This document shows positions 1 through 64,000 of a stretch of DNA of 64,000 nucleotides, piece by piece; position 1 is the first letter of the stretch, and every line of letters starts with the position of its first letter. The position numbers were made by a program, and so were the translations under genes. This DNA is from a virus (taxonomy: Duplodnaviria > Caudoviricetes), in IMG/VR virus record IMGVR_UViG_3300032030_002018. The stretch is one strand, 5' to 3'. Below the pieces are notes generated by a model. The model was given only the letters and a program-made list of their open reading frames with translations, searched no databases and was not told the DNA's origin.

Positions 1-245
1 GTACGTGCTATGTTCATAACAGAACTCCTCAAATTAGCACTGTTTATGTTTGTTTCCTGCGCCATTCTGTCTATGTGATAACTAAGGTTGTCCGCAACAG
101 ATGAGACCAAATCAATAAACCACGAACCGACACTGCTGTCGTTGAATGTGGTTGCCATATTAGGATAATACTTGTTGCTGAAATTAATCAACTCAGATTT
201 ATAATCATCAAACGTCCTTGCCAAATAATTTATCTTCTTGTTCAT
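1..245 (-). CDS. Baseplate wedge subunit, T4 gp6-like (N-terminal part; runs off window)
   Basis: Manual translation from ATG at 245: MNKKINYLARTFDDYKSELINFSNKYYPNMATTFNDSSVGSWFIDLVSSVADNLSYHID..., the typical gp6/baseplate J N-terminus; follows a gp25-like gene. Confidence 0.8.
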   Translation of the reverse strand, partial: MNKKINYLARTFDDYKSELINFSNKYYPNMATTFNDSSVGSWFIDLVSSVADNLSYHIDRMAQETNINSANLRSSVMNIAR

Positions 246-260
246 TTTCAAATGTTTTTT

Positions 261-650
261 TTATAGTTCAACTGAAATACTGTCGCTTTCAGATGAATTT
301 CCATTTATCAATTTATAATCAATCCTGACATATATCAAGTGGTCATTGCTCTCATCCTGAATGACTTTTACGTCATCGATAGCAACATTGTTCACATATT
401 TTGCCACAGATTCCTTAATCTCATTCTTTACACCCTCCCAGCTGTCACTGTTATTGTTGTCAAATATATACTTTATCAAATCCGTTCCAAATTCAGGATT
501 CCTTAGCCTCTGACCTTTTGGAGTGAATATGACGTGCATAATCTGACCTCTTACACGACTTTTCATAGTGTTGCATAAGTCAACAAAGTAATTCTCTTCA
601 TTCTTCGCAGTGAAAGGATATTTTATACCATAATATTGTTTTTGCGCCAT
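261..650 (-). CDS. Baseplate protein, T4 gp25 / GPW_gp25 family
   Basis: GIKYPF and TPKGQRLRNPEFGTDL motifs, 129 aa, upstream of gp6-like gene. Confidence 0.88.
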   Translation of the reverse strand: MAQKQYYGIKYPFTAKNEENYFVDLCNTMKSRVRGQIMHVIFTPKGQRLRNPEFGTDLIKYIFDNNNSDSWEGVKNEIKESVAKYVNNVAIDDVKVIQDESNDHLIYVRIDYKLINGNSSESDSISVEL

Positions 651-763
651 CCTAATTAAAAAGATTTATCACATATAATTACCTAAAAAATAACTTTTTT
701 ATCATTTTTTTAAACAAAAAAAGGTGACTATGCAGCCACCTTGTTAAAATCACACTAAAATAT

Positions 764-3700
764 TCACGAACCATATCCTTCAATATAGTCAGCGTACACA
801 CTCCATCCTTCTGCTTGCTTATAAGCGTCAACAGCTTCATAAGGCACTAATATCCTCATACCTTCCACACTTGTATCAAAAGTTCCACTTCCAACAGTAA
901 CAGAATCTGGTTCATCTGATACCATCCTTATATTCACAAGATGCGAACAACCATTGAAGGCATTGTCACCAATACTTGTAACACTGTTTGGTATTGTAAC
1001 GTCTGTTATTCCTTCACATCCTTGGAATGCTGCGTTATTTATCGTAACTAATCCATCAGCAAGAGACAACGACGTTAATGTTGCGATATCCTTAAAAGCT
1101 GATACACCAATACTCTTAGCCTTTATGTTAACTCCACGCAATTTTGTCCCAACAAACACGCTTTCTCCAATACCGTTTGAAACCATTCCATTGAATGTAA
1201 CAGAAGAAAGACTATCGCATCCGTTAAACGCATAATTTCCTATTGTTGTAGTTCCATTCGGTATCACAACGCTTTTTATTCCAATACATCCATCAAACGC
1301 GTTGTTTCCAATTGTTGAAACTTTACCAGCTAATGTCAGTGATGATATTCCTGTACATCCGCTGAATACTCCATTACTTATAGAATGGCTTGATATGCTC
1401 ACTGATTTCAATGACGTTCTGCCTTGAAGTGTATTTCCGCTTATAATTCCAGGGTCATTGTCTTTTCCTGATACAGTAAAAGCCGACAATCCCGTCATAG
1501 GTGCAAGAACCCCAATATTGAAACCACTGTCACCACTGATTTTAAGGTTTGTACTAAATCTCTTGACATTGTTACATCCGTTAAACGCCGATGTTGAGAT
1601 TTGCCTTGAATTATAATAACTAGACGCATTCAGAGTTATAGAAGAAATATTTGTGCAATTAGCGAACGCATTGCTGTCTATTTTCTTTATATGAGGCAAA
1701 TTCAAAGTTGTTATAGTATTATTATTGGCGAAAGCATTTGAACTTATACTTGAAACACTTGACAATGAACCACTTGTGAAAACAGCGTTTGTATCACCTG
1801 AAAATGCGGCGTTTCCAATGCTTATGTATTTATTTTGCGGCACGGATATTGTTACACTTGAAAGGTTATTACAGTTACTGAAAGCAGCATTTCCTATTTC
1901 ATTTGAAATGTTTGTGATAACCATTGATGTCAATGAGGAGCAGTTACTGAACGCTCCTTCCCCAATAGTACTTGCCTGTGTCGTTGCGCTTACGATACCA
2001 TTACATCCTTTGAATGCGTTTCTTCCAATACCGCCTGTAACGCCTGATATATCAGGTTTGACAAGGCTTGTACAACCTTCAAACGCTGATTCATTTACAT
2101 TTATTCTACCAGTAATTCTTAGATAGTCAATTTCAGTACATCCACTAAAAGCAGACTTTCCAATATTTTGGTTGCCAACTGTAACTTTCTGTATTGAAGT
2201 GTTTCCCTTGAATGCGTTCTGATTGATACTACCACTACCACCGATAAATACCGTGTTAAGCCGTGTCATCGCTGAAAATGAGTTCTCCGCGAAAGAAGAC
2301 ATATCGCTATAACAAGTAAACGATGTGACACCGCTACATCCGTGGAACACTCCTGACCCAACAGTTGTTAATTTGTCACCTACATATATATTATTAACAC
2401 CGCTACAGTTATAGAAAGCACCCTCTTTTAGACTGCTTATATTGTGCAAGTTTAAATCAGTCAATTTAGAACAATCTTCAAACGCCCTTTCGTTAATCCA
2501 TTGAATCTGTTCAAAATCGAATATTTCAAGATTTACACATCCTGCAAATGCGGCTGTATCCACACCAACAAGTGTATTGTTCTTTTTATTTACACTTGGG
2601 GTTATGTCAACTTCTGTAAGTGCTGTGCATCCGCTGAATGAATTTGCACCGAATTTCCTTAACGGATTTTCAAATGAATCTGTATATTTGTTCACAAAAT
2701 CCCAATCACCTCCGTTTGAGTCAAATGGAACTGTGACTTTTGTTACGCCAGTGTTTCCTTTGAAACACACGTCCTTTACCTCGTTCTCTGTAAGGCAGAA
2801 ATTAACACAATTGCTGCCGCTTTGTGGGAACTTGAAATACGTGCTGCCAGTTTCAGACGGTGTATGCGCAACCCTATTAAGGCTGTATTTCCATACATTT
2901 GTATTTGCGTTGTTATTAAGTATGAGATAGTCAACGTTTTTTGTCGGAACATTATATGTAATGCCAATCAAAGACATCTTCATAACATCTGATTCAGATA
3001 TTGTGATAGGTGATTTCAAGTGTTCCTCAATAAGTGACAACTGTGAATTAGCACAAGATGTCGCGTCGTTTCCACTACCACCTATAAGAAGTGTGTTGTA
3101 TTTATCATCCAGGTCTATGAGAAGCGATTCTATTCCACCTTGTACTGTTTCATTTGTAGTTACAGATTCTGCAACACCCTTTATCATCCAATTTGGTATA
3201 ATCTTTTTAGCCTTCAACACGAATTCATCATACGAAAGGTCTTCTTTGCCAATTATGTTCCTCAATGCGTTGTCAGCCAATGCGAAAAGATACTCAGTAT
3301 ATGTCATACTTATGTTTGGCGCAATCACCTTATATGGTTTCAACCCTTCCATCTTGTCACCGTCAGAAATCAGTGTGTCAAGATAATATGTTGTATTTGG
3401 AGAACATTCATTGTCCATAACAACAGTTATCTGTGGCATAAAATCCTCATCTGAAATCGCCCAAATACCGCATTCGTCATTGTCCTGAGATGTTGAAATT
3501 CTGTATATCACATCACCCCTGACAAAATAGAACCTCTTCATAACATTGGTTGAAAGTGTCGGCATATAAGCCTTGCCGTATGAAATAGAAGGTTCTATAC
3601 CAGGTTCTCTGTTGTTCTCATCCTCTATAAATTGTCTTATCTTGTCCTCGCCGCTTTTCTTCAACATCTTGTTGTCAACAGAAAGACTCTTGTTTGCACA

Positions 3701-4231
3701 ATATATCGCACTTTCAACTGCAAGCTCAATAACAGAATCGTTGAAAACCTTATCAACATCAATCTGCATTTCGTTTATGTTTGTAAACGCTGTGCTTGTA
3801 GGTGTAATAGTTCCGCTTATAGAATACCCATTTCCACTTATCATATATTCAGGTATTATTTTATGCACATCATTTCTGAACCTGTCAAGTGATGGACGTT
3901 TGCTGTTTATATACTTCTGTATTTCTTCTTTGGCAAGTTCAAAATAATAATCCACAAAGTTTATCTCAGTAGCGGCTCCGTCGTGCAATATCTTCGTTGG
4001 CAAATGCCTTGTCTCCCATAAATCTCCATCATCAATAAGTTCGCTCAAATATACATCATAAGGTTCTTCACTACCTTTTTGAACCTTTATCTTCGGCGTA
4101 TAATATTCTTCTGTACCTATTGACGGTATCTCCTTACCAATACCACCTGCATTATAATCGATTATGGAATAAATAACTTTGTTCCTAATGAAGTAAAAAT
4201 GTGTCCTGTTTAAGTTATCCACAAATTTCAT
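764..4231 (-). CDS. BspA-type leucine-rich repeat (LRR_5) protein with duplicated N-terminal domain
   Basis: Many IGxxAFxGCxxLxSV repeats; C-cap VPYEAVDAYKQAEGW; two similar ~180-aa N-terminal units. Confidence 0.85.
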   Translation of the reverse strand: MKFVDNLNRTHFYFIRNKVIYSIIDYNAGGIGKEIPSIGTEEYYTPKIKVQKGSEEPYDVYLSELIDDGDLWETRHLPTKILHDGAATEINFVDYYFELAKEEIQKYINSKRPSLDRFRNDVHKIIPEYMISGNGYSISGTITPTSTAFTNINEMQIDVDKVFNDSVIELAVESAIYCANKSLSVDNKMLKKSGEDKIRQFIEDENNREPGIEPSISYGKAYMPTLSTNVMKRFYFVRGDVIYRISTSQDNDECGIWAISDEDFMPQITVVMDNECSPNTTYYLDTLISDGDKMEGLKPYKVIAPNISMTYTEYLFALADNALRNIIGKEDLSYDEFVLKAKKIIPNWMIKGVAESVTTNETVQGGIESLLIDLDDKYNTLLIGGSGNDATSCANSQLSLIEEHLKSPITISESDVMKMSLIGITYNVPTKNVDYLILNNNANTNVWKYSLNRVAHTPSETGSTYFKFPQSGSNCVNFCLTENEVKDVCFKGNTGVTKVTVPFDSNGGDWDFVNKYTDSFENPLRKFGANSFSGCTALTEVDITPSVNKKNNTLVGVDTAAFAGCVNLEIFDFEQIQWINERAFEDCSKLTDLNLHNISSLKEGAFYNCSGVNNIYVGDKLTTVGSGVFHGCSGVTSFTCYSDMSSFAENSFSAMTRLNTVFIGGSGSINQNAFKGNTSIQKVTVGNQNIGKSAFSGCTEIDYLRITGRINVNESAFEGCTSLVKPDISGVTGGIGRNAFKGCNGIVSATTQASTIGEGAFSNCSSLTSMVITNISNEIGNAAFSNCNNLSSVTISVPQNKYISIGNAAFSGDTNAVFTSGSLSSVSSISSNAFANNNTITTLNLPHIKKIDSNAFANCTNISSITLNASSYYNSRQISTSAFNGCNNVKRFSTNLKISGDSGFNIGVLAPMTGLSAFTVSGKDNDPGIISGNTLQGRTSLKSVSISSHSISNGVFSGCTGISSLTLAGKVSTIGNNAFDGCIGIKSVVIPNGTTTIGNYAFNGCDSLSSVTFNGMVSNGIGESVFVGTKLRGVNIKAKSIGVSAFKDIATLTSLSLADGLVTINNAAFQGCEGITDVTIPNSVTSIGDNAFNGCSHLVNIRMVSDEPDSVTVGSGTFDTSVEGMRILVPYEAVDAYKQAEGWSVYADYIEGYGS

Positions 4232-4240
4232 TTTATGCCT

Positions 4241-4762
4241 TTATTTTTTAACCTTTATCTCATCACATTCCTCCTGCAACTTATTCACTTGCTTATAATT
4301 GGAATATGCGTTGTTTGTTATATCAATCAAATGAAATGTCTCGTCAGGCATCTCAAATGATTCAATTACCTTGTTGTTCCCTACATTCCATAATTGTATG
4401 CTGTATTTGTTATTAACAATGTCAAGGACAAATTTATAGTTATCAGAACCATATAACCAATATCTGAAACTATGTATGTTCTTGTCAAAGTTCTTGTTCT
4501 GTATGTTATACCCAAATCTTACACTGTTATTCACATTTGAAACAAAATCAGGTATATCATCAGACAATAACGACCAACTCTTCTTTCCATCAGTTCTGAA
4601 AAACACATTGAAATTATCATATTTCTGCTCAATCCTCACATTATTTATATTATATAATGTGACACCATCACTGTCGGACACTATTGAAAAGTCCTTTTGA
4701 GCCAATGCGCTTGAATTAAACAAGCAAAATGACATTAATAAAAAAACAAATAATTTTCTCAT
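4241..4762 (-). CDS. Hypothetical exported protein (signal peptide)
   Basis: Likely start MRKLFVFLLMSFCLFNSSALAQ (ALA-Q cleavage-like) at 4762, just downstream of the putative late promoter at 4781-4790. Confidence 0.6.
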   Translation of the reverse strand: MRKLFVFLLMSFCLFNSSALAQKDFSIVSDSDGVTLYNINNVRIEQKYDNFNVFFRTDGKKSWSLLSDDIPDFVSNVNNSVRFGYNIQNKNFDKNIHSFRYWLYGSDNYKFVLDIVNNKYSIQLWNVGNNKVIESFEMPDETFHLIDITNNAYSNYKQVNKLQEECDEIKVKK

Positions 4763-4780
4763 ATTTTTTCCACTTTTTAC

Positions 4781-4790
4781 TATAAATATC
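4781..4790 (-). promoter_or_regulatory. Putative phage late promoter GATATTTATA (representative copy)
   Basis: Same motif, oriented with the downstream gene, recurs at 11862, 26134, 26891, 28105, 31669, 34515, 50198, 54485, 58540, 61068, 62167, 63895 (minus) and 6429, 17272, 59489 (plus). Confidence 0.65.
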
Positions 4791-4862
4791 AAAGATGAAT
4801 CAAAAATCTTTACTGTCAAACCATATCTTTAACGTTCTTTAACAAAAAATGTTGTGAAAATA

Positions 4863-4894
4863 TTTGGTGGAATAAAATAAATAGCTTACATTTG
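4863..4894 (+). promoter_or_regulatory. Bacteroidetes sigma-A promoter (TTTG-N20-TACATTTG)
   Basis: Matches the -33/-7 Bacteroides consensus upstream of the DUF932 gene. Confidence 0.75.
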
Positions 4895-4948
4895 CAATGT
4901 TTCAAACAAAAATCAAAATTAATAACCAATAAAAAAATTCACAACATT

Positions 4949-6049
4949 ATGGCACACAATCTTGAAATGATTAATGGAGTAGCATCTTTCGTAGAGAACG
5001 GTAAGAAGGAAATCGCTTGGCACGGTCTTGGAAAACAGTTTGACAGACCACTGTTTGTCGCAGAGGCAATCAAAGAGTGTAGGGCTGACTACAATGTATC
5101 CCTCCAACCAATCGTGGCACTCACACCTGAATTGGTGGAAGCAATGAGCAACGAGAAAATGATTAACGCGGGTGACCTCTTCAACTACCTCATCGCAGGC
5201 AAGAGGGCAACAATGAGAACAGACCAAAACAAGGCTCTTGGAATTGTTGGGGATTCATATGGAATCGTACAGAACATTGACGCGTTCAAGTTCGTTGACC
5301 TTATTTGCACTGGAAAACTCGCAGACAGAGACCATACACCTGTCATCGAAACCGCCGGTGTACTTGGACACGGTGAGAGGGTTTTCGTTTCCGCCAAGTT
5401 CCCACAAGACATCATTCTTGACAACAAGGGAGATGACAGAGTTGAAATGTACGTAATGTTCACAACATCTCACGATGGAACTGGCGCTGTCAATTGCATT
5501 GTAACCCCTGTAAGGGTTGTGTGCAACAACACATTGAGATACGCAATGCAGCACAACTTTGGCAAGTTGTCATTCAAGCACACAGTGAATGTAATGTCAA
5601 GACTTGACCTTGTTGACAAGGAGAACGCTTCTTTCGCTTATCGTGCGCTCAATATGTACGACATCTATAAGAAGAGCCTTGAGGATTCATTCAACCACCT
5701 GAAAGAGGTTAGAATCTCTGACAAGATTCTCCAAAACATCGTTGCAGAGACAATCCTTCCAGAAGAGGCTTGGAAGGTGTATGTCAACAACAACTTCAAC
5801 ATCGAACACGATGAAATCAGCACAAGGGGAAAGAACCTCTTCAACAATGTGCTTAACTGCATCGAAAACGGTGTCGGACAAGAGATTGGGGAAAGAGGCA
5901 CAGGTCTTTGGGCAATCAATGGTATCACATCATACTTCCAAAACGAGGCAAACTTCAAGGATGATGAAATCAAAATGGATTCAATCATCAATGGAAATGT
6001 TGCAAAGAAGGTTCAAAAGGCTTATGACCTTATAAGTATGGCTGCATAA
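4949..6049 (+). CDS. DUF932/DUF945 phage/plasmid-like protein (TIGR03299-like)
   Basis: MAHNLE start, AWHGLG, ETAGVLGHGERVF, TSHDGTG, PVRVVCNNTL motifs. Confidence 0.88.
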   Translation: MAHNLEMINGVASFVENGKKEIAWHGLGKQFDRPLFVAEAIKECRADYNVSLQPIVALTPELVEAMSNEKMINAGDLFNYLIAGKRATMRTDQNKALGIVGDSYGIVQNIDAFKFVDLICTGKLADRDHTPVIETAGVLGHGERVFVSAKFPQDIILDNKGDDRVEMYVMFTTSHDGTGAVNCIVTPVRVVCNNTLRYAMQHNFGKLSFKHTVNVMSRLDLVDKENASFAYRALNMYDIYKKSLEDSFNHLKEVRISDKILQNIVAETILPEEAWKVYVNNNFNIEHDEISTRGKNLFNNVLNCIENGVGQEIGERGTGLWAINGITSYFQNEANFKDDEIKMDSIINGNVAKKVQKAYDLISMAA

Positions 6050-6066
6050 CATACAATAACAAAAAG

Positions 6067-6094
6067 AAAAGCACCCCAAAAACGGGGTGCTTTT
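6067..6094 (+). terminator. Intrinsic terminator
   Basis: aaaagcacccc-N6-ggggtgctttt hairpin followed by a T tract. Confidence 0.85.
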
Positions 6095-6113
6095 TATTTT
6101 TTTTCTTAAAAAA

Positions 6114-6145
6114 TTTGGTTTTTACAAATATTTCATATATCTTTG
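6114..6145 (+). promoter_or_regulatory. Bacteroidetes sigma-A promoter (TTTG-N20-TATCTTTG)
   Basis: Consensus match upstream of the 6178 ORF. Confidence 0.72.
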
Positions 6146-6177
6146 CATTGATAATTTTATAAAAACAATAATATATA

Positions 6178-6411
6178 ATGCCAAAATGTTGGAGATGTGA
6201 CCAAGAATTAATATGTTCAGGTAATTTTATGGCAAGCGAATGTGGATTCTCTGATTCAGAAGAAGAAGATAGAGATGCAATAGTGACAGACTATTCCTGT
6301 CCTTATTGCGGTGCATATTATCAAGTTGTTGATACGCCAGAATCAGAAAAAGAACACTATAAATACTGGAACGAATATTGGAAAAATCAAGAAAATAATG
6401 AAAATGAATGA
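6178..6411 (+). CDS. Small zinc-ribbon protein
   Basis: CWRC...CPYC pairs; own host-type promoter. Confidence 0.65.
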   Translation: MPKCWRCDQELICSGNFMASECGFSDSEEEDRDAIVTDYSCPYCGAYYQVVDTPESEKEHYKYWNEYWKNQENNENE

Positions 6412-6478
6412 TTTTTTGAATTTTATGTGATATTTATTAGAGATATATAAATTTTTTATTATTTAAATTGAGAGAGAA

Positions 6479-6655
6479 ATGAAAAAGTTAGTTTTAGTTG
6501 CATTTGCGCTTGTTGCATTTGCATTTTCTTCTTGTGAAGGATGCGGTGGTACCGCAGTAGTAGAGAACGATACTGTAAGTGTTGATACAGTTGTTGTAGA
6601 AGACACAGTTGATACAGTTGAATTTGACACAGTTGAAGTTGATTCTGTTCTTTAA
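6479..6655 (+). CDS. Small acidic Bacteroidetes-type lipoprotein (58 aa, not in ORF track)
   Basis: MKKLVLVAFALVAFAFSSC-EGCGGTAVVENDTVSVDTVVVEDTVDTVEFDTVEVDSVL; lipobox FSSC; preceded by GATATTTATT at 6429. Confidence 0.75.
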   Translation: MKKLVLVAFALVAFAFSSCEGCGGTAVVENDTVSVDTVVVEDTVDTVEFDTVEVDSVL

Positions 6656-6960
6656 TTCACAAAGAAGAATTCAACATTGATGTTGGAAGGACGCCTGATA
6701 AATTATTAACAGACGCCCTTTGTTTTTTTATGTGGGTATATTTGAACAAAAATATTTGAAAAAATGAATTATTTAATCAATACAGCAATATTTGTTAGAA
6801 ACATTGTTGGTAATGTTTTTCACTACAAAAGACTTGAAAAAAATGGATTTGGATTTAAACGTATGCTTCAATATGAATGGAAAAATTTCAAAAAAAGAAA
6901 TACCTACGAATATTATGAGACGTGAAAATGAGCAGTCAATATTATGGCTGCTCATTTTCC

Positions 6961-7914
6961 TTATGATATTCTCACATATTCTGACAATATATCATTTATC
7001 TTATTCTGTGCCTCATACAGTTCCTCAACCTTGCCACAGACAATTGGCGGACTATAATGTGGATGATGTTCGTGTGTCATAAACGCCGCAACAAACAAAT
7101 TGAGAAAATCAACCAATTTATCGCCAAGCGGCACCTGATGCAAATTGTCCATTAATTTTGATAGGTCTTCTGTCTTTATTAATGTATTTCTATCTGTCCT
7201 ATTAACGTCAATAGTGTCGTCAGAAATACCAATAAGGTTAATCTTGTCAGCAGCAATGTTGACCATACTGTTTGCGAACTTTGACTTTCCTTTCTTATCA
7301 CTTCCAGAAGACAACCCCCATCCATATTTCAATTGAATGTAAGCAGGGTCAATGTCATTGAAAATAACCCTTCCTTTCAACCCTTTGTCAAGTTCTTCAT
7401 TTCCTGTTGTCGTATCACTATATCCCCTTATACCACAACGCAATGTAAGTTCCTCTGCATTAGCACCATATGAAGGTTTCATTGTAATGTCCTGTCCTTC
7501 CCTTCCGACCATTGAAACACTTCCCTTTTCAGGAAATGAACCGTCAGTCATCTCTCCATAATTGGATAATCTCGGTAATATATGATATCCAATACCTTTT
7601 TGGAATAAAGAAGTTGCTGGACCGGTATCATTGTTATGGCTGCACATATCCTGATATTGTGGCTGGGATATTACAGGTCCGATATAGAACCTATCACTGT
7701 TCTTGTTGTCAGAATTAGCCAATATAACAAGAACACACTCGCCAATCTTTGGAACACATTGGAATACCTTTGGTAACAAAGGAAATGCCCAACAAGAAGG
7801 CGGTTCTTTCTTGTCACCATCCTGAGATAATTTAACCTTTACCCTAAGACCATCATATTCGTCGTCAATATCCTCTACTTCTCCGAATTTGATTATGTTA
7901 TGCTTGTTTACCAT
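6961..7914 (-). CDS. Baseplate central spike, gp5/gpV-like
   Basis: N-terminal OB-fold pattern (RVKV...WAFPLLP...PKIGECVLV); C-terminal HxH apex motif (THEHH). Confidence 0.7.
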   Translation of the reverse strand: MVNKHNIIKFGEVEDIDDEYDGLRVKVKLSQDGDKKEPPSCWAFPLLPKVFQCVPKIGECVLVILANSDNKNSDRFYIGPVISQPQYQDMCSHNNDTGPATSLFQKGIGYHILPRLSNYGEMTDGSFPEKGSVSMVGREGQDITMKPSYGANAEELTLRCGIRGYSDTTTGNEELDKGLKGRVIFNDIDPAYIQLKYGWGLSSGSDKKGKSKFANSMVNIAADKINLIGISDDTIDVNRTDRNTLIKTEDLSKLMDNLHQVPLGDKLVDFLNLFVAAFMTHEHHPHYSPPIVCGKVEELYEAQNKINDILSEYVRIS

Positions 7915-8090
7915 TGTCTACGATTGTTTATTTCTTCCTTTATCAAAAGATATTCGTCGTTTAACTCTTTCAATTTCTCCATTATTGACAAAGCTTCTTC
8001 CCTTTTTTTATTATAAGCATTTTCCAATTTCAATGACTCAATATTAAGTTCAGCATTTGTCATTTTCTTGTATTCATTTTTCTTTGCCAT
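7908..8090 (-). CDS. Small coiled-coil hypothetical protein
   Basis: ATG MAKKNEYKK; tight packing with neighbours. Confidence 0.6.
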   Translation of the reverse strand: MAKKNEYKKMTNAELNIESLKLENAYNKKREEALSIMEKLKELNDEYLLIKEEINNRRQW

Positions 8091-8097
8091 TGTTACC

Positions 8098-8490
8098 TTA
8101 TAATATTGTAGCACTACCCCCAGCAGGGTTTATATTAAATCCTTGTATAAACACGGGTCCTCCTGAATTAGCACCCCATCCAATAATCCCAATGCCACCA
8201 ACTGGAATACCAAGTTGTACATTGGTATCCTGTCTTATTGCCCTGAATATCTCTTCCACAATGGCATTAACTAACGCAACACCTCTGTTTTGAGAACCAT
8301 CTGGGGCAGGACCAGTTTCAATGCCAATTTCATTCATCTTAGCAATGATATTACCAGTTGACTTTATTGTCGAAAGACCTGGTCTACATATCCCTGCAAG
8401 CGATATTAGGAAAGGCGGTATTATACTTGTCGGTTTTGTTATACCGTCAAGCAAGTTATTAATTGGTTCAAGAATTGACTTAATTAGCAT
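8098..8490 (-). CDS. Hypothetical, probable baseplate/spike-associated protein
   Basis: Gly/Ile-rich C-terminus (GANSGGPV); in operon with the spike. Confidence 0.55.
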   Translation of the reverse strand: MLIKSILEPINNLLDGITKPTSIIPPFLISLAGICRPGLSTIKSTGNIIAKMNEIGIETGPAPDGSQNRGVALVNAIVEEIFRAIRQDTNVQLGIPVGGIGIIGWGANSGGPVFIQGFNINPAGGSATIL

Positions 8491-8494
8491 AATT

Positions 8495-11437
8495 TCAACA
8501 GTTTGTATTTAATGGTTTATCTTCATCTCCGTATAAATCTGTATCAAATATATCAGCATAATTGACATTATCAAGTACAGTTGGAAGGTCTGTATTCGTA
8601 TTCTTTATAAGTTTTCTCAGTTTCTTGAAAATTGAACCCACAATAGGAGCATAAGCACCGAATAAGTTCTTCGCACAATTGAAAGAGCTGTATAATTGTA
8701 ATAACAACCTATACACATCCATAAATGCCTGTAATTGCTCCATAACTATCTTTTTAGACAGTTCTAATACTATTTGTCTGATATAATCAAGAATAAGTTC
8801 TGTAAGTTTCCTGATTATCATCTCAACAATTTCCCTCGCAATAGCAACAACAACACCCTTCATAGCATTAAGAAGGTTCTCAACTGTAATGTCAGATATG
8901 GAATCCGTTAAATTGTTTATCGTTAATTCCTCTCTTCCTCTCAATGTGTCGTTGACTTTCTTTCCGCCTAAAAGACGTTGATTGACATATAATATAAGAA
9001 GCATTTTTGGAGTTATCAACGATTCCATAAGTATTGACGTGAGATTTGTTACAAGTGACAATACAAATTTAATCCTTATCTGCCTTCTGTCCTGTAACGC
9101 AACACTGCTTTGGTCAATAACATTAGCCATCGAAGCCTCTATGGCATTGTGTATCACAGTTTTCTGCATATCAAGAGTTGCAGAATCATCATATAATGAA
9201 TCTAATAGAGAATCAATATTTGTATTTCCATTGTATTCATTATAATTATAATCAGTTCCAAAATACCTTGCATTCTCAGAGTCGCGTAACATTCTGTCAT
9301 AATCATCATTTGAGAAACGATAGAAACAACTGTAGATTTCCTCATCCTCTTCCATAATGATTTGTCTTACAATATTTTGTATTCTTTGAGATTGATTATT
9401 ATAACTATATTTGTTATGGTCGTTATGCACTTCCAAAGACAACCCAGGATAGATTTCAACCCTGACAGCGTTTAACAGTCTTTTTGCCACAACACCTGGT
9501 TCAAATAACCTCTGACTCATTATATAGTCATAATTGAACTCATATACTGTCAAACCATTATAACATTCAACAAAATGTTTTGAGAAATTATTAGGTAATA
9601 TATTCTTTGTTTCCTCTGTGTCACCACCAAGATTATATTCGCCAGTTTTTTTATTAACATACAACATACAATGGTCGTCGTCTTCTCCAACCATATATTT
9701 TGCATATATTTCTGATTCTGATGCCGTTGACGCTTCCTCTTCTTCCTTTTCACTCAACCATCTTGTCAATAACGCGCATAATCTTATGTCAGAATCATTC
9801 ATTATATCATTAACATCATCGTTTCTGGCGTATGCTATCAACGCATTCAAATATGCCGTTGACTGTTCTTCCTCTGTTGTCAGATAAGCGTTTTTTAACG
9901 CCTTTAAAATATCATCATCTGTAAATGATTTATATTCTTCTTCATCAGCGTCCGTCCTGTTTAAGAACGCTGTTATATCAAGATATTTTATAATTACCTC
10001 TGGATGTTCATCAATGTAATCTTTTGTGGATTGCTCCATCATAGTAACTTGTACTCTTCTCACATATGGTGTGCCAGAAGATGTTGTAGCATCGGTTGGT
10101 AATGAGAATCTTCCTTTCTTATCCTGAACGCCAAATTTATTGAATAGTATTTTCTTTATCTTACCTGTTAATCCTCCATATGGAGCATACACAAATGGTT
10201 TTGGTAAAACTGTAACCCTCAACATTTCCTCTGTGTATCTATTTCCGTTAGAACTATCAGCATAAGGTCTTATATATTCAACATTACATATACCATCCTC
10301 CTTATTGTAATCGTTCTTATCATCTGGCAATCCAAGGTTTCTATTGAAATACTTTGATTTATCCGCATACCAGTTAAGGCTTGTCCAATCACTCGATATT
10401 GGCATAATAAGTTCTGATGTCGGTTGTTTCGTTATACCATTGTCGTATGTTTTGCTATAACACATACTTATAACATTTCCGGCGCCTCTTGAAGTGAACA
10501 CCTGTCCTTCAGTAATCCTGTCTTCATTATAGTCTTCATTATACACTGGATTTGCGACAATTGAAGACAGTAATGTATTGCCATTAACCTTATACTTAAA
10601 ATTAGTGTTTGGATAATAAAAGAACGGAGCATCATCACCTTCCGTTTGTATTTCAATGCCAGTAGGTGATGGAAATCTCCCCTTATGTATAAGATACCAC
10701 AGGAATGCGTTGAAATCATCAGCACGAGATAGTTTATGTGTTGATTTTTTCAATCCATTTGCATAATACGCGCCGAAATAGTTGTCCTTTCCATCTCCCC
10801 AAGGACTTGTATGCAATATACCTTCAGGGTCGATTGAATTGACATTAACCAATATTCCCCTACTATAAGCAGGGTTATTTTCGATGATATCGTATATATA
10901 ATCCTCAAAATACTTGTTGGTCTTCTTTCTCAATTTCTTTGGAATACGTGGGTCAGCAACACAGGAAATTGTTTCCTTAAGTTTTGCAAGCAACACTCCC
11001 TTCACTCCAATTTCAATTGAAGGTAATGCCACAACCAACATATCACAGAGCCAGTTTATTATTTTCTCATCAGTAACTCCAACCCTGTTAAGTATTTGCA
11101 ATAGGACATACATAGGACTCTGCAACAATGCCGATATATCACCGTCAACAAATTCTCCAAGATAATAGTCTATAGTCGGCAATTTATTCAACACACATAT
11201 AGCACTGTCCAACTTTGAATAAACCTCAGATTGTGCCTTTCTTGCGGATTCTGTTATTGATTTCTTTTTTGTCGGAACATTGCTTATTGGATTTGTAACG
11301 GGCATATTATTTCCTATCGAAGGACTTTCAGAAGTATTCACATTTGTGAAATTGTTGTTCTCCGATAGTTTTGTGTTATATTCACCAGTCCAATAATCGC
11401 TGCTTCTTTTTGATGTGTCGAGTATTGTTGCCATCAA
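8495..11437 (-). CDS. Large hypothetical protein (probable virion structural)
   Basis: 980-aa ORF in a late operon upstream of the spike genes. Confidence 0.55.
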   Translation of the reverse strand: MMATILDTSKRSSDYWTGEYNTKLSENNNFTNVNTSESPSIGNNMPVTNPISNVPTKKKSITESARKAQSEVYSKLDSAICVLNKLPTIDYYLGEFVDGDISALLQSPMYVLLQILNRVGVTDEKIINWLCDMLVVALPSIEIGVKGVLLAKLKETISCVADPRIPKKLRKKTNKYFEDYIYDIIENNPAYSRGILVNVNSIDPEGILHTSPWGDGKDNYFGAYYANGLKKSTHKLSRADDFNAFLWYLIHKGRFPSPTGIEIQTEGDDAPFFYYPNTNFKYKVNGNTLLSSIVANPVYNEDYNEDRITEGQVFTSRGAGNVISMCYSKTYDNGITKQPTSELIMPISSDWTSLNWYADKSKYFNRNLGLPDDKNDYNKEDGICNVEYIRPYADSSNGNRYTEEMLRVTVLPKPFVYAPYGGLTGKIKKILFNKFGVQDKKGRFSLPTDATTSSGTPYVRRVQVTMMEQSTKDYIDEHPEVIIKYLDITAFLNRTDADEEEYKSFTDDDILKALKNAYLTTEEEQSTAYLNALIAYARNDDVNDIMNDSDIRLCALLTRWLSEKEEEEASTASESEIYAKYMVGEDDDHCMLYVNKKTGEYNLGGDTEETKNILPNNFSKHFVECYNGLTVYEFNYDYIMSQRLFEPGVVAKRLLNAVRVEIYPGLSLEVHNDHNKYSYNNQSQRIQNIVRQIIMEEDEEIYSCFYRFSNDDYDRMLRDSENARYFGTDYNYNEYNGNTNIDSLLDSLYDDSATLDMQKTVIHNAIEASMANVIDQSSVALQDRRQIRIKFVLSLVTNLTSILMESLITPKMLLILYVNQRLLGGKKVNDTLRGREELTINNLTDSISDITVENLLNAMKGVVVAIAREIVEMIIRKLTELILDYIRQIVLELSKKIVMEQLQAFMDVYRLLLQLYSSFNCAKNLFGAYAPIVGSIFKKLRKLIKNTNTDLPTVLDNVNYADIFDTDLYGDEDKPLNTNC

Positions 11438-11441
11438 TCAA

Positions 11442-11837
11442 TTACTTTTTCAATGTTATCTTTTTTGGCTCTTTATTATCAGTATATGACGAATCAACCA
11501 TTTCCTTTATCTTTGCGAAATCGAAATTCATCTTTCCTCCCTGCTGTTCAGTGACTTGTCCTTTTGATTTCTTACCGGATTCAAGTATCTCAGCCAGAAG
11601 TTTAGCCACATCCATTTTCTTTCCAATAGCCTTGTCTTTGATTGTCATATAATCATTCATAGCCTTGGAATACTTTTGCTTTGCATCCATAACTTCCTCT
11701 TCAAGTTTTGTCGAGTTTGCCAATTTATCCATCTCGTTCTGCGCCTGAATTAACTGTTCATCTGCAAGTCTGTAAGCCTCCTGTAACAATTGTTTTATAT
11801 TATCAGGAGAATATAATTCCACTTTATATTTAGCCAT
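11442..11837 (-). CDS. Hypothetical helical protein
   Basis: 131-aa ORF after the late motif at 11862. Confidence 0.6.
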   Translation of the reverse strand: MAKYKVELYSPDNIKQLLQEAYRLADEQLIQAQNEMDKLANSTKLEEEVMDAKQKYSKAMNDYMTIKDKAIGKKMDVAKLLAEILESGKKSKGQVTEQQGGKMNFDFAKIKEMVDSSYTDNKEPKKITLKK

Positions 11838-11869
11838 TTTCGTAAAATTGTTTTATACCCATATAAATA

Positions 11870-12598
11870 TCACTCAGACAATAAATCATTCTTAAATAGA
11901 TAATACTGTTTCTTGTATATCTTCATACTGTCACGTATCTCCTTTGCCGTCAATAATGTCCTCTCCTTTAAAAACAACAATATCGAACTCTTATTGTATT
12001 TATTACTACCCATCTGAGTGAATATCTCATCCCAATTTGTAAGCAATTCTATTAACGCCTCCCCGACAATTACTTGATTATCAGTAAGTTTGTTTTTCTC
12101 TTTATCGTTTATTGTTTGTCTTATTCCTTCAACTGTCTTATTTATCAGTTCGGTTAGCATAGACTCACTGCTTTCTGAATCGTCGTATGAGAACTTTATA
12201 TTGTCTGATAATCCTCCACTTGACTCATTATAAGCTTCGCTTCTGTTTCTATTCTTATTGAATTGGTTTATTTTGTATATAAGATAGTTTTTGCATACTG
12301 TTCCACAATACGAATAAGACTTATATCCCTTTGACGCGTCGAAGTGGTTTATCTTTGTCAATAAGAATGATATTGTATCATCAAATGTTTCCTTGAAATT
12401 TTCATCAGGTGGATAAAGTTTGTATCTATTAATGATTGATTCAACCATTTTTGAGAAAACAGGATGAAGTATTTCGTTATATATCTTGTTCTTCTCTTCT
12501 TCATCTGTTGAATTTATATAATCAACAACTGCCTGCTCCTCTCTTTCATAAAAATAACCCTTTCTTTTTGCACCAGGCTTTCTGCCTCTTTTAGCCAT
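11870..12598 (-). CDS. Phage sigma factor, T4 gp55-like (sigma70 region 2-like)
   Basis: DTISFLLTKINHFDASKGYKSYSYCGTVCKNYLI resembles the FDPxK..F.Y region-2 motif of gp55/sigma70. Confidence 0.62.
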   Translation of the reverse strand: MAKRGRKPGAKRKGYFYEREEQAVVDYINSTDEEEKNKIYNEILHPVFSKMVESIINRYKLYPPDENFKETFDDTISFLLTKINHFDASKGYKSYSYCGTVCKNYLIYKINQFNKNRNRSEAYNESSGGLSDNIKFSYDDSESSESMLTELINKTVEGIRQTINDKEKNKLTDNQVIVGEALIELLTNWDEIFTQMGSNKYNKSSILLFLKERTLLTAKEIRDSMKIYKKQYYLFKNDLLSE

Positions 12599-12790
12599 TT
12601 TTAAAACTTATTGATTTTTAATATATTATGTTTTAAAAGGCTTCACTACGTTATTAAAACGTACTTTCCGAATAGGCAATTTTTTAATTAAAAAATCTTC
12701 ACGTCGCCAACCTAAAAAAACAGACCGACTACCTTATTTATTAAATAATCGGTCCATAATTTATGATAATTATTATGACAACTACTGTTT

Positions 12791-13558
12791 TTATTCTTTA
12801 TAAGGTTCAATGTCACGTTTCTTGAACATATATTCCTTCCTTGCGACATCAACCCAATATTTAGACTCTTTCTCATCAACCGTCTTCTTATATTCCTCAA
12901 TAAGAGAGTCTTCCCTTCCAAGATAATGTACATAACCAACCTTTGGAATGACAAACACCTTCTTTCCCTTATGTGTCATCCTCATAAGGAATTCATACCA
13001 GAATGTAAGTTTGATATTATCTTTCAGACCTCCTGTTGATTTCCAATCCTTGATATTGAAAACGCCACCAGTAAGATAGAAGTCAAAGAAATTAGTTAGA
13101 CAGTCAAGGTCAATGTATCCTATCTCATTTGAGAAAGAACTTGCCCAAGGTGCTTCATTTCCAAACGATATGAAAGACTTGTTGTTGAAATCAACAATAT
13201 CCTCAATAGGCAAGAAAACACTTACATCAGGCTTATATTGCAGATATTCATATACATTGCCGAACCATATCTTTGTGTATTCATCATCATATTCCAAAAT
13301 GGAGAAATATTCTGTATCAACATTTTCAACAGCATTGTTTACAAGTGTTTGGAAATCAGATTTCTCATCTAATGATATCACGTTAATTTCCCTTCCTTCG
13401 TATTTTGACGCGAATGATTTGATTTTATCCGCCAAATCTGTTGTGGTTGAGATATTGATTTTTATATCAACATCAACGGAAGCAATAGCCCTATCCAATA
13501 AAGCACTGACACCATCATCGAATTTATGTACTGGTATTATAACTGTTAATTCGCTCAT
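12791..13558 (-). CDS. Glycosyltransferase, GT2 (GT-A) family
   Basis: LTVIIPVH N-terminus; TEYFSILEYDD (xDD motif). Confidence 0.75.
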   Translation of the reverse strand: MSELTVIIPVHKFDDGVSALLDRAIASVDVDIKINISTTTDLADKIKSFASKYEGREINVISLDEKSDFQTLVNNAVENVDTEYFSILEYDDEYTKIWFGNVYEYLQYKPDVSVFLPIEDIVDFNNKSFISFGNEAPWASSFSNEIGYIDLDCLTNFFDFYLTGGVFNIKDWKSTGGLKDNIKLTFWYEFLMRMTHKGKKVFVIPKVGYVHYLGREDSLIEEYKKTVDEKESKYWVDVARKEYMFKKRDIEPYKE

Positions 13559-13572
13559 TTATATCATATAAT

Positions 13573-14670
13573 TTAATCCTTCTTATCTTCAAAATTTTTA
13601 ACCAATTCCTCCATTTCTTTCTTCCTGTCAGATATAACCTTATCAAGATAGTCAACAACAGCATTTTCTGTATCCTCTTTCTTATACATACTCATAACTT
13701 TCTTGTCTTCCTCTATAATCTCTACTGGTATGGTATCTGTTGTCCAAGACCTTACAACATTGGCTATAATCTTATGCACACTGTGGAAATCATCAAACCA
13801 TACACAGTTGTTCTTATATCTGTCCTGTTCATCCAACGCCCATTCAATCTTGTTGTCAGGCATCTTTGCGATAACAATGCATCCGCTCTTCAAAGCCTCC
13901 AATGCGCTGTATCCAAAACTGGTTTCTTCATCAACCCATACTGTAATAGCAGCCTCACGCATCAATTCTGCGAATTGTTTCTTTGGAAAACCTCTTAAAT
14001 CCCTGAATGATACCCATTTAAACGACGGATATTTCCAATAGAACGGTTTCACAATCTTATTCACATCACTTTGGTCTCTTGCTACTATATTGACAATCAT
14101 TTTCTTTGGCTCAGATGTCTTACCGAAATATTCCTTTATATATGGTGGTATTACTGTTGTTTTAACATATGGATAGATGTCGTTAAGCACCTCACCATTA
14201 GCCTTTGTGTTTGTTATCGCTTCAAGAATACCGAAATCACCCCATTGTCCCGCGAATGGCATTTGCTCTACAAGGAAATCGTAGTTCTGGAAGATTCCAA
14301 TCCTCTTGCAAGGCAATTTCTTTGTCTGATTCATAACATTCGCAAAAATCTCAGGTATGAATAGTATATCAGAAGGACCGATTTCAATGCTGTCATTGTT
14401 GATGTTGTGATGAGGAATATTGGCATATTCTTCGCCAAGCCATTCTCCTACACCTACAAAGTCATCATCCTTTGTTTCCTGATATAGCATAGATACATTG
14501 TACCCTTTGTCCTTGGCAATCAAGGCTATGTTGTATATATATTCCAAACTTCCGCTTGGAACGCCTTTGGTATCAAGAACAAAGAAGAAAACATTGTTCT
14601 TTTTGTCGTTAATTTTGGAAATTTCTTCCATTACCCTTTTCAAAGCCTTTTCTTTCTTACTGTCAGCCAT
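13573..14670 (-). CDS. Glycosyltransferase, GT-B (GT4-like)
   Basis: DEETSFGYSALEALKSGCIVI (E-x-F-G-x3-L-E-A motif). Confidence 0.75.
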   Translation of the reverse strand: MADSKKEKALKRVMEEISKINDKKNNVFFFVLDTKGVPSGSLEYIYNIALIAKDKGYNVSMLYQETKDDDFVGVGEWLGEEYANIPHHNINNDSIEIGPSDILFIPEIFANVMNQTKKLPCKRIGIFQNYDFLVEQMPFAGQWGDFGILEAITNTKANGEVLNDIYPYVKTTVIPPYIKEYFGKTSEPKKMIVNIVARDQSDVNKIVKPFYWKYPSFKWVSFRDLRGFPKKQFAELMREAAITVWVDEETSFGYSALEALKSGCIVIAKMPDNKIEWALDEQDRYKNNCVWFDDFHSVHKIIANVVRSWTTDTIPVEIIEEDKKVMSMYKKEDTENAVVDYLDKVISDRKKEMEELVKNFEDKKD

Positions 14671-14673
14671 TAA

Positions 14674-15282
14674 CTAATTCTTTTTAAAACTTAAAATTAT
14701 CTTATTTAACATTTCCTTATCTGAAATGAAATCAGACAAACTATCATATGAACAATCAGACATAACATCCTTATTCCACTTCCTGTTTATCTTTACCTTT
14801 GTTCCTACATTAATGTCAATATTCTCCAATATGTCGTTATTAGCGGTAACAACAACATCAAACTTACCATCAAGTTCTGATATGTCCTTTGGGAATATTA
14901 TCTCCCTTACTCTTGTTCCCATTCTACTAAGGAAAAACAATGTTGATTGTATCGTCAACGCCTCCTCTTCCAAAGAGAACAGGACAACACGAATTTCATC
15001 ATCCTCAATATTAGTAAGTTCATTGAGCCATCCATTGAACTCAACTTGCAAGTCCTTTGTCATTGTCTTTGCGCATCCATAAATCTCATAAGGATAATCA
15101 ATGTACAAAAATCCCTTTCTTTCCCTTATGCTGTCAAATTTCGCATAAGTTTCAAACACATCGTCATTATCGTCAATATTATCAGTATCATAATCATTGG
15201 CATAGTCACGACCATAATACTTGATAATCTGCTTGTTTATGTTCCTGAACACATTGTTCAATTCAATACCAATAGTTATCAT
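14674..15282 (-). CDS. HAD-fold 5'-nucleotidase (NT5C)-like protein, degenerate motif I
   Basis: MITIGIELNNVFRN in place of IGIDLDGV; C-terminal KINRKWN motif. Confidence 0.55.
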   Translation of the reverse strand: MITIGIELNNVFRNINKQIIKYYGRDYANDYDTDNIDDNDDVFETYAKFDSIRERKGFLYIDYPYEIYGCAKTMTKDLQVEFNGWLNELTNIEDDEIRVVLFSLEEEALTIQSTLFFLSRMGTRVREIIFPKDISELDGKFDVVVTANNDILENIDINVGTKVKINRKWNKDVMSDCSYDSLSDFISDKEMLNKIILSFKKN

Positions 15283-15284
15283 TT

Positions 15285-16289
15285 CTATTTCTCTCCAATT
15301 AATTTCATAAGACAATCAGGACAAATAGCACGTCCATAATCATACTTTGTTATATCTCCGTCATATACAGACATTTCCTTACCACACTCTGAACACCTTA
15401 TAACCCTTTTCATAGGTGTTGCGTCATTACTAACCTCTTTCGGTGCGTTATTCTCGTATTTCAAAGCCATATTACTTGAAAAATACTTCTCCATAAGATT
15501 CTCATATTTCATCGCCTCCCACTTGAAAGACAATAATATATCCCCTTCTTCATTATATCTTACAGATACAAGTCTTGGCGATATGAATGTGAATGAAACC
15601 ATATCAGGAAAATCATTAGACGCATTCATAGTCACAAAAGCCATAACAGACATCGAAGACGCAATCTCATTATGCTTTATAAACTCAGATTTGTTTTCAG
15701 AAGAACTGACACCGTGTTCAAGTTCCTTTAGCGCGTTTATGAATGGCATAGAATTCTCATCGTAAGGATTCGGCAAAGTGTCAAACCTGAATGTGGTTAA
15801 ATAATATTCCTCATCAACATTTGCATCAACATCTATGTATTTTACATATTTTTCAAGTTTGAACCTTACAAATTCATTGATATACAATACATTAAGCGTA
15901 TAATTTTCAGTACCGTAATCATTAACCCTATTCAATTCCTCCAATACACTTGCATATTGCATCTTGCACCTTTGTGTGAACTTGAATTTCTTGAAATCAA
16001 ACTTATTCCTCTTCTTCTTGAAAGCAAATCCATTGCCAGCATAATCGTACCCCTTTGAAGCGTCTGCAACTGTATAAGTCCTGTACCTTAAATCCTCAAC
16101 TTCCTGTGTTACCTCACCGTTCATAAGGTCTTTTGACAGTCTTTTTTCCTCGACAGTCTCAACTACGCCTTCTCCTGTTTCACTGATATTTCCACTTCCA
16201 AGTATCTCTTTATCAGCACCTTTCAAGCCAAAAGGTATTGCATATAGAAATCTTTTTACAATGTTACTTATCTTCGATATAATCTTCAT
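15285..16289 (-). CDS. Hypothetical protein with C-terminal zinc ribbon
   Basis: CSEC...CPDC at the C-terminus; GEVTQEVEDLRYR motif. Confidence 0.6.
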   Translation of the reverse strand: MKIISKISNIVKRFLYAIPFGLKGADKEILGSGNISETGEGVVETVEEKRLSKDLMNGEVTQEVEDLRYRTYTVADASKGYDYAGNGFAFKKKRNKFDFKKFKFTQRCKMQYASVLEELNRVNDYGTENYTLNVLYINEFVRFKLEKYVKYIDVDANVDEEYYLTTFRFDTLPNPYDENSMPFINALKELEHGVSSSENKSEFIKHNEIASSMSVMAFVTMNASNDFPDMVSFTFISPRLVSVRYNEEGDILLSFKWEAMKYENLMEKYFSSNMALKYENNAPKEVSNDATPMKRVIRCSECGKEMSVYDGDITKYDYGRAICPDCLMKLIGEK

Positions 16290-16524
16290 AAATCTTATTC
16301 TCAACTTTTCTGTTTAATATGATAAGTAATTTGGCGAAATCATTGCGTCTCTCATATGATTTAACCATATCCTTGTCCATATCGTTAAAATAAGGGTCGT
16401 TATGTGTAACAGCATATGTTGTCAATGTATTAGCGTAACCCTTGCAAATAATATCAACCTCATTCCTTAATAGAATCAGTTCATCAAATGACAAACCATT
16501 TATTTTCTCAATATTTATCTTCAT
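16264..16524 (-). CDS. Hypothetical protein
   Basis: 86-aa ORF translationally coupled to neighbours. Confidence 0.55.
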   Translation of the reverse strand: MKINIEKINGLSFDELILLRNEVDIICKGYANTLTTYAVTHNDPYFNDMDKDMVKSYERRNDFAKLLIILNRKVENKIYEDYIEDK

Positions 16525-17213
16525 TTTTTCACTTCGATTGGATAATATTCCTTATATTTTTCATTTATCAATTCCCTGTTTATATACCATCCCGGTTTTA
16601 ATTCGCCAACAGACTTATGACACATTCTGATATTTGTTGTCACACCAATCTTTGTCTTGCCGTCAAGATAATTGTCAAGACAGAATGTGATGTCATAGAA
16701 ATCAAATCCTTCTAAATCCGGATTAAAACCTTTTGTAATCCTGTCACGATGAACAGCCATAAAAACACCGTCAATTACGCAAACCTCTTCAAGGTCTTTA
16801 TTCAATAACGGGGAAAACGCTGTTAACCAACTCTTTCCGTTACTTCTGTGTAGAATCTGCCCGAATTTCTTGTCGTATCTCCACCAAGCGGCGTTCTCAT
16901 CAAACTGAGCAGAACCTGCAACACCTATGATACCGTAATCCTTGTTATCGTTGAACAAACGTATGACTTCTTTTCCCCATCCGGGTTTAAGGAATTCAAC
17001 ATCATCGTGTATAAAAACAACAATTTTATCGTTAATTTTTCCTGGTTGCATAATGTCATCATATATCTTACTCAATCCAACACCGTCTGGGTTTATAAGG
17101 TAGAAAAAATGACATTCACAACCGCAGGTTGTCTTAACGTGGTCTATGAAATCTTTGTTATCCTCACTGGTTAAACGAGAACAAATAACAATAGCAATGC
17201 TTTTTTCTTTCAT
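16521..17213 (-). CDS. Glycosyltransferase-like protein (Glyco_tranf_2_5-type GT-A)
   Basis: VFIHDDV, GIIGVAGS, VCVIDGVFMAV and GFDFYD motifs. Confidence 0.78.
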   Translation of the reverse strand: MKEKSIAIVICSRLTSEDNKDFIDHVKTTCGCECHFFYLINPDGVGLSKIYDDIMQPGKINDKIVVFIHDDVEFLKPGWGKEVIRLFNDNKDYGIIGVAGSAQFDENAAWWRYDKKFGQILHRSNGKSWLTAFSPLLNKDLEEVCVIDGVFMAVHRDRITKGFNPDLEGFDFYDITFCLDNYLDGKTKIGVTTNIRMCHKSVGELKPGWYINRELINEKYKEYYPIEVKK

Positions 17214-17301
17214 TTTTATTAAAAAATATCAAAAAAAAATAGTAAATAAATAGTTTATTTTAACAAAAAGACATATTTATTGTATAAACATTTGTTAAAT
17301 T

Positions 17302-17964
17302 ATGAAAAAAAGAATTAGATTAACAGAGAGTGACCTGCACAGGATTGTAAATAGGTCAGTGAAAAGAGTACTACGAGAGTCACAACTTCTTACAGAACTT
17401 GACCCGAGAACATATGCAAATTATGCAAGGGGTCGTGCGGCACAGGGCAATTATAAAAAGGCTGTAGAAGGGCAAGAGTATGCTGCTCAACAGTTTAACA
17501 ATCAATATGGTTATGATAATCGAAACCTAAATGGATATGTTCAATCTGATAGCAATAACCCAAATGTCAAATATATGGGTTACGACACAGATTATTACCG
17601 TATGAGGAATGATAAGAAACCAGGTTATAGATTCAAATGGGATAGCCCTGATTATTATAAAAATCGTTATAATAATAACGTATATGCTACTGAAAGATGG
17701 CAAAGTAAAAATTACCCAGGCAGAAATGATATGGACGACCAAGAAACATTCTCAACATATAATCCTGATACAGATACAAGTAATTCCACAACATACGGTA
17801 GAATGAAATACCAAACGCAACCAAACAGACTTGTAGTATATGGTGATTATGACGGAAGACCAATTAGAAATCAAAATAACAATAGAAGTGGATTGTATGG
17901 TGATGAAGTTGCAAGACAAATGCAAACTGGTACTGGAATTTATAAAAATGGCAAATGGCAATAA
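17302..17964 (+). CDS. LTESDL-leader family protein (putative head-packaged protein), Tyr/Asn-rich payload
   Basis: Starts MKKRIRLTESDLHRIVNRSVKRVLRE; own late-type motif (17272) and terminator. Confidence 0.8.
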   Translation: MKKRIRLTESDLHRIVNRSVKRVLRESQLLTELDPRTYANYARGRAAQGNYKKAVEGQEYAAQQFNNQYGYDNRNLNGYVQSDSNNPNVKYMGYDTDYYRMRNDKKPGYRFKWDSPDYYKNRYNNNVYATERWQSKNYPGRNDMDDQETFSTYNPDTDTSNSTTYGRMKYQTQPNRLVVYGDYDGRPIRNQNNNRSGLYGDEVARQMQTGTGIYKNGKWQ

Positions 17965-17965
17965 C

Positions 17966-17999
17966 AAATAACCCAGACTAATTAAAGTCTGGGTTATTT
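17966..17999. terminator. Bidirectional intrinsic terminator
   Basis: 14-bp perfect stem aaataacccagact/agtctgggttattt between convergent genes. Confidence 0.85.
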
Positions 18000-18019
18000 A
18001 TTTGTAAATTAAGCAAATA

Positions 18020-18475
18020 TTAACGAAACATTTTATCTGTTATATCAATCATTTGTCCGTCTTTAATCTCGTATAACCTTTGGTTTGTTGTTTCTTTATT
18101 TATTGGTCCTCGTTCTTCAATATATCTCCCAAGTTTTATATAGTCAAAATTACTCTTTTCAACCTCACTTGCAAGATATTCTCTTCCTGAATACCATCCA
18201 ACCTTTATTCTGCTGTATTTTTCCTTGATGTATTTAGCAAGAATATTTATTTCTTCAGGATTTCTGTCTCCACCCATAAAGCAAAAACAGGTAATCCCAT
18301 TGTTACTTTTTATTAATGTATCAATTGATTCTTCATTTAGTTCCTCCCCAATATCATCCCATAAATGCTTTGAGTGGCATCCTTTACATCTAATAGGGCA
18401 GTTGCTGATATTGACAGCAAGAGTGATTTCATTTGGTATTTCAGAGAAAACCACCTCATTTTCAACAAATTTCAT
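18020..18475 (-). CDS. nrdG: Anaerobic ribonucleotide reductase activase (radical SAM)
   Basis: CPIRCKGCHS (CxxxCxxC); adjacent to nrdD. Confidence 0.93.
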   Translation of the reverse strand: MKFVENEVVFSEIPNEITLAVNISNCPIRCKGCHSKHLWDDIGEELNEESIDTLIKSNNGITCFCFMGGDRNPEEINILAKYIKEKYSRIKVGWYSGREYLASEVEKSNFDYIKLGRYIEERGPINKETTNQRLYEIKDGQMIDITDKMFR

Positions 18476-18477
18476 AA

Positions 18478-20652
18478 TTAAGCAAAATATCTCATTTTTT
18501 CCTCTATCTGTCGAGGTTCACTAAAAGATGATACCCTTTTCAGATATCCTATAATTCTTGTTATAGCATCAACCTTATCGCTTCCACATTTAGGACATTT
18601 GTCAAGTTTTGTCTTCATAATATATCCACAATCATCACACACTCCACCTTCAATATTATAAGTGAAATAATTCGTACCATTCTTTGCTGCGAAATTCAAT
18701 AGTTCACGATATTGTTCCTTTGATAAATGTTCTTTAAGATTTGCGTGATATGCACTTCCGCCATCAAGATATTTAACATAGTCACCGCCGTGCATAACAA
18801 ACTTATCGAGTATACTAAGGCTTTCGTCTTCTGGGTTATAAAAATAAGAACTATACATAATATGTTTTGGACTCACATAATAACCATCTTTTTTATCCCA
18901 ATTATAATTCTTTACTGACAAATTCTCGCCTGGTACAAATTCTGTATTATACATACACTCCCTAGTTTTATCCTTTGCATTACACTTGTTTATAGTTTCA
19001 AGTATAAGGTTTACAAATTCTTTATATTCGTCATTTGGTGTTATTTGCAATCCCATAAATTCTGCCGCGTCAGTGAGTCCATTAACCCCTATTGTCAAAT
19101 ATTGCTTTTTCATATCAATAAATCCAGCGCTATATACAGGCAGCATATTAGCCTTGTAAAAATCCTTGATTATCTCGTTAAAAGCTTTCTGATATTTATG
19201 TACGTTAGATGTCATACCATCGACATATGAAGCAATATGGTTGTATAAGGAATCTTTATCCACAGACGACATATCAAATCTTCCATCATCAAAATACTTA
19301 CCGCCAAATTGATAAACATAATTTCTAACAGCGTTCTGTATTAAACGATTGAGATTAATTGTCATTACAGATTTTGAACCTGTCGCAACAGATGCAGTAC
19401 CCATAGAGAATTGATGTGTTGTATAATTATGGTTTTCATCTGCCTGATTATTTTTTAACGAGTTTCTTAACCGGCAACACGATGATAACGAGTCTGGACT
19501 ATCGCTTATGTAACAGAAGAATGAATGTCCTTCAGACCACATTTCTGATGTGAAATCTGCGTATTCCTTATCAATGAAATCACCGTTCCCATCAGATAAT
19601 AACGCCATAGTCTCAACTGGGAAAGTAAGGATATATTTTTCTCTCTCCTTATTGAACCATTTCATAAATTTCTTTTGAAGCCAAGATAATGTCTCCCATT
19701 TGGGTGAAGTTCCATCAGGAAACTTAAATTCGCCGAAAACACCTTCATAATAAGGCTTATCAAAGTAACCAACGTTCCAAAAGACCGTTTGGTATCCTCT
19801 GTTCCCAGCAGGCATATTCATACTATGCACTACCTGTTGGAAACAATTTTCAATAACCTGTTCAAGTGTTCTCTGTTTCCTGTTGTTTTCTACAACTTCA
19901 TCTAACCTTGTTAAATAATCATCACCGTAATCTTTTCTTATGAAGTAATCTAAATATAATAAAAATTCAGGGGAAGCAACAGCGCCAGCGAACTGTGAAG
20001 AAACTGAATATATTAGATTTATAAATTCTCCACAGAAACTTTTTAAATCTGTGGGCGCAACAGATACCCCACCCAACTTCGTTAATCCATCAATCAAAAA
20101 TGGATACATTGTAATACTGACACAATATGGAACACCAGGAATTGCAGTTTCGTCGTGCTTATATAATACGTGGCTCTCAAGGTCTGTTATGTATTGGTCT
20201 GCCAATTTCTTATTATACAAAGACTTTATTTTGTCACGCATTATGTATCTATTCTGCTTTATATTATTAACCTTATAAAGTTCTTGACCCATCGTAACAA
20301 CATTCTTATTACTTACATTCGCATTTGCGTCATATTTTGAGCCAGTTGAAGCATTTGAAGCTTTTATGTAATCAGAAATAAAGTTACTCTTCTTATTAAG
20401 TTCACTTTCGTTGTCAAATTTCTCTATGTATTTCCTTGCAACCTTTTTATTAATAGACATCAAACTATCCTCTACTTGTCTTCTTATTTCAGAACTTGAT
20501 ATCTTTTCATAAACATAGATACTTGACACTATCGCCTTTATCACTTCTTCTTGACAACCTTCTCCTGCTGATTTGTAAGCCTCACAAATGCCATTTGCGA
20601 CCTTTTCAGGGTTGTATTCCTCATAAGAACCGTTGCTTTTATATACGTTCAT
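18478..20652 (-). CDS. nrdD: Anaerobic (class III) ribonucleoside-triphosphate reductase with ATP cone
   Basis: N-terminal ATP cone, SSCCRL active-site motif, CxxC..CxxC, TRIIGYL glycyl-radical loop. Confidence 0.95.
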   Translation of the reverse strand: MNVYKSNGSYEEYNPEKVANGICEAYKSAGEGCQEEVIKAIVSSIYVYEKISSSEIRRQVEDSLMSINKKVARKYIEKFDNESELNKKSNFISDYIKASNASTGSKYDANANVSNKNVVTMGQELYKVNNIKQNRYIMRDKIKSLYNKKLADQYITDLESHVLYKHDETAIPGVPYCVSITMYPFLIDGLTKLGGVSVAPTDLKSFCGEFINLIYSVSSQFAGAVASPEFLLYLDYFIRKDYGDDYLTRLDEVVENNRKQRTLEQVIENCFQQVVHSMNMPAGNRGYQTVFWNVGYFDKPYYEGVFGEFKFPDGTSPKWETLSWLQKKFMKWFNKEREKYILTFPVETMALLSDGNGDFIDKEYADFTSEMWSEGHSFFCYISDSPDSLSSCCRLRNSLKNNQADENHNYTTHQFSMGTASVATGSKSVMTINLNRLIQNAVRNYVYQFGGKYFDDGRFDMSSVDKDSLYNHIASYVDGMTSNVHKYQKAFNEIIKDFYKANMLPVYSAGFIDMKKQYLTIGVNGLTDAAEFMGLQITPNDEYKEFVNLILETINKCNAKDKTRECMYNTEFVPGENLSVKNYNWDKKDGYYVSPKHIMYSSYFYNPEDESLSILDKFVMHGGDYVKYLDGGSAYHANLKEHLSKEQYRELLNFAAKNGTNYFTYNIEGGVCDDCGYIMKTKLDKCPKCGSDKVDAITRIIGYLKRVSSFSEPRQIEEKMRYFA

Positions 20653-20805
20653 AATTAACTATTTTTCTTTTTTTATCTATTAGGTCAACCAAAAATTTTA
20701 AATACGCGCACTCATAAATATGCAATTTTTCATTAAAATTTTCCTGAAATTAACAAAAAAATCATATAATTCACGCAACTCAATGAGTGTCAGCGAGAAA
20801 AAAAT

Positions 20806-22269
20806 TTAACTTTTTTTATCTCTTACCATTTTGAAAATTGACTGTTGTAATTTGACCTCATCTGTCTCTTTTTTCTTATCATAATCAAACATACTGTCAA
20901 TCTCATCAACATTGTCTGTGCTTATTCTACAAGTACCATTGTTGAATTCAACGTTGTTGAAAACCTTACCAGCTTTACCAGCTCTGTTCTTCAAAATGGC
21001 TATTGTTGCCTTGTTATCCTGTATATCCTCATTGGTTCTCGCTATTGACATAACAATATGGGCAATCTGTATCTTCTTAAATGAACCACCTGCCTTATCC
21101 ATTGTCACTAACTCTGCATTCACAGAATCTCTTGTACCCTGAACAGGCACCCATAGTGCAAAATCCATCTCACCAGCCATTGATTCAAGTTTTCTCATTG
21201 TCTTACCCTCTTTCTCCCATTCATTGTTAGTTGAAGAGTCTCCAACAATCCTCAATGTCTCAAAATAGTCTATTATGACCATATCAGGCTTAAAACCGTG
21301 ATTTATAAGTTTCTTTATGAACCTTTTTATGTCGTCAGCAGTCTTCTCACCAGATGGAAACCTCACAATTTTAAGATTGGCTTTCAGAGTATCCCTCTCT
21401 CCAAATCTTTCAAGTTGTTCCCTGACAATTTCAATATATTCAGGTTTTGAAAGGTCTTTAGCCTCAACCCCAGTAATTCTTCCTATATGTTTCCTCTGAA
21501 TCTGCTTAATTCTGTCCTCAAATACAATTTGAAGCACTTTATATCCCCTGTTATTATTGTTGTCACATCTATATGTAGCGGCATAAGAAGCCATTGCCGT
21601 TGACAATGACGACTTTCCAAATGAACTCGGACCTACTATTACACCCAATTCACCCTTTCCAAGTCCTCCTTCAAGGGTTTCGTCGATTTTGCCTATTCCT
21701 GTTGGTATTGTTATTCTGTAATCGTCAGAAAGCGTTTCTTCTATGTTGTCAAACACGGTCACGCCAAGGTCTTCGTGGACACCAGTTGCCATCGCATTGT
21801 TAAGTAGGTCAACGCAATCCTGATATTTTGTTATATCGCCATCACCTGCTATTTTAAGTATCTCATTAGCCGTTTTGATTATGTTCTGCTGCCTGAAAAA
21901 CTTGATAGCCATTTCCTTTATATAGTCAGCACCGTCGGAAGGTGTGTCTATAATCTTGTCTGTCAACGCTATATAAGTCTCTCTTTCAATCTCGTTATGA
22001 GAGCGGTCCGACAGGAGAATCTTCATTATATCATAACTTGGAACGACGTCGTGTTTCTCGTAATAGTCCTTCATCGAGCCAACAAACACCCTTAATCCGG
22101 GGTTTGTGAACATATTCTGATTTAATATGGATGACAAGTCCATAAACAGTTCCTTGTCATCCATAAATTCGTGAATAAGCTTGAATTGGAACTCCTCGCC
22201 CAAATATCCCAAGTTATTTCTATTCGTCTTATATACCATTATTTGTTTTTGTTTTTCTGTTTTGTCCAA
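20806..22269 (-). CDS. Replicative DNA helicase, DnaB/T4 gp41-like
   Basis: Walker A GPSSFGKS, IIDY Walker B, KNRAG arginine finger; start may be MVYK at 22238. Confidence 0.9.
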   Translation of the reverse strand: MDKTEKQKQIMVYKTNRNNLGYLGEEFQFKLIHEFMDDKELFMDLSSILNQNMFTNPGLRVFVGSMKDYYEKHDVVPSYDIMKILLSDRSHNEIERETYIALTDKIIDTPSDGADYIKEMAIKFFRQQNIIKTANEILKIAGDGDITKYQDCVDLLNNAMATGVHEDLGVTVFDNIEETLSDDYRITIPTGIGKIDETLEGGLGKGELGVIVGPSSFGKSSLSTAMASYAATYRCDNNNNRGYKVLQIVFEDRIKQIQRKHIGRITGVEAKDLSKPEYIEIVREQLERFGERDTLKANLKIVRFPSGEKTADDIKRFIKKLINHGFKPDMVIIDYFETLRIVGDSSTNNEWEKEGKTMRKLESMAGEMDFALWVPVQGTRDSVNAELVTMDKAGGSFKKIQIAHIVMSIARTNEDIQDNKATIAILKNRAGKAGKVFNNVEFNNGTCRISTDNVDEIDSMFDYDKKKETDEVKLQQSIFKMVRDKKS

Positions 22270-22979
22270 GACCTAAACATCCTTGTATTCTGGTCTTCAA
22301 TATTGAAGTTGTATTCTTTCTTACCCTTTGACTTGTCATCATTTCCGTATGTGACAATTGTGTTTGCTGAAAGCCTTCTGACTGAGTTGTCTCTTGATGA
22401 ACAGGTTTCACATATCTTCTTTGTTATTGCGAAAAGAACATCAGGTCTGTCCATAATCATACCTCTCAGTACTAAAAGGTCTCCAAACAGCGTGTCCTTG
22501 TTCTTCTCAAAGAAGAATTCCTTGTCGTATACAACCGGTGTTCCATTTGTCATTATCTTCACAGACTTGTTCGCAAGGTCAACGTTGTCACGCACCACTC
22601 TTGGATAACAATATCCATCCCATATCTTTGACATAACAAGTTTGCCATTGTCTGTAATCTCAAATTTGAAGGTGCATTCCCAAGGTTCTATCAATGGTGA
22701 CGTCAATTCCTCTGTTGCCTGAGGATTAGCATCAGGATTCTCAGGATTGAAATTATACCACGTCCAAACTCTACTTTTTGAATTCAGGTCATTCTTAATC
22801 ATCTCAACAATCTCATCAACACAATACTTGAAATCAAGCGTTTCCATACTATGCTCTATGAAATTGTAAATTCGTACAAAACGCTTGCATATTATGAAAT
22901 TGTTGACATAAATAGCAAATTCAAACCTCTCATCTGGATAAACTTTTTCCTCATTAATCTTTTTTTCTTCCATTTTCAA
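22239..22979 (-). CDS. Hypothetical protein of the replication cluster
   Basis: 246-aa ORF between exonuclease and helicase. Confidence 0.6.
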   Translation of the reverse strand: MKMEEKKINEEKVYPDERFEFAIYVNNFIICKRFVRIYNFIEHSMETLDFKYCVDEIVEMIKNDLNSKSRVWTWYNFNPENPDANPQATEELTSPLIEPWECTFKFEITDNGKLVMSKIWDGYCYPRVVRDNVDLANKSVKIMTNGTPVVYDKEFFFEKNKDTLFGDLLVLRGMIMDRPDVLFAITKKICETCSSRDNSVRRLSANTIVTYGNDDKSKGKKEYNFNIEDQNTRMFRSWTKQKNKNK

Positions 22980-23065
22980 TAAAAAAATTAAAATTAAACA
23001 ATACTTTTTTTCTCAATATTTTTTTGTAAATATACGTTAAAAAATGTTAAAAACAAAACAAATAA

Positions 23066-24223
23066 TTAACTATTTTTGTAAAAAAAATCTTTTTCCCTCT
23101 TAATCAACCCCTCAAATATCCCAAATAAATTCCCAAATGAATTCTCAGCAAGCAAATCATTCATTCCAAGTTTTGTGATTATATCATAAACATTCTTCAT
23201 ATCCCTTCCTTCAGGGTCAATTGGAACATACATAAGAGATTTCATAGCATCAACAGCCTCCTCAGTCATCATTGGCTCTGATAGGTCTATAATCCTCTTG
23301 TTTATATCATATATATCACTTCCTTGACAACCTTCTGTTACTTTGTTTACAATGTTTTCAAGTACCTTTAGTGGCTTTTTCTTATTCCTGACCCTTTCCT
23401 CATTGATTCTTGAAGCCTCATTCACTATATCGTCAACACTTCTCTCATTTTTAATTACATCAGGGAATGTCTTGATAAACGTAGTCTTTCCAACACCTTT
23501 GATACCCTTGATATTATCAGAATTGTCTCCACATATTATTTTCTCCAATACGATATTCTTATGTGTTATTCCAAGCACATCTATTGAGTTTTCGGGTGTG
23601 ACATATTTCTTTATTGAAGGTATATATAATGTAACCGTATCAGATATAAGTTGAGATAAATCCCTGTCTTCAGACACTATGACAACCTTATCATCATCAT
23701 TCTTGTTGTTTACATAATACGCTATAAGGTCATCTCCTTCAATGTCGTCACACATCAACTGTCTTACAAACAACTCCTCCAATATGTTCATCAATACACC
23801 TCTCTGTCTTTGAAACACCTCATCATCAGTTTCAATACGTTTCACCTCACCTCGCTTGCTTGCATAATACTTATCAGCCCTCTTACAGAAATCCATTATA
23901 GCCTTATCATACTCACTCTGACATTCACCATAATGCTTATCCCTGTTAGCCTTATAATCCTTGTATATATTATACCTTAAACTTCCACTATAATCACCGT
24001 CCCAAAAAGTGTAAACATAATTAAAGTCCTTGACTTTTAGGAATCTGTTTATTTGGTAAAGGAACTGGTATATACCACCATATTCCTTCCCTTCAGAATT
24101 CTCCCTTCTGTCAACAAGTGATTTCTTCAACAAGTTATTCCCATCTATCAATAATGTATATGTGACATTTGATTCAATTATGTTATTAGCATCACGTATG
24201 CTTTTTCTTATAACCTGTTTCAT
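23066..24223 (-). CDS. 5'-3' exonuclease / flap endonuclease (Pol I N-terminal, T4 RNase H-like)
   Basis: LLIDGNNL, YKANR, EGDDLIA, SEDRDL, GDNSDNIKGIKGVG motifs. Confidence 0.92.
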   Translation of the reverse strand: MKQVIRKSIRDANNIIESNVTYTLLIDGNNLLKKSLVDRRENSEGKEYGGIYQFLYQINRFLKVKDFNYVYTFWDGDYSGSLRYNIYKDYKANRDKHYGECQSEYDKAIMDFCKRADKYYASKRGEVKRIETDDEVFQRQRGVLMNILEELFVRQLMCDDIEGDDLIAYYVNNKNDDDKVVIVSEDRDLSQLISDTVTLYIPSIKKYVTPENSIDVLGITHKNIVLEKIICGDNSDNIKGIKGVGKTTFIKTFPDVIKNERSVDDIVNEASRINEERVRNKKKPLKVLENIVNKVTEGCQGSDIYDINKRIIDLSEPMMTEEAVDAMKSLMYVPIDPEGRDMKNVYDIITKLGMNDLLAENSFGNLFGIFEGLIKREKDFFYKNS

Positions 24224-24225
24224 CT

Positions 24226-25380
24226 CTATTCTGCATTAGCATAATTGAACAAATCATTGGCAAAATCAATAACCTCCCAGGGATAGTGGAAGGAATCATA
24301 ACTTGCGTCACCAAAATGACCGTATTTTGCAAGATACTGATTTCTTGGTACTTCAGCTTTAAATCTTTTCATTATACCACTTGGAGTACAGTCTATATTG
24401 TTGTCTATGTATTCAATAATACGTTTGGCAAGATGCTGATTCTCATCCATTTCAATATTAATTGATGATGGCTTTGCAATTCCAATCATATATGACAATT
24501 CAACCTTTGCAGTATTGCACAAGCCACTTGCAACTATATTCTTTGCTATATATCTTGCCATATAAGACGCTGAACGGTCAACTTTTGTCATATCCTTACC
24601 TGAAAAAGCACCACCACCAACGCTACAATAACCACCATATTGGTCAACGACAATCTTCCTACCAGTAACACCACAATCTGATATCGGACCGCCAATATTC
24701 CAAGTTCCACAAGGATTCACCGTTATCTCGGTATTGTCATTCCTTATCTTGTCTATAATTTGCTTCTCAAACCCAACCTCGTTATCAACTATACACCTTA
24801 CAATAAATGTCCTTAATAAATCAATATCACATTGATGCATAGCTGAAACCAATATTGACACTATTTTTGATATTCCACAATCATACTCCACAATTACTTG
24901 TGTCTTCACATCAGGACCGATTGTATTACCCATTTTACCAGCCACAAATTGACATAGTTTCTTTGCTACAAAATATCCAAGCGGTAAATATGATTGAGTT
25001 TCATTGGAGGCGTAACCAACAACAAAACCCTGGTCACCTGCGCCAATCTCACCGTCTTCCTTGTCAACGCCTGAGTGTATTTCTGTTGATTGTTTTCCTA
25101 TCAGATTGATAATCTTGATGTTATCAGGATTTAAATGATGTGATTCGGGGAATTTAATTTCACTGAATACTTTTCTTACAACATAATTGTAATCAACATA
25201 CGCGTTAGAGTTTATTTCACCACCCAACACAACAACATTATCCTTCACCATTGTTTCGATGCCAGCTCTTACATTAGTATCAGCTGAAAGATAAGCATCA
25301 AGAATGGCATCACTGATTTGGTCTGCGATTTTGTCAGGATGACCCCAACTTACATATTCACTAACAATAGTTTTTTTCAT
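24226..25380 (-). CDS. metK: S-adenosylmethionine synthetase
   Basis: GHPDKIADQISD, GAGDQG, GRKIVVDQYGG, GGGAFSGKD, KVDRS motifs. Confidence 0.96.
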   Translation of the reverse strand: MKKTIVSEYVSWGHPDKIADQISDAILDAYLSADTNVRAGIETMVKDNVVVLGGEINSNAYVDYNYVVRKVFSEIKFPESHHLNPDNIKIINLIGKQSTEIHSGVDKEDGEIGAGDQGFVVGYASNETQSYLPLGYFVAKKLCQFVAGKMGNTIGPDVKTQVIVEYDCGISKIVSILVSAMHQCDIDLLRTFIVRCIVDNEVGFEKQIIDKIRNDNTEITVNPCGTWNIGGPISDCGVTGRKIVVDQYGGYCSVGGGAFSGKDMTKVDRSASYMARYIAKNIVASGLCNTAKVELSYMIGIAKPSSINIEMDENQHLAKRIIEYIDNNIDCTPSGIMKRFKAEVPRNQYLAKYGHFGDASYDSFHYPWEVIDFANDLFNYANAE

Positions 25381-25493
25381 TTTTTTACTAAAATTAAAGG
25401 TTTAACATCTATTTTTTAACTAAAATTTTGTTAAATATACCCACTTTTTTCGAAAAAAACAAAAAAATATTAATAAAAGTTAACAATAAGCAT

Positions 25494-25522
25494 AAAAAAA
25501 AGCGTCCAAATCGGAACGCTTT
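25494..25522 (-). terminator. Intrinsic terminator (second copy at ~26276-26303)
   Basis: aaaaaaaagcgtcc-aaatc-ggaacgcttt hairpin downstream of the leader ORF. Confidence 0.7.
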
Positions 25523-25598
25523 GAGGATATATTCAATAAGTCTATTGGACTGATTGTTACTGGGGTGGATTAAGTGCGCACAAGGTGGGTTGAACTCA

Positions 25599-26102
25599 TC
25601 ACCATCCAATTCTAATATGACTATCGGCTTGTTTAAACCTATTTATTAATTCATTGTATTGAGATGGAAATAATGCTTGAAATTTTTCTAATGATAGTTC
25701 CCTTTCATCATATTCTTTGTTGAATTCTCCTTCTATTTCATACCATCTTATAAAACCGCCATTTTTAAAGTCTGAATATTCACGCAAAGAAACCAAATAA
25801 ATATAAACATCGTTGTTACCATCCACGCTTACATTATAAACCTGATACATTTTATTACCAAACGGAACTATTATACAATGTGTGCTATATTTGGGTATTT
25901 TTCCATTAGCCTCATCGTTATTCAGTATATCTTTAACAAATGGATAATGACGTTCTAAATCTCTTAAATCTGGAGAATTGTGTAAAACTTGAATTATTAT
26001 ATTTTTTCCGTAAGCATCACTGTTTTCTTTCAAAATTCTTTTCACTGACCTGTTCACAATTCTGTGAAGGTCTGATTCTGTTAGTCTAATTCTCCTTTTC
26101 AT
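25599..26102 (-). CDS. LTESDL-leader family protein, globular-looking payload
   Basis: Starts MKRRIRLTESDLHRIVNRSVKRILKE. Confidence 0.8.
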   Translation of the reverse strand: MKRRIRLTESDLHRIVNRSVKRILKENSDAYGKNIIIQVLHNSPDLRDLERHYPFVKDILNNDEANGKIPKYSTHCIIVPFGNKMYQVYNVSVDGNNDVYIYLVSLREYSDFKNGGFIRWYEIEGEFNKEYDERELSLEKFQALFPSQYNELINRFKQADSHIRIGW

Positions 26103-26376
26103 ATTATTTCTATTATATTATCTTATTTTTCCTTATAAATATCACGATATTTTTGTTTTGTCATATTTTTTACTAAAATTAAAGGTTTAACATCTATTTT
26201 AACATTTTTTTAAGCAAATATACATACATTTTAACTAAAAAACAAAGAAATCTTAATAAAAGTTAACAATAAGCATAAAAAAAGCGTCCCAAAAGGAACG
26301 CTTCATTGATATGTTTTGGTAAGTACAGTTGTATCATCAATAGATACACTAATATCAAAGTTGTATTGATGTATGG

Positions 26377-26859
26377 CTAAGCATCGAATACCCTGTTAAG
26401 ACTCCATTTTCTATGTAATGGTCTTTTATCAGCAGCATCTAATGCTCTATTAAATGATTTGTCAGTTTTAGGCTGCTGCGATGTTTGTTTATCAAAGTCT
26501 TCAAACTCATCATTATCAAATCCGTCAGCACCTCTTACAAACCAATCGCTTGGTCGCATCCATTTACCGCTATCATCTGAATATTCACGCCCTTTAGGTT
26601 CATCAAGTCTATATTGATAATTTGTTTCGGCTCTTGGGTCTCTATGTGGGATAGACCTTAAATACTGTTTGGTATCAGAAGCAAGTCCACGACCAAGACC
26701 TCTTACATCAGCATATGAACGGTTTTTTGCACGTCCAAATTCATCATAATCTATAATTCCGCTATCATCTATATCCCATACTTCATTCAAGGTTCTTTTC
26801 ACTGATTCATTCACAATTCTATGAAGGTCTGATTCTGTTAATCTAATTCTCTTTTTCAT
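26377..26859 (-). CDS. LTESDL-leader family protein, charged payload
   Basis: Starts MKKRIRLTESDLHRIVNESVKRTLNE. Confidence 0.8.
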   Translation of the reverse strand: MKKRIRLTESDLHRIVNESVKRTLNEVWDIDDSGIIDYDEFGRAKNRSYADVRGLGRGLASDTKQYLRSIPHRDPRAETNYQYRLDEPKGREYSDDSGKWMRPSDWFVRGADGFDNDEFEDFDKQTSQQPKTDKSFNRALDAADKRPLHRKWSLNRVFDA

Positions 26860-26908
26860 ATTATATTTATTATATTTCCTTATTTTTCTTTATAAATATC
26901 ACGATATT

Positions 26909-26940
26909 TTTGTTTTTGTCGTATTTTTTATGTATATTTG
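26909..26940 (+). promoter_or_regulatory. Bacteroidetes sigma-A promoter (TTTG-N20-TATATTTG)
   Basis: Consensus match upstream of the 26970 ORF. Confidence 0.7.
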
Positions 26941-26969
26941 TAATATATTTATATTAAAAATGTTAGATT

Positions 26970-27749
26970 ATGTATTTAGAAAGTCCTTTTAAGAGTTGGT
27001 GGGAGGCGAGAGATGTATTCAAGATGCCTCGTTTCTCATTTTATATGGGTTCTTTGTCAAAATGTGAAGGTGTTTACTACAACGATGAAGAAAACGAAGA
27101 ATATAACAGAAAGGAAGCAGAAAAACTTCTTAACATATATAAATTAAAGAAAATGTTGAAAATTATGACAATTTCTTTATTATTGTTGCTGTTTTTCTTG
27201 TATGTTATTGGAAATGTGTTTTTAAGTTGTACAATATGTGTTATATGCTCATATCATATAATACAAGGTGTAATAGACATATTTAAATTAAAGTTAATGC
27301 CTTCGAAATTCTGTAAGAAAACAAGAATGTCATACACATCCAAGGGTTTTGTTTACTTCGTATCGAAACATTTCCTCAAATGGAGCAAATATCCAATAAC
27401 AATAACATCTCACGATATTGGTTGGAAAACTAAATTTGATGATGTTAGATATGAAACCCCTGGATTTTTCTCAATAATATTCGGAAGAAACCCTGATACG
27501 GCATACCAAATATGTATGATGGTTTCAAGCCCTAAATCAGAACTTGAACATCTTAATAAAAGCACATCATTCAGAGACCTAATATATTGGGAAATGATTC
27601 TTTCTTATCTATATGTAGATAAAGACATAGAAAAGGCAAGGAAGATGCGTTCAGGATGTTGGGGAGGAAGCGACGGAAATAAAACACCTGAATGGGATGA
27701 AAGTTTCGTAAAAGACAAATATAAGACAAAAAACACCAGTATGAAATAA
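26970..27749 (+). CDS. Hypothetical membrane protein
   Basis: Hydrophobic segment(s) at aa ~65-105; own promoter; terminator hairpin at ~27729-27764. Confidence 0.65.
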   Translation: MYLESPFKSWWEARDVFKMPRFSFYMGSLSKCEGVYYNDEENEEYNRKEAEKLLNIYKLKKMLKIMTISLLLLLFFLYVIGNVFLSCTICVICSYHIIQGVIDIFKLKLMPSKFCKKTRMSYTSKGFVYFVSKHFLKWSKYPITITSHDIGWKTKFDDVRYETPGFFSIIFGRNPDTAYQICMMVSSPKSELEHLNKSTSFRDLIYWEMILSYLYVDKDIEKARKMRSGCWGGSDGNKTPEWDESFVKDKYKTKNTSMK

Positions 27750-27764
27750 CATACTGGTATTTTT

Positions 27765-28091
27765 TTAGTTCGGATTATATATCACATTGACAGTTGTATC
27801 ACCTGTTATCAACCCATTAACAACAGGTGTTTCTGTTGTATATCCTGTTATTTCAGGACTGCTTACTGCATAATGAGTTCTATATGTCATTTGTTCCGTA
27901 TATTGGCTTGATATAGGTTCGTCATTTTCATCAATATAATTGATAGTTAACGTATACAATATCGGATTATAATGTAAAGCACTACCTTCCTCAACGTAAC
28001 TTACATTAGGATAATCTGTATTCCCTGTGATATACTCTTGATAATCAGCATCATTTTCAAAATAAGTTAAATATCTCTTTTCCATATTCAA
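27765..28091 (-). CDS. Small protein with MucBP-like (mucin-binding repeat) C-terminal domain
   Basis: YTLTINYIDENDEPI...YAVSSPEITGYT...TTVNVIY matches the MucBP repeat pattern; late motif at 28105. Confidence 0.65.
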   Translation of the reverse strand: MNMEKRYLTYFENDADYQEYITGNTDYPNVSYVEEGSALHYNPILYTLTINYIDENDEPISSQYTEQMTYRTHYAVSSPEITGYTTETPVVNGLITGDTTVNVIYNPN

Positions 28092-28112
28092 TTCTATTTT
28101 TCTTTATAAATA

Positions 28113-28796
28113 TCACGAATAATAGAATTTATAATCAAGATGTTTGTCATAATCCTCAATTAAATATATAATTGTTGACTTTGTATTCTTGTATTTTGAA
28201 TTATCGCCAGAATAATTGAATATCTTTATATCATTAAACTCCTCGCAGAACTTCTTAATTATAGCCTCCTTCTTCTCCCAGGCGCACCGTATGGCGATAT
28301 CTCGTTCGTCACCTACATATGATACCGTGGCAAGAAAAAGTCTGTCCTGGTTGTTATTTCGCACCCCTTGTGACTGTTTGTCATAAAAGAAATTTATGAC
28401 AAGTTCTGGGTGTTCCAACAAATAATCCTTTTCATAAGTTTTCAACAAATCATTTGGCAGTCTTGTTGATTTCAAGTCAAATTTGACACCATTTATGGAG
28501 AAATCCCAATTCTTATCTTTTGAATCAGGATTCTTGGATACATTTTCATTCAGACAAAACAATTCCTCATCACACATTGCAGCCTGATATCTGAAAAATC
28601 TAGTATGGTAATATTTTATAATACCTTCTGCGTTAAATCCTTTCTCCTTTAACATACGGTCAATTTCATCAATGGTGGAGCATTTGTAAAACGCCCCACC
28701 CAATATCTTGTCAAATCCATCATTCTGTATTGTTCCCCAACCATAGATGTCTTTTCCTATTCCTGTTAGATAAGATTCTCTCTCCTTTAATGTCAT
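28113..28796 (-). CDS. Putative PD-(D/E)xK restriction-like endonuclease
   Basis: E...WDFSINGVKFDLKST (D-x8-D-L-K) catalytic pattern. Confidence 0.5.
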   Translation of the reverse strand: MTLKERESYLTGIGKDIYGWGTIQNDGFDKILGGAFYKCSTIDEIDRMLKEKGFNAEGIIKYYHTRFFRYQAAMCDEELFCLNENVSKNPDSKDKNWDFSINGVKFDLKSTRLPNDLLKTYEKDYLLEHPELVINFFYDKQSQGVRNNNQDRLFLATVSYVGDERDIAIRCAWEKKEAIIKKFCEEFNDIKIFNYSGDNSKYKNTKSTIIYLIEDYDKHLDYKFYYS

Positions 28797-28822
28797 CCAC
28801 CATCATATTTATCCATATTATA

Positions 28823-30010
28823 TCAGTCCAACGTTTCCTCTTCCTCAAAATCAACTTCCTCAACATCAGACTCATAAATGTCACTCCTGTCACTTATCTC
28901 ACCAATCTTGTTCAATATTTCCTTTACATTATTCTTCTTATATTCATCAAGTTTATCTTCAGATATAATTCCATTATGCACGCAACACATTGTACCTGAA
29001 TATGTTATATTGAATGGCGTTGGCAATTGGTTTTTAGTTACAGACAGTTTTGTGACAATACCATAGTTATATGTCTCACCCTTTGCTGTTGCCGTAAGTT
29101 TCTTTGTAGCCGCTTTGGCAACGCCCCCAAGGTGAATAATAAGTCTTGCACCATAGAAGAATGTCTTGCCACCCTTAAGTTCCAGTGATACACCTGCCAT
29201 TGAATTCATATTGTCCTGCCATATCTTGTTAACACAGAACATTGTATTGGTATATTTCTCACTTACCTTTCTCGATGTTGGTATTCTATCGTTTATAATA
29301 CTGTTGAATGACTGTGATATTGCACCAGCATCAAATTGATTATTACCTAATTTACTTGTAAGTGACTTAAATGATATGATTGAGCCAATACTATCCCATA
29401 TAAAGCATATTGGTTGTTTTATTTTACCATCATCTTGATAATCAAGTATTTCATTGATTGAATATGCAATATCCTCAATTACAGCACGATGACGTCTTTT
29501 GGAAACTCTTTTACCGGCTGAGTAATCCATATCGCCGTATTTATTAACCAAAGTCTTTGTGTCGTAATATATGAAATTACCTTTATAATTGATAATTCCT
29601 TCAGTTACCTCACCTGTATCTTCGTCAATAATTTCTCCGTATACAGGTTCTGCTTCCACGCCACAGTCGATTGCGTATTTCCAATCAAAATTACCCTCAG
29701 TCTCATAAATAACTGGCAATATTCCTTTCTTTTGACAGGCAGCGATAAGACAATTTTTTATAGTTGATTTGCCTGTATTTGACCATCCTGTACATAATGT
29801 CAAATAACCCATTGGTATTCCAGGTAATTTAAGAGCATTCTCAAATGCTTCTGGTAACACAATGAAATCAAGAGGTTTTTCTGCACTTGACACTTCAAGG
29901 TCACTTCTCTTTACAGGTTTGTTATTCTCTTCAATATTGATTCCCAATAACTTATTTATATCATCAATACTTGGAATTTCAAATGTTTTCTTTTTAATAG
30001 CTTGCTTCAT
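28823..30010 (-). CDS. RecA/UvsX-like recombinase
   Basis: LPGIPMG..GWSNTGKST Walker A, IYETEG, WDSIG, GGK motifs; likely start MKQAIKK at 30010. Confidence 0.85.
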   Translation of the reverse strand: MKQAIKKKTFEIPSIDDINKLLGINIEENNKPVKRSDLEVSSAEKPLDFIVLPEAFENALKLPGIPMGYLTLCTGWSNTGKSTIKNCLIAACQKKGILPVIYETEGNFDWKYAIDCGVEAEPVYGEIIDEDTGEVTEGIINYKGNFIYYDTKTLVNKYGDMDYSAGKRVSKRRHRAVIEDIAYSINEILDYQDDGKIKQPICFIWDSIGSIISFKSLTSKLGNNQFDAGAISQSFNSIINDRIPTSRKVSEKYTNTMFCVNKIWQDNMNSMAGVSLELKGGKTFFYGARLIIHLGGVAKAATKKLTATAKGETYNYGIVTKLSVTKNQLPTPFNITYSGTMCCVHNGIISEDKLDEYKKNNVKEILNKIGEISDRSDIYESDVEEVDFEEEETLD

Positions 30011-30608
30011 AATTTTCTCTAATTTTTTTCTTATAGCATAATCTGCATAATGGTTGGTAAACATCGTCTCCTCCAATCATAAACTGATTACCTTCCTTTA
30101 TTATATTGCCATCCTTATCAAACCTTGCATTAACTGTTGCCTTTCTACCACATTTACAACTTGATTTCACCTCAAATATATCGTCTGCAATCTCAAATAA
30201 TCTTTTAGATGCTTCAAATAGTTTAGATTTGAAATCAGTTCTAAGCCCATAACATATAACATCCGTATCCATAAGGTCAACAACATCTGATAATTGGTCA
30301 ACCTGTTCTGGTGTCAGGAATTGGCATTCGTCAACCAATACCCATTTGTTTGGCGGTTGTTGATTAGCCATTCTAACATCGTTATATGTCTTAACAGCCT
30401 CGTAAATATTGACATCAGAAGCAACACTTACACATTCCATTTTCAATCCAGCCCTTGATTTGACATATCTCTTTCCGTCTCTGTTATCAACTCCTGGTTT
30501 AAGTAACATAAATGGTATTCCCTTTTCCTTGAAACTATGGGCAGTTGCCAAAAGATTCAAACTCTTGGCACTCCCCATAGCACCGAAATAAAACCTTAAT
30601 TTAGCCAT
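29994..30608 (-). CDS. tdk: Thymidine kinase
   Basis: GAMGSAKS, VDECQF, YGLRTDF, zinc CxC...CRLC. Confidence 0.95.
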   Translation of the reverse strand: MAKLRFYFGAMGSAKSLNLLATAHSFKEKGIPFMLLKPGVDNRDGKRYVKSRAGLKMECVSVASDVNIYEAVKTYNDVRMANQQPPNKWVLVDECQFLTPEQVDQLSDVVDLMDTDVICYGLRTDFKSKLFEASKRLFEIADDIFEVKSSCKCGRKATVNARFDKDGNIIKEGNQFMIGGDDVYQPLCRLCYKKKIRENYEASY

Positions 30609-31570
30609 TAAAAAGGTAATTCTTCTTCATTATTCTCTTCATCAGAGTTTATTTGTTCAACCCACTTCGTGTAATCAGTGGTTGACTGTGTTAAATTGTC
30701 TTGTATCTCTCTCTCTTTCCTTTCAGCCTCAATCTTATTGAAACTATCCCTGTCAACGTATTTGCCTGATGTCTTGTCGAAAACAGGTATTCCGCCTTCA
30801 ACGATTATTGCCATATATTCATATGGCTTCACAGTGAATACATCAGTCCATTTCTTCTCGTCATTAACCCACGACAAAGCTTGTTCATAATCATCAGAAA
30901 GAGGTGTGTTCCTTCCTTTATCTGTAACTTGAACTGTCGTCTTGTTATTGGAGTCTTTTGACAAAGTTATAACAAGGTCTTTTCCTTCATTAAGGTCAAA
31001 TATATTTTCCTCGTGACCGTCTTCCTTACCTTCGTCATATCTTGTCTTGAATAGGTTCATAATCTTGTCGTACACACCGTCCTTCTTCTTTGAATGACTG
31101 AATACCCAGAACTTAACTCCGTCTTCCTCGTGTCCTCTCTCTATACATCTGACAATCCAAGATTCCTTTGCTCTGTTAGCAAATTCAATATCTCCGTATT
31201 TTTTCTTTTCAGATTCAGAAGATGCTTCATTGCGTAACTTCCTAGCTTGTTCAGATGTCTCACAGAATGGGCATTGGTGTTTATTTTCAATGTCATTCTT
31301 CTCTGGACATATGAATGTGCGCCAACCGCTATTGGTCAGTTCTTTATTAACCTTTACAGTGTGTGTGTGGATTTTATAAAATGGTGAGCCACCTTCAGGG
31401 AAAAACGGCAATAACCTTATGGTTATTTTCTTTGTGGTCTCATCAGGTCCAAGCCTTGCTTGAAGATAATTTTTTGGATTAAATTCTGTTCTCTTCTTTG
31501 GTGCTAAAGTCTCTTGTTCATTTTGGCTGATAACAGCATCTACATCAATGTTAACATTTAAATTATTCAT
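30608..31570 (-). CDS. Single-stranded DNA-binding protein, T4 gp32-like
   Basis: IRLLP..SPF..H..C..CPFC zinc site; acidic tail ending EELPF. Confidence 0.85.
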   Translation of the reverse strand: MNNLNVNIDVDAVISQNEQETLAPKKRTEFNPKNYLQARLGPDETTKKITIRLLPFFPEGGSPFYKIHTHTVKVNKELTNSGWRTFICPEKNDIENKHQCPFCETSEQARKLRNEASSESEKKKYGDIEFANRAKESWIVRCIERGHEEDGVKFWVFSHSKKKDGVYDKIMNLFKTRYDEGKEDGHEENIFDLNEGKDLVITLSKDSNNKTTVQVTDKGRNTPLSDDYEQALSWVNDEKKWTDVFTVKPYEYMAIIVEGGIPVFDKTSGKYVDRDSFNKIEAERKEREIQDNLTQSTTDYTKWVEQINSDEENNEEELPF

Positions 31571-31727
31571 AATATATAAAAAGTTTTAAAATGCGCACCT
31601 ATTATGCGCTTAAATATTATTTCGAATTAAAGATATATAAAAAATGTTAAAAAACCAAATTTTTCCACTATAAATATCCGGAAAAAAATAAAAAAATGCA
31701 ACCATTTTTTTTAGGTTGCATTCTTAT

Positions 31728-33134
31728 TTACCATTCATCATCATAGTCTGGTTGTCTTACAATACCGTCATCTATTCTTCTTTCTATTTCATTTGTTAGT
31801 TGTTCTCTTCCGTAGATGTCGAACCATCTTTCAAGTTCATCACTTATTGGTATCTGTCTTCCATATCCACTATGCCCACGCATAAGAAAGTCTAATTCTA
31901 TTTCTCCGTTTGCATAAGTTCCTCGTAATGTGTACCAATTGTTGTCACATCTTGCCTCAAAATCGTAATATCCATCTGGGTTTTCTGATATATCTGTGAT
32001 ATGCCAATCACTGAAATCTATCTGACCGCCACCAAGATTCATTTCACTTATAATTCTTCTAACTGAATTATTTACAATTCTATGCAAGTCACTTTCTGTA
32101 AGTCTTACTTTTCTCATTGTGTTTCTATTTTTGTTTTCCTGTCTTATTAAATTGTGATATTGAGCCATTGTCATTTCGTCTCCATCTGACTTGGTGAGTT
32201 TTTGACCCCATACCTTATCCCTGTTCCTTCTGAAATCTTTCAATGCTCTCCATTTCTCGTAAGGGCTTTGAAGATGTAGTGGTCTATCGTCATTGTTTGT
32301 ACTATCGCTTTCATTCTCTTCAGAATCATAGTCATTACGTCCAGTAACATCTTTTGTTACTTTTGGTTCTTCTCCGTGAATAAATCCTCTGACTGTCCAA
32401 GAAAGAACACCATCCTCACCGGAGTCGAAAGAAGTGTCACGAAGATATGTGTAGTTCATCAATGTCATAACAGGAATGCCTGAAGTCTTACTTAAATCAG
32501 TAATAATTCGCCTCATTTCGCCTGGTGATAGATTCTCATCATTATACATACATATAATGTAATCCTCAGTCCATATTCTTCCATTATACTGTGTTTTATG
32601 ATAAAACCAGTCATTGAATTTTCTAGATGAGAACTGAAAATCAGAATCGCTGTTTATTAATGAGTAAAAATCATTTGAGTAAAGTCCTGTGTAATTATGG
32701 ATAATGTCATCATAAGCGTCTTTATTGTTGTCAACAATTTCATTTATCTGACCATACGTAATACCACCATTAGCTTGTCTGAACTTAATGATTTGTTTGA
32801 ACGCATCGTAATCATCAAAGTCACCGGAATAATTATCATAATAAAAAGTCGCAACATCTTCATTATAATCTTCTTTGTTATTGTCATATTCCTCCAATAA
32901 CCATTCAAGTTCATTCGCACGCTCATATTGAAAATCGTCCAATAAACTGTTAACACATTCTGCGTAAAATCTTGATGAAGCCTCTTTATGTGTTGTTTGC
33001 TCTTTGCCATAGCACATCTTATACTCTTCCCTGTCGTCAAGAGTAGCCCAATATCCAAATGGATGGGCACCGTAATAGTCCCACATTAATTCGATATCAT
33101 TCCATTCAACCAAATCCGGTGTTGCTGTTAACAT
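31728..33134 (-). CDS. Acidic protein with an internal LTESDL leader (fusion, or nested start at 32117)
   Basis: Internal MRKVRLTESDLHRIVNNSVRRIISE begins at 32117. Confidence 0.7.
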   Translation of the reverse strand: MLTATPDLVEWNDIELMWDYYGAHPFGYWATLDDREEYKMCYGKEQTTHKEASSRFYAECVNSLLDDFQYERANELEWLLEEYDNNKEDYNEDVATFYYDNYSGDFDDYDAFKQIIKFRQANGGITYGQINEIVDNNKDAYDDIIHNYTGLYSNDFYSLINSDSDFQFSSRKFNDWFYHKTQYNGRIWTEDYIICMYNDENLSPGEMRRIITDLSKTSGIPVMTLMNYTYLRDTSFDSGEDGVLSWTVRGFIHGEEPKVTKDVTGRNDYDSEENESDSTNNDDRPLHLQSPYEKWRALKDFRRNRDKVWGQKLTKSDGDEMTMAQYHNLIRQENKNRNTMRKVRLTESDLHRIVNNSVRRIISEMNLGGGQIDFSDWHITDISENPDGYYDFEARCDNNWYTLRGTYANGEIELDFLMRGHSGYGRQIPISDELERWFDIYGREQLTNEIERRIDDGIVRQPDYDDEW

Positions 33135-33138
33135 AATT

Positions 33139-34023
33139 CTAAATCTTTCCGAATATCTTGTTTATATTTTGAATATCGTCTTCGTCAACATAGAAACTGT
33201 CAGCCATTTCTCTCTCGTCAAAATCGTCAACATCACTATTTGTTATTTGATATTCAGCCGTAGTCGGCTCGTTATTATCACCATAAGCATAATAATTGCT
33301 TGTACGCGCCTTGTTATCCCAATACTCATCAGGCCGGACATTGAATGGATAAGAATCAAGTGAACGAAGATTCAATTTCTCCGTCTGAGTTGGATTCCTC
33401 TTCTGAAACTCACGATTTAAATCAGCAATATTCCTATTGTTATTATCAATCATAGACTGCATCTGGTCAATAGCCTGAATAAGTTGTGTGATTCTATGAT
33501 TTACCTTAACAACATCACGACCTACTGCATTAACCTTATCATTACCCTTCTCTTGAGCATTTGTCAGGTCATCTACATCAATAACATCCTCATCTCCACC
33601 CATTGGGTCATCCATACCCATTGGGTCTCCCATTCCTGGGTCTCCGCCCATTGGGTCACCACCCATTCCTGGGTCTCCACCAATTCCTTGGTCACCACCC
33701 ATAGGGTCACCACCCATTCCTGGGTCTCCACCTTGTGGAGGCATACCACCGCCCATTCCTGGGTCACCACCTTGTGGAGGCATACCACCGCCCATTCCTG
33801 GGTCACCACCTTGTGGAGGCATACCGCCACCCATTCCTGGGTCTCCGCCCTGTGGAGGCATACCATCGCCCATTCCTGGGTCTCCACCTTGACCTTGTGG
33901 GTCGTTCATATCATCGTCTTCGCCTTCTTCTTGCATCATAGTCGAGTATCCGAATGTCTCGTTCATAATCTGCATAAATCTCTTTCTGTACTTTTCAGCC
34001 TCGTTGTTTCTATTTCTAGCCAT
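33139..34023 (-). CDS. Gly/Met/Pro-repeat protein with coiled coil (possible prohead core/scaffold-associated)
   Basis: (PPQGGDPGMGGGM)n low-complexity region, then a coiled coil and PTQTEKLNLRSLDSYPFN. Confidence 0.6.
   Translation of the reverse strand: MARNRNNEAEKYRKRFMQIMNETFGYSTMMQEEGEDDDMNDPQGQGGDPGMGDGMPPQGGDPGMGGGMPPQGGDPGMGGGMPPQGGDPGMGGGMPPQGGDPGMGGDPMGGDQGIGGDPGMGGDPMGGDPGMGDPMGMDDPMGGDEDVIDVDDLTNAQEKGNDKVNAVGRDVVKVNHRITQLIQAIDQMQSMIDNNNRNIADLNREFQKRNPTQTEKLNLRSLDSYPFNVRPDEYWDNKARTSNYYAYGDNNEPTTAEYQITNSDVDDFDEREMADSFYVDEDDIQNINKIFGKI
33713..33890. repeat. 39-bp coding tandem repeat (~4.5 copies)
   Basis: Unit cccattcctgggtc(t/a)ccaccttgtggaggcataccaccg starting at 33713, 33752, 33791, 33830, 33869. 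Confidence 0.92.
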
Positions 34024-34027
34024 TGTA

Positions 34028-34195
34028 TCAATCTATAAGCAATTCTCTATTATCTTCTGTAAGTATTGTTTTGGAACTTTCCGTCTTCTCTATGAGTCCC
34101 TTGTCTCTTTTAAGTGTTTCAAACTTGAAGTCTTCATCACACTCACCTTTGAGGACTTTCCTCGCAAGCGCAATTTTAGTCTTTGTGTCCATCAT
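34028..34195 (-). CDS. Small hypothetical protein (55 aa, not in ORF track)
   Basis: MMDTKTKIALARKVLKGECDEDFKFETLKRDKGLIEKTESSKTILTEDNRELLID; ATGA overlap with the upstream stop, fills the gap. Confidence 0.7.
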   Translation of the reverse strand: MMDTKTKIALARKVLKGECDEDFKFETLKRDKGLIEKTESSKTILTEDNRELLID

Positions 34196-34494
34196 ATCTG
34201 TTCAATATTTATGTCGTTATCAATATCAGCAGACTCAACGTTATCAACCGTTGTGTCTTGCTTTTTGTTTCTTTTCTTGTTTCTCTTTTTCTCTTGTTGC
34301 TCTTCGGAAACCTCAACAATATTTTCCTGTATATTGTCTTCAATTACCACAGACTCAATATTTACAGGTTCTTCCTGTATGTTTTGAACATCAGGTACAA
34401 TTATGTCTTCAAATTGAATTGGTACAGCATTAAAATGTACCGTATTTGTCTTCTGTGGTCTGTTTCCAAGCAATCTTTTTGTTATAAAACGCAT
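34192..34494 (-). CDS. Hypothetical charged protein
   Basis: First gene after the late motif at 34515. Confidence 0.6.
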   Translation of the reverse strand: MRFITKRLLGNRPQKTNTVHFNAVPIQFEDIIVPDVQNIQEEPVNIESVVIEDNIQENIVEVSEEQQEKKRNKKRNKKQDTTVDNVESADIDNDINIEQI

Positions 34495-34544
34495 AATACA
34501 AATATATTTTTTTTAATAAATATCAAATAAAACTTAAAAAATCA

Positions 34545-37500
34545 TCACTTGTGTCTTAATAAGAAGTAAGTTAATGGATATTGTTTAAAAGTTTCGCCAC
34601 TTTTAGCAGTTCTTGTTACTGCGCCGTATGGTGACACGTGCTTTTGTAATGTACCTGCACACCATTGTTTATATTTAGAACCACAGTATCCACAACTGTG
34701 ATATCCACTACCAGGAACAGAACTTCTTTTATCCCATCCTACAGGCCACATAACGCATATATCACCTGTTTGTGGAGTGACTGAAAAATTAAAATCTCTT
34801 ACCACTGACGCAGGTGTAGTTCCACTAGCCGCAGCAACCCATTCTCCTGTTGATAAAAGACTCTGCATTAATTGCCAAGGATACGTTACTCTCGTGTATT
34901 TCTGACCGCTTTTATCCAAAGCGACCATAACCCAATGCGTACATCTACCGTCATATCCGTGATTTGAATCAAGTATAAGTTGTTTTTCGAACAGTCCTAC
35001 TTTCCACCCTCCAATCGTTGCGTTTTCATCAATTCCTTCAATTGAGCCGCCTTTGCCAAGTTCAGTTCCATATCCATAGTCTGAATTTCCAATCAAAGAG
35101 TTGCAATCTTTGATTTCAATTCCGTTGCTGTCAATCTTTGTCTTTATAAATGATTCATTTCCACCGCTTTTAAGATATTTTGTGATGCATTTCCTATATC
35201 CGTCGTGTACTTCCTTTGAATCAAAACAAGTACCGTCAGCCTTATATACACCAATTATTCTTGACGGTGGAGTTTTCTCAACAACCTTTACTTGTATGTG
35301 CTCAGGATTTTCCTTTGCTCCGTTATCATCTTTTATAACCCATTTAAGTTCCTCAACATACCGTATATAGTCACTATTAAGACAAACGTCAAAAACACCT
35401 ATAAGTTTTGACTTGTCATCACAGGTGAATCTTATTGTATTATTCGCAATATTCTTTTCATCAATTCCAATATTAGCACCTATACCTGAACTCTGACAGG
35501 TTTGGTTGACAGCCTTTGCAAAAGCTTTAGCGAGTTTGTCTTTTTCCTTGTCCTTATCATTCCTTACTTCTGGTTCTAGTTGCCAAAAATGGTCTATCGA
35601 ACCATCATTTACATAGATGTGATACTTATTTTGAAATAGCCACTCACCACCCCACCAGAACGCTTGGTTTGGATTTTCTTTTGCAGCACCTTTACATACT
35701 TTCTGCTTTGCAAGAACAGGGTCCCATCCACACATAGTACAATAGTTTGTCATTTTTGACAACATATCATAAGTCAACGCAACAGGTGAAGATTTTTTCC
35801 CTGTGTGATTATACTTGCTTACTATCTCGACAGGATAAGAAACTTCAGTCATCTGTCCAATCAAAGAAGCTGGGCCATTGAAAAAAACTTCCTTAATATC
35901 TTCCCAATATTTGTATTTTTTATAATTACCAGCACGGAATGGTTTATCTAGATAATCCTCATTATACCATCCCATTTTCTTGTTCTTGAAAATACCGTGT
36001 GAATATTTTTTGTTAGGGTGATGCCAATAATTGCAAATAAAAGCTGCTTGTATTTTATTTCCAATTCTTCCTGAATATTCACCGCCAGTTTCTCGATATA
36101 CAATATCACATAACGTTTCCCATAGTGGCTGATTCTCAAATGCGCTTTCAATTGAAGCGTCTTTCCACTTATCTACATTCCATCCGTATTTATTCCACAC
36201 ATCAATCGTTCTGCTCATCAAGTCTTCCTGTGGAATTGAACCACCCTTTCCACCTCCGAACAATGGATATACCTTATAAGGGCAGTCATTGTCATAGTTA
36301 GCCAAGGCATTCTTTCTCGCTTCCATATCATTCCTTCCTGAAGATTGGTTAAGTAATCCTTTAGTAACCCAATTCTTCACCTTTCTATTCTGTACATTAG
36401 CCATTCTAACACCTTTGAATGTAGTTGTCATATTTCCTGGTTGTATGCTGTGCGTTACATTCATAATCTGATATGTACCCCTGAACAACGGAACATTCGT
36501 AAGGCAGAAATACATAAGTGGCTGTATCCAAGCACAACCCATCATCTTTATTGTGCAAGTATATGAGTTGTTTGAATAAACAGTGTAAAGGTCTTGTCCA
36601 ACAAATGACATCCTCTTGTTCTCAGATTCCTTGTTGTCATTGTTCATAGAAGCAATCATATACTGTGCCTTGATAGCCTGGTCTGTAGCGATAGGCGAAT
36701 CCATAGAAACGTCAATATCAGAGAAAAAACTTTGGTATTGCTTTCCATAAGACACACCGAACGCAGGAATATGATAGTCAGTTTCATTTCCTCCTTGCAA
36801 TGGTATTGGCAAATGACTTCCTTCAGGCGTTATCATAAATGAATCACCCTTATAGGCGTTCCCATCGCCAAGGTCAAGGTGTGATGAAGCCTCATATGTG
36901 TAATTGAATATGAAATTAGGATGATTTGCAGGCTTTTTCATATCCAAATATGATATCGGCTTGAATATATTCTTTAAATTCTCCTGTTTTGACAAATCTA
37001 TGAAATTGTTTATGCAGAAAAACAAGAACTTATTGACATTGCATATATCTCCAAACATTGAAAGCAATGAATACTGTCTTGATGTCTGTGCTTCAATTAT
37101 CTTATCCGCAAAATCGCCAATATTTATCAATATGCTCTGTCCAATCTTGTGATAAAATGTATCAATGAATACAAATACCGGATTATCACCCTCAAAATAG
37201 TATTTAAGAGTGAAATTATCCCCAACATTATCGCCGGCAATCCATCTATCATATATAAGCTTTATGTATCTGTAAATACCTACCCTTATATCATCATTTG
37301 TCATTGTTGCATTGTCCTTGGCAAGTTTTGTACCGCTTGTCTCACCTTTATTGTCTGTGGTATTGCTTGAAACACCATATTGAATCTTCAATTCATCAAC
37401 AAACCCATCAATGAAATTGTTTCCGTTTGATTGTGAAATTGATATTACACCTTTTCTGTCTTTTTCAGCGTATGCTGTTGTTTTTAATACAGCATATCGT

Positions 37501-40500
37501 TTTAGAATAACCTTTGTGGCTTCTTTTGTTCCTTCTCCAGATTCTCTGTTGGCTAATAGGAAACCGTCTACGTAATCTTCGTCTACTGTCACATAATTAG
37601 CAAAAAAATCTTCGTAATTCTCCAATTTATCTGCAAAATATTTTACAGTATCACCTCCTTTTATTTTGTCATCTTGTACATCTTTATTATTTAATACCCA
37701 TCTATGAAAATCTTCTTTTGGGAATTCACCTGTAAATCTTAATTCAAGTTTTTGTATTGCCTTGAATCCTTCATTCATCCATTTGTTAAATTCGTCTATA
37801 AAAAAATTCCTAACGTCATTTCTTACGTTAATAAACTTTTTTCTATAATCATTGATATTTTCCTTAAGTTCCTTTATTTCACTATCTACAGACAATACAG
37901 CACCAGCTAAAAGAATTGAAGCATACGGTACAAAAGAACAAGGTGTTTTGTAATCTACGATTCTATCAAGACAAGTATCATAATCAACAAGATGCCTTAA
38001 TGAAATTAGAAAATATGTTGCCTTTTCTTTGTCACTACTTAATGAATAATATACAGGGCTTCCAAAAACACTTCTACTAACGTTCCCGTCATTTGTATCA
38101 TCATAATCAACATCTGTTAATACATTTACTGTGTATTTATTGAAATCATAATCAGCGCAAAATTCTTCAAAATTTATCTTCTCATATTTAACATCACTTT
38201 TTTCGAAATATGGCAAATTTCCTAAATCAAAATCAGAACCAGCTTCGCCATTACCCAAGACAAATCCTTTTTTAAATAAACCATATTTTTTTCCTTTATC
38301 AACCTTAATTGGAAAAACTTCTGCCGTTTGTTCTTTATCTTCAGTACCATCCTCTTTTTCTACAATAATAGGAATCTCTTTATTTATTTTTTTATAAAGA
38401 CCCTGGTGGTTAATATAGCAGTCCTCATACATCGCAGCGGTACATTTGAAATCTTTGAATATACCCTGTACTTCAGAAGAATACTCGTCGTTAAACTTAT
38501 TATTTATTATATTCTCATACCTATCAGGCGTTGCGTCTATGAAAACAACATTTGGAACTGTCTTGTCCTTTTCCTCATCATTTGCTGTGTCACTTGTAGC
38601 CAAATAATTATCCAACGAAGAAGGTCTTTGCCTATTGTCCTTACCAACAAAAGGCATATCACTGTTTATTTCTTTAAACCCTACATTTTGAACCGGAATA
38701 TAGTAAGATTTATTTTCAGACGTACCATCTTTAACGCCTGCATAACCTGCCTTAGACCTTGTTTTTACTGTTTCCTTTACAAAGAAATCATTTAGTTTGA
38801 AATCAGCGTTTCCTTCAGCCATAAACAATCCCTTGCTTCCCTTGCTTGATGGGTTGTCCCAGGCATATCCATATTCAGTGTCACTGTATTTCTTACCATA
38901 TGTCTTTCTTGTGCTATCACTTGAACCTTTAAGCAAGTCAACGAATACTTGTGTAAAGCTAACATTATCAACACTTAACTTCTCAATGAATTCCTTACTT
39001 GGATTTGGAAAGAACTTGGCGAAGTTATACGCCTCAAGTTTACCTATCGTTTTTGCGTGGCTTCCGTAATCAATGTTGCTGACACCGAATATCTGTGCCA
39101 TTCTTATACCAACCCTTCCAACTACATCAGTAAAATCTGAGAAATCAACATCGCTTCCGTATGGGTTTCCTGTTATTATGAAATCAGTAGGGCACATAGG
39201 ATATTCCATAGGTGTTGTATAACTACCTACATTATCAGTATTGGAAATCGGTTCTCCTCTTTTAGCGGCTTCTAATTTCTTACTCGCTTCGTTGACACCG
39301 TTAATGATGCCGTTAATCAAATCTTCCTCTCTCCAATTACCGGATAAGTTTCCAATCCAACATTCCTCTTCGTCGGAATATCCGCCTTCTGAATTCTTGT
39401 TCGACACTTCTGTTACCCTTGGAAATGGAGGTATATGGTCTTTTCCTATCCTCAAATCTGGTATTCTGTTAAGGTCGACGCCAAGTTTCTCCGGTGACCT
39501 GTTCTCTGTATCATTCTCGATATCAAGTGCTGTCTGTTTAATCATATGGATTAACGTCTCAAAATGAGCCATAATAATCCTTGATATGTTCTCTATCGTA
39601 GGAACAAACCCAAGAGCATCTATCATTTTCTGTTGCTCTTCTGTTATGCTGCTCTGTTGCTCATTCTCAATGTTCTGATTTACATCCTCATTCGTCTTGA
39701 ACAAAGTGTCGTAAAAACCGTTGTCAAGTATTATAACACCACTTATTTCATCTGTCGATATAGTGTGTGGTTTATCTTTATCATCTTTTCTCCATCTATC
39801 ACCTTTTCCAAATTTGCTTAATTTTCCCTTTCTGAACTTTTCAAGATATTCATTTAACCATTGTGTCACACCAGGATATGACTTGAGTTTTTCCTTCATA
39901 TCGTCACTTATCGCAAGTGACATCTCGTTCATTTTCTTTCCTTTGAATGAGAACAATGTTGTAGGCGAAATTGTTTCCGGCGAAGTAAGTGTATTCTTTA
40001 TGTTCTTACCTGTCTGACTATTGTAATTGTCTATTGAATCATTAAGGTTTTTCCATAAAAGTGCTGTTTTACCTTTATCAGACATAGACAATCTGTCCAT
40101 TATGTCCTTATTACTCTTAATATCCCCAGGTAATACACATACAACACCCCTTACATATTTTTGGCTTACACTATCGTATCCAATCTTGAAGTCTGTGAAC
40201 CACAGTCTTTTAGCCATTAAGAAATTAGCAACATTTCTTATGTGTTTCATATAGTCCTCATAACAAGACATTACATCAGACAATAATTTCTGTTCTGTGC
40301 TTCCATCTACATTGCTGTTAGTATTTGTATTGCCTGTAGTGTTTGATTTTCCATCATTCTGATTGTTTGTCTGTTTCTGAACAATGGTTCCATCAGCGCT
40401 AGCATAAGGAGGTTCCGCTGGTCTGTTTGCTCCGTTTGTCGTACCTGTATCTCCAAATCTAACAGGTTCATTCTGATTTTGCACTGACGGTGTTGTTTGC

Positions 40501-41594
40501 CACCCAAAATCAGGTCTGCTGCCTTCCGCAGGTGGTAATGACGCAACTAATGGCTGATTTGAAGTTGTTTCTGAAACTGCAGAACTGTTTGATGTTGTGT
40601 TGGTATCTGTCGAGTTAGTTGAGCCTGTGCTTTGTGTTTCTGAATTACTTGATGATTCTTGTGCTTCCCTTTCTGCTTGTTCCTGTACATATGCTGTGCT
40701 TGTCTGTTCTTGCTGTTCAGTAGTTAAACTCTTTATGGTCTGTACAATTTCTGGAAGTCTTTTCATTGGTGTATGTCCACCAGTTTCATCTATTGTATAG
40801 AACTCACCTGAATTTACTTTCTCATTCCAATAGTCTTCACCAAGATAATCAGAATATGGTGCAGACGTTATTGCATTCATCATAACATCAGAAAGGAAAG
40901 CATATGCAAATCCGACAAACGTTGAGTCAACATTGAAATTTCCTGTTGAAGAATCAAAATGAGCCTTCCATTCTGAACAAGAAAGTTCATAAGATACAGG
41001 TTCCCCATAAAATCCCTTCACTTCAAGTATATACCTTGGATAAGGAAAAGAGAAAAATGACTTGAAGAACGAACCCTCAACATCTAATTTGTGTAATCCT
41101 GTAGTAGCATCGTGAGCCTCTTCCTCAGGAGAGAATAATGATGCGCCCCTAACGTCGACGAACTTAATCTTGACTTGTGGAACCATCATATGGGTGTATT
41201 CAATGTCAATTGAAGATATGCCAAACATTTCGTTATTCTCACCTGTTTTAACATCGTCAACATACAAATCAGTGTATTTTGTCGTCAAATAACATCTTGT
41301 TTTGCATTCAACACCCTCATATTCAGTACCTTTTAGAAAACTTAGGAATTCTCCAGGCTGCATATCCTCATAATTCACAGCAAACTCCTTACCTTCGTTT
41401 GTTGTGTGTATGTTTATATTACGCCCCTTAACCTGAACCTTCAGATTAACGAATATCGAATAATCTGATGGGTCAGGTATAGACTCATTTGTATGTAATC
41501 CGTGTTCTCCTATGTCAGTTCCTACATTGCTGACATAATTTGGTTCTACATAATATATCCTACTATTTCCAATTGGTATTAAATCTTCTGCCAT
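34545..41594 (-). CDS. Large baseplate hub / tail-associated lysin (gp27/VgrG-like hub plus C-terminal CHAP/NlpC-like amidase)
   Basis: MGCAWIQPLMYF..RGTYQIMNVTHSI hub motif; C-terminal GRCTHWV...TGDICV...GYHSC (Cys-His). Confidence 0.7.
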   Translation of the reverse strand: MAEDLIPIGNSRIYYVEPNYVSNVGTDIGEHGLHTNESIPDPSDYSIFVNLKVQVKGRNINIHTTNEGKEFAVNYEDMQPGEFLSFLKGTEYEGVECKTRCYLTTKYTDLYVDDVKTGENNEMFGISSIDIEYTHMMVPQVKIKFVDVRGASLFSPEEEAHDATTGLHKLDVEGSFFKSFFSFPYPRYILEVKGFYGEPVSYELSCSEWKAHFDSSTGNFNVDSTFVGFAYAFLSDVMMNAITSAPYSDYLGEDYWNEKVNSGEFYTIDETGGHTPMKRLPEIVQTIKSLTTEQQEQTSTAYVQEQAEREAQESSSNSETQSTGSTNSTDTNTTSNSSAVSETTSNQPLVASLPPAEGSRPDFGWQTTPSVQNQNEPVRFGDTGTTNGANRPAEPPYASADGTIVQKQTNNQNDGKSNTTGNTNTNSNVDGSTEQKLLSDVMSCYEDYMKHIRNVANFLMAKRLWFTDFKIGYDSVSQKYVRGVVCVLPGDIKSNKDIMDRLSMSDKGKTALLWKNLNDSIDNYNSQTGKNIKNTLTSPETISPTTLFSFKGKKMNEMSLAISDDMKEKLKSYPGVTQWLNEYLEKFRKGKLSKFGKGDRWRKDDKDKPHTISTDEISGVIILDNGFYDTLFKTNEDVNQNIENEQQSSITEEQQKMIDALGFVPTIENISRIIMAHFETLIHMIKQTALDIENDTENRSPEKLGVDLNRIPDLRIGKDHIPPFPRVTEVSNKNSEGGYSDEEECWIGNLSGNWREEDLINGIINGVNEASKKLEAAKRGEPISNTDNVGSYTTPMEYPMCPTDFIITGNPYGSDVDFSDFTDVVGRVGIRMAQIFGVSNIDYGSHAKTIGKLEAYNFAKFFPNPSKEFIEKLSVDNVSFTQVFVDLLKGSSDSTRKTYGKKYSDTEYGYAWDNPSSKGSKGLFMAEGNADFKLNDFFVKETVKTRSKAGYAGVKDGTSENKSYYIPVQNVGFKEINSDMPFVGKDNRQRPSSLDNYLATSDTANDEEKDKTVPNVVFIDATPDRYENIINNKFNDEYSSEVQGIFKDFKCTAAMYEDCYINHQGLYKKINKEIPIIVEKEDGTEDKEQTAEVFPIKVDKGKKYGLFKKGFVLGNGEAGSDFDLGNLPYFEKSDVKYEKINFEEFCADYDFNKYTVNVLTDVDYDDTNDGNVSRSVFGSPVYYSLSSDKEKATYFLISLRHLVDYDTCLDRIVDYKTPCSFVPYASILLAGAVLSVDSEIKELKENINDYRKKFINVRNDVRNFFIDEFNKWMNEGFKAIQKLELRFTGEFPKEDFHRWVLNNKDVQDDKIKGGDTVKYFADKLENYEDFFANYVTVDEDYVDGFLLANRESGEGTKEATKVILKRYAVLKTTAYAEKDRKGVISISQSNGNNFIDGFVDELKIQYGVSSNTTDNKGETSGTKLAKDNATMTNDDIRVGIYRYIKLIYDRWIAGDNVGDNFTLKYYFEGDNPVFVFIDTFYHKIGQSILINIGDFADKIIEAQTSRQYSLLSMFGDICNVNKFLFFCINNFIDLSKQENLKNIFKPISYLDMKKPANHPNFIFNYTYEASSHLDLGDGNAYKGDSFMITPEGSHLPIPLQGGNETDYHIPAFGVSYGKQYQSFFSDIDVSMDSPIATDQAIKAQYMIASMNNDNKESENKRMSFVGQDLYTVYSNNSYTCTIKMMGCAWIQPLMYFCLTNVPLFRGTYQIMNVTHSIQPGNMTTTFKGVRMANVQNRKVKNWVTKGLLNQSSGRNDMEARKNALANYDNDCPYKVYPLFGGGKGGSIPQEDLMSRTIDVWNKYGWNVDKWKDASIESAFENQPLWETLCDIVYRETGGEYSGRIGNKIQAAFICNYWHHPNKKYSHGIFKNKKMGWYNEDYLDKPFRAGNYKKYKYWEDIKEVFFNGPASLIGQMTEVSYPVEIVSKYNHTGKKSSPVALTYDMLSKMTNYCTMCGWDPVLAKQKVCKGAAKENPNQAFWWGGEWLFQNKYHIYVNDGSIDHFWQLEPEVRNDKDKEKDKLAKAFAKAVNQTCQSSGIGANIGIDEKNIANNTIRFTCDDKSKLIGVFDVCLNSDYIRYVEELKWVIKDDNGAKENPEHIQVKVVEKTPPSRIIGVYKADGTCFDSKEVHDGYRKCITKYLKSGGNESFIKTKIDSNGIEIKDCNSLIGNSDYGYGTELGKGGSIEGIDENATIGGWKVGLFEKQLILDSNHGYDGRCTHWVMVALDKSGQKYTRVTYPWQLMQSLLSTGEWVAAASGTTPASVVRDFNFSVTPQTGDICVMWPVGWDKRSSVPGSGYHSCGYCGSKYKQWCAGTLQKHVSPYGAVTRTAKSGETFKQYPLTYFLLRHK

Positions 41595-41598
41595 AATG

Positions 41599-41919
41599 TT
41601 AATCTAGTCCGTACAATTTTATATATAAGTCAATGTCGTCGTTGTATTTCTGAATAGTGGAATCCAACGGAAACGGTATCCTTAATAACGCTCCGTTTGG
41701 AATACAGAACTCCAAAGAGCCGTATTCAGGGTTTGCCTGCATTATCAACCAATCATAATTAGCATTGCCATAATACTGATACGACAATAAATCAAGCCTT
41801 GTCCTACCAGCTTCATATGTATGGTAATAATCAGTACCCTTCTTTGGTATTGCTATAAATGGAACTTTCTTAACCTCGTTTCCGTTCCTGAATTTTCTAT
41901 ATCTGTCGTATGTTGCCAT
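41599..41919 (-). CDS. Baseplate LysM-like / tail X (gp53-like) protein
   Basis: RLDLLSYQYYGNANYDWLIMQANP...LRIP. Confidence 0.8.
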   Translation of the reverse strand: MATYDRYRKFRNGNEVKKVPFIAIPKKGTDYYHTYEAGRTRLDLLSYQYYGNANYDWLIMQANPEYGSLEFCIPNGALLRIPFPLDSTIQKYNDDIDLYIKLYGLD

Positions 41920-44900
41920 TACGGGAATAATTTAATCTTATCAATTTGTCCATTATCATTATAAAGTACCTCCTCAGACCTGTTGTCATAAACACCAGTG
42001 TTGGCATAATAATTGAACGAAACAGCATTCTGAAGCCTTGCAATAGGTCCTGCAAGGTCGCTTCCTCCAATAAATGTGAACCCAATCTGAACGTCAGCAA
42101 CCATCGGCATAACACCAATACCCTCTGTGTTCAAATCCCAATGTATTGGGTCGTAATTTATTGAAACATTCTTTATTATGACCTTTGTATAATAGAAATC
42201 TCCAATTCTAAGTATGCATACAGGAGGTCTTCCGAAAGAAAGGTTTCCTGCTGTCTTTGGTGTCAAGTCACTTCTTCCTACTGTCGGTCCTTGCCTTGTG
42301 CATTGATGTAAGAAAGTAAGCCTTGCATTAAAACCTTCAGGGGTTATTGAATGGAATGCAGGGTCAAAATACTTTATCTTGTCTGTTATCTTATGATGTA
42401 AGAATGGTGCTTTTAACGGCAAAAGTTTGAAAAACTCAGCCTCGTTATCGTGATTGCTGCTGCTGAAACTATATTGGAAATCATCAATTTCATCTTTTTT
42501 CTCATCAATATCAGTATTCTCCCTTATAACATCATCGCCAGCAATTGTTTCACCTGTCATATCATCTAAATACCTGATAGAATCGTTAAATTCATCAGGT
42601 GCAACAATGTCAAGTCTCTTAATCTGAGGCATACTGTTATAATAAGTATCTTTCTCATCTTCATCATCAACCACAGGACCAAGATACATACCACCACTTC
42701 TTTCAGAAGATTCACCAATTGTCTGCGCTTGACTTTTCTCGTCAACAATTACCTGCCTTGTTCCTCCTGTAACGCCTACACTAGTAACTCCAGTATCGCC
42801 TGTTTCTGAATCTCCACCGACATTAGCACCTCTTACAACTTCCTTGATTGTGTCCTTGTCTTCATTGACCTCATCTGTGTCAACGTACATATCAACCCTT
42901 ACACATCTGTACATCTTGTTTTCAAGACTGCTTACATTACCTCTATCGCCCTCACTTCCACCAACAGCACCTTCTTTGAATAGATATTTGTCACACTCAA
43001 CCAATTTCTCATCCTGAAGCCATAATTTAACAGTGTTCGCACGATTCTTTATTAGTTTTGAATTCCTGTCCTTGTTCCTTGTTATTCCGTGACTGTCAGC
43101 AAATCCCTGACAAACTATCTTACTGAATTTGTGGTTCATAACAATATCCCTGAATGCAAGAACACGTTCCTCATCATAATACCCAGTAAAAGCGTCCTCA
43201 TAATACTCATTCAGTGCAATATAAACATCAAATAAACTATACAGTTTTCCCTTGTCTTTGATACCATACACCTCGCATATCTTGTCACGTTGACCACCAG
43301 CATTCAATCTGTAGCTTGTCGTATCATAATAATCTATTGTTGAATTGTACTTATGACCACTACTGTCAATCTCTTCCTTGTCGAGAATCTCATTCTCATT
43401 ATCCTTGTCAACCCTGTACGTCCATTTTCCAACCTTCTTGTCCGTAGAACCCTGTCTGAATATATTCAACCTTCTTCCGCCACCTTCTCCATCCAAAGGC
43501 GGATTAAGATTTTCGTGAGAACCCTCGTGCCATACCGCTACAAGAAAATCACTCTCACCAACAGTATAAGCTGTATTGTAATCAACAACACTGACTCCAA
43601 TACCATTTCCTTGTACCTCATATCCTCCAACCCTTAGGTTCTTGTTTGGGTCTGCATACCATTTGTGCATATCATAGCTCAGTATCTTTCTCCTGTTTCT
43701 GTCAATCATTGGTCCAACGCCGTCAAGAAGATAACATATCGGTTCAGAAGGTTCTTGACTGTTGTCAAATTTACCAGAATAATCATTTGGGAAGAACACA
43801 AAGAAAGTCAAAACATCAGTTGTTGCTGAATTTTCCTTGTCCTCAGGAACTACTTCTTCTGTTTTTTCAGGAGCGTCCTTTGCTGTAAGCATATCACATC
43901 CTGCAAAAAACCTCAAAAGTGACTGTTCTGAGCTATCAATATCGTCAACCTCAGAAGGTTCTTCATTATAATCCTTTCCATTCCAAAAATCAAGGACAGA
44001 TGGATGGTCTATCAATAGTTTAAATGACAAACTACCCTCTCTGCTTGTGTTTCCATAAGTATATATATCCTCGCCTCTTCCAATGAATGTATTGTTCTTC
44101 CAATCAACATTGACACTCTCATTGAACTTCAAGTCGTACGGTGGAAACCACATAATCCTACCACCAAAAGGTCCTTTCTGTTCATCTGACAAAGCATTTG
44201 AGAACATACCCTTCCAAGCAAGGTTCTCAATGGAGAACATACATTTCTTGATATCCTTAACAACATCATTTGGAGTTATGTTGACCATACCATTCTCAGT
44301 GTTCTTAACTCCATAAGTATCAAGCCTTTTGCCACCTGTTCCACCAACACCGCTGTCAGTACTCCTGAAGTTTTTGAACCCATACTTGTTCTCCAATTCC
44401 TCATTGGTTATAATCTTACCATCCTCACTTAATGGTCTTATAGCATCAGCCAACGACTTGTACTGATGATGATAAGTCCAAACACGACAATAAGGATTGC
44501 CATACCCCTCAGATGAATCAGGATTCCTTTTCAGAAGGTTTCTACCCTTTGACATACCATATTTCTTGCTTATGGCAGAACTTGTGATATCACCCTCAAA
44601 TGAATCTGTAGCCTTTGTGTGGAATCTTGCGATAAGGGTTTTGTATTTGTCGTCCTTGAAATTCTTGTTTGTCTTGTTTATCAGGTCATTCTTACTTGTG
44701 TCCGACAATTCAAAACTTGAAACATATCCATATTTAATTCCGTCGTTAAAACTACCGCTTATATTTGGAGATGAACCAGCCTCATTTTCAGCATAAGACT
44801 CAATTCTGTTCCCATTAGAAAAAGTACTATGCAATTCACTGGTATTGAACACATATCTCATTGGATTACTTCCTATTGTATCATTTCCGACAATAATACC

Positions 44901-45671
44901 TATGTCATCTATGTAGTTCTTACCACTTAACGGATTGAAATCATTGTTTGACAGTATATTATCAACATACCCCTTATATTTGTCACCAAGTGATTTATAA
45001 TATTCTTCATAAGAGCCTAAACTATTATAATTCAAATAGTTACTATTGTAAAGCGGACTTTTATTCTCTTCAAGTGGACTTAAATTACCGTACCTACCAG
45101 TTTCTTTGTCCAATCTATTTGATATTGAAAATATGTTGTTCTTTACAACGCCATCTGTATTCGCTCCGAATAATTCTGCAACAGCTTTGGTTATATAGAA
45201 TCCCTTGCTTTTCCTTTTATCATTGTATTCTATTGATTTGTCGAGAGTGCCTTTCAATAGAAAGTTTCCCAGTTTACCTGTTCTTGTGTCATTTTTACCG
45301 TTTGGATTTGTTATGATAACAGTATTGCTTGCGTCAGATAATAGGTTTGTTATAACATTGCTGTCAACATATCCTACCTTATAATCATCTGAATACAAAC
45401 CATATCCATATACATTCTTGGCATATTCGATATAATTGAAATACCTTTTCTTGTCAGAATCCTCACCAAACCAAGGTGTTTTATATAGGTTATAATACGG
45501 GTCAGATACCCAACTTATAGGTGTCGAGTATCCGTCGTATTTAAAGTCTGCATTTCCTATGTTTCTCCTAAGATGTCCAATCATAAAGTCGTAACATCTA
45601 TTAAGAAGACCTATCTTGCATATTCTATGTGTTCTGTCAAAACTATAAATCATACCAAATAAAAAATACAA
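41919..45671 (-). CDS. Baseplate/tube-initiator (gp48/54-like) protein with internal OmpA-like domain
   Basis: GRIMWFPPY..W....IGR.E.IYTY..R motif; GRPPVCILRIGDF; internal GFADSHG...NSKLIKNRANTV. Confidence 0.65.
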   Translation of the reverse strand: MYFLFGMIYSFDRTHRICKIGLLNRCYDFMIGHLRRNIGNADFKYDGYSTPISWVSDPYYNLYKTPWFGEDSDKKRYFNYIEYAKNVYGYGLYSDDYKVGYVDSNVITNLLSDASNTVIITNPNGKNDTRTGKLGNFLLKGTLDKSIEYNDKRKSKGFYITKAVAELFGANTDGVVKNNIFSISNRLDKETGRYGNLSPLEENKSPLYNSNYLNYNSLGSYEEYYKSLGDKYKGYVDNILSNNDFNPLSGKNYIDDIGIIVGNDTIGSNPMRYVFNTSELHSTFSNGNRIESYAENEAGSSPNISGSFNDGIKYGYVSSFELSDTSKNDLINKTNKNFKDDKYKTLIARFHTKATDSFEGDITSSAISKKYGMSKGRNLLKRNPDSSEGYGNPYCRVWTYHHQYKSLADAIRPLSEDGKIITNEELENKYGFKNFRSTDSGVGGTGGKRLDTYGVKNTENGMVNITPNDVVKDIKKCMFSIENLAWKGMFSNALSDEQKGPFGGRIMWFPPYDLKFNESVNVDWKNNTFIGRGEDIYTYGNTSREGSLSFKLLIDHPSVLDFWNGKDYNEEPSEVDDIDSSEQSLLRFFAGCDMLTAKDAPEKTEEVVPEDKENSATTDVLTFFVFFPNDYSGKFDNSQEPSEPICYLLDGVGPMIDRNRRKILSYDMHKWYADPNKNLRVGGYEVQGNGIGVSVVDYNTAYTVGESDFLVAVWHEGSHENLNPPLDGEGGGRRLNIFRQGSTDKKVGKWTYRVDKDNENEILDKEEIDSSGHKYNSTIDYYDTTSYRLNAGGQRDKICEVYGIKDKGKLYSLFDVYIALNEYYEDAFTGYYDEERVLAFRDIVMNHKFSKIVCQGFADSHGITRNKDRNSKLIKNRANTVKLWLQDEKLVECDKYLFKEGAVGGSEGDRGNVSSLENKMYRCVRVDMYVDTDEVNEDKDTIKEVVRGANVGGDSETGDTGVTSVGVTGGTRQVIVDEKSQAQTIGESSERSGGMYLGPVVDDEDEKDTYYNSMPQIKRLDIVAPDEFNDSIRYLDDMTGETIAGDDVIRENTDIDEKKDEIDDFQYSFSSSNHDNEAEFFKLLPLKAPFLHHKITDKIKYFDPAFHSITPEGFNARLTFLHQCTRQGPTVGRSDLTPKTAGNLSFGRPPVCILRIGDFYYTKVIIKNVSINYDPIHWDLNTEGIGVMPMVADVQIGFTFIGGSDLAGPIARLQNAVSFNYYANTGVYDNRSEEVLYNDNGQIDKIKLFP

Positions 45672-45704
45672 TTATCAGACAAAAAGTATATAATTGCCGT
45701 TATT

Positions 45705-48700
45705 TTATGTTCTGTTGTACATCATACTTGTGTTATATGACATACTCTCCTTATTCATCTTACCACCAGTTCCCTGTGTATTAAGTCTTTCCTTAACCAT
45801 CTCAACTATCTGTCTTCTGAACTCAGCGTTGTTCATCAACTCATTGAAATCTATTCCAACTCCTCCATTAGCACCTTCCAACCTTATTGTACCGCTTATG
45901 TTGACATTTATATCAGATACTGTGGTGTTTCCACCTCCATAAATCATTGTCTCACGATATTGTGAAACATTCGAAGGAACACTTCCTATTGGTTCTGAAG
46001 GCTTTACAGTTTCAGTGTAAAGACTTGATATGTTGTCGTTATTTAACTTCCTTACAATAATCTCATTGAACTTGCTTTCATTGGTTTCCTTTATTGTGTC
46101 ACTAACCATACCATTAGCATTAGGAGTTTCAATGCCAGCAATCTTATTCACAGCGAACAATATCTTCGATAATATTGAATCCTTATCCTCAACATTGTTA
46201 TCACCAAACACAAAGTTTCCAACTGAATCAAGTATGCTGGATATTGGATTCTTTACATTGCCTCCTTCTTTCTTTCCGAACAATGAACTTGATATAAGTC
46301 CTGCAACGCCAAGCATTCCTGACTTACCACCACTCTTAAGTAGTTCAAATAACGATTTCTGTTCTGCCTTGTTGAGAATCATCTCGCCACTGTTAGCCAT
46401 AACGTGTACCTTATCACCAGTGTATGAATCACCAGGAATCATAGCACCAATTGAAGACATAACGCTACTTGCGGTATTCTCCATCATACCCTCAATGGTA
46501 TCACTTCCACCCTTGCTTACCAAAAGTCCTTTTTCCGCCTTTTCAGGTATTATTCCACCATTTTCCTCACCGAAGAAATTGGAAATCTTGTCATATACCC
46601 ATTTATTGGCATCTGCGATAGGTTTTCCAACAATAGGTATTTTCTCAAAATTGTTCGACATATTGTCAACATATTCCTCAATCATACCCTTCTCAGTACC
46701 ATCATCACGTTTTCCTTCCTCTCTATTCCATTTGGTTATCAAAAGGTCGTGAATTCCAATAGTTGCCATAGCAGCCTTTTCCATCAACGCAGGGTCTGTA
46801 ATGTCGGTATAACCAATCTTACCAGTCTCAAAATCAGACTGTTGCTTTAACGCTGCTCTTTCTTCTTTTGATGTTCTCTTTCCAAGGATGTAATTAACAA
46901 CATCGCTGTCACGATATTGATTTAAGGCTTCATAAATAGCGCCAGCTGTAGCACCAATAGTAGTTCCAACTCCAGGAATTACACTTCCATAAGCACCCCA
47001 TTCCGCGGCACGAGTACCAATATTAAGTAACTTATTAATATGACCACCTTCTTCTATAACACCGCCCGCTACAAGCCCTTGGTTAAGCAAATCGCCGGCC
47101 ATTGAGTATAAAGAACCCTTCATAGCCCCTTTAAGGACTGTTCCGGCTACTTTTCCTGCCATTTGTCCGACTGTTTTGCCAGCAATAGAAGAAACTGCCT
47201 TGCTTGTTACTGACGCGGTTGTTTTTTCACCTGCTAAATATGCAGCCGTCATAACTGTATTACCAGCCTTACTTGCTATACTTTCCTCTTCTTCTTGTAT
47301 TTCTTCCTGCTTTTCTTCTGTACGCCTTACTCCTGCTAATGCTGAAAGTAATTCATTCCTTTCAATAGCAAGTTTAACTAACTCGCATATACTACATTCG
47401 CCTTCACTAACATTTGTATTAGCACTTGAAATATTTGAAGTAGGCTTTTCTTCTTGAGATTGTTTTGAAGATAAAAGTTGACTACCAATCATTAATGCAG
47501 CCATAGCAATCATACCCTTACCACCGCCGCCTTTGAATTTAAATCCGGAAGAACCTGGTGGTGTTACTCTTCCTCTTGCAGGAGTTGGTCTTCTATAGCG
47601 AACTGTCATACCAGTTCCACCATTTCCTTTTCTGACTCTAATATTCCGCGTTCTAGGTTTAGCAGTCCCGGTTGATGATGCTGATGAACCACCTGCTGAT
47701 GATACTGTTGAACCACCTGCTGATGATGCTGATGAACCACCTGCTGATGATGCTGATGAACCGCCTGCTGATGGTGCTTGTGTACTTGTTGCTTTACCTT
47801 TAAACCAATTCTTTGGATTTAATTTTTGTGACGCTTTGTATGTCCAACCTCCCTTTGCATAATTTCTAGCGAAACTTTTACGTATAGCACCATTATGTCC
47901 GAAAAGTTTTCTACCTATCATAGGTCCAACGACAGCAGTACCTAGGCTTGCAATACCAATAACCCAACTTGGTAAAGTGGATACAAGACTTCCTAATGGT
48001 TTTAAAATTAAATTCTTAAACCATTGAAATGGTGTACTTAACCAATCTGCTGATGCTGCTTTTACTCCATCAATAAAGCCATCCTTTAATTCTGCTGCGC
48101 TTGCTGTCTTTTTAGCTTGTTCTTTTAATTGGTCTGATATTGGACCAGTAAGATGTTCCCTAATTGCACGAATATCTTTAAACGCATTCTCCTCATTTAT
48201 GTCGAGTGCTTGATTTTGTGCTATTTCTTCAGCTGTGACTGCTGTTATGGCTTTTTTCTCAATTTCACCATTTTCTTTGATGATATTGATAACATTCTGT
48301 TTGGTTTCAGAGTCAAAATACGACTTATTCTTGATATAAGCCTCTTCAATTGCTCTTTTGTCCTTATCTTTACTTAACTGATTTCTCTTACTAAGTTCAG
48401 CATCAATTATCTTCCTTCTGCTTTCCTGTTTTGCTATATTGGTAAGTTCTTGCGCTGATATACCCATAGCATCAGCAGCAGCCTTTATCCTATGCATATC
48501 AACAGGATTGATTTTCATCTCACCCGTATTCTTATCCATAGTAGCCAAACCACCAACAGCCTTAACAACATCATCAAACAACGCTTCTGGGTCTGACCAA
48601 GCCTTATACATCATACCCATTGGATTACTTGCAACTGACGCGAAACCACCGCCAAGCATCTGTAATCCTGCCGCATTTTTCAAAGAATCTTCAATGGTGT

Positions 48701-50174
48701 CAAACTTATCAGTTACACCCATTACGGCATCCATTGATGTTTTTAACTCCTGAGTCTTTAAAACCATACGAGTTAATCCATCAACACCATTCCTAAAGTT
48801 ATATTTGTTAAGTTTATCAAGATTTTTTGCAATAGCCTCAGTTGATTTACCAGCGTGTAAACCTAATGCCTTGGCACGCTGCTGTGCCATAAACATTATA
48901 TCGCCAGTATCAGTTATTGAAACTCCAACCTTATCAAGACCAACGAGCATATTATTGACGGTTTCTTTGCCAAACATCTTTGACATCGCCGTCATATACT
49001 CGACATTCTCATCAGTGAAATACGCAGCCCTTTCTGTGGCTTCCATATAAGACTGCTTCATATCTTGTATGGCTTCGTTTGTCGTGCCATAAACACCAGC
49101 AAGTTCCTTTGTATTAACTAACTGTTGAGATGTCAGATTTTTAGCTTGTTCCGCTGACATTCCAGCGGTTCTTGCCATTTTGTATATTTTATCTTCTGTT
49201 TTTTCCCAATAAGAATAAGTGTTCTTTAACCATCTCCAAGCGTCACGAAGAGCATAAACTATTTCGTCATACTTTTTGCCAGCAGCGTAAACTTTGTCTT
49301 TGATTTTTTCTTCTAAAACAAGTTGTTCCTTGGTTTTATCTACAATTTCTTGTTTGTTTTGTAATACTGCGTCTAATTGATTTGTTGTGTCGGTTAATGC
49401 TGTCTCTCCTCCTAATTTATTAAACTCGTCACCAAGTTTTTTTGCTGCTTCTTTAGCTGTAGTAGTATTTTGAACTGTAACTCCAACCTTATCACCCCAA
49501 TTTTTAATTAATTCTTCACTTCTTGAAATTTCTTCTGAAAGTTTGTTATGCTGTTCTTCAAGTTCTTTTTTTCTATCTGCTAACGCATCTACTTTTTCTT
49601 TTAAAATGCCTTCTTGTATTAATAAATTGTTTCTTTCTTTTTCTAAATCACCAGTATATCCTCTGTTACTTTTTTTCGTGTCTATTTCTTGTCGGAGCCT
49701 TTCTATTTCTTCACGATATTTCTCTAATTCGTCATTTTTTGATTTTATTTCGTCAGAAATTGATTTTTCTTTATTCTCAATACCTCTTAGATTCCATCTT
49801 CTTGAAATATTGTTTCTATATTCATTTATAACGTTATCTCTTCCTGTTTTATATGTTTCAAGTTCTTCTTTTTTTTCCTTTAATGACGCAATATCGGCTT
49901 CTGCTTGTTTTAATTTTTCAAGCAAATCACGTAGTTGTTTGTTTACCTTAGTTAACTCATATATATCACCTTCTTCTCTGTCGTTTTGTTTTTCGTATTG
50001 CTTCAAAAAATCAGCCACATTATTGAAATGTGTTGTAGTATTTTTAAGTGAGTCCTTAACATCTTCAAGCATATCTTTAAATGCTTTTAACTCTTTTTCT
50101 GAAAAGATGCCGTTACGCTGTCCTCTCTTCAAATACTCCTCTAATAATATTATGTCTTCTGAACGTGTTATCAT
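45705..50174 (-). CDS. Tail tape measure protein
   Basis: 1489 aa, long coiled coil, Ala/Gly-rich TM-like segments, GDKV...NSGEMILN motif; downstream of chaperone-like genes. Confidence 0.8.
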   Translation of the reverse strand: MITRSEDIILLEEYLKRGQRNGIFSEKELKAFKDMLEDVKDSLKNTTTHFNNVADFLKQYEKQNDREEGDIYELTKVNKQLRDLLEKLKQAEADIASLKEKKEELETYKTGRDNVINEYRNNISRRWNLRGIENKEKSISDEIKSKNDELEKYREEIERLRQEIDTKKSNRGYTGDLEKERNNLLIQEGILKEKVDALADRKKELEEQHNKLSEEISRSEELIKNWGDKVGVTVQNTTTAKEAAKKLGDEFNKLGGETALTDTTNQLDAVLQNKQEIVDKTKEQLVLEEKIKDKVYAAGKKYDEIVYALRDAWRWLKNTYSYWEKTEDKIYKMARTAGMSAEQAKNLTSQQLVNTKELAGVYGTTNEAIQDMKQSYMEATERAAYFTDENVEYMTAMSKMFGKETVNNMLVGLDKVGVSITDTGDIMFMAQQRAKALGLHAGKSTEAIAKNLDKLNKYNFRNGVDGLTRMVLKTQELKTSMDAVMGVTDKFDTIEDSLKNAAGLQMLGGGFASVASNPMGMMYKAWSDPEALFDDVVKAVGGLATMDKNTGEMKINPVDMHRIKAAADAMGISAQELTNIAKQESRRKIIDAELSKRNQLSKDKDKRAIEEAYIKNKSYFDSETKQNVINIIKENGEIEKKAITAVTAEEIAQNQALDINEENAFKDIRAIREHLTGPISDQLKEQAKKTASAAELKDGFIDGVKAASADWLSTPFQWFKNLILKPLGSLVSTLPSWVIGIASLGTAVVGPMIGRKLFGHNGAIRKSFARNYAKGGWTYKASQKLNPKNWFKGKATSTQAPSAGGSSASSAGGSSASSAGGSTVSSAGGSSASSTGTAKPRTRNIRVRKGNGGTGMTVRYRRPTPARGRVTPPGSSGFKFKGGGGKGMIAMAALMIGSQLLSSKQSQEEKPTSNISSANTNVSEGECSICELVKLAIERNELLSALAGVRRTEEKQEEIQEEEESIASKAGNTVMTAAYLAGEKTTASVTSKAVSSIAGKTVGQMAGKVAGTVLKGAMKGSLYSMAGDLLNQGLVAGGVIEEGGHINKLLNIGTRAAEWGAYGSVIPGVGTTIGATAGAIYEALNQYRDSDVVNYILGKRTSKEERAALKQQSDFETGKIGYTDITDPALMEKAAMATIGIHDLLITKWNREEGKRDDGTEKGMIEEYVDNMSNNFEKIPIVGKPIADANKWVYDKISNFFGEENGGIIPEKAEKGLLVSKGGSDTIEGMMENTASSVMSSIGAMIPGDSYTGDKVHVMANSGEMILNKAEQKSLFELLKSGGKSGMLGVAGLISSSLFGKKEGGNVKNPISSILDSVGNFVFGDNNVEDKDSILSKILFAVNKIAGIETPNANGMVSDTIKETNESKFNEIIVRKLNNDNISSLYTETVKPSEPIGSVPSNVSQYRETMIYGGGNTTVSDINVNISGTIRLEGANGGVGIDFNELMNNAEFRRQIVEMVKERLNTQGTGGKMNKESMSYNTSMMYNRT
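47673..47773. repeat. 24-bp coding tandem repeat (4 copies; AGGSSASS) in tape measure gene
   Basis: Unit tgatgatgctgatgaaccacctgc at 47673, 47697, 47721, 47745. Confidence 0.9.
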
Positions 50175-50236
50175 ATAATTTAAACAAAGATTTTCTCAAT
50201 AAATATTTATAATTAAACTTTTTTAACATCTATTAT

Positions 50237-50267
50237 TTTGTACATTAAAATGAATTGCGTACATTTG
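50237..50267 (+). promoter_or_regulatory. Bacteroidetes sigma-A promoter (TTTG-N19-TACATTTG)
   Basis: Consensus match upstream of the small 50293 ORF. Confidence 0.68.
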
Positions 50268-50292
50268 CATTGAATAAAAAAAGAATGATATA

Positions 50293-50451
50293 ATGAATGG
50301 ATATTTTTATAAAGAAAAAGACGGTTCTTATACCGTAATGGATTGGGACAACCCAAAACCAGTACAATCTTGGTCGGTAACATTAACAGTTTACATCGTA
50401 ATAGTTCTAATAATTTCTCTATTAAACCTTATAGGGTATTTAATTGGATAA
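50293..50451 (+). CDS. Small single-pass membrane protein (52 aa, not in ORF track)
   Basis: MNGYFYKEKDGSYTVMDWDNPKPVQSWSVTLTVYIVIVLIISLLNLIGYLIG; flanked by promoter and terminator. Confidence 0.62.
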   Translation: MNGYFYKEKDGSYTVMDWDNPKPVQSWSVTLTVYIVIVLIISLLNLIGYLIG

Positions 50452-50458
50452 AAACAAA

Positions 50459-50484
50459 AAAATGCAGCCATTTGGCTGCATTTT
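50459..50484. terminator. Bidirectional terminator
   Basis: aaaatgcagcca-tt-tggctgcatttt perfect inverted repeat between convergent ORFs. Confidence 0.8.
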
Positions 50485-50776
50485 ACCTATTTTTACTATT
50501 CTCAATTTTTTGTTGTTCAATATCAGTATAAGCATTTATTGCCTCACCATTTATACTGTTATTGGTATGATATTTCGCGTTTTCCCTCTCTGTGTATTCA
50601 TTGTGTTTCAATATGTAGAACTTTCTATCCCTAACAGGCATTTTGTCAAGGATATCTATCGGTATCCCTATATACTTGAAACATCCGAATAGTTCATCCT
50701 TAAGTATTCTCTCATAATTGGGAGATATTGAGGAAAACAGAATCGTCCCATTCAAGAAAGGTCTTGAACGAACCAC
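50483..50776 (-). CDS. Tail/baseplate assembly chaperone, second part (gp51-like); start uncertain
   Basis: ELFGCFKYIGIPIDILDKMPVRDRKFY resembles the ..MP..ER.. chaperone motif; lies between gp26-like gene and TMP. Confidence 0.6.
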   Translation of the reverse strand: MVRSRPFLNGTILFSSISPNYERILKDELFGCFKYIGIPIDILDKMPVRDRKFYILKHNEYTERENAKYHTNNSINGEAINAYTDIEQQKIENSKNR

Positions 50777-52001
50777 CTCCCAGATTCTCAGGTCTCTTAA
50801 CCTCTACTTCAAAGTCCAAACCAGGCTCATTCTGTATAATAAACCTCCTTAATGCCAATGACTCATACGCAGGCATATTCATAATTGCCTTCCTGATGTA
50901 TTCCCTGTCATAATTACCATTAATCGCAACAATCTGCATCTCCATCCTGTTCGTAACAGACTTATTGAATGTGTTCTTATTCGCATTCCTTATTCCTTCA
51001 GCCCACCTGTCAATGAGTTTCGTGGTTTCAGCCAAAGACGCTCTCTCATTTGGAAGAAGAACGCCATCTGCTGTTTCCAATGCAGTCTTAATGGTCTTGT
51101 TCGCACTATCAATCGTGTTAGCCTTAATACCCTCATCTTCCATCTTGTTGAGCAAATCAAGGTCTCTCTCTTCCTTTCTCGTCAAATACTTAAACTTAAC
51201 CTCCACATTCGACCTTGGCAATACAAATGAGAAATGACCATTCTCATCAGCCTTCAAATTAAACGGTTTAGCCTTGATTGTACTTAAATCAACAGTTGAC
51301 TCAATATTGACACCAGACTCAGGGTCTCTTACAATGATTGGGAAATCAACACCATAGCTTGTTGCTCTGAGGAACAATACAATTGCGTCAGCATCACCAC
51401 TAACAAGATTGTCAGGGTTAATGTCCTTGTTTAAAATCTTATTTCTCAACAGGAAGTCAATAACCATTCCATCCCTGTACAAATTTGGAGAAGTGATGAA
51501 GTTCTCGTCATAAGCAGTAAGGAAACCTACAGGAACTCTGTCAATCTTGTTCTCATAACACTCACCATTACTTGGAAGCGGAACAATGTCATACTGAGCA
51601 TTCGAATCAACATTGTTGTAATATGTAGAAGTATCCACATTGTTATGATTAGTAGGCTCAATAGGCTCATTAACAACAGTTTTCTCAATTGGTTGAGCCT
51701 TCACGTTGTTTTTCTCCCTGTCAAGTATGTCAAATATAGATTCACCATATCCTTCATTTTTAACATTCTCATTATCAGTGATTTCATCATCTGATATTTC
51801 CATAGAGGGTATATCAATTCCTTTATTCAACAGTTTTATTTGTTCTGAAACCTCTTTCTGTGCATTTTCAAGACGTGTTACAGTATCAGTCTTTCCACGC
51901 ATTCTTGCTTCTTCCTTGGTTCTCTCATACATCTCATTGCTTGCTCTAAGCAACTTTATCTCTTTTTCTTGCTCTTCTGTTAATTTCTTTTTCTTTGCCA
52001 T
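50712..52001 (-). CDS. Baseplate hub assembly chaperone, T4 gp26-like
   Basis: VPLPSNG..Y, LTAYDE, LVSGDADAIVLFLRATSYG, LPRS motifs; likely start MAKKKK at 52001. Confidence 0.75.
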   Translation of the reverse strand: MAKKKKLTEEQEKEIKLLRASNEMYERTKEEARMRGKTDTVTRLENAQKEVSEQIKLLNKGIDIPSMEISDDEITDNENVKNEGYGESIFDILDREKNNVKAQPIEKTVVNEPIEPTNHNNVDTSTYYNNVDSNAQYDIVPLPSNGECYENKIDRVPVGFLTAYDENFITSPNLYRDGMVIDFLLRNKILNKDINPDNLVSGDADAIVLFLRATSYGVDFPIIVRDPESGVNIESTVDLSTIKAKPFNLKADENGHFSFVLPRSNVEVKFKYLTRKEERDLDLLNKMEDEGIKANTIDSANKTIKTALETADGVLLPNERASLAETTKLIDRWAEGIRNANKNTFNKSVTNRMEMQIVAINGNYDREYIRKAIMNMPAYESLALRRFIIQNEPGLDFEVEVKRPENLGGGSFKTFLEWDDSVFLNISQL

Positions 52002-52017
52002 TGTATTTATTGTTCTT

Positions 52018-52599
52018 TTATTCCAGGTTATCAACAAGTTCTATATTTCCGATATATAAATAATAGCAACATATATTCTTTTTGTTTAATATAAGACAAT
52101 TATTCAATTTGAAATACTTTGTTTCATCAGCTTTGTTTTTCAGTGATATAAAGAAATCAGCAATACCTCCGAATGAATAATTCAATTCACTCTTAATTGA
52201 TTTATCAGCCACATTCTTCTCAAATTCATTATACTTGCGACTTGACTCATTCCACGCTCCAATCCACTCAAAGAACTCATCATCAGCATTGTCAACATCA
52301 AAAATGAAACTGATTGTTGAAGACTGTCCTTTAGCCCACAAATCAAAGAACTTGTCAATGTCACAATCTATCTGTATTGGACATTCAGCATAAGAATCAC
52401 TGCCAAAAGAATCTGATTTCTGTATTTCGTTATCATCTATCGCAGAACACATCTTGACATCATTTCCCATAACGTCAACATTGCATTCGTTTGATAATTT
52501 ATTGAAATAATCATCATTATCCTTATAAAAATCGCTGTTTAAATCAAAAACGCTATCATCCTCGTCAAAATACTTGACATATGCAATCGCTCCAATCAT
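52018..52599 (-). CDS. Hypothetical acidic protein
   Basis: 193-aa ORF coupled to the upstream gene. Confidence 0.55.
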   Translation of the reverse strand: MIGAIAYVKYFDEDDSVFDLNSDFYKDNDDYFNKLSNECNVDVMGNDVKMCSAIDDNEIQKSDSFGSDSYAECPIQIDCDIDKFFDLWAKGQSSTISFIFDVDNADDEFFEWIGAWNESSRKYNEFEKNVADKSIKSELNYSFGGIADFFISLKNKADETKYFKLNNCLILNKKNICCYYLYIGNIELVDNLE

Positions 52600-53087
52600 A
52601 AAATATTATTGTGTCTTTTCCTATTATTTTCAATTATATCACTTTTTTTGTTCTCTTTCCTGAATATATTCTTCAATTCATTTAAAACCATTGATGGTTT
52701 GTTTCTTATGTCTATTTCCCATATCCTGTATATCGGTATTCCGTGCATCAATGCCCACTTGTCCTTTATCTTGTCAACCATTTTGTTATGCTTCTGCATA
52801 GGATTCATATCTCCCTCTTTGATTAGCCTTGGGTCACTGTGATAATAAGAACCATCTATCTCAATCAATATTGGGGAACCAGTATCAGTATATGCACAGA
52901 AATCATAAAACCTACCAATATCTTTAGCCTCAAACTGTCTGTCGTACTTAATCCCAATCTTATCAAGAAAATTTAAAGCGAAATCATCCTCCAATTTACT
53001 TGTGCCTATTTTCTTGACTACTTTCTTTACATTTTTCTTTCTTCTTATTTGCTTTTTTATCACTTTATTCTTTACAGGCTGTTTCAT
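52596..53087 (-). CDS. Vsr-like / DUF559 endonuclease
   Basis: SKLE..QF..FYDF..LIEIDGSYYH..D..K..IYRIWE. Confidence 0.8.
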   Translation of the reverse strand: MKQPVKNKVIKKQIRRKKNVKKVVKKIGTSKLEDDFALNFLDKIGIKYDRQFEAKDIGRFYDFCAYTDTGSPILIEIDGSYYHSDPRLIKEGDMNPMQKHNKMVDKIKDKWALMHGIPIYRIWEIDIRNKPSMVLNELKNIFRKENKKSDIIENNRKRHNNIL

Positions 53088-53306
53088 CTCTTATACCGGT
53101 AGAAGACTATATTTATATATTAATAGTATAATTATTATTTTTTATATTATTCTAGATAATATTAATAAAAAAGAACTATTTTACCGGATATATTCTAGAT
53201 AATATTATGTAATATATTATACGTTTAAAAAATACAAAAAATAATTGAAAAATCAATAAAAATACAAAAAAAGGATGATTTTTTCTTTAATCATCCTTTT
53301 AATTCA

Positions 53307-54461
53307 TTATCTAACCATAATTTGATTAAGTGGTTTCAAATCAAGAATCTTCTTCAAAGAATCTGTCAAATCAGCCTGGTTCTTCATTAAATTCCAAGGC
53401 AGCATCCTATCAAGTCTTTCCTTTAACTCTGTAAACACTCTCTCTTTCTCGCTCTTACCTTGGTCAAGCAACATATTGTAATCCATCTGCATCTCAGCTT
53501 CAGGTATCTTCACAGCACCACTATATGTACCTCTGATTATGCCAAGTGTAATCATCGCCTCTGCAACAAGTAACTGTCTGATAGTCTGCTGTGTAGGCTC
53601 ATTCATTAATTCATACCTCATTTTGTTCAATGGTATCTGGTCTGGTGTAATCAACACATCATCCTTATTCTCAATCATACACTGTGTAATACCATCAGCA
53701 TCAGCACCTTCAACGTCATAGTAAGTGTACCATACATAACAGTTATGATACTTGTTCCATCCCCAAGTATCATCAGCCGCTACACCTCCAACCATATTTG
53801 GAGAACCAGGAGTTGAAAGTAAATGAATTAAATGTGTTCCATTAGGTCCGGCTGTTACCTGATATGCCAAGTCACCTCTCAACAATGAATTCTTGTATTT
53901 AAGGTCAGCAGCCATTAATGAAGTATCATAAGCTGAACCAACATAGAAACCTGTTATACCCATACCGTTACCCATATTTCCATATTGTCCAAATCCACCA
54001 GCTATACCTGTGTCAAGAGTACCTAAATTACCATATAACGCAGCTTTGGTTGTTGAAGGAGTTACATATAAAACCTTGTTTATTTCCCTACCGGCTGGTA
54101 TTACATACACTTGTTTACCTCTCTCTACCTTGAAAAAGTCTTTTTTTAACTCATAACTACCTCTTTGCTGTAATCCAACTTCCCTACTGAACCAATAAGA
54201 GAAATCCCTTGACCAATTCATTGTCCTTGTTGTCAAAGCATACGCCAATTCATCTGGATTCTGCATATATAAGTTTTTACCATATAAATTGAGCCATTGA
54301 GATTCAATAACCCAATTCTGAACCTTTTCAGCATAATCTCCAACAGCAACACTTAATAAATCACACAATTGGTCATCTTCAAGTTGTACAACACGTATAG
54401 GTGCGCCAAGCTTTGTCCTTACTATTTTGAATAAATCCTTTAATTCCTGAGTTATTTGCAT
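53307..54461 (-). CDS. Neck protein, T4 gp13-like
   Basis: KLGAPIRVVQLEDDQL N-terminus; LGIIRGTYSG C-terminal motif. Confidence 0.72.
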   Translation of the reverse strand: MQITQELKDLFKIVRTKLGAPIRVVQLEDDQLCDLLSVAVGDYAEKVQNWVIESQWLNLYGKNLYMQNPDELAYALTTRTMNWSRDFSYWFSREVGLQQRGSYELKKDFFKVERGKQVYVIPAGREINKVLYVTPSTTKAALYGNLGTLDTGIAGGFGQYGNMGNGMGITGFYVGSAYDTSLMAADLKYKNSLLRGDLAYQVTAGPNGTHLIHLLSTPGSPNMVGGVAADDTWGWNKYHNCYVWYTYYDVEGADADGITQCMIENKDDVLITPDQIPLNKMRYELMNEPTQQTIRQLLVAEAMITLGIIRGTYSGAVKIPEAEMQMDYNMLLDQGKSEKERVFTELKERLDRMLPWNLMKNQADLTDSLKKILDLKPLNQIMVR

Positions 54462-54502
54462 TTTACAAAATGATTTTTTCTTAAAATAAATATCGGAATT
54501 AT

Positions 54503-54534
54503 TTTGTTTTTTTCCGGAAAAATATGTATATTTG
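54503..54534 (+). promoter_or_regulatory. Bacteroidetes sigma-A promoter (TTTG-N20-TATATTTG)
   Basis: Consensus match upstream of the 54562 ORF. Confidence 0.7.
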
Positions 54535-54561
54535 CATTGTATTTAAAAAATGTTATGAAAA

Positions 54562-55113
54562 ATGGATATTGAGAAGAATTATGAAATTTACATTGAGAAG
54601 TTAAAGAAATTAGGTATTGACACTGAAGTTCTTGATTATAGTTTTGGTGATATTATAAAGAAAGCCACTTTTTCACCAACAACAGATTCAGGTATGTGTG
54701 GTGAAGGTTCATTAATTGAAGTTGTTCTTAAAATACTAACTCCATATGCTGTTAGATTGAATGAATTATTACCTGAAAACATTAGGGTTGACAAGAATGA
54801 ATTGGTTAAGATTTGTCTTTTACACCAAATAGCAAAGGCTAAAAGACTAATACCGAATGATAACCAATGGGAAATTGAAAAACGTGGAATGGTGTTCAAA
54901 TACGACGCATCACAACCTTCAATTAGAACAGGGTTACACTCACTGATGATGTGTATAAACTGCGGTATTACGTTCACACCTGAAGAGGCTGAAGCAATGA
55001 CAGTAAACGACCGGGATTTGACTGATATGCAAAGTAGATATCATAGTAGCATACTTGCTTCGATAGTCAGACAAGCAAACGAAATGACATATATGCAATT
55101 AAACGCAAAATAA
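54562..55113 (+). CDS. HD-domain-like protein with degenerate metal ligands
   Basis: GSLIEV..., ICLLHQIAK in place of LLHD.GK, helical HD-like layout. Confidence 0.5.
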   Translation: MDIEKNYEIYIEKLKKLGIDTEVLDYSFGDIIKKATFSPTTDSGMCGEGSLIEVVLKILTPYAVRLNELLPENIRVDKNELVKICLLHQIAKAKRLIPNDNQWEIEKRGMVFKYDASQPSIRTGLHSLMMCINCGITFTPEEAEAMTVNDRDLTDMQSRYHSSILASIVRQANEMTYMQLNAK

Positions 55114-55165
55114 AAAATGGGTGACTACAATTAGTCACCCATCATCTGTATATTATCAAACCTAT

Positions 55166-58100
55166 TTACTGTTGGTCAAAAAACAATCCCTCAGGCGTGA
55201 GGACGAAATCAATTGTCACATATTCAAGAGCGTTATATGGCTTGAAGAATATCTTAGCTGGCAATTCCCTTCTATCTCTTGCCTCGATTGTGTCATCCAC
55301 CTCAATCTTGTAATCAGAGATACCTCTGTTACTTCTGATGTTGTCAAGTATTGGTGTCACAGCTGTCAAGAACTGATTCTTTGTTACACTGTCATTAGGT
55401 TCGAAGATTAGACTCCTACAAGCAATTGCAACAAGTTTTCTCATTCTGAGGAGAAGACGTCTAACTGCAATTCTATTCAACTGTGTATCAGCGAATTGAA
55501 GGTTCTTCTGTCCCCAAATCTTAACACCGTCAGTTGCAAATGTCTTAACAGGGTTGATTCTTCCTTCATAAAGAACATCTTCGTCTGCAAGACGTGTGAT
55601 ATATTTTGCTCTAACACATTCTACATCACCTCTTGAAAGACCTGCTGGTGCGAACCAAGGATAAGTTGTATTATCTGTTTGAGCGAAGTTTCTAACAGCG
55701 TCCTTTGTTACTGGTAGATAGATGTATTGACTGTTGTCAACATCGAAATACTTAACCCAAGGATAATAAGTACAAGTGTAATTTGAATTAAGTTCAGAAT
55801 CCTCAAGGTTGTATACTGCATCTTCTGCTGTAAACATATCATCAACAAAGTCTTCTGCTCCACTTGGTTTATCAGGTGTTGTAACAACATAGATGGAGTC
55901 TGCACGTTCGTTTTCAACCATATCTATAACTTCTTCTACAAGGAGTTTGTTGTTTACATAATCAATACCTGGTGTTGCAAGTATATTGATATCTGTTGCC
56001 TCAGGATTAGCGAATTGTCTGATTGCTGAAAGATATGCATACCAGTCAGAAGTGATACCATTCTGATTCAAACCAAGAACGTCTGGGTTCTTTATCTTAT
56101 TGAATGAATAACCTTCGCCACTTGCCTTGTTGTAAGAACCTCTATACTTTGACATCTTAAAGTCGTCAGTGTTACTCCTCTGATTCCTGTATACATCCCA
56201 TCCGTCAAATCCACCATAGAAGTAAACGGTGAACTTTCTGAGGTTAACATACTCATAAATGCTACCTTGCATCATTGCCTCATTACCAATTACTGGTATT
56301 TCAGTAAGCAATGTTGTAGTGTTGTTTGGAGAAACAGCGTCAAACTTATATCCAAGAACGCCGTCAACAGATACTGTTGGATATTTCTTATCTTGTTTAT
56401 CATTCTTATATCCACTTATATTCAGTCTTGAATCAAGGTGGAAACCATTTGAAGTATTCTCAGGTACATCAATGTAAGTGAGATTTCCATTGAAAGTAAA
56501 CAAGTCAATGTCAACACCAGTTATATCTGAAAGACCGAAATACTGTTTTCTGTTCTTGATTTCGTCATCAAAATTAAGGTTGTATTTGATTATTGGGTTG
56601 GTGATACCTGAATAAGAATCGTCAACAACCTGCAAACCATCGTACTGATGTATTGGATAACCAAGGAAACCAGCTGGTATTGAACTTTCAGTAACACCAT
56701 TCTCATTAACCTCTACTGTAATATACTTAGACTTGCTCTCATACATACCATCATAAGAACCAATCTTGAATGCGATATAATTGTTAGTTCCTGGCACAAG
56801 AGAACACTTTGAGAATTTCTCCAATGGGATGATATTGAAATCAATGTCATCAATTCTTCTCACAACAACATCGAACAATCCTTCATCTGGTAATATGTTC
56901 TCAATTGATATCTTGATTTCCTTATTAGCGTTATCGCCATCAGATATTGTGTGGAATCTGAACAACTTGTTAAGTTCAATCTTATCGAAGTCTCCTTTCA
57001 AGTTTGAAACAATCCAAGGTGTAGACGCATAACGATATGCTGACTTATAATTATTCAGGTTACAGTTAACAAAACCAATAACATAATCGTCTGGTAATGA
57101 TGGCTCTTCTACTATTGGAACAAGTCTATAATACAGTCCATCAGACTCATTCTTTACGATAACCATTTGGTTGTAAGGGTCTTTAGTTTCCCAATAGTTT
57201 TTACCATATTGCAAATGGTCAATAAGTGTTATAGGACAAGCTGAAACTGGGGTTGGGAGACCATCTTTATAATATCTATAAAAATACTCTCTTTTACCGT
57301 CTTCTGTTGTATATTGAACAACTGTATATATTTGTCCAATCTCAACACTTTCAACAACCAATTCTTTTGTTTCACCAGATGTTACAGGGGTGTTAGTTTC
57401 GTAATTGTATGGATGACAAGTAAACTTAATGCCATCCTTTATACTATCCTCTGTTGCAAGGAATCTCTGTCCGATATTCCTTCTTGAAAGTGCTGTCTCA
57501 GGTTCAGTCATAAGTCCTGTGATTGGTTCAAGTCCACAATAATCGCTTTCATAGTAAACCTGATAGAAAGTCAGTTCTGGATTAATCGCATTAACGTGTG
57601 TTGTTCCGCTATTTGCAATGCATTGATATAAAGCAACATCATAAAGTTTCTCAACATAAACAGGAGCATCACCATCCTGTGGGTTAGTACCAAGAACATT
57701 CAAAATAAAGTCCTTATCATTAGGATTAAGGGATACTGGATACTCAAAATAACCCGGAAGATTTTTAAAATCTTCTGATGTAGGGTCGGTACAAGCTGAT
57801 TGTATTCCTGTTACACCAATAACCTTAAACTTACCCCAATTGTTAATACTAACATTAAAATCACCTTCTTCGTTAACAAATGAAGCGTCTTCACACTCAT
57901 TACCTGTTGAGTAAAGTGGGTTATATGGTGCTAATGCCAACGCCCCACCGTTATACATCTTTGGTTTTTGACAAGCATCATCTCCCTGTTTTACCTCACC
58001 AACATCATATACAAGACTATCGTAAACATCGTTAGGACATTCACAACTACCGTCATTCAAAGTGAATTTCCTATATGGATAGTACTTGCCTCTTGAACGT

Positions 58101-58492
58101 AAAACACACACAACCATATCCGTGTTACCTTCAGGAGTTGTTTTTTCAAACTTTGCTGTCACAACCCAAGCTGGACCTGCATTATAACCACAAAGACCAA
58201 GAACTCTGACAACCTCCAATTGCTTAGATTCAGTCAGATAAGACTTTGCGATGTAAGGCAACTCGTATTTTGGGTAAAGAGTACCCTTGTATTTTTCGGT
58301 GCTTGTACCTCCAAACATAGATGTGAATTCTCTCCAATTCTCAATATGCATAGGCTGAAAAGCCGGACCCTTGATTGTCTCACCAACAACACCAAGTGTA
58401 GTGATACCAAGACTCTTTACAGCATATGTCATATCAATCTCCCTTGAATAAACACCCGGGGATACGTGAACACCTCTTGCGTTATCTGCCAT
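55166..58492 (-). CDS. Tail sheath protein (T4 gp18-like)
   Basis: VSPGVYSREID N-terminus; PWFAPAG..RG, INPV, IWGQKNLQ, LNRIAVRRLL, FEPND. Confidence 0.95.
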   Translation of the reverse strand: MADNARGVHVSPGVYSREIDMTYAVKSLGITTLGVVGETIKGPAFQPMHIENWREFTSMFGGTSTEKYKGTLYPKYELPYIAKSYLTESKQLEVVRVLGLCGYNAGPAWVVTAKFEKTTPEGNTDMVVCVLRSRGKYYPYRKFTLNDGSCECPNDVYDSLVYDVGEVKQGDDACQKPKMYNGGALALAPYNPLYSTGNECEDASFVNEEGDFNVSINNWGKFKVIGVTGIQSACTDPTSEDFKNLPGYFEYPVSLNPNDKDFILNVLGTNPQDGDAPVYVEKLYDVALYQCIANSGTTHVNAINPELTFYQVYYESDYCGLEPITGLMTEPETALSRRNIGQRFLATEDSIKDGIKFTCHPYNYETNTPVTSGETKELVVESVEIGQIYTVVQYTTEDGKREYFYRYYKDGLPTPVSACPITLIDHLQYGKNYWETKDPYNQMVIVKNESDGLYYRLVPIVEEPSLPDDYVIGFVNCNLNNYKSAYRYASTPWIVSNLKGDFDKIELNKLFRFHTISDGDNANKEIKISIENILPDEGLFDVVVRRIDDIDFNIIPLEKFSKCSLVPGTNNYIAFKIGSYDGMYESKSKYITVEVNENGVTESSIPAGFLGYPIHQYDGLQVVDDSYSGITNPIIKYNLNFDDEIKNRKQYFGLSDITGVDIDLFTFNGNLTYIDVPENTSNGFHLDSRLNISGYKNDKQDKKYPTVSVDGVLGYKFDAVSPNNTTTLLTEIPVIGNEAMMQGSIYEYVNLRKFTVYFYGGFDGWDVYRNQRSNTDDFKMSKYRGSYNKASGEGYSFNKIKNPDVLGLNQNGITSDWYAYLSAIRQFANPEATDINILATPGIDYVNNKLLVEEVIDMVENERADSIYVVTTPDKPSGAEDFVDDMFTAEDAVYNLEDSELNSNYTCTYYPWVKYFDVDNSQYIYLPVTKDAVRNFAQTDNTTYPWFAPAGLSRGDVECVRAKYITRLADEDVLYEGRINPVKTFATDGVKIWGQKNLQFADTQLNRIAVRRLLLRMRKLVAIACRSLIFEPNDSVTKNQFLTAVTPILDNIRSNRGISDYKIEVDDTIEARDRRELPAKIFFKPYNALEYVTIDFVLTPEGLFFDQQ

Positions 58493-58623
58493 AATATTTA
58501 TCTGTTTTTAAAATTATTATTTTCAAAAAATTATTTTATTATAAATACAACCAAATTTCCGTAAATACCATAAAAATCAAAAAATAAAACAATTTTTTTC
58601 ACATTTCAACCACCATTTTTCGT

Positions 58624-58650
58624 TTAGTTTAATAATTATTATTAAACTAA
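58624..58650. promoter_or_regulatory. 27-bp palindrome (13-1-13) upstream of a leader-family gene; copy at 63928-63954
   Basis: TTAGTTTAATAAT-t-ATTATTAAACTAA. Confidence 0.75.
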
Positions 58651-58660
58651 TGAAATTATT

Positions 58661-59140
58661 ATGAGAAAAAATAGAATTAAACTAACAGAATCACATCTGA
58701 GAAGAATAGTATTGGAATCTGTGAGAAGAGTACTGATGGAAGGAGAATATGACGACGAAATTTTCGACAATGTTCATAAATTCCCTGAATATGATATACA
58801 CCATTCGCTAAAATCCGACATAAATAGGCTCAAAGATTCTTATGATGATAATCTTGACGGTATTGGAAGGACAGTCCACGGAAGTTTTATTAACGATGAG
58901 GGTGATGAGGATTATGATTATGTTGATGAATACTATCCATCTACGCCTGAAGCTAAATCATATTATGACTATGCTAACAGGGTTGGAAATAGAAGTAGTA
59001 GAAGAAAAGAAGATATGGATGCGGATTTTAGAGAATTGGACAGAATTCGTGCGGATAAAGCTTACAATGACAGATTAGAAAGAGAAAAAGTAAGACGTGG
59101 TGAATATTTCGACCCAACATATCAACGTCATATAAACTAA
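58661..59140 (+). CDS. LTESDL-leader family protein, Asp/Tyr-rich payload
   Basis: Starts MRKNRIKLTESHLRRIVLESVRRVLME; terminator hairpin at ~59165-59193. Confidence 0.78.
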   Translation: MRKNRIKLTESHLRRIVLESVRRVLMEGEYDDEIFDNVHKFPEYDIHHSLKSDINRLKDSYDDNLDGIGRTVHGSFINDEGDEDYDYVDEYYPSTPEAKSYYDYANRVGNRSSRRKEDMDADFRELDRIRADKAYNDRLEREKVRRGEYFDPTYQRHIN

Positions 59141-59232
59141 TGAAATCATTGAATTATAAATAATAAATAAGCAGTCAGAAATGGCTGCTTATTTTATGTA
59201 TTTTCACTTTTTAAACTAATCGAAAAAATGCT

Positions 59233-59460
59233 CTAAATTGCTAAAAAAATGTCCTCATTGTCTAATTTTTTCTTATATTCGTCAAGTTCCTCAACTGTAT
59301 GATTATTGGAATATTCTGCAAGTGAATCGAAATATATTGAAGTGATATCAGATATCTTTTTCAACTTAACCATATCAGATATTGATAATCCTTCACTTAC
59401 GTTTTTCATATATTCCATCTCTTTTTGTATCAAATCATTAATTTTCATCTTTTTTTTCAT
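59233..59460 (-). CDS. Small hypothetical protein
   Basis: 75-aa ATG ORF. Confidence 0.5.
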   Translation of the reverse strand: MKKKMKINDLIQKEMEYMKNVSEGLSISDMVKLKKISDITSIYFDSLAEYSNNHTVEELDEYKKKLDNEDIFLAI

Positions 59461-59538
59461 AAAAATTGTTAAAAAAACCTAATTTTGCAATATTTATTAA
59501 CGGAAGAGAATTTTTAATTGATAAAATAATTTATAAAA

Positions 59539-59748
59539 ATGGGCTGCTGTTGTTTAATTGTGATATTAATGTTGTCAATCATCATAATGATGATTGCCTT
59601 GGCGTTGCTTATGGCTTTTGACACGTCCAAGCTGAACATTTATGATAAGATACGCATCAGGTACATATTTCTAAACTCTATGGTATTCATATCTTTCATA
59701 TGGATAACATTCGGCGTGATTGAAATAGTGAGGATAATTATAAGTTAA
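59539..59748 (+). CDS. Small two-TM membrane protein
   Basis: Two hydrophobic segments; late-type motif AATATTTATT at 59489. Confidence 0.5.
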   Translation: MGCCCLIVILMLSIIIMMIALALLMAFDTSKLNIYDKIRIRYIFLNSMVFISFIWITFGVIEIVRIIIS

Positions 59749-61052
59749 CCGCCAATCTCAATGATTTCCTCTGATACGTCAGCATCAAGTTCAGATTCCG
59801 GATTATTTCTGTCATCTAACACAACGTTAGGGTCATAGCCTATTATTGTCATTGTCCCGCCCTTATATTCATCATCAAATGACAGTTTTATCTTAACCTC
59901 ATCCCCATCATAAATCTTGACATCCTTATCAAAATCAACTTTCTCCTCATTCAAGAACATAAGGAAATCATATATGTTCTCAGTTTCAATTGAAGTCACA
60001 ACCATATCTGTGTCCATAGTGAAAGTCAACTCTTTCTCACAATTAGGTATGGTTATCAATACAGTAAGTTTCTTGTTATAATAATGACTATCATCACTAT
60101 CCTCCTCGTAACAACAAGAATCTGGTATCTCGTCCTCCTTCAATACAACATTTGGTCTTCCATTGTTAATGTCAGAAATCTCTTTCACATCACATACGTC
60201 AACATTACCATACATCTCAATATCAGTTATCTTGCCATAATCACTTCCAAGGTCATACCTACTGTCTCTCTTGCTTGGTATCTTCTTTCCATCACCGTCG
60301 TAAACATCAAGAAACCTAACAATCATCCTTGAAGGCAAATGAGTGACCTTAAAGTCCTCTTTCCTTATGATATAACCCATTAACTTTATCGTGTAAGTCT
60401 GAGAATAAAACTTCCTGTCATCAATCGAATATTCAGACTCATCAGATATTGAATCCAACGTCATAGGCATAGAATGACCATTTGGGAATATATAACACTC
60501 CAAACCACTGAACTCATAGTTAATCTTCTCATTGAATCTGTTCAATAACTCATACTTGTTACACACAAAATTCAATGTATATACAAAATTAACTGCGAAC
60601 GGCTGTTTCATTGAATATAAATCATAAGCCTCCTCACCATTCTCCTGCAATACAGGAACATAAAACATAGCAAAATCCTTATGACCAGGAATATTATAAG
60701 AACCACCCTGACTCTCTCCGTGTTGAGGGTTGTTCTCCCTCGTTATCGTCTTGAAATTCATAACAATATTACCAGTTTCATCAAGATTCTCCCAAGTCTG
60801 AGAATACTCATTTATCCTCTGATTGGAAAATAAACGATACGTAGGTATCTCCTTACCATTATAAGACAAAGACAACTCCTTTTCAACCCAATTGAAAAAA
60901 GTCTGGTCAATATCCTCATACGTAATAGGCAATGGAAAAGGAGTACCCCTTTCCAATATAATCTTAGACATATTACGCCTTCTCTCTTCCCCAAAGGCGT
61001 GATTCCTCAATCTTAATCGATTCAAATATGGTTTAGGCTGTATTAATTCCAT
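59745..61052 (-). CDS. Tail terminator / sheath stabilizer-like structural protein
   Basis: EDID..F..WV, QPFAVNFVY, ISDESEYSIDDRKFY; located between tube and sheath genes; likely start MELIQ at 61052. Confidence 0.55.
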   Translation of the reverse strand: MELIQPKPYLNRLRLRNHAFGEERRRNMSKIILERGTPFPLPITYEDIDQTFFNWVEKELSLSYNGKEIPTYRLFSNQRINEYSQTWENLDETGNIVMNFKTITRENNPQHGESQGGSYNIPGHKDFAMFYVPVLQENGEEAYDLYSMKQPFAVNFVYTLNFVCNKYELLNRFNEKINYEFSGLECYIFPNGHSMPMTLDSISDESEYSIDDRKFYSQTYTIKLMGYIIRKEDFKVTHLPSRMIVRFLDVYDGDGKKIPSKRDSRYDLGSDYGKITDIEMYGNVDVCDVKEISDINNGRPNVVLKEDEIPDSCCYEEDSDDSHYYNKKLTVLITIPNCEKELTFTMDTDMVVTSIETENIYDFLMFLNEEKVDFDKDVKIYDGDEVKIKLSFDDEYKGGTMTIIGYDPNVVLDDRNNPESELDADVSEEIIEIGG

Positions 61053-61222
61053 TATAACATTTTTTCTTATAAATACCACATAAAACAAAAAAAGCGTTCC
61101 AATTAAATAGAACGCTCTTTTATATATTCAAGTAAAAAATATATTACTATTTTAGTAACCCTAATTTTATGCAGTAAGAAATGTTTATTAAACCATTTTA
61201 TAACTGCTTGATAATCAAAGAA

Positions 61223-61711
61223 TTAGAATGCAAGTATAGCGTAATCAAACCGTAATGTAGCCTGTATGGTCGTTAAATCACTGGAAGAATAGTCCAGGTC
61301 ACCGAAGTTAACGTTGGTCAGCATTGTATTTTTAAGAATCCACTTTGAAACGACTACTCCTGTTGGGTCGAGCATTTCAAGTTCGATGTCTCTTTTATAT
61401 CCTGCTGCGTATCCTTGTCTACCGGTGACACTTTCAGAGTGAAGTCTTACCCATTCCATCAATGCTTGTGATGCTGATGGTCCAATTGGGTCACGGAAAG
61501 TTACTTGTATTGTATCCCATTTATATCTACCAACAACGTATGTTGATGTGTTCAGGAAAGGTATTTCCGTTTCATCTTGTGTGATTGAAGGTCTGGATGC
61601 GCTTGACAACCACCATTCCTGAACACCTAAATCTGCTGGGAACCTGAACAGCCATCTATTTTTTCTTAGCGGCTCAAAATCGAGCGGCATTTTCAAAAGT
61701 AAATCTGACAT
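61223..61711 (-). CDS. Tail tube protein (T4 gp19-like)
   Basis: EPLRKNRW, FRDPIGPSASQALMEW, GYAAGYKRD, FGDLDY, LRFDYA. Confidence 0.92.
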   Translation of the reverse strand: MSDLLLKMPLDFEPLRKNRWLFRFPADLGVQEWWLSSASRPSITQDETEIPFLNTSTYVVGRYKWDTIQVTFRDPIGPSASQALMEWVRLHSESVTGRQGYAAGYKRDIELEMLDPTGVVVSKWILKNTMLTNVNFGDLDYSSSDLTTIQATLRFDYAILAF

Positions 61712-61754
61712 ATCTATTTCTTTCTAAAAAAATTATTTTTAAATTAAACTGCCA

Positions 61755-62147
61755 TTAATCTCCGGCAGAATCATTTTCACTGACGGCTTTGTCACACATA
61801 AGCCATACCTTCTTATAAAACTGGTACATTTCAGAGTCAACGTCCTCGCAATATTCCTGAAGACCATCCAATGCAATTTCCCTAATCTGTGAGATTCTCT
61901 CGTCTTGTGCTGACAAGTCTTGTCCTTGCATTTCTTCGTCTTCTCCGCCATTTCTTTTCATTCCGCCACGTGGGTCTTGCATACCGCCATCCATTGGTGG
62001 TTGTCCTCCACGCATAGGCATTTCTTCCTGTGGCATATCTCCATATTCATCTGGGTAGTCGTAATCTTCCCAAAGTACGGACTCTGCTAAATATTTTTTG
62101 CCGAATGTCATAGCATCGAGCAAACTGTCAATATATCTCCTAGCCAT
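61755..62147 (-). CDS. Hypothetical acidic Met/Pro/Gly-rich protein
   Basis: First gene after the late motif at 62167; YLAE site then a low-complexity region. Confidence 0.6.
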   Translation of the reverse strand: MARRYIDSLLDAMTFGKKYLAESVLWEDYDYPDEYGDMPQEEMPMRGGQPPMDGGMQDPRGGMKRNGGEDEEMQGQDLSAQDERISQIREIALDGLQEYCEDVDSEMYQFYKKVWLMCDKAVSENDSAGD

Positions 62148-62233
62148 TAATATTTTGCTTTTTTAATATAAATACAATATTATAACAATTTTTAACAAAA
62201 AAAATCAAAAAATGAATTTATTTTTTATAAATG

Positions 62234-62578
62234 TTAATAATCAGCATCGTCTTCATCATAATCTCCGTCATTATATCCGGCGTTCATCAGTTCGTCGTAC
62301 AATGTCTCAAGATTTTGGTCTATTGTCATATCTGGGTCAACTTCTATTTCAACACCCATACAGGACATTGTGCCTGTATTTGGGTCATATGTAATATCTC
62401 CATATTCCCATTCACCTTCAGGATTCTTCATTTCAAAACCGTTAAGAAGTCCTTGACTTGAACGTTTGTCAATCATATCATTCCAATCATCATCAAAAGA
62501 TTCTTTTATAACTCTTCTTACCGATTTATTAACGATTCTTCTTATATCGTTCTCATTTAACCTTATTTTTCTTCTCAT
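62234..62578 (-). CDS. LTESDL-leader family protein (divergent leader), acidic payload
   Basis: Starts MRRKIRLNENDIRRIVNKSVRRVIKE. Confidence 0.75.
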   Translation of the reverse strand: MRRKIRLNENDIRRIVNKSVRRVIKESFDDDWNDMIDKRSSQGLLNGFEMKNPEGEWEYGDITYDPNTGTMSCMGVEIEVDPDMTIDQNLETLYDELMNAGYNDGDYDEDDADY

Positions 62579-62592
62579 ATTTTTTTATTTAA

Positions 62593-63333
62593 TCAAAAAT
62601 TATCTTCATCGTAATATTCATCATCGTAATCTTCGTCTTCATACTCATCCTCGTTGAGTATAGCGTCTGCTGTCTTATCCATAATGTCCTCAAAGACATC
62701 ATTAAGTCTCATACCTTCAAAACCTCTTTTATATCCATTGAACAATATATTATCGGAAACGCCTCGATAACAGTCCAATTGTTCGTCAAACCACACCTCT
62801 CCAAATTCGTCATCGTTAAAATAAACTGTATAACCTTCTGTAGAATTGTGGAATTCAGCAATATCTGGGTCTTCAACCATTGATAAGTCATATATATTCA
62901 ATCCGGCTTCTTCCCATTCTTCTTTCTCATCGCCTTCACCTTGTGAAGGGTCATAGAATATATGACCGCTTGCATCTTCTTTCAATATTCGGTTTACTGA
63001 ATTACGTATGATATTATGAATATCACTTTCAGTTAAAATTACTTTTCTCATATTATTATTGTTACTATTTTTATTTTCAGACAATTTTTCAATGTTTCTA
63101 ACAGCATCTATTATTTTATCCTTATTATTATCCAATAAATACTTAACCTGATTAATATTATACAACGAAATATTCGGTTTTCCGAAATATTCAGTTGTAA
63201 TAGGTTTAATTCCAAGATTTTGAAGCACCATATGTATATGATAAGGTGATATATCAACACCAAGTAATTTCTTGAACTGTTTTCTAAAATTACCAGCAGG
63301 CGCGTACATTTTATTTAATGTGTATCTATCCAT
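62593..63333 (-). CDS. Protein with an internal LTESDL leader (fusion, or nested start at 63051)
   Basis: Internal MRKVILTESDIHNIIRNSVNRILKE; acidic tail. Confidence 0.7.
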   Translation of the reverse strand: MDRYTLNKMYAPAGNFRKQFKKLLGVDISPYHIHMVLQNLGIKPITTEYFGKPNISLYNINQVKYLLDNNKDKIIDAVRNIEKLSENKNSNNNNMRKVILTESDIHNIIRNSVNRILKEDASGHIFYDPSQGEGDEKEEWEEAGLNIYDLSMVEDPDIAEFHNSTEGYTVYFNDDEFGEVWFDEQLDCYRGVSDNILFNGYKRGFEGMRLNDVFEDIMDKTADAILNEDEYEDEDYDDEYYDEDNF

Positions 63334-63335
63334 AA

Positions 63336-63878
63336 TTATGCTTTAAATTCAGATGTATCAACGGGTGCGCAGTTTATCGTTCTGTATAAAGGTGCTGTGC
63401 CAAACAACGTATGCGCATTGTCATAATAATTTCTTCCGTCATTTGTGACAGTAAAGAATTCCATATGTTCAGGCGTAACCTGTATGCCAATATAATCGCC
63501 AACTGTAATCTCAATACCAAGTTCAGTTAGAGTCTCCTGATATACACCAATTGTAAGTTTGCCTGTTTTCATATATGTACCGAGATTCTTCGTCTTGTCA
63601 TAAGACTTCAACTCTGGTTGTTCAATCTTATACACACAATGAAACTCAACAGGTGTTTTGAATACAACATCATTAACACTTTCACCATATACAGCGTCAA
63701 TATTGGTTTTTGATATGTCAACACGATACAACACAGCTGTCTGATTCATATCCTGTTCAACATAGTTCTTACCAATATCACGTTCAAACTTGAAAGAATC
63801 CTCACCATAAAACAATCTGTTTCTGTTAATCGGAACCCTCTGTATCTTATTTATGTTAAATTCAGGTGTTGATGCCAT
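63336..63878 (-). CDS. Neck/head-closure protein, T4 gp14-like
   Basis: LYRVD...DAVYGE...PVE...GDYIG pattern; late motif at 63895. Confidence 0.6.
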   Translation of the reverse strand: MASTPEFNINKIQRVPINRNRLFYGEDSFKFERDIGKNYVEQDMNQTAVLYRVDISKTNIDAVYGESVNDVVFKTPVEFHCVYKIEQPELKSYDKTKNLGTYMKTGKLTIGVYQETLTELGIEITVGDYIGIQVTPEHMEFFTVTNDGRNYYDNAHTLFGTAPLYRTINCAPVDTSEFKA

Positions 63879-63962
63879 TAATCAAAATTTTTAATATAAA
63901 TATATCGAAAATCCAATATTTTTTCGTTTAGTTTAATAATAATTATTAAACTAATGAAAATT

Positions 63963-64000
63963 ATGAGAAAAAATAGAATAAGATTAACTGAATCAGACTT
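63963..64000 (+). CDS. LTESDL-leader family protein (5' fragment; runs off window)
   Basis: ATG AGA AAA AAT AGA ATA AGA TTA ACT GAA TCA GAC = MRKNRIRLTESD, preceded by the same palindrome as 58661. Confidence 0.75.
   Translation, partial: MRKNRIRLTESD

Follow-up and report, generated by a model that had tools for sequence, protein, structure and literature searches.

A conserved 26-residue module ending in L-x-E, a candidate prohead-loading tag of T4-related giant rumen phages

The diverse internal proteins of phage T4 have only a 10-residue capsid targeting sequence (CTS) in common (PMC3012670), and the gp21-type protease follows the cleavage rule L/I-X-E (PMC9026906). C-terminal propeptides are also known, in T4 Alt (PMC9026906). 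The T4 record gives the corresponding sites (arrows mark the cut) as LTE↓A in gp23, LRE↓S in gp24, LIE↓T in gp21 and LIE↓G in gp67, where the cut is followed by an acidic tail. In jumbo phages, a gp21-related protease cuts many of the head proteins after Glu, and paralogues among the internal proteins are frequent (PMC9026906, PMC5694885).

The initial annotation of the window (the whole stretch of 64,000 nucleotides analysed here) had described eight dispersed coding regions that begin with the same leader, and had cited both the L/I-x-E rule and the targeting sequence on internal proteins, which the literature confirms (PMC9026906, PMC3012670). A six-frame motif scan recovered all eight copies, seven complete and one truncated, with the same coordinates and strands (Table 1), and an iterated HMM found no copy at positions 1-17301, so that none within the window had been overlooked. 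Applied to the whole genome, a phage of 334,687 bp, the iterated HMM raised the count to 29 strong copies and approximately 33-35 in total. The phage is a giant rumen phage related to T4. Its relatives carry 7-17 copies each, all long viral contigs with the module resemble parts of phages of approximately 300-410 kb, and 7,383 clusters with the module were counted in a library of 1.84 billion proteins.

Table 1. Module-bearing genes of the window and two genes that provide context (aa, amino acids; positions are those of the window unless prefixed).
Feature	Position	Strand	Remarks
Tag gene 1, 220 aa	17302..17964	+	Module 17302-17379; six-frame scan and HMM
Tag gene 2, 167 aa	25599..26102	-	Module 26025-26102
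Tag gene 3, 160 aa	26377..26859	-	Module 26782-26859
ORF of 468 aa with internal module	31728..33134	-	Module 32043-32117
Tag gene 5, 159 aa	58661..59140	+	Module 58661-58741
Tag gene 6, 114 aa	62234..62578	-	Module 62501-62578
ORF of 246 aa with internal module	62593..63333	-	Module 62977-63051
Tag gene 8, start (cut by the window end)	63954..64000	+	Whole gene G000:137324-138067, 247 aa
Tail sheath gene, 1108 aa	55166..58492	-	Structural context; ATATTTAT-type box upstream
gp32-like ssDNA-binding protein gene	30608..31570	-	Host-type TTTG...TAnnTTT promoter; contrast class for gene timing

The term leader describes most copies, which are indeed N-terminal, but the module is also found internally (in five copies of this genome) or at the C-terminus, often several times in one protein, and many module proteins outside the window have two to four copies each. 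The gene starts proposed at 32117(-) and 63051(-) had to be abandoned, both being in frame inside the ORFs of 468 and 246 amino acids with no upstream stop; the ATG at 32117, within the 468-aa ORF, is the start that had been assumed. A Met is lacking in 103 of 154 non-N-terminal modules. A chance origin of the in-frame upstream ORFs was rejected because the upstream parts form conserved families. The 468-aa ORF comprises an N-terminal domain of 339 aa, an N/K-rich linker, the module and an acidic payload of 104 aa; a homologue of its N-domain in the relative G028 (25% identity) carries a degenerate module at its end and is devoid of a payload. In the 246-aa ORF, an N-terminal part of 97 aa is followed by the module and by a very acidic payload (net charge -36).

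The module, with the consensus KKRIRLTESDLHRIVKESVKRILNE, is a basic amphipathic helix of 26 residues with a clear hydrophobic stripe, a pI of approximately 11 and an invariant internal L-T-E. A terminal (I/L)-x-E had been claimed for it, and this held well: among the 302 modules scored out to the last position of the model, P1 is E in 302 of 302, P3 is L or I in 92%, P4 is I or V in 85%, P2 is variable, and P1' is mostly G, S, I, A or V. The T4 sites have the same shape as this logo. Conservation is at the protein level, as had also been proposed. Each conserved residue is encoded by up to five synonymous codons, and the pairwise identity at third codon positions is 0.53, against 0.76 and 0.77 at first and second positions. 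Conservation at the RNA or DNA level was rejected on this codon evidence and, since synonymous codons are free to vary, the DNA identity of the module for recombination is not what is conserved. The module remains approximately 85-90% conserved across phages of 21% to 38% G+C.

What follows the module is highly diverse. The payloads had been described as unrelated by eye, and blastp agrees, with no pair at E<1e-3 among the 29 genomic copies. The further statement that similarity stops abruptly does not hold without exception, since copies 1 and 8 have a short motif in common just after the cut site, with which the basic, aromatic-rich payload of tag gene 1 begins. Payloads are mostly acidic (that of tag gene 6 very much so, with a net charge of -23), and many of them look more like the acidic core proteins of T4 than like enzymes. 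The proposal that they are effectors for injection was not supported; 148 module proteins yielded no meaningful domain against Pfam. Close homologues of tag gene 3, over the whole protein, are present in other metagenomes.

The module itself is absent from Pfam, PHROGs and the literature. Pfam-A and PHROG gave no family at E<=0.001 over it, the seven proteins of the window and ten fusion proteins returned nothing meaningful when scanned against Pfam and PHROG, no usable match came from an ESM Atlas feature search, a full-text literature search for its motif found nothing, and the phage record collection held neither a DNA match nor a protein match to any module protein. The weak PHROG matches over the module, to an anti-repressor family (E = 0.0013) and to a DNA-binding family (E = 0.36), raise the question as to whether it is a DNA-binding element, for example the strand and first helix of a ribbon-helix-helix protein, in a family of regulators or antitoxin-like proteins. 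Its basic start followed by L-T-E-S-D-L resembles the strand-helix start of CopG/Arc-type proteins. The AF2 monomer models, however, predict a single helix from around residue 10, with neither a strand nor a conserved second helix, Pfam gave no ribbon-helix-helix match, the payloads are mostly acidic, and 33 regulators with one common DNA-reading head in a single genome are implausible. We therefore regard this explanation as very improbable.

The same models place the module, an isolated helix, behind a disordered linker, as would be expected of a docking peptide. Such a helix need not dock to a capsid. It could be a general docking or oligomerisation element that brings late-expressed proteins to one common non-capsid partner (a host hub protein, a phage factory or a self-assembling coiled coil), L-x-E being structural. 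The lone, strongly positive amphipathic helix with its hydrophobic stripe, its N-terminal, internal and C-terminal positions, the presence of two to four modules in one protein, and a degree of conservation that suggests a very conserved partner would all suit this explanation, which nevertheless leaves the invariant E at P1 next to a free P2 unaccounted for. We consider it rather unlikely, and further evidence for and against it is given below.

The analogy with T4 made in the initial annotation has a basis in the head genes. A gp21-family protease (Peptidase_S77) is encoded at G000:221939-223093 (PF03420, 38.7 bits, above the cut-off), an orthologue without the insertion is located at L139:8150-8857, and an S77 protease is present in six of seven complete module-bearing phages. 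The major capsid protein belongs to the gp23 family (E ~1e-27 to T4 gp23 chains in the PDB), and an (I/L)-x-E↓AT site is retained in its propeptide across seven orthologues, the middle residue varying between S, Y and K. A scaffold-like protein, acidic and 516 aa in length, possesses an N-terminal helix that ends in L-x-E right before the acidic run, and a Portal_T4 gene was found in relatives.

The gene order in relatives is capsid, scaffold, protease, module genes, Portal_T4 and large terminase. A module gene is located 0.1-1.7 kb from the protease gene in G018, G015, G010, G028, G023, G005, G029 and G034, and in the first four of these module genes stand between the portal and protease genes; this synteny amounts to few independent observations only, because related genomes have common ancestry. 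In the T4 gene order, genes 67 and 68 occupy the equivalent slot, between genes 20 and 21. The payloads at this slot vary among lineages. In the present genome the head block is rearranged, and the nearest module genes are 5.6-6.2 kb from the protease. The position of module genes beside the prohead protease in eight genomes is left unexplained if the helix docks to a non-capsid partner.

The module proteins thus resemble T4 gp67 and gp68 in gene position between portal and protease and in being small, and gp67 furthermore has an N-terminal helix that ends in L-I-E before its acidic tail (T4 record). They differ in forming a far larger family that is dispersed over the genome, and the profile comparison with gp67 was null: hhalign of the module gave a probability of 0.1 against T4 gp67 and was not significant against the scaffold alignment, while the family-wide module HMM detected neither the capsid propeptide nor the scaffold N-terminus. 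A derivation of the module from capsid-propeptide or scaffold/gp67 helices was therefore dropped. Likewise, no homology of the module to the T4 targeting sequence, gp67 or the phage's own scaffold was detectable.

In their promoter boxes the module genes side with the structural genes. When genes preceded by a gap of at least 40 nt are considered, a ATATTTAT-type box is present at 11 of 16 module genes and at 31 of the 186 others (Fisher p = 2e-5, a test that overstates independence because the box may have duplicated along with the genes), and a host-type box precedes none of the 16 module genes and 57 of the 186 others (p = 0.007); the ATATTTAT-type box is close to the host-type -7 element, with little difference between them. 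The former box is situated approximately 30 nt upstream of tag gene 1, and is also found upstream of tag genes 2 and 3 and at the head of the sheath, scaffold-capsid and protease genes, while the UvrD, TyrRS, MetK, gp32 and thymidylate-synthase-like genes are preceded by the host-type box. The promoter classes were characterised by Pfam on representatives of each, tblastn against T4 having given only 10 homologues, too few for sorting genes by timing. PHROG annotation of the longest genes with a ATATTTAT-type box was mostly empty. A T4 gp55 query found no homologue in the genome, which has two Sigma70_r2 genes. Tag gene 5 is divergent from the tail sheath gene. The subfamily to which it belongs has a conserved palindromic element of its own upstream, and tag gene 8 has this element as well.

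We lean slightly towards the explanation that the module is a removable prohead-loading tag, cut by the gp21-type protease so that the payloads are freed in the head; this capsid-tag reading is partly supported, by indirect evidence throughout. The helix would anchor the protein that bears it in the prohead core while the head of a T4-superfamily jumbo phage is being assembled. Subsequent cleavage by the gp21-type protease after the terminal I/V-L/I-x-E, and perhaps after the internal L-T-E as well, would free the variable, mostly acidic payloads inside the head. There they may fill the core, as gp67/gp68 do in T4, or they may enter the host by ejection, as the T4 internal proteins do. Attachment to the core or shell, the cleavage itself and the role of the payloads are what we infer.

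[quoted passage not shown] In contrast to the CTS, the module is basic and 26 rather than 10 residues long, with no sequence homology found; it occurs in approximately 33 copies per genome as opposed to three to four in T4; it may be internal, C-terminal, in tandem or transposon-borne; its payloads are mostly acidic rather than basic; and its role in packaging is a predicted one. The propeptides of inner-body and ejection proteins in phiKZ, 201phi2-1 and SPN3US are comparable in their Glu-site processing and in their paralogous internal proteins. They are not known, however, to form one hyper-conserved module, nor is the capsid protein of those phages known to be of the T4 type. Their proteases prefer small P3 residues (S/A/G-x-E).

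Several observations count against a tag. The hydrophobic-x-E spacing could result from the structure of an amphipathic helix alone, internal modules are not predicted by the T4 model, L-x-E is kept in bacterial copies away from any prohead protease, and the length of 26 residues, against the 10 of T4, comes without detectable homology.

Should the module prove to be a head-loading tag, Bacteroidota phages would have their first known portable packaging signal, with by far the largest cargo repertoire on one signal (dozens per genome and thousands of rumen-metagenome clusters). Many phage proteins that now lack annotation could then be approached through one common feature, the cargo that jumbo phages bring into cells would become accessible to experiment, and foreign proteins could be packaged in such phages, as with the T4 targeting sequence.

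The module is not confined to phage genes proper. An IS1595 transposon of 2.5 kb carries one module gene as a passenger between these phages and Prevotellaceae chromosomes, with one copy of the element per bacterial genome; Segatella bryantii DSM 11371 is one of the strains that have it. The transposase next to the module gene is of the DDE_Tnp_IS1595 type with a zinc ribbon (Pfam), terminal inverted repeats of 26-36 nt were found in two loci (L034 and L036) and in the phage, and L034 displays a target duplication of 8 bp. The passenger retains the phage-type promoter box even in bacterial chromosomes. For the cysteine-rich N-domain of the transposon gene, the AF2 model gave no fold match (Foldseek E>0.3), the best VIA Z being 4.8 with an rmsd of 4.3 over 107 residues. 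Bacterial copies without a prohead protease in their vicinity conserve the L-x-E ending just as well, and this retention of the full motif would favor a docking helix with a non-capsid partner.

Between transposon copies, N-terminal domains that are 97-100% identical are joined to wholly different payloads of 61-174 aa, and the switch falls exactly after L-x-E. DNA similarity between the loci is confined to the transposase block, which lies downstream, and a leader block of approximately 110 bp. In two-module proteins, a second, half-length module is again followed by variable tails. The module also marks a point of payload exchange, and a break exactly after E is a further feature that a docking helix leaves unexplained.

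The same data could be read as the cassette-swap junction of a polymorphic effector system that travels on IS1595, with anti-defence proteins or arms-race effectors as payloads; the element does transpose as a unit, as its inverted repeats and target duplication indicate. Indeed, polymorphic toxins (CdiA with VENN, Rhs with PxxxxDPxGL) likewise join a conserved junction to a hypervariable C-terminal part, with different tips on near-related carriers. Here, however, the junction is a 26-residue helix, usually at the N-terminus, found in a phage and in an IS element, and there is neither an adjacent immunity gene nor a secretion apparatus or a link to any secretion system. No immunity-like gene co-varies with the payload at the transposon loci, where the small gene upstream retains 91% identity between copies with different payloads, and the free synonymous variation of the module also speaks against a junction maintained as DNA. 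This explanation seems to us distinctly unlikely; it is compatible with the capsid-tag reading, and not a replacement for it.

A bolder extension of the capsid-tag reading, in which we place little confidence, is that the IS1595 transposon exploits phage head loading, and that the payload swap at L-x-E constitutes a capsid-cargo cassette system of phages and hosts. A transposon gene behind a late-type box in a chromosome would turn on only during jumbo phage infection, and the module would then bring its product into the phage heads. If so, the phage would gain exchangeable injected cargo or, alternatively, a host-resident element would smuggle a protein of its own, whether helpful or harmful, into the progeny virions. 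The element resembles known IS1595 passenger-gene elements in its transposase with zinc ribbon, inverted repeats, 8-bp duplication and extra genes. What sets it apart is its passenger, a module gene of phage type behind a phage-type box, its single copy per bacterial genome, and the replacement of the payload beside the transposase from one near-identical copy to another. Even taken alone, the link to a transposon is unusual, since a phage structural-type gene and its phage-type box have been moved in and out of host chromosomes with the payload swapped.

The eight copies of the module, a 26-residue peptide ending in L-x-E, that the initial annotation had claimed in the window were all found at their places, and an iterated HMM run on a six-frame translation of the whole phage genome (G000) gave 29 strong copies and about 35 in total, with the consensus KKRIRLTESDLHRIVKESVKRILNE. 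Conserved residues are encoded by many synonymous codons, and identity is 0.53 at the third codon position versus 0.76-0.77 at positions 1 and 2; constraint therefore acts on the peptide, as had been proposed. The payloads, the variable protein parts behind the terminal E, are likewise unrelated, since blastp of the 29 genomic payloads returned no pair at E<1e-3. They measure 61-230 aa, have a pI of ≤5.6 in 19 cases and contain ~13% aromatic residues. The module itself, with a pI of ~11, has no match in Pfam, PHROGs or the ESM Atlas, and none in a full-text literature search; when 1.84 billion representative proteins were searched with its profile, 7,383 clusters passed E≤0.001, of which 1,314 also passed E≤1e-10. 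In one module gene (L013:9855-9875; G000:213863-213870), the ATG and the module are offset by one base across a run of ~10 A, which reflects an error in the assembly or slippage-prone phase variation.

The window spans G000:73371-137370 of a 334,687-bp viral record (G+C 34%; completeness 96% according to CheckV). The predicted gene content places the phage in the T4 superfamily. Both the T4 gp23 chains of the PDB and 2,587 T4-like phage records are matched by its capsid protein (668 aa), and the genome encodes a Peptidase_S77 (gp21-family) protease, a sheath, a baseplate hub-like protein, homologues of gp6, gp25, portal and large terminase, and two sigma factors. The phage record collection holds no close cultured relative. 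Beside the baseplate and sheath genes (window 34545-50174) lie three giant minus-strand ORFs of 2349, 1250 and 1489 aa, none with a PHROG match. Module-bearing viral contigs resemble pieces of 300-410-kb phages; complete relatives carry 7-17 copies each, and six of the seven complete module-bearing phage genomes encode the S77 protease. In the related G037 and G026 (L145, L146), matches to the capsid protein are limited to short fragments within short open frames, and the protease is absent or broken, which suggests split genes, introns or an altered genetic code.

Across 302 modules, the terminal position P1 is E in 100%, P3 is L/I in 92%, P4 is I/V in 85% and P2 is variable, while P1' is mostly G/S/I/A/V. 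The T4 record shows cut sites of this same form (the slash marks the cut): gp23, LTE/A; gp24, LRE/S; gp21, LIE/T; and gp67, LIE/G, where an acidic tail then follows. The T4 cleavage rule is L/I-X-E (PMC9026906). The invariant L-T-E within the module is a second putative site of this kind, and residues 58-60 of the capsid protein keep (I/L)-x-E/AT in seven orthologues, with x varying between S, Y and K.

Eight related genomes, which are not mutually independent, have a module gene near the protease, at a distance of 0.1-1.7 kb. There the module genes follow the capsid, acidic scaffold and protease genes, in that order, and precede Portal_T4 and then the large terminase, the position that genes 67 and 68 have in T4. 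The head block of G000 is rearranged, and its module genes at G000:227889-231196 still adjoin orthologues of that block. The extra ~150 aa of the G000 protease begin with Cys and look like an intein (Hint) insertion; long forms also occur in the relatives G034 (380 aa) and G023 (607 aa). Between the protease and the remaining head block, G000 alone carries a 711-aa leucine-rich-repeat (BspA-like) gene (L014:2192-4327; G000:223192-225327), with a paralogue at G000:138127-139347, and two homing/HNH endonuclease genes directly adjoin the major capsid gene (L013:11746-13933; G000:215746-217933).

Promoters were compared for the 202 G000 genes with an upstream gap of ≥40 nt, 16 of them module genes. 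A ATATTTAT-type box precedes 11 of the 16 versus 31 of the 186 others (Fisher p = 2e-5), and is also the box in front of the sheath, scaffold-capsid and protease genes. A host-type box, TTTG-N17-22-TAnnTTT, precedes none of the 16 versus 57 of the 186 (Fisher p = 0.007), heading instead the UvrD, TyrRS, MetK, gp32 and thymidylate-synthase-like genes. In four module genes of one subfamily, a conserved ~40-nt element with a perfect AT-rich palindrome stands in place of the ATATTTAT-type box; it could be an operator, or else define a promoter class of its own.

Coordinates of module-related features in the phage genome
Feature	Position	Remark
ORF with internal module	window 31728-33134	
ORF with internal module	window 62593-63333	
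S77 prohead protease gene	L013:17939-19093 (G000:221939-223093)	384 aa vs 231-253 aa in five orthologues
Palindromic upstream element	window 58620-58660	
Palindromic upstream element	window 63920-63953	
Palindromic upstream element	G000 near 162620	
Palindromic upstream element	G000 near 228700	
IS1595 element, intact copy	G000:235248-237919	
Solo inverted repeat	G000:227814	

On evidence that is indirect throughout, we lean towards the reading in which the module docks its carrier into the prohead core and is then cut off by the gp21-type protease, as this explains the P1 glutamate as well as the gene neighbourhood and promoter type of module genes, and why the module is restricted to T4-type jumbo phages. 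That the payloads are injected effectors, as initially proposed, has no support of its own; a Pfam search of module-family proteins found no known domains in the payloads, many of which resemble the acidic core proteins of T4. The term leader was only partly apt: five genomic copies stand in frame behind real N-terminal domains without an intervening stop, making the peptide a module and not only a leader. Among the 194 module-family proteins retrieved by the time of this count, 120 carry two to four modules; 103 of 154 non-N-terminal modules lack a starting Met, and ten sit at the extreme C-terminus. Head loading alone gives no explanation of internal modules, for which a polyprotein-like arrangement of putative docking-and-cutting units is possible. 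In AF2 models the module forms a single isolated helix, preceded by a disordered linker rich in N and K, and a docking helix serving outside the capsid is a lesser possibility. DNA binding by the module appears highly improbable.

Scanning 185,579 species genomes turned up the module at 29 loci. Rumen Prevotellaceae and other Bacteroidales, including Segatella bryantii DSM 11371 and Prevotella sp. MA2016, account for nearly all of them. At least four loci fall in bins that also contain S77 protease contigs, and are therefore probably mis-binned phage DNA. Bins RGIG10190 (L029, L030) and UBA3650 (L032, L047), publicly labelled Paludibacteraceae and Alphaproteobacteria, hold contigs with a T4-type prohead protease and module genes, and probably include mis-binned jumbo-phage DNA. 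The remaining loci have plainly bacterial surroundings. On one bacterial contig, with neither transposase nor inverted repeat nearby, a single 98-aa module gene (L021:10001-10297) is flanked by genes for a Peptidase_M16 protein and an ion channel.

A DDE_Tnp_IS1595 transposase or fragment adjoins the module gene in 18 loci. Terminal inverted repeats (GGCAATAACATAGAAGTTGAC and variants) delimit a 2.5-2.7-kb unit in which a small gene and the module gene are accompanied by a convergent transposase, with an 8-bp target duplication at locus L034. Each bacterial genome has one copy, at a G+C of 0.36-0.38 versus 0.43-0.51 in most flanks, and its gene retains the ATATTTAT-type box, with a host-type box in none. 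The transposase also occurs in 10 of 34 related phage contigs. The bacterial copies fit transposon traffic out of phages, consistent with a head-loading tag. DNA similarity between loci is confined to the transposase and a ~110-bp leader block; unrelated payloads follow N-domains that are 97-100% identical, the switch falling exactly after L-x-E. That the module serves primarily as a cassette junction is unlikely in our estimation. The N-domain of the transposon-borne gene gave a moderately confident AF2 model with no known-fold match; in L041:5392-6000 and its homologues, it has four invariant Cys (C-x5-C-x2-C-x4-C) and an invariant SNHGT motif.

What the first reader, a model, noticed from the sequence alone, without database searches (positions are those of the whole stretch)
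25378..26930. Tandem cassette duplication with payload swapped between conserved ends
Seen: two adjacent ~780-bp units share the 5' part (late motif TATAAATATCACGATATTTTTG on +, spacer and leader codons; 26035-26172 vs 26795-26930). They also share the 3' part (terminator aaaaaagcgtcc..ggaacgctt and ~120 bp of the metK upstream/promoter region; 25378-25530 vs 26162-26312). The coding sequences after the LxE are unrelated (ENSDAYGK... vs EVWDIDDS...). The junction gtcatattttttac is a hybrid of gtcgtatttttta and cattttttttac, suggesting microhomology. Inference: the leader and terminator act as homology arms, so payloads are exchanged by recombination (RecA-like gene 2-3 kb away), a cassette-shuffling mechanism reminiscent of promoter/stem-loop-flanked variable modules in T4-like phages.
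Basis: partly seen in the sequence, partly recalled or inferred. Interest (0 to 1): 0.82.

Follow-up and report, generated by a model that had tools for sequence, protein, structure and literature searches.

The report
Tandem swapped-cargo cassettes from decayed transposon
Two neighbouring genes of a 335-kb rumen phage share their start (promoter plus a 26-residue tag) and their end (a leftover piece of a jumping gene that acts as a stop signal) but carry unrelated middles, a local example of how this phage group and an IS1595 transposon shuffle small tagged cargo genes.

Summary
Two minus-strand units upstream of metK share a 5' arm (promoter box, 5'UTR and 26 leader codons, 85-92% identical) and a 3' arm (hairpin plus metK-upstream spacer, about 82%). 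Identity falls to the random level (40%) exactly after the leader's L-x-E codon. The payloads are not detectable homologues.

- The '+ strand TATAAATA' is the reverse complement of the real gene-strand box, TATTTATA. This box sits 20-39 nt before starts genome-wide, including before the T4 gp21-type head protease gene.
- The leader is not just a homology arm. About 30 dispersed genes carry it, and it is conserved as a peptide with free synonymous variation.
- The 'terminator' is the last 15-25 codons of an IS1595-family transposase gene. An intact copy of that element lies elsewhere in this phage, and copies with TIRs and 8-bp duplications lie in rumen Bacteroidales chromosomes.
- In these elements a leader-tagged cargo gene abuts the transposase stop. 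Sister copies hold unrelated payloads between the same two boundaries.

So the locus is a decayed cargo slot that was tandemly duplicated at a 12-nt microhomology and had one payload exchanged. Close relatives differ by one cassette (L051 versus L052).

The parts
24226..25380 (-). metK, S-adenosylmethionine synthetase (384 aa), the gene downstream of the cassettes
   Evidence: PF02773 2.2e-51, PF00438 4.3e-28, PF02772 5.3e-22
25381..25495 (.). AT-rich spacer upstream of metK, copy 1 (distal part of the 3' arm of unit A)
   Evidence: Matches 26166-26273 at 95%, 56% and 100% in three successive patches. No other copy in the genome.
25496..25565 (+). Remnant of the last ~23 codons of an IS1595-family transposase gene (KKASKSERFEDIFNKSIGLIVTGVD*), with hairpin 25500-25522 that serves as the terminator of ORF A on the other strand
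   Evidence: tblastn to the intact 325-aa transposase, E 1e-3; blastn 57 nt at 82%. Fold -10.2 kcal/mol followed by a T-run. ORF A's stop lies about 33 nt from the remnant's premature stop (25563-25565) and abuts the degenerate natural end of the transposase gene, as in intact elements.
25599..26024 (-). Payload A (residues 27-167 of ORF A), function unknown
   Evidence: Full-length homologues P0049 (59%), P0050 (50%) and P0052 (35%), all with a leader. No Pfam match. AF2 pLDDT 41.
26025..26102 (-). Leader A, 26 codons: MKRRIRLTESDLHRIVNRSVKRILKE
   Evidence: Leader HMM E 8.5e-19; 68/78 nt identical to leader B
26103..26172 (-). Promoter and 5'UTR of ORF A, with gene-strand box GTGATATTTATAAG (box at 26135-26142)
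   Evidence: 92% identical to the ORF B copy. TATTTATA lies 20-39 nt before the ATG in 35 of 42 cases genome-wide. Homologous to the promoter module of transposon cargo genes L081 and L102.
26155..26172 (.). Duplication junction with ~12-nt microhomology
   Evidence: Overlap of repeat families D4 and D9; sequence read
26166..26271 (.). Spacer copy 2, a duplicated copy of the metK-upstream spacer now lying before ORF A's promoter; holds a perfect TATATTTG (TAnnTTTG) box at 26215-26222 on the minus strand
26272..26316 (+). Shorter remnant of the same transposase 3' end (SIKKASQKERFIDMF), with hairpin 26282-26303 that serves as the terminator of ORF B
   Evidence: blastn 39 nt at 95% to the intact copy, E 3e-13; tblastn 73% over 15 aa; fold -16.8 kcal/mol
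26377..26781 (-). Payload B (residues 27-160 of ORF B); starts with an EF-hand-like loop DIDDSGIIDYDE
   Evidence: Conserved family, 45-87% identical, 22 full-length homologues, always behind a leader. Nearest Atlas cluster has EF-hand_5 in 54% of members at score 0.81, a lead only. AF2 pLDDT 57.
26782..26859 (-). Leader B: MKKRIRLTESDLHRIVNESVKRTLNE
   Evidence: Leader HMM E 1.3e-19; predicted helix, residues 9-27
26860..26930 (-). Promoter and 5'UTR of ORF B (box at 26892-26899)
26945..27749 (+). Divergent neighbour orf259 (26970-27749) with its own late-type box ATATTTATATTAAAAA at 26945-26960; marks the outer edge of the duplicated region
28823..30076 (-).
   Evidence: phrog_97, 1.7e-20
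17302..17964 (+). Another leader-family gene in the window (220 aa). Further members start at 32117(-), 58661(+), 62578(-), 63051(-) and 63954(+).

Best explanation
The region holds two late-transcribed genes for leader-tagged cargo proteins. Each unit is what remains of the cargo side of an IS1595-family 'transporter' insertion sequence: late promoter box, 5'UTR, a 26-codon leader ending in L-x-E, a payload, then the antisense 3' end of the transposase gene. A conserved hairpin in that 3' end terminates the cargo transcript. Probable history: (1) such an element, or its cargo side, came to lie upstream of metK. (2) The transposase gene was deleted except for its last ~25 codons, which were kept because they hold the terminator. 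(3) The ~780-bp unit from the metK start to the promoter's outer edge was duplicated in tandem by recombination at a ~12-nt microhomology. (4) One payload was replaced by double recombination or gene conversion with another cargo gene, crossing over in the promoter-leader arm and in the transposase-remnant arm. Steps 3 and 4 could instead be one unequal exchange between co-infecting phages with different payload alleles. Shown here: the repeats, breakpoints and hybrid junction, the transposase origin of the 3' arm, the same payload boundaries in intact sister transposons, and cassette presence/absence between close relatives. Inferred: the order of events and the recombination route. The leader itself is a functional peptide, most plausibly a T4-style head-targeting and processing tag, so any payload dropped into the slot would be expressed late and handled alike. 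That function is not shown.
For: The repeats and their sharp breakpoints at the L-x-E codon and inside the remnant are, and the hybrid junction is. Both 3' arms share the same transposase deletion endpoint (...AAGCATAAAAAAA|GCGTCC), so the deletion came before the duplication. The remnants match the intact 325-aa IS1595 transposase at G000 236829-237806 (PF12762 5.5e-44, PF12760). That element has 25-bp TIRs, and its bacterial copies have 8-bp TSDs (TAATTAAT, TCAAGAAA). It sits in a bacterial chromosome between a GH2 gene and a type I R-M system. In about 23 of 26 informative bacterial loci and in all 4 IMG/VR loci, a leader gene abuts the transposase stop, and the payloads nearly all differ. 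In five MAGs the leader occurs only next to the transposase. Sister copies are collinear in the transposase and in leader plus N-domain, but unrelated between the transposase stop and L-x-E. The hairpin is kept through compensatory changes in L065/L066 and in the remnant of L050. The window's promoter and 5'UTR are homologous to the cargo promoter of L081 and L102. ORF B orthologues have leaders more diverged than their payloads. L050 has an ORF B homologue followed by the long remnant seen after ORF A. L055 has a chimeric payload. L051 and L052 differ by a one-cassette indel with 30-nt direct repeats. For the tag function: leader codons vary synonymously while the peptide is kept; there is a gp21-type protease (PF03420, 56.7 bits); the gp23-type capsid protein has ...LISE|ATAADNSG near its N-terminus; and the same promoter box precedes the protease gene.
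Against: No TIR or TSD is left around the window units, so descent from a transposon rests on the remnant and on promoter homology. The 115-nt spacer is not recognisably transposon DNA. No relative with this metK locus was found, so the single-cassette ancestor is not observed. The patchy identity of the arms (56-100%) shows more events than the simple four-step history. Leader DNA between random family members is only about 75-85% identical over 78 nt, a poor substrate for homologous recombination. Only 5 of about 29 members have a shared 3' end. For the tag function there is no virion proteomics. The leader also sits in bacterial chromosomes and in the middle of longer ORFs, which a pure N-terminal capsid-targeting tag does not predict.
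Confidence: 0.6

Rival explanations
1. There was one unequal exchange and no later swap. Two co-infecting related phages carried different payload alleles at the same metK-upstream slot, and an illegitimate crossover at the 12-nt microhomology joined both alleles in tandem. The 8-20% divergence of the arms is then divergence between lineages.
For: Arm divergence is similar to that between ORF B and its nearest sampled orthologue (87.5% nt). Sister transposon copies hold different payloads in the same slot. There is a hybrid junction.
Against: Spacer patches of 95-100% next to one of 56% fit neither a uniform lineage divergence nor a single event. No relative with this locus was found.
Confidence: 0.2
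2. Two independent insertions of cargo-carrying IS1595 elements, or of their transposase-less cassettes, landed side by side. Each then decayed, and gene conversion homogenised the flanks.
For: The element is mobile and each copy brings a different payload. Solo TIRs follow two other leader genes in this genome.
Against: Both units share the same transposase deletion endpoint and a 115-nt non-transposon spacer that is otherwise unique to the metK upstream region. No TIRs are present. The junction is a simple hybrid of the two outer ends.
Confidence: 0.1
3. It is an ordinary tandem gene duplication, and the payloads diverged by very fast evolution until no similarity was left.
For: Tandem arrays of leader genes are common in this genome (203 kb, 214-215 kb, 135-136 kb). 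Injected or anti-host proteins can evolve fast.
Against: Non-coding flanks are 81-100% identical while the payload and the 60 nt after the stop are at the random 40%. Each payload has its own conserved family elsewhere, evolving at ordinary rates: ORF B 45-87%, ORF A 35-59%. The profile comparison is negative.
Confidence: 0.04
4. It is a dedicated site-specific cassette system of the integron kind, in which the hairpin or the leader is a recombination site for a specific recombinase.
For: Cassettes of one gene are bounded by a hairpin. The L051 insertion lies inside a terminator hairpin.
Against: No integrase was noticed near the locus. Hairpin sequences differ widely between family members. 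The breakpoints fit homology and microhomology.
Confidence: 0.03

Closest known systems
Passenger-carrying IS1595-family insertion sequences ('transporter IS') and their transposase-less derivatives (mobile insertion cassettes)
   Same: The intact element in this phage and in Bacteroidales chromosomes has a DDE_Tnp_IS1595 transposase with a zinc ribbon, 25-bp TIRs, 8-bp TSDs and one passenger gene. The window units keep the passenger with its promoter and the transposase 3' end.
   Different: The passenger slot holds unrelated payloads behind one conserved leader and a phage late-type promoter. The element shuttles between jumbo phages and their hosts. The window copies have lost the transposase and the TIRs and were then duplicated locally. 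I found no paper on this leader ('LTESDL', 0 hits).
PeSL-mediated modular shuffling in T4-type phages (Arbiol et al. 2010, PMC2839356; Comeau et al. 2014, PMC4122927)
   Same: Small non-essential genes in plastic regions are bounded by repeated regulatory motifs (a promoter and a stem-loop terminator). Close relatives differ by indels and replacements at these motifs. Recombination between nearby repeats could excise a one-gene circle.
   Different: PeSLs are compact sigma-70-type early promoter plus stem-loop units. Here the promoter box is the late type, the repeat includes 26 coding codons, and the stem-loop lies at the other end of the gene inside a transposase fossil.
T4 internal proteins with a capsid targeting sequence, and the polymorphic IP locus of T-even phages (PMC3012670, PMC9026906; Repoila et al. 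1994, cited there and not held)
   Same: A short conserved N-terminal leader ending in the head protease's (L/I)-x-E motif sits in front of diverse, unrelated, fast-turnover proteins. A gp21-type protease and a gp23-type capsid protein are present.
   Different: The leader is 26 residues against 10-19 in T4, and the sequence is unrelated. There are about 30-40 genes per genome. The leader is also internal in longer ORFs and is present in bacterial chromosomes on a transposon. Packaging and cleavage are untested.
Polymorphic toxin loci (Rhs/CDI) with a conserved N-terminal part and swappable C-terminal modules
   Same: A conserved N-terminal module is followed at a sharp boundary by unrelated C-terminal payloads that are exchanged by recombination, with tandem 'orphan' modules.
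   Different: These proteins are small and there is no immunity gene, no secretion-system context and no sign of toxicity. The similarity is one of logic only.

Membership tests
Tandem duplication by short-homology recombination | Two head-to-tail units whose outer ends recur at an internal junction | tested here: met
   5' and 3' arms are repeated with a period of 757-785 nt. The junction at 26155-26172 is a hybrid of 26919-26930 and 25377-25387.
Tandem duplication by short-homology recombination | Duplicated units are homologous along their whole length | tested here: not met
   The payload and the 3'UTR after the stop are at 40% identity, and no protein or profile similarity was found. A later replacement is therefore required.
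IS1595-family transporter IS | DDE_Tnp_IS1595 transposase gene | tested here: inconclusive
   In the window only 15-23 C-terminal codons remain. The intact gene is at G000 236829-237806 (PF12762 5.5e-44).
IS1595-family transporter IS | Terminal inverted repeats and an 8-bp target duplication | tested here: not met
   There is no TIR within window 24900-27300. TIRs and TSDs are present in the intact copies L069 and L089; TIRs without a TSD are present in the G000 copy.
IS1595-family transporter IS | Passenger gene inside the element, convergent with the transposase gene | tested here: met
   ORF A's stop abuts the end of the remnant, as in the intact copies. The passenger promoter is homologous to that of L081 and L102.
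T4 PeSL cassette | Composite of a sigma-70-like early promoter and a stem-loop in one intergenic motif | tested here: not met
   The box is TATTTATA 20-39 nt before the ATG and is shared with the head protease gene. The hairpin lies about 140 nt away, at the end of the upstream gene. For the definition see PMC2839356.
T4 PeSL cassette | Indels and replacements between close relatives are bounded by the repeated motif | tested here: met
   L051 and L052 (98% identical) differ by a 386-bp cassette flanked by a 30-nt repeat of the half terminator. This holds by analogy only.
T4 PeSL cassette | Mini-circles formed by recombination between flanking motifs | not testable with these tools
   This needs reads or PCR.
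T4-type capsid targeting sequence (CTS) proteins | Short N-terminal propeptide ending in the prohead protease motif (L/I)-x-E | tested here: met
   The leaders end in ILKE and TLNE, and 26 of 29 members have E at that position. The motif is taken from PMC9026906 and from my own knowledge of gp21.
T4-type capsid targeting sequence (CTS) proteins | A gp21-family prohead protease and a gp23-type capsid protein in the same genome | tested here: met
   PF03420, 56.7 bits. PF07068, 212.8 bits, with ...LISE|ATAADNSG.
T4-type capsid targeting sequence (CTS) proteins | Sequence similarity to the T4 CTS | not tested
   The leader looks unrelated by eye to MKTYQEFIAE (from memory). No T4 sequence was fetched.
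T4-type capsid targeting sequence (CTS) proteins | Packaging into the head and removal of the leader | not testable with these tools
   This needs virion mass spectrometry.
Integron gene cassette | attC site plus an integrase | not tested
   No recombinase was seen among the neighbouring ORFs scanned. No genome-wide integrase search was made.

The most novel reading that the evidence does not exclude
The promoter-leader module and the transposase-end hairpin together form a standard 'cargo slot'. Rumen jumbo phages and an IS1595 transposon family would use it to exchange ready-to-use genes. Any payload recombined or transposed into the slot is automatically transcribed late and terminated. Through the leader it would also be loaded into the capsid and cut free by the gp21-type protease. 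This would give these phages a plug-and-play library of injected proteins, with host chromosomes as a reservoir.
Probability: 0.3. Interest if true: 0.85.

Novelty: new variant of a known kind. Interest (0 to 1): 0.6.

Why it matters
Modular gene shuffling in large phages is known from T4 (PeSLs and the internal-protein locus), and cargo-carrying IS1595 elements are known from bacteria. This locus links the two. The conserved ends of a phage gene cassette are a peptide-coding leader and a fossil transposase end. The same slot, with unrelated payloads, travels on an active transposon between jumbo phages and their Bacteroidales hosts.

This gives a concrete and testable route for how about 30 unrelated small proteins in one phage came to carry one tag. 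It also gives a host clue: the transposase is 97% identical (aa) to copies in two rumen MAGs classified as Bacteroidales and Bacteroidaceae. If the leader is a capsid-loading tag, it could serve as a natural model for protein delivery by phages.

Tried and rejected
- Megablast of 24200-28100 against 50,697 phage records found no match.
- metK-based relatives in IMG/VR (32 loci, at most 54% aa identity) have no leader gene within 6 kb and no synteny beyond metK, so they cannot test the locus.
- The ORF B family alignment found nothing in IMG/VR. The ORF A alignment was too variable to scan with. A 24-nt exact spacer pattern had no hit in IMG/VR.
- AlphaFold models were too poor for fold searches (pLDDT 57 and 41), so none were run.
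- The Atlas gave only a weak EF-hand lead for payload B and nothing for payload A. FG-GAP repeat hits to payload A look spurious.
- No payload paralogue was found anywhere in the genome, by tblastn or blastn or by all-against-all blastp of 29 payloads.
- No tRNA or tRNA-like remnant lies in the GC-richer 3'UTR of ORF A. That stretch turned out to be the transposase remnant.
- A search for terminal inverted repeats directly around the transposase gene failed, because the right TIR lies beyond the passenger gene.
- T4's TATAAATA as the promoter was rejected because it shows no positional preference.
- Repoila et al. 1994 is not held.
Full report
What is there. The window is positions 73371-137370 of a 334,687-bp virus record (34% G+C, CheckV 96%). 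The phage is T4-related. It has a gp23-type capsid protein (PF07068, 212.8 bits), a gp21-type prohead protease carrying an intein (PF03420, 56.7 bits), and a UvsX-like recombinase at 28823-30076. All genes of the finding are on the minus strand: metK 24226-25380, ORF A 25599-26102 and ORF B 26377-26859.

- The 5' arms (26025-26159 and 26782-26916) are 89% identical over 135 nt.
- The 3' arms (25370-25533 and 26155-26315) are 79-89% identical in pieces and 82.6% over 155 nt.
- By segment: promoter/5'UTR 92%; leader 85-87%; payload 40%; the 60-67 nt after each stop 40%; hairpin region 81%; spacer 95%, 56% and 100% in three patches.
- Identity ends exactly after the L-x-E codon and resumes about 15 nt before the hairpin.
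- BLASTP and hhalign align only the leader.
- The 3' arm has only these two copies in the genome.
- The internal junction at 26155-26172 is a hybrid of the two outer ends, with about 12 nt of microhomology.

The 5' arm. Genome-wide, TATTTATA lies 20-39 nt before the ATG in 35 of 42 upstream occurrences, whereas TATAAATA shows no positional preference. The box also precedes the prohead protease gene and the divergent neighbour orf259, so it behaves as a late-type promoter element. This is an inference; there are no transcript data.

The 26-codon leader (consensus MKKRIRLTESDLHRIVNESVKRVLxE) is not special to this pair. An HMM finds about 29 clear members and several weaker ones across the genome. 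No two payloads are similar. Synonymous sites in the leader vary freely (Ser TCN/AGT, five Leu codons) while the peptide is kept. The leader is therefore a functional peptide and not only a stretch of DNA homology. It is predicted to be a helix. It ends in (L/I)-x-E, the T4 gp21 cleavage motif (PMC9026906). The capsid protein here has ...LISE|ATAADNSG at the place where T4 gp23 is cut (the T4 site is from my own knowledge).

The 3' arm. Read on the + strand, the 'terminator' and the 45 nt beside it encode KKASKSERFEDIFNKSIGLIVTGVD* in unit A and KKASQKERFIDMF in unit B. These match the C-terminus of a 325-aa protein encoded at G000 236829-237806. That protein is an IS1595-family transposase (PF12762 5.5e-44, PF12760).
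- Both remnants start at the same deletion endpoint, so one deletion preceded the duplication.
- The hairpin GCGTCC-N4-GGAACGC lies in the codons KASQTERF.
- Intact relatives keep a hairpin there with compensatory changes (GCGAATC...GATTCGC in L065 and L066). So does a remnant behind an ORF B homologue (ACACTCC...GGAGTGT in L050).
- The structure is therefore selected, most simply as the terminator for the convergent gene.

The transposon. The intact gene belongs to a 2.3-2.7-kb element.
- It has 25-bp terminal inverted repeats (GGCAATTATAGACGAGTTGACACGA).
- Bacterial copies have 8-bp target duplications: TAATTAAT in L069 and TCAAGAAA in L089.
- The phage copy spans G000 235245-237923 and has no target duplication.
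- Relatives of the transposase occur in four IMG/VR phage contigs and in 44 rumen or gut Bacteroidales MAG loci, two of them 97% identical.
- One such locus lies between a GH2 beta-galactosidase gene and a type I restriction-modification system, in DNA of 60% G+C. The element itself has 34-45% G+C.
- In all four phage loci, and in about 23 of 26 bacterial loci with enough sequence, a leader-bearing gene runs convergently and ends at the transposase stop.
- In five MAGs the leader occurs nowhere else.
- Nearly all payloads are different.
- Sister copies are collinear and 70-80% identical in the transposase and in the leader plus upstream part. Between the transposase stop and the L-x-E codon they are unrelated and of different length (L083/L076, L075/L080, G236/L072).

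These are the two boundaries seen in the window. The window's promoter and 5'UTR are also homologous to the cargo promoter inside such elements, including bacterial copies L081 and L102. Two more leader genes of this phage (G000 162586 and 227889) are followed by a terminator and a solo TIR, matching 21/25 and 25/25. The shared 3' ends in this family therefore all trace to the transposon, but they are found on only 5 of about 29 members.

Relatives of the payloads.
- ORF B belongs to a conserved family (45-87% identity), always behind a leader.
- ORF A has three full-length homologues (35-59%), also with leaders.
- Seven metagenome loci with ORF B relatives show different neighbours each time and never metK.
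- In the three closest orthologues the leader DNA is less conserved than the payload: L049 77 vs 90%, p=0.0018; L053 67 vs 87%, p=0.00014; L050 69 vs 82%, p=0.012. ORF B's leader is 87% identical to that of its neighbour ORF A. The leader and payload therefore have different histories.
- L055 carries a payload that begins like payload B and then switches.
- L051 and L052 are 98% identical but differ by one 386-bp leader-plus-payload cassette. It is inserted in the terminator hairpin behind the ORF B homologue and is flanked by a 30-nt direct repeat.

How it most likely arose. A cargo slot of the transposon came to lie upstream of metK and lost its transposase except for the terminator-bearing end. 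The ~780-bp unit was then duplicated at a microhomology. One payload was exchanged by crossovers in the promoter-leader arm and the remnant arm, or the tandem arose in one unequal exchange between phages with different alleles. Unit A keeps the ancestral geometry, with the payload stop abutting the transposase end, as in intact copies and in L050. Unit B has a shorter remnant and 60 nt of other sequence. The patchy arm identity also points to more than one event. What is shown is the anatomy, the origin of the arms, the recurrence of the same boundaries on an active transposon, and cassette turnover among relatives. The order of events is inferred.

Limits. Structure models were poor. The function of the leader and of both payloads is untested. 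The leader's presence in bacterial chromosomes and inside longer ORFs is not what a simple N-terminal capsid tag predicts.

Earlier notes of this scan had already described the leader family in this genome and cargo-carrying IS1595 elements in other jumbo phages. I reached the transposon link from the sequence before reading those notes, and my results agree with them.

Noticed in passing
L064, L065, L067, L069, L071, L072, L075-L077, L080, L083, L086, L089-L091, L096; G000 235708-236826: In transposon-linked copies the leader is often internal: an N-terminal domain of 110-250 aa, a linker (..ENKQYNTNRNM), the leader, then the payload, all in one open frame. The N-domains fall into about four families that recur with different payloads. 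The linker DNA resembles the 5'UTR of stand-alone leader genes.
   Followed up: partly
P0007, P0009, P0013, P0017, P0020; L050:210-779: Some ORF B homologues end in a tail that resembles the second half of the leader (..INRIVSESIRRNLR). P0025 has two leaders in one ORF.
   Followed up: no
G000 221939-223093 (outside the window); L052:6846-7991: The gp21-type prohead protease gene carries an intein-like insert (PF14890, 3.9e-6) in this phage, and by eye also in a relative.
   Followed up: no
window 26215-26222 and 25432-25439: The duplicated copy of the metK-upstream spacer, which now lies before ORF A, has a perfect Bacteroidota-type -7 box (TATATTTG on the minus strand). The copy in front of metK reads TATATTTA. 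ORF A may therefore have both an early or host-type promoter and a late promoter.
   Followed up: no
window 27765-28091 (-); G000 138127-139347: A small MucBP-like ORF (PF06458, 2.7e-6) has the same late box. Its N-terminal motif (Y..Y..YITG..DYPNVS) recurs at the start of a BspA-type leucine-rich-repeat protein.
   Followed up: no
G000 227813-227839 and 163007-163037 (outside the window): Solo terminal inverted repeats of the IS1595 element lie directly after the terminators of two leader genes that also share their 5'UTR. These are probably transposase-less cassettes.
   Followed up: partly
window 24226-25380: The phage encodes a full-length SAM synthetase. I did not check the pairing.
   Followed up: no
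L112:7487-14001: In the rumen Bacteroidaceae MAG the element sits right next to a type I restriction-modification operon with two HsdM genes.
   Followed up: no
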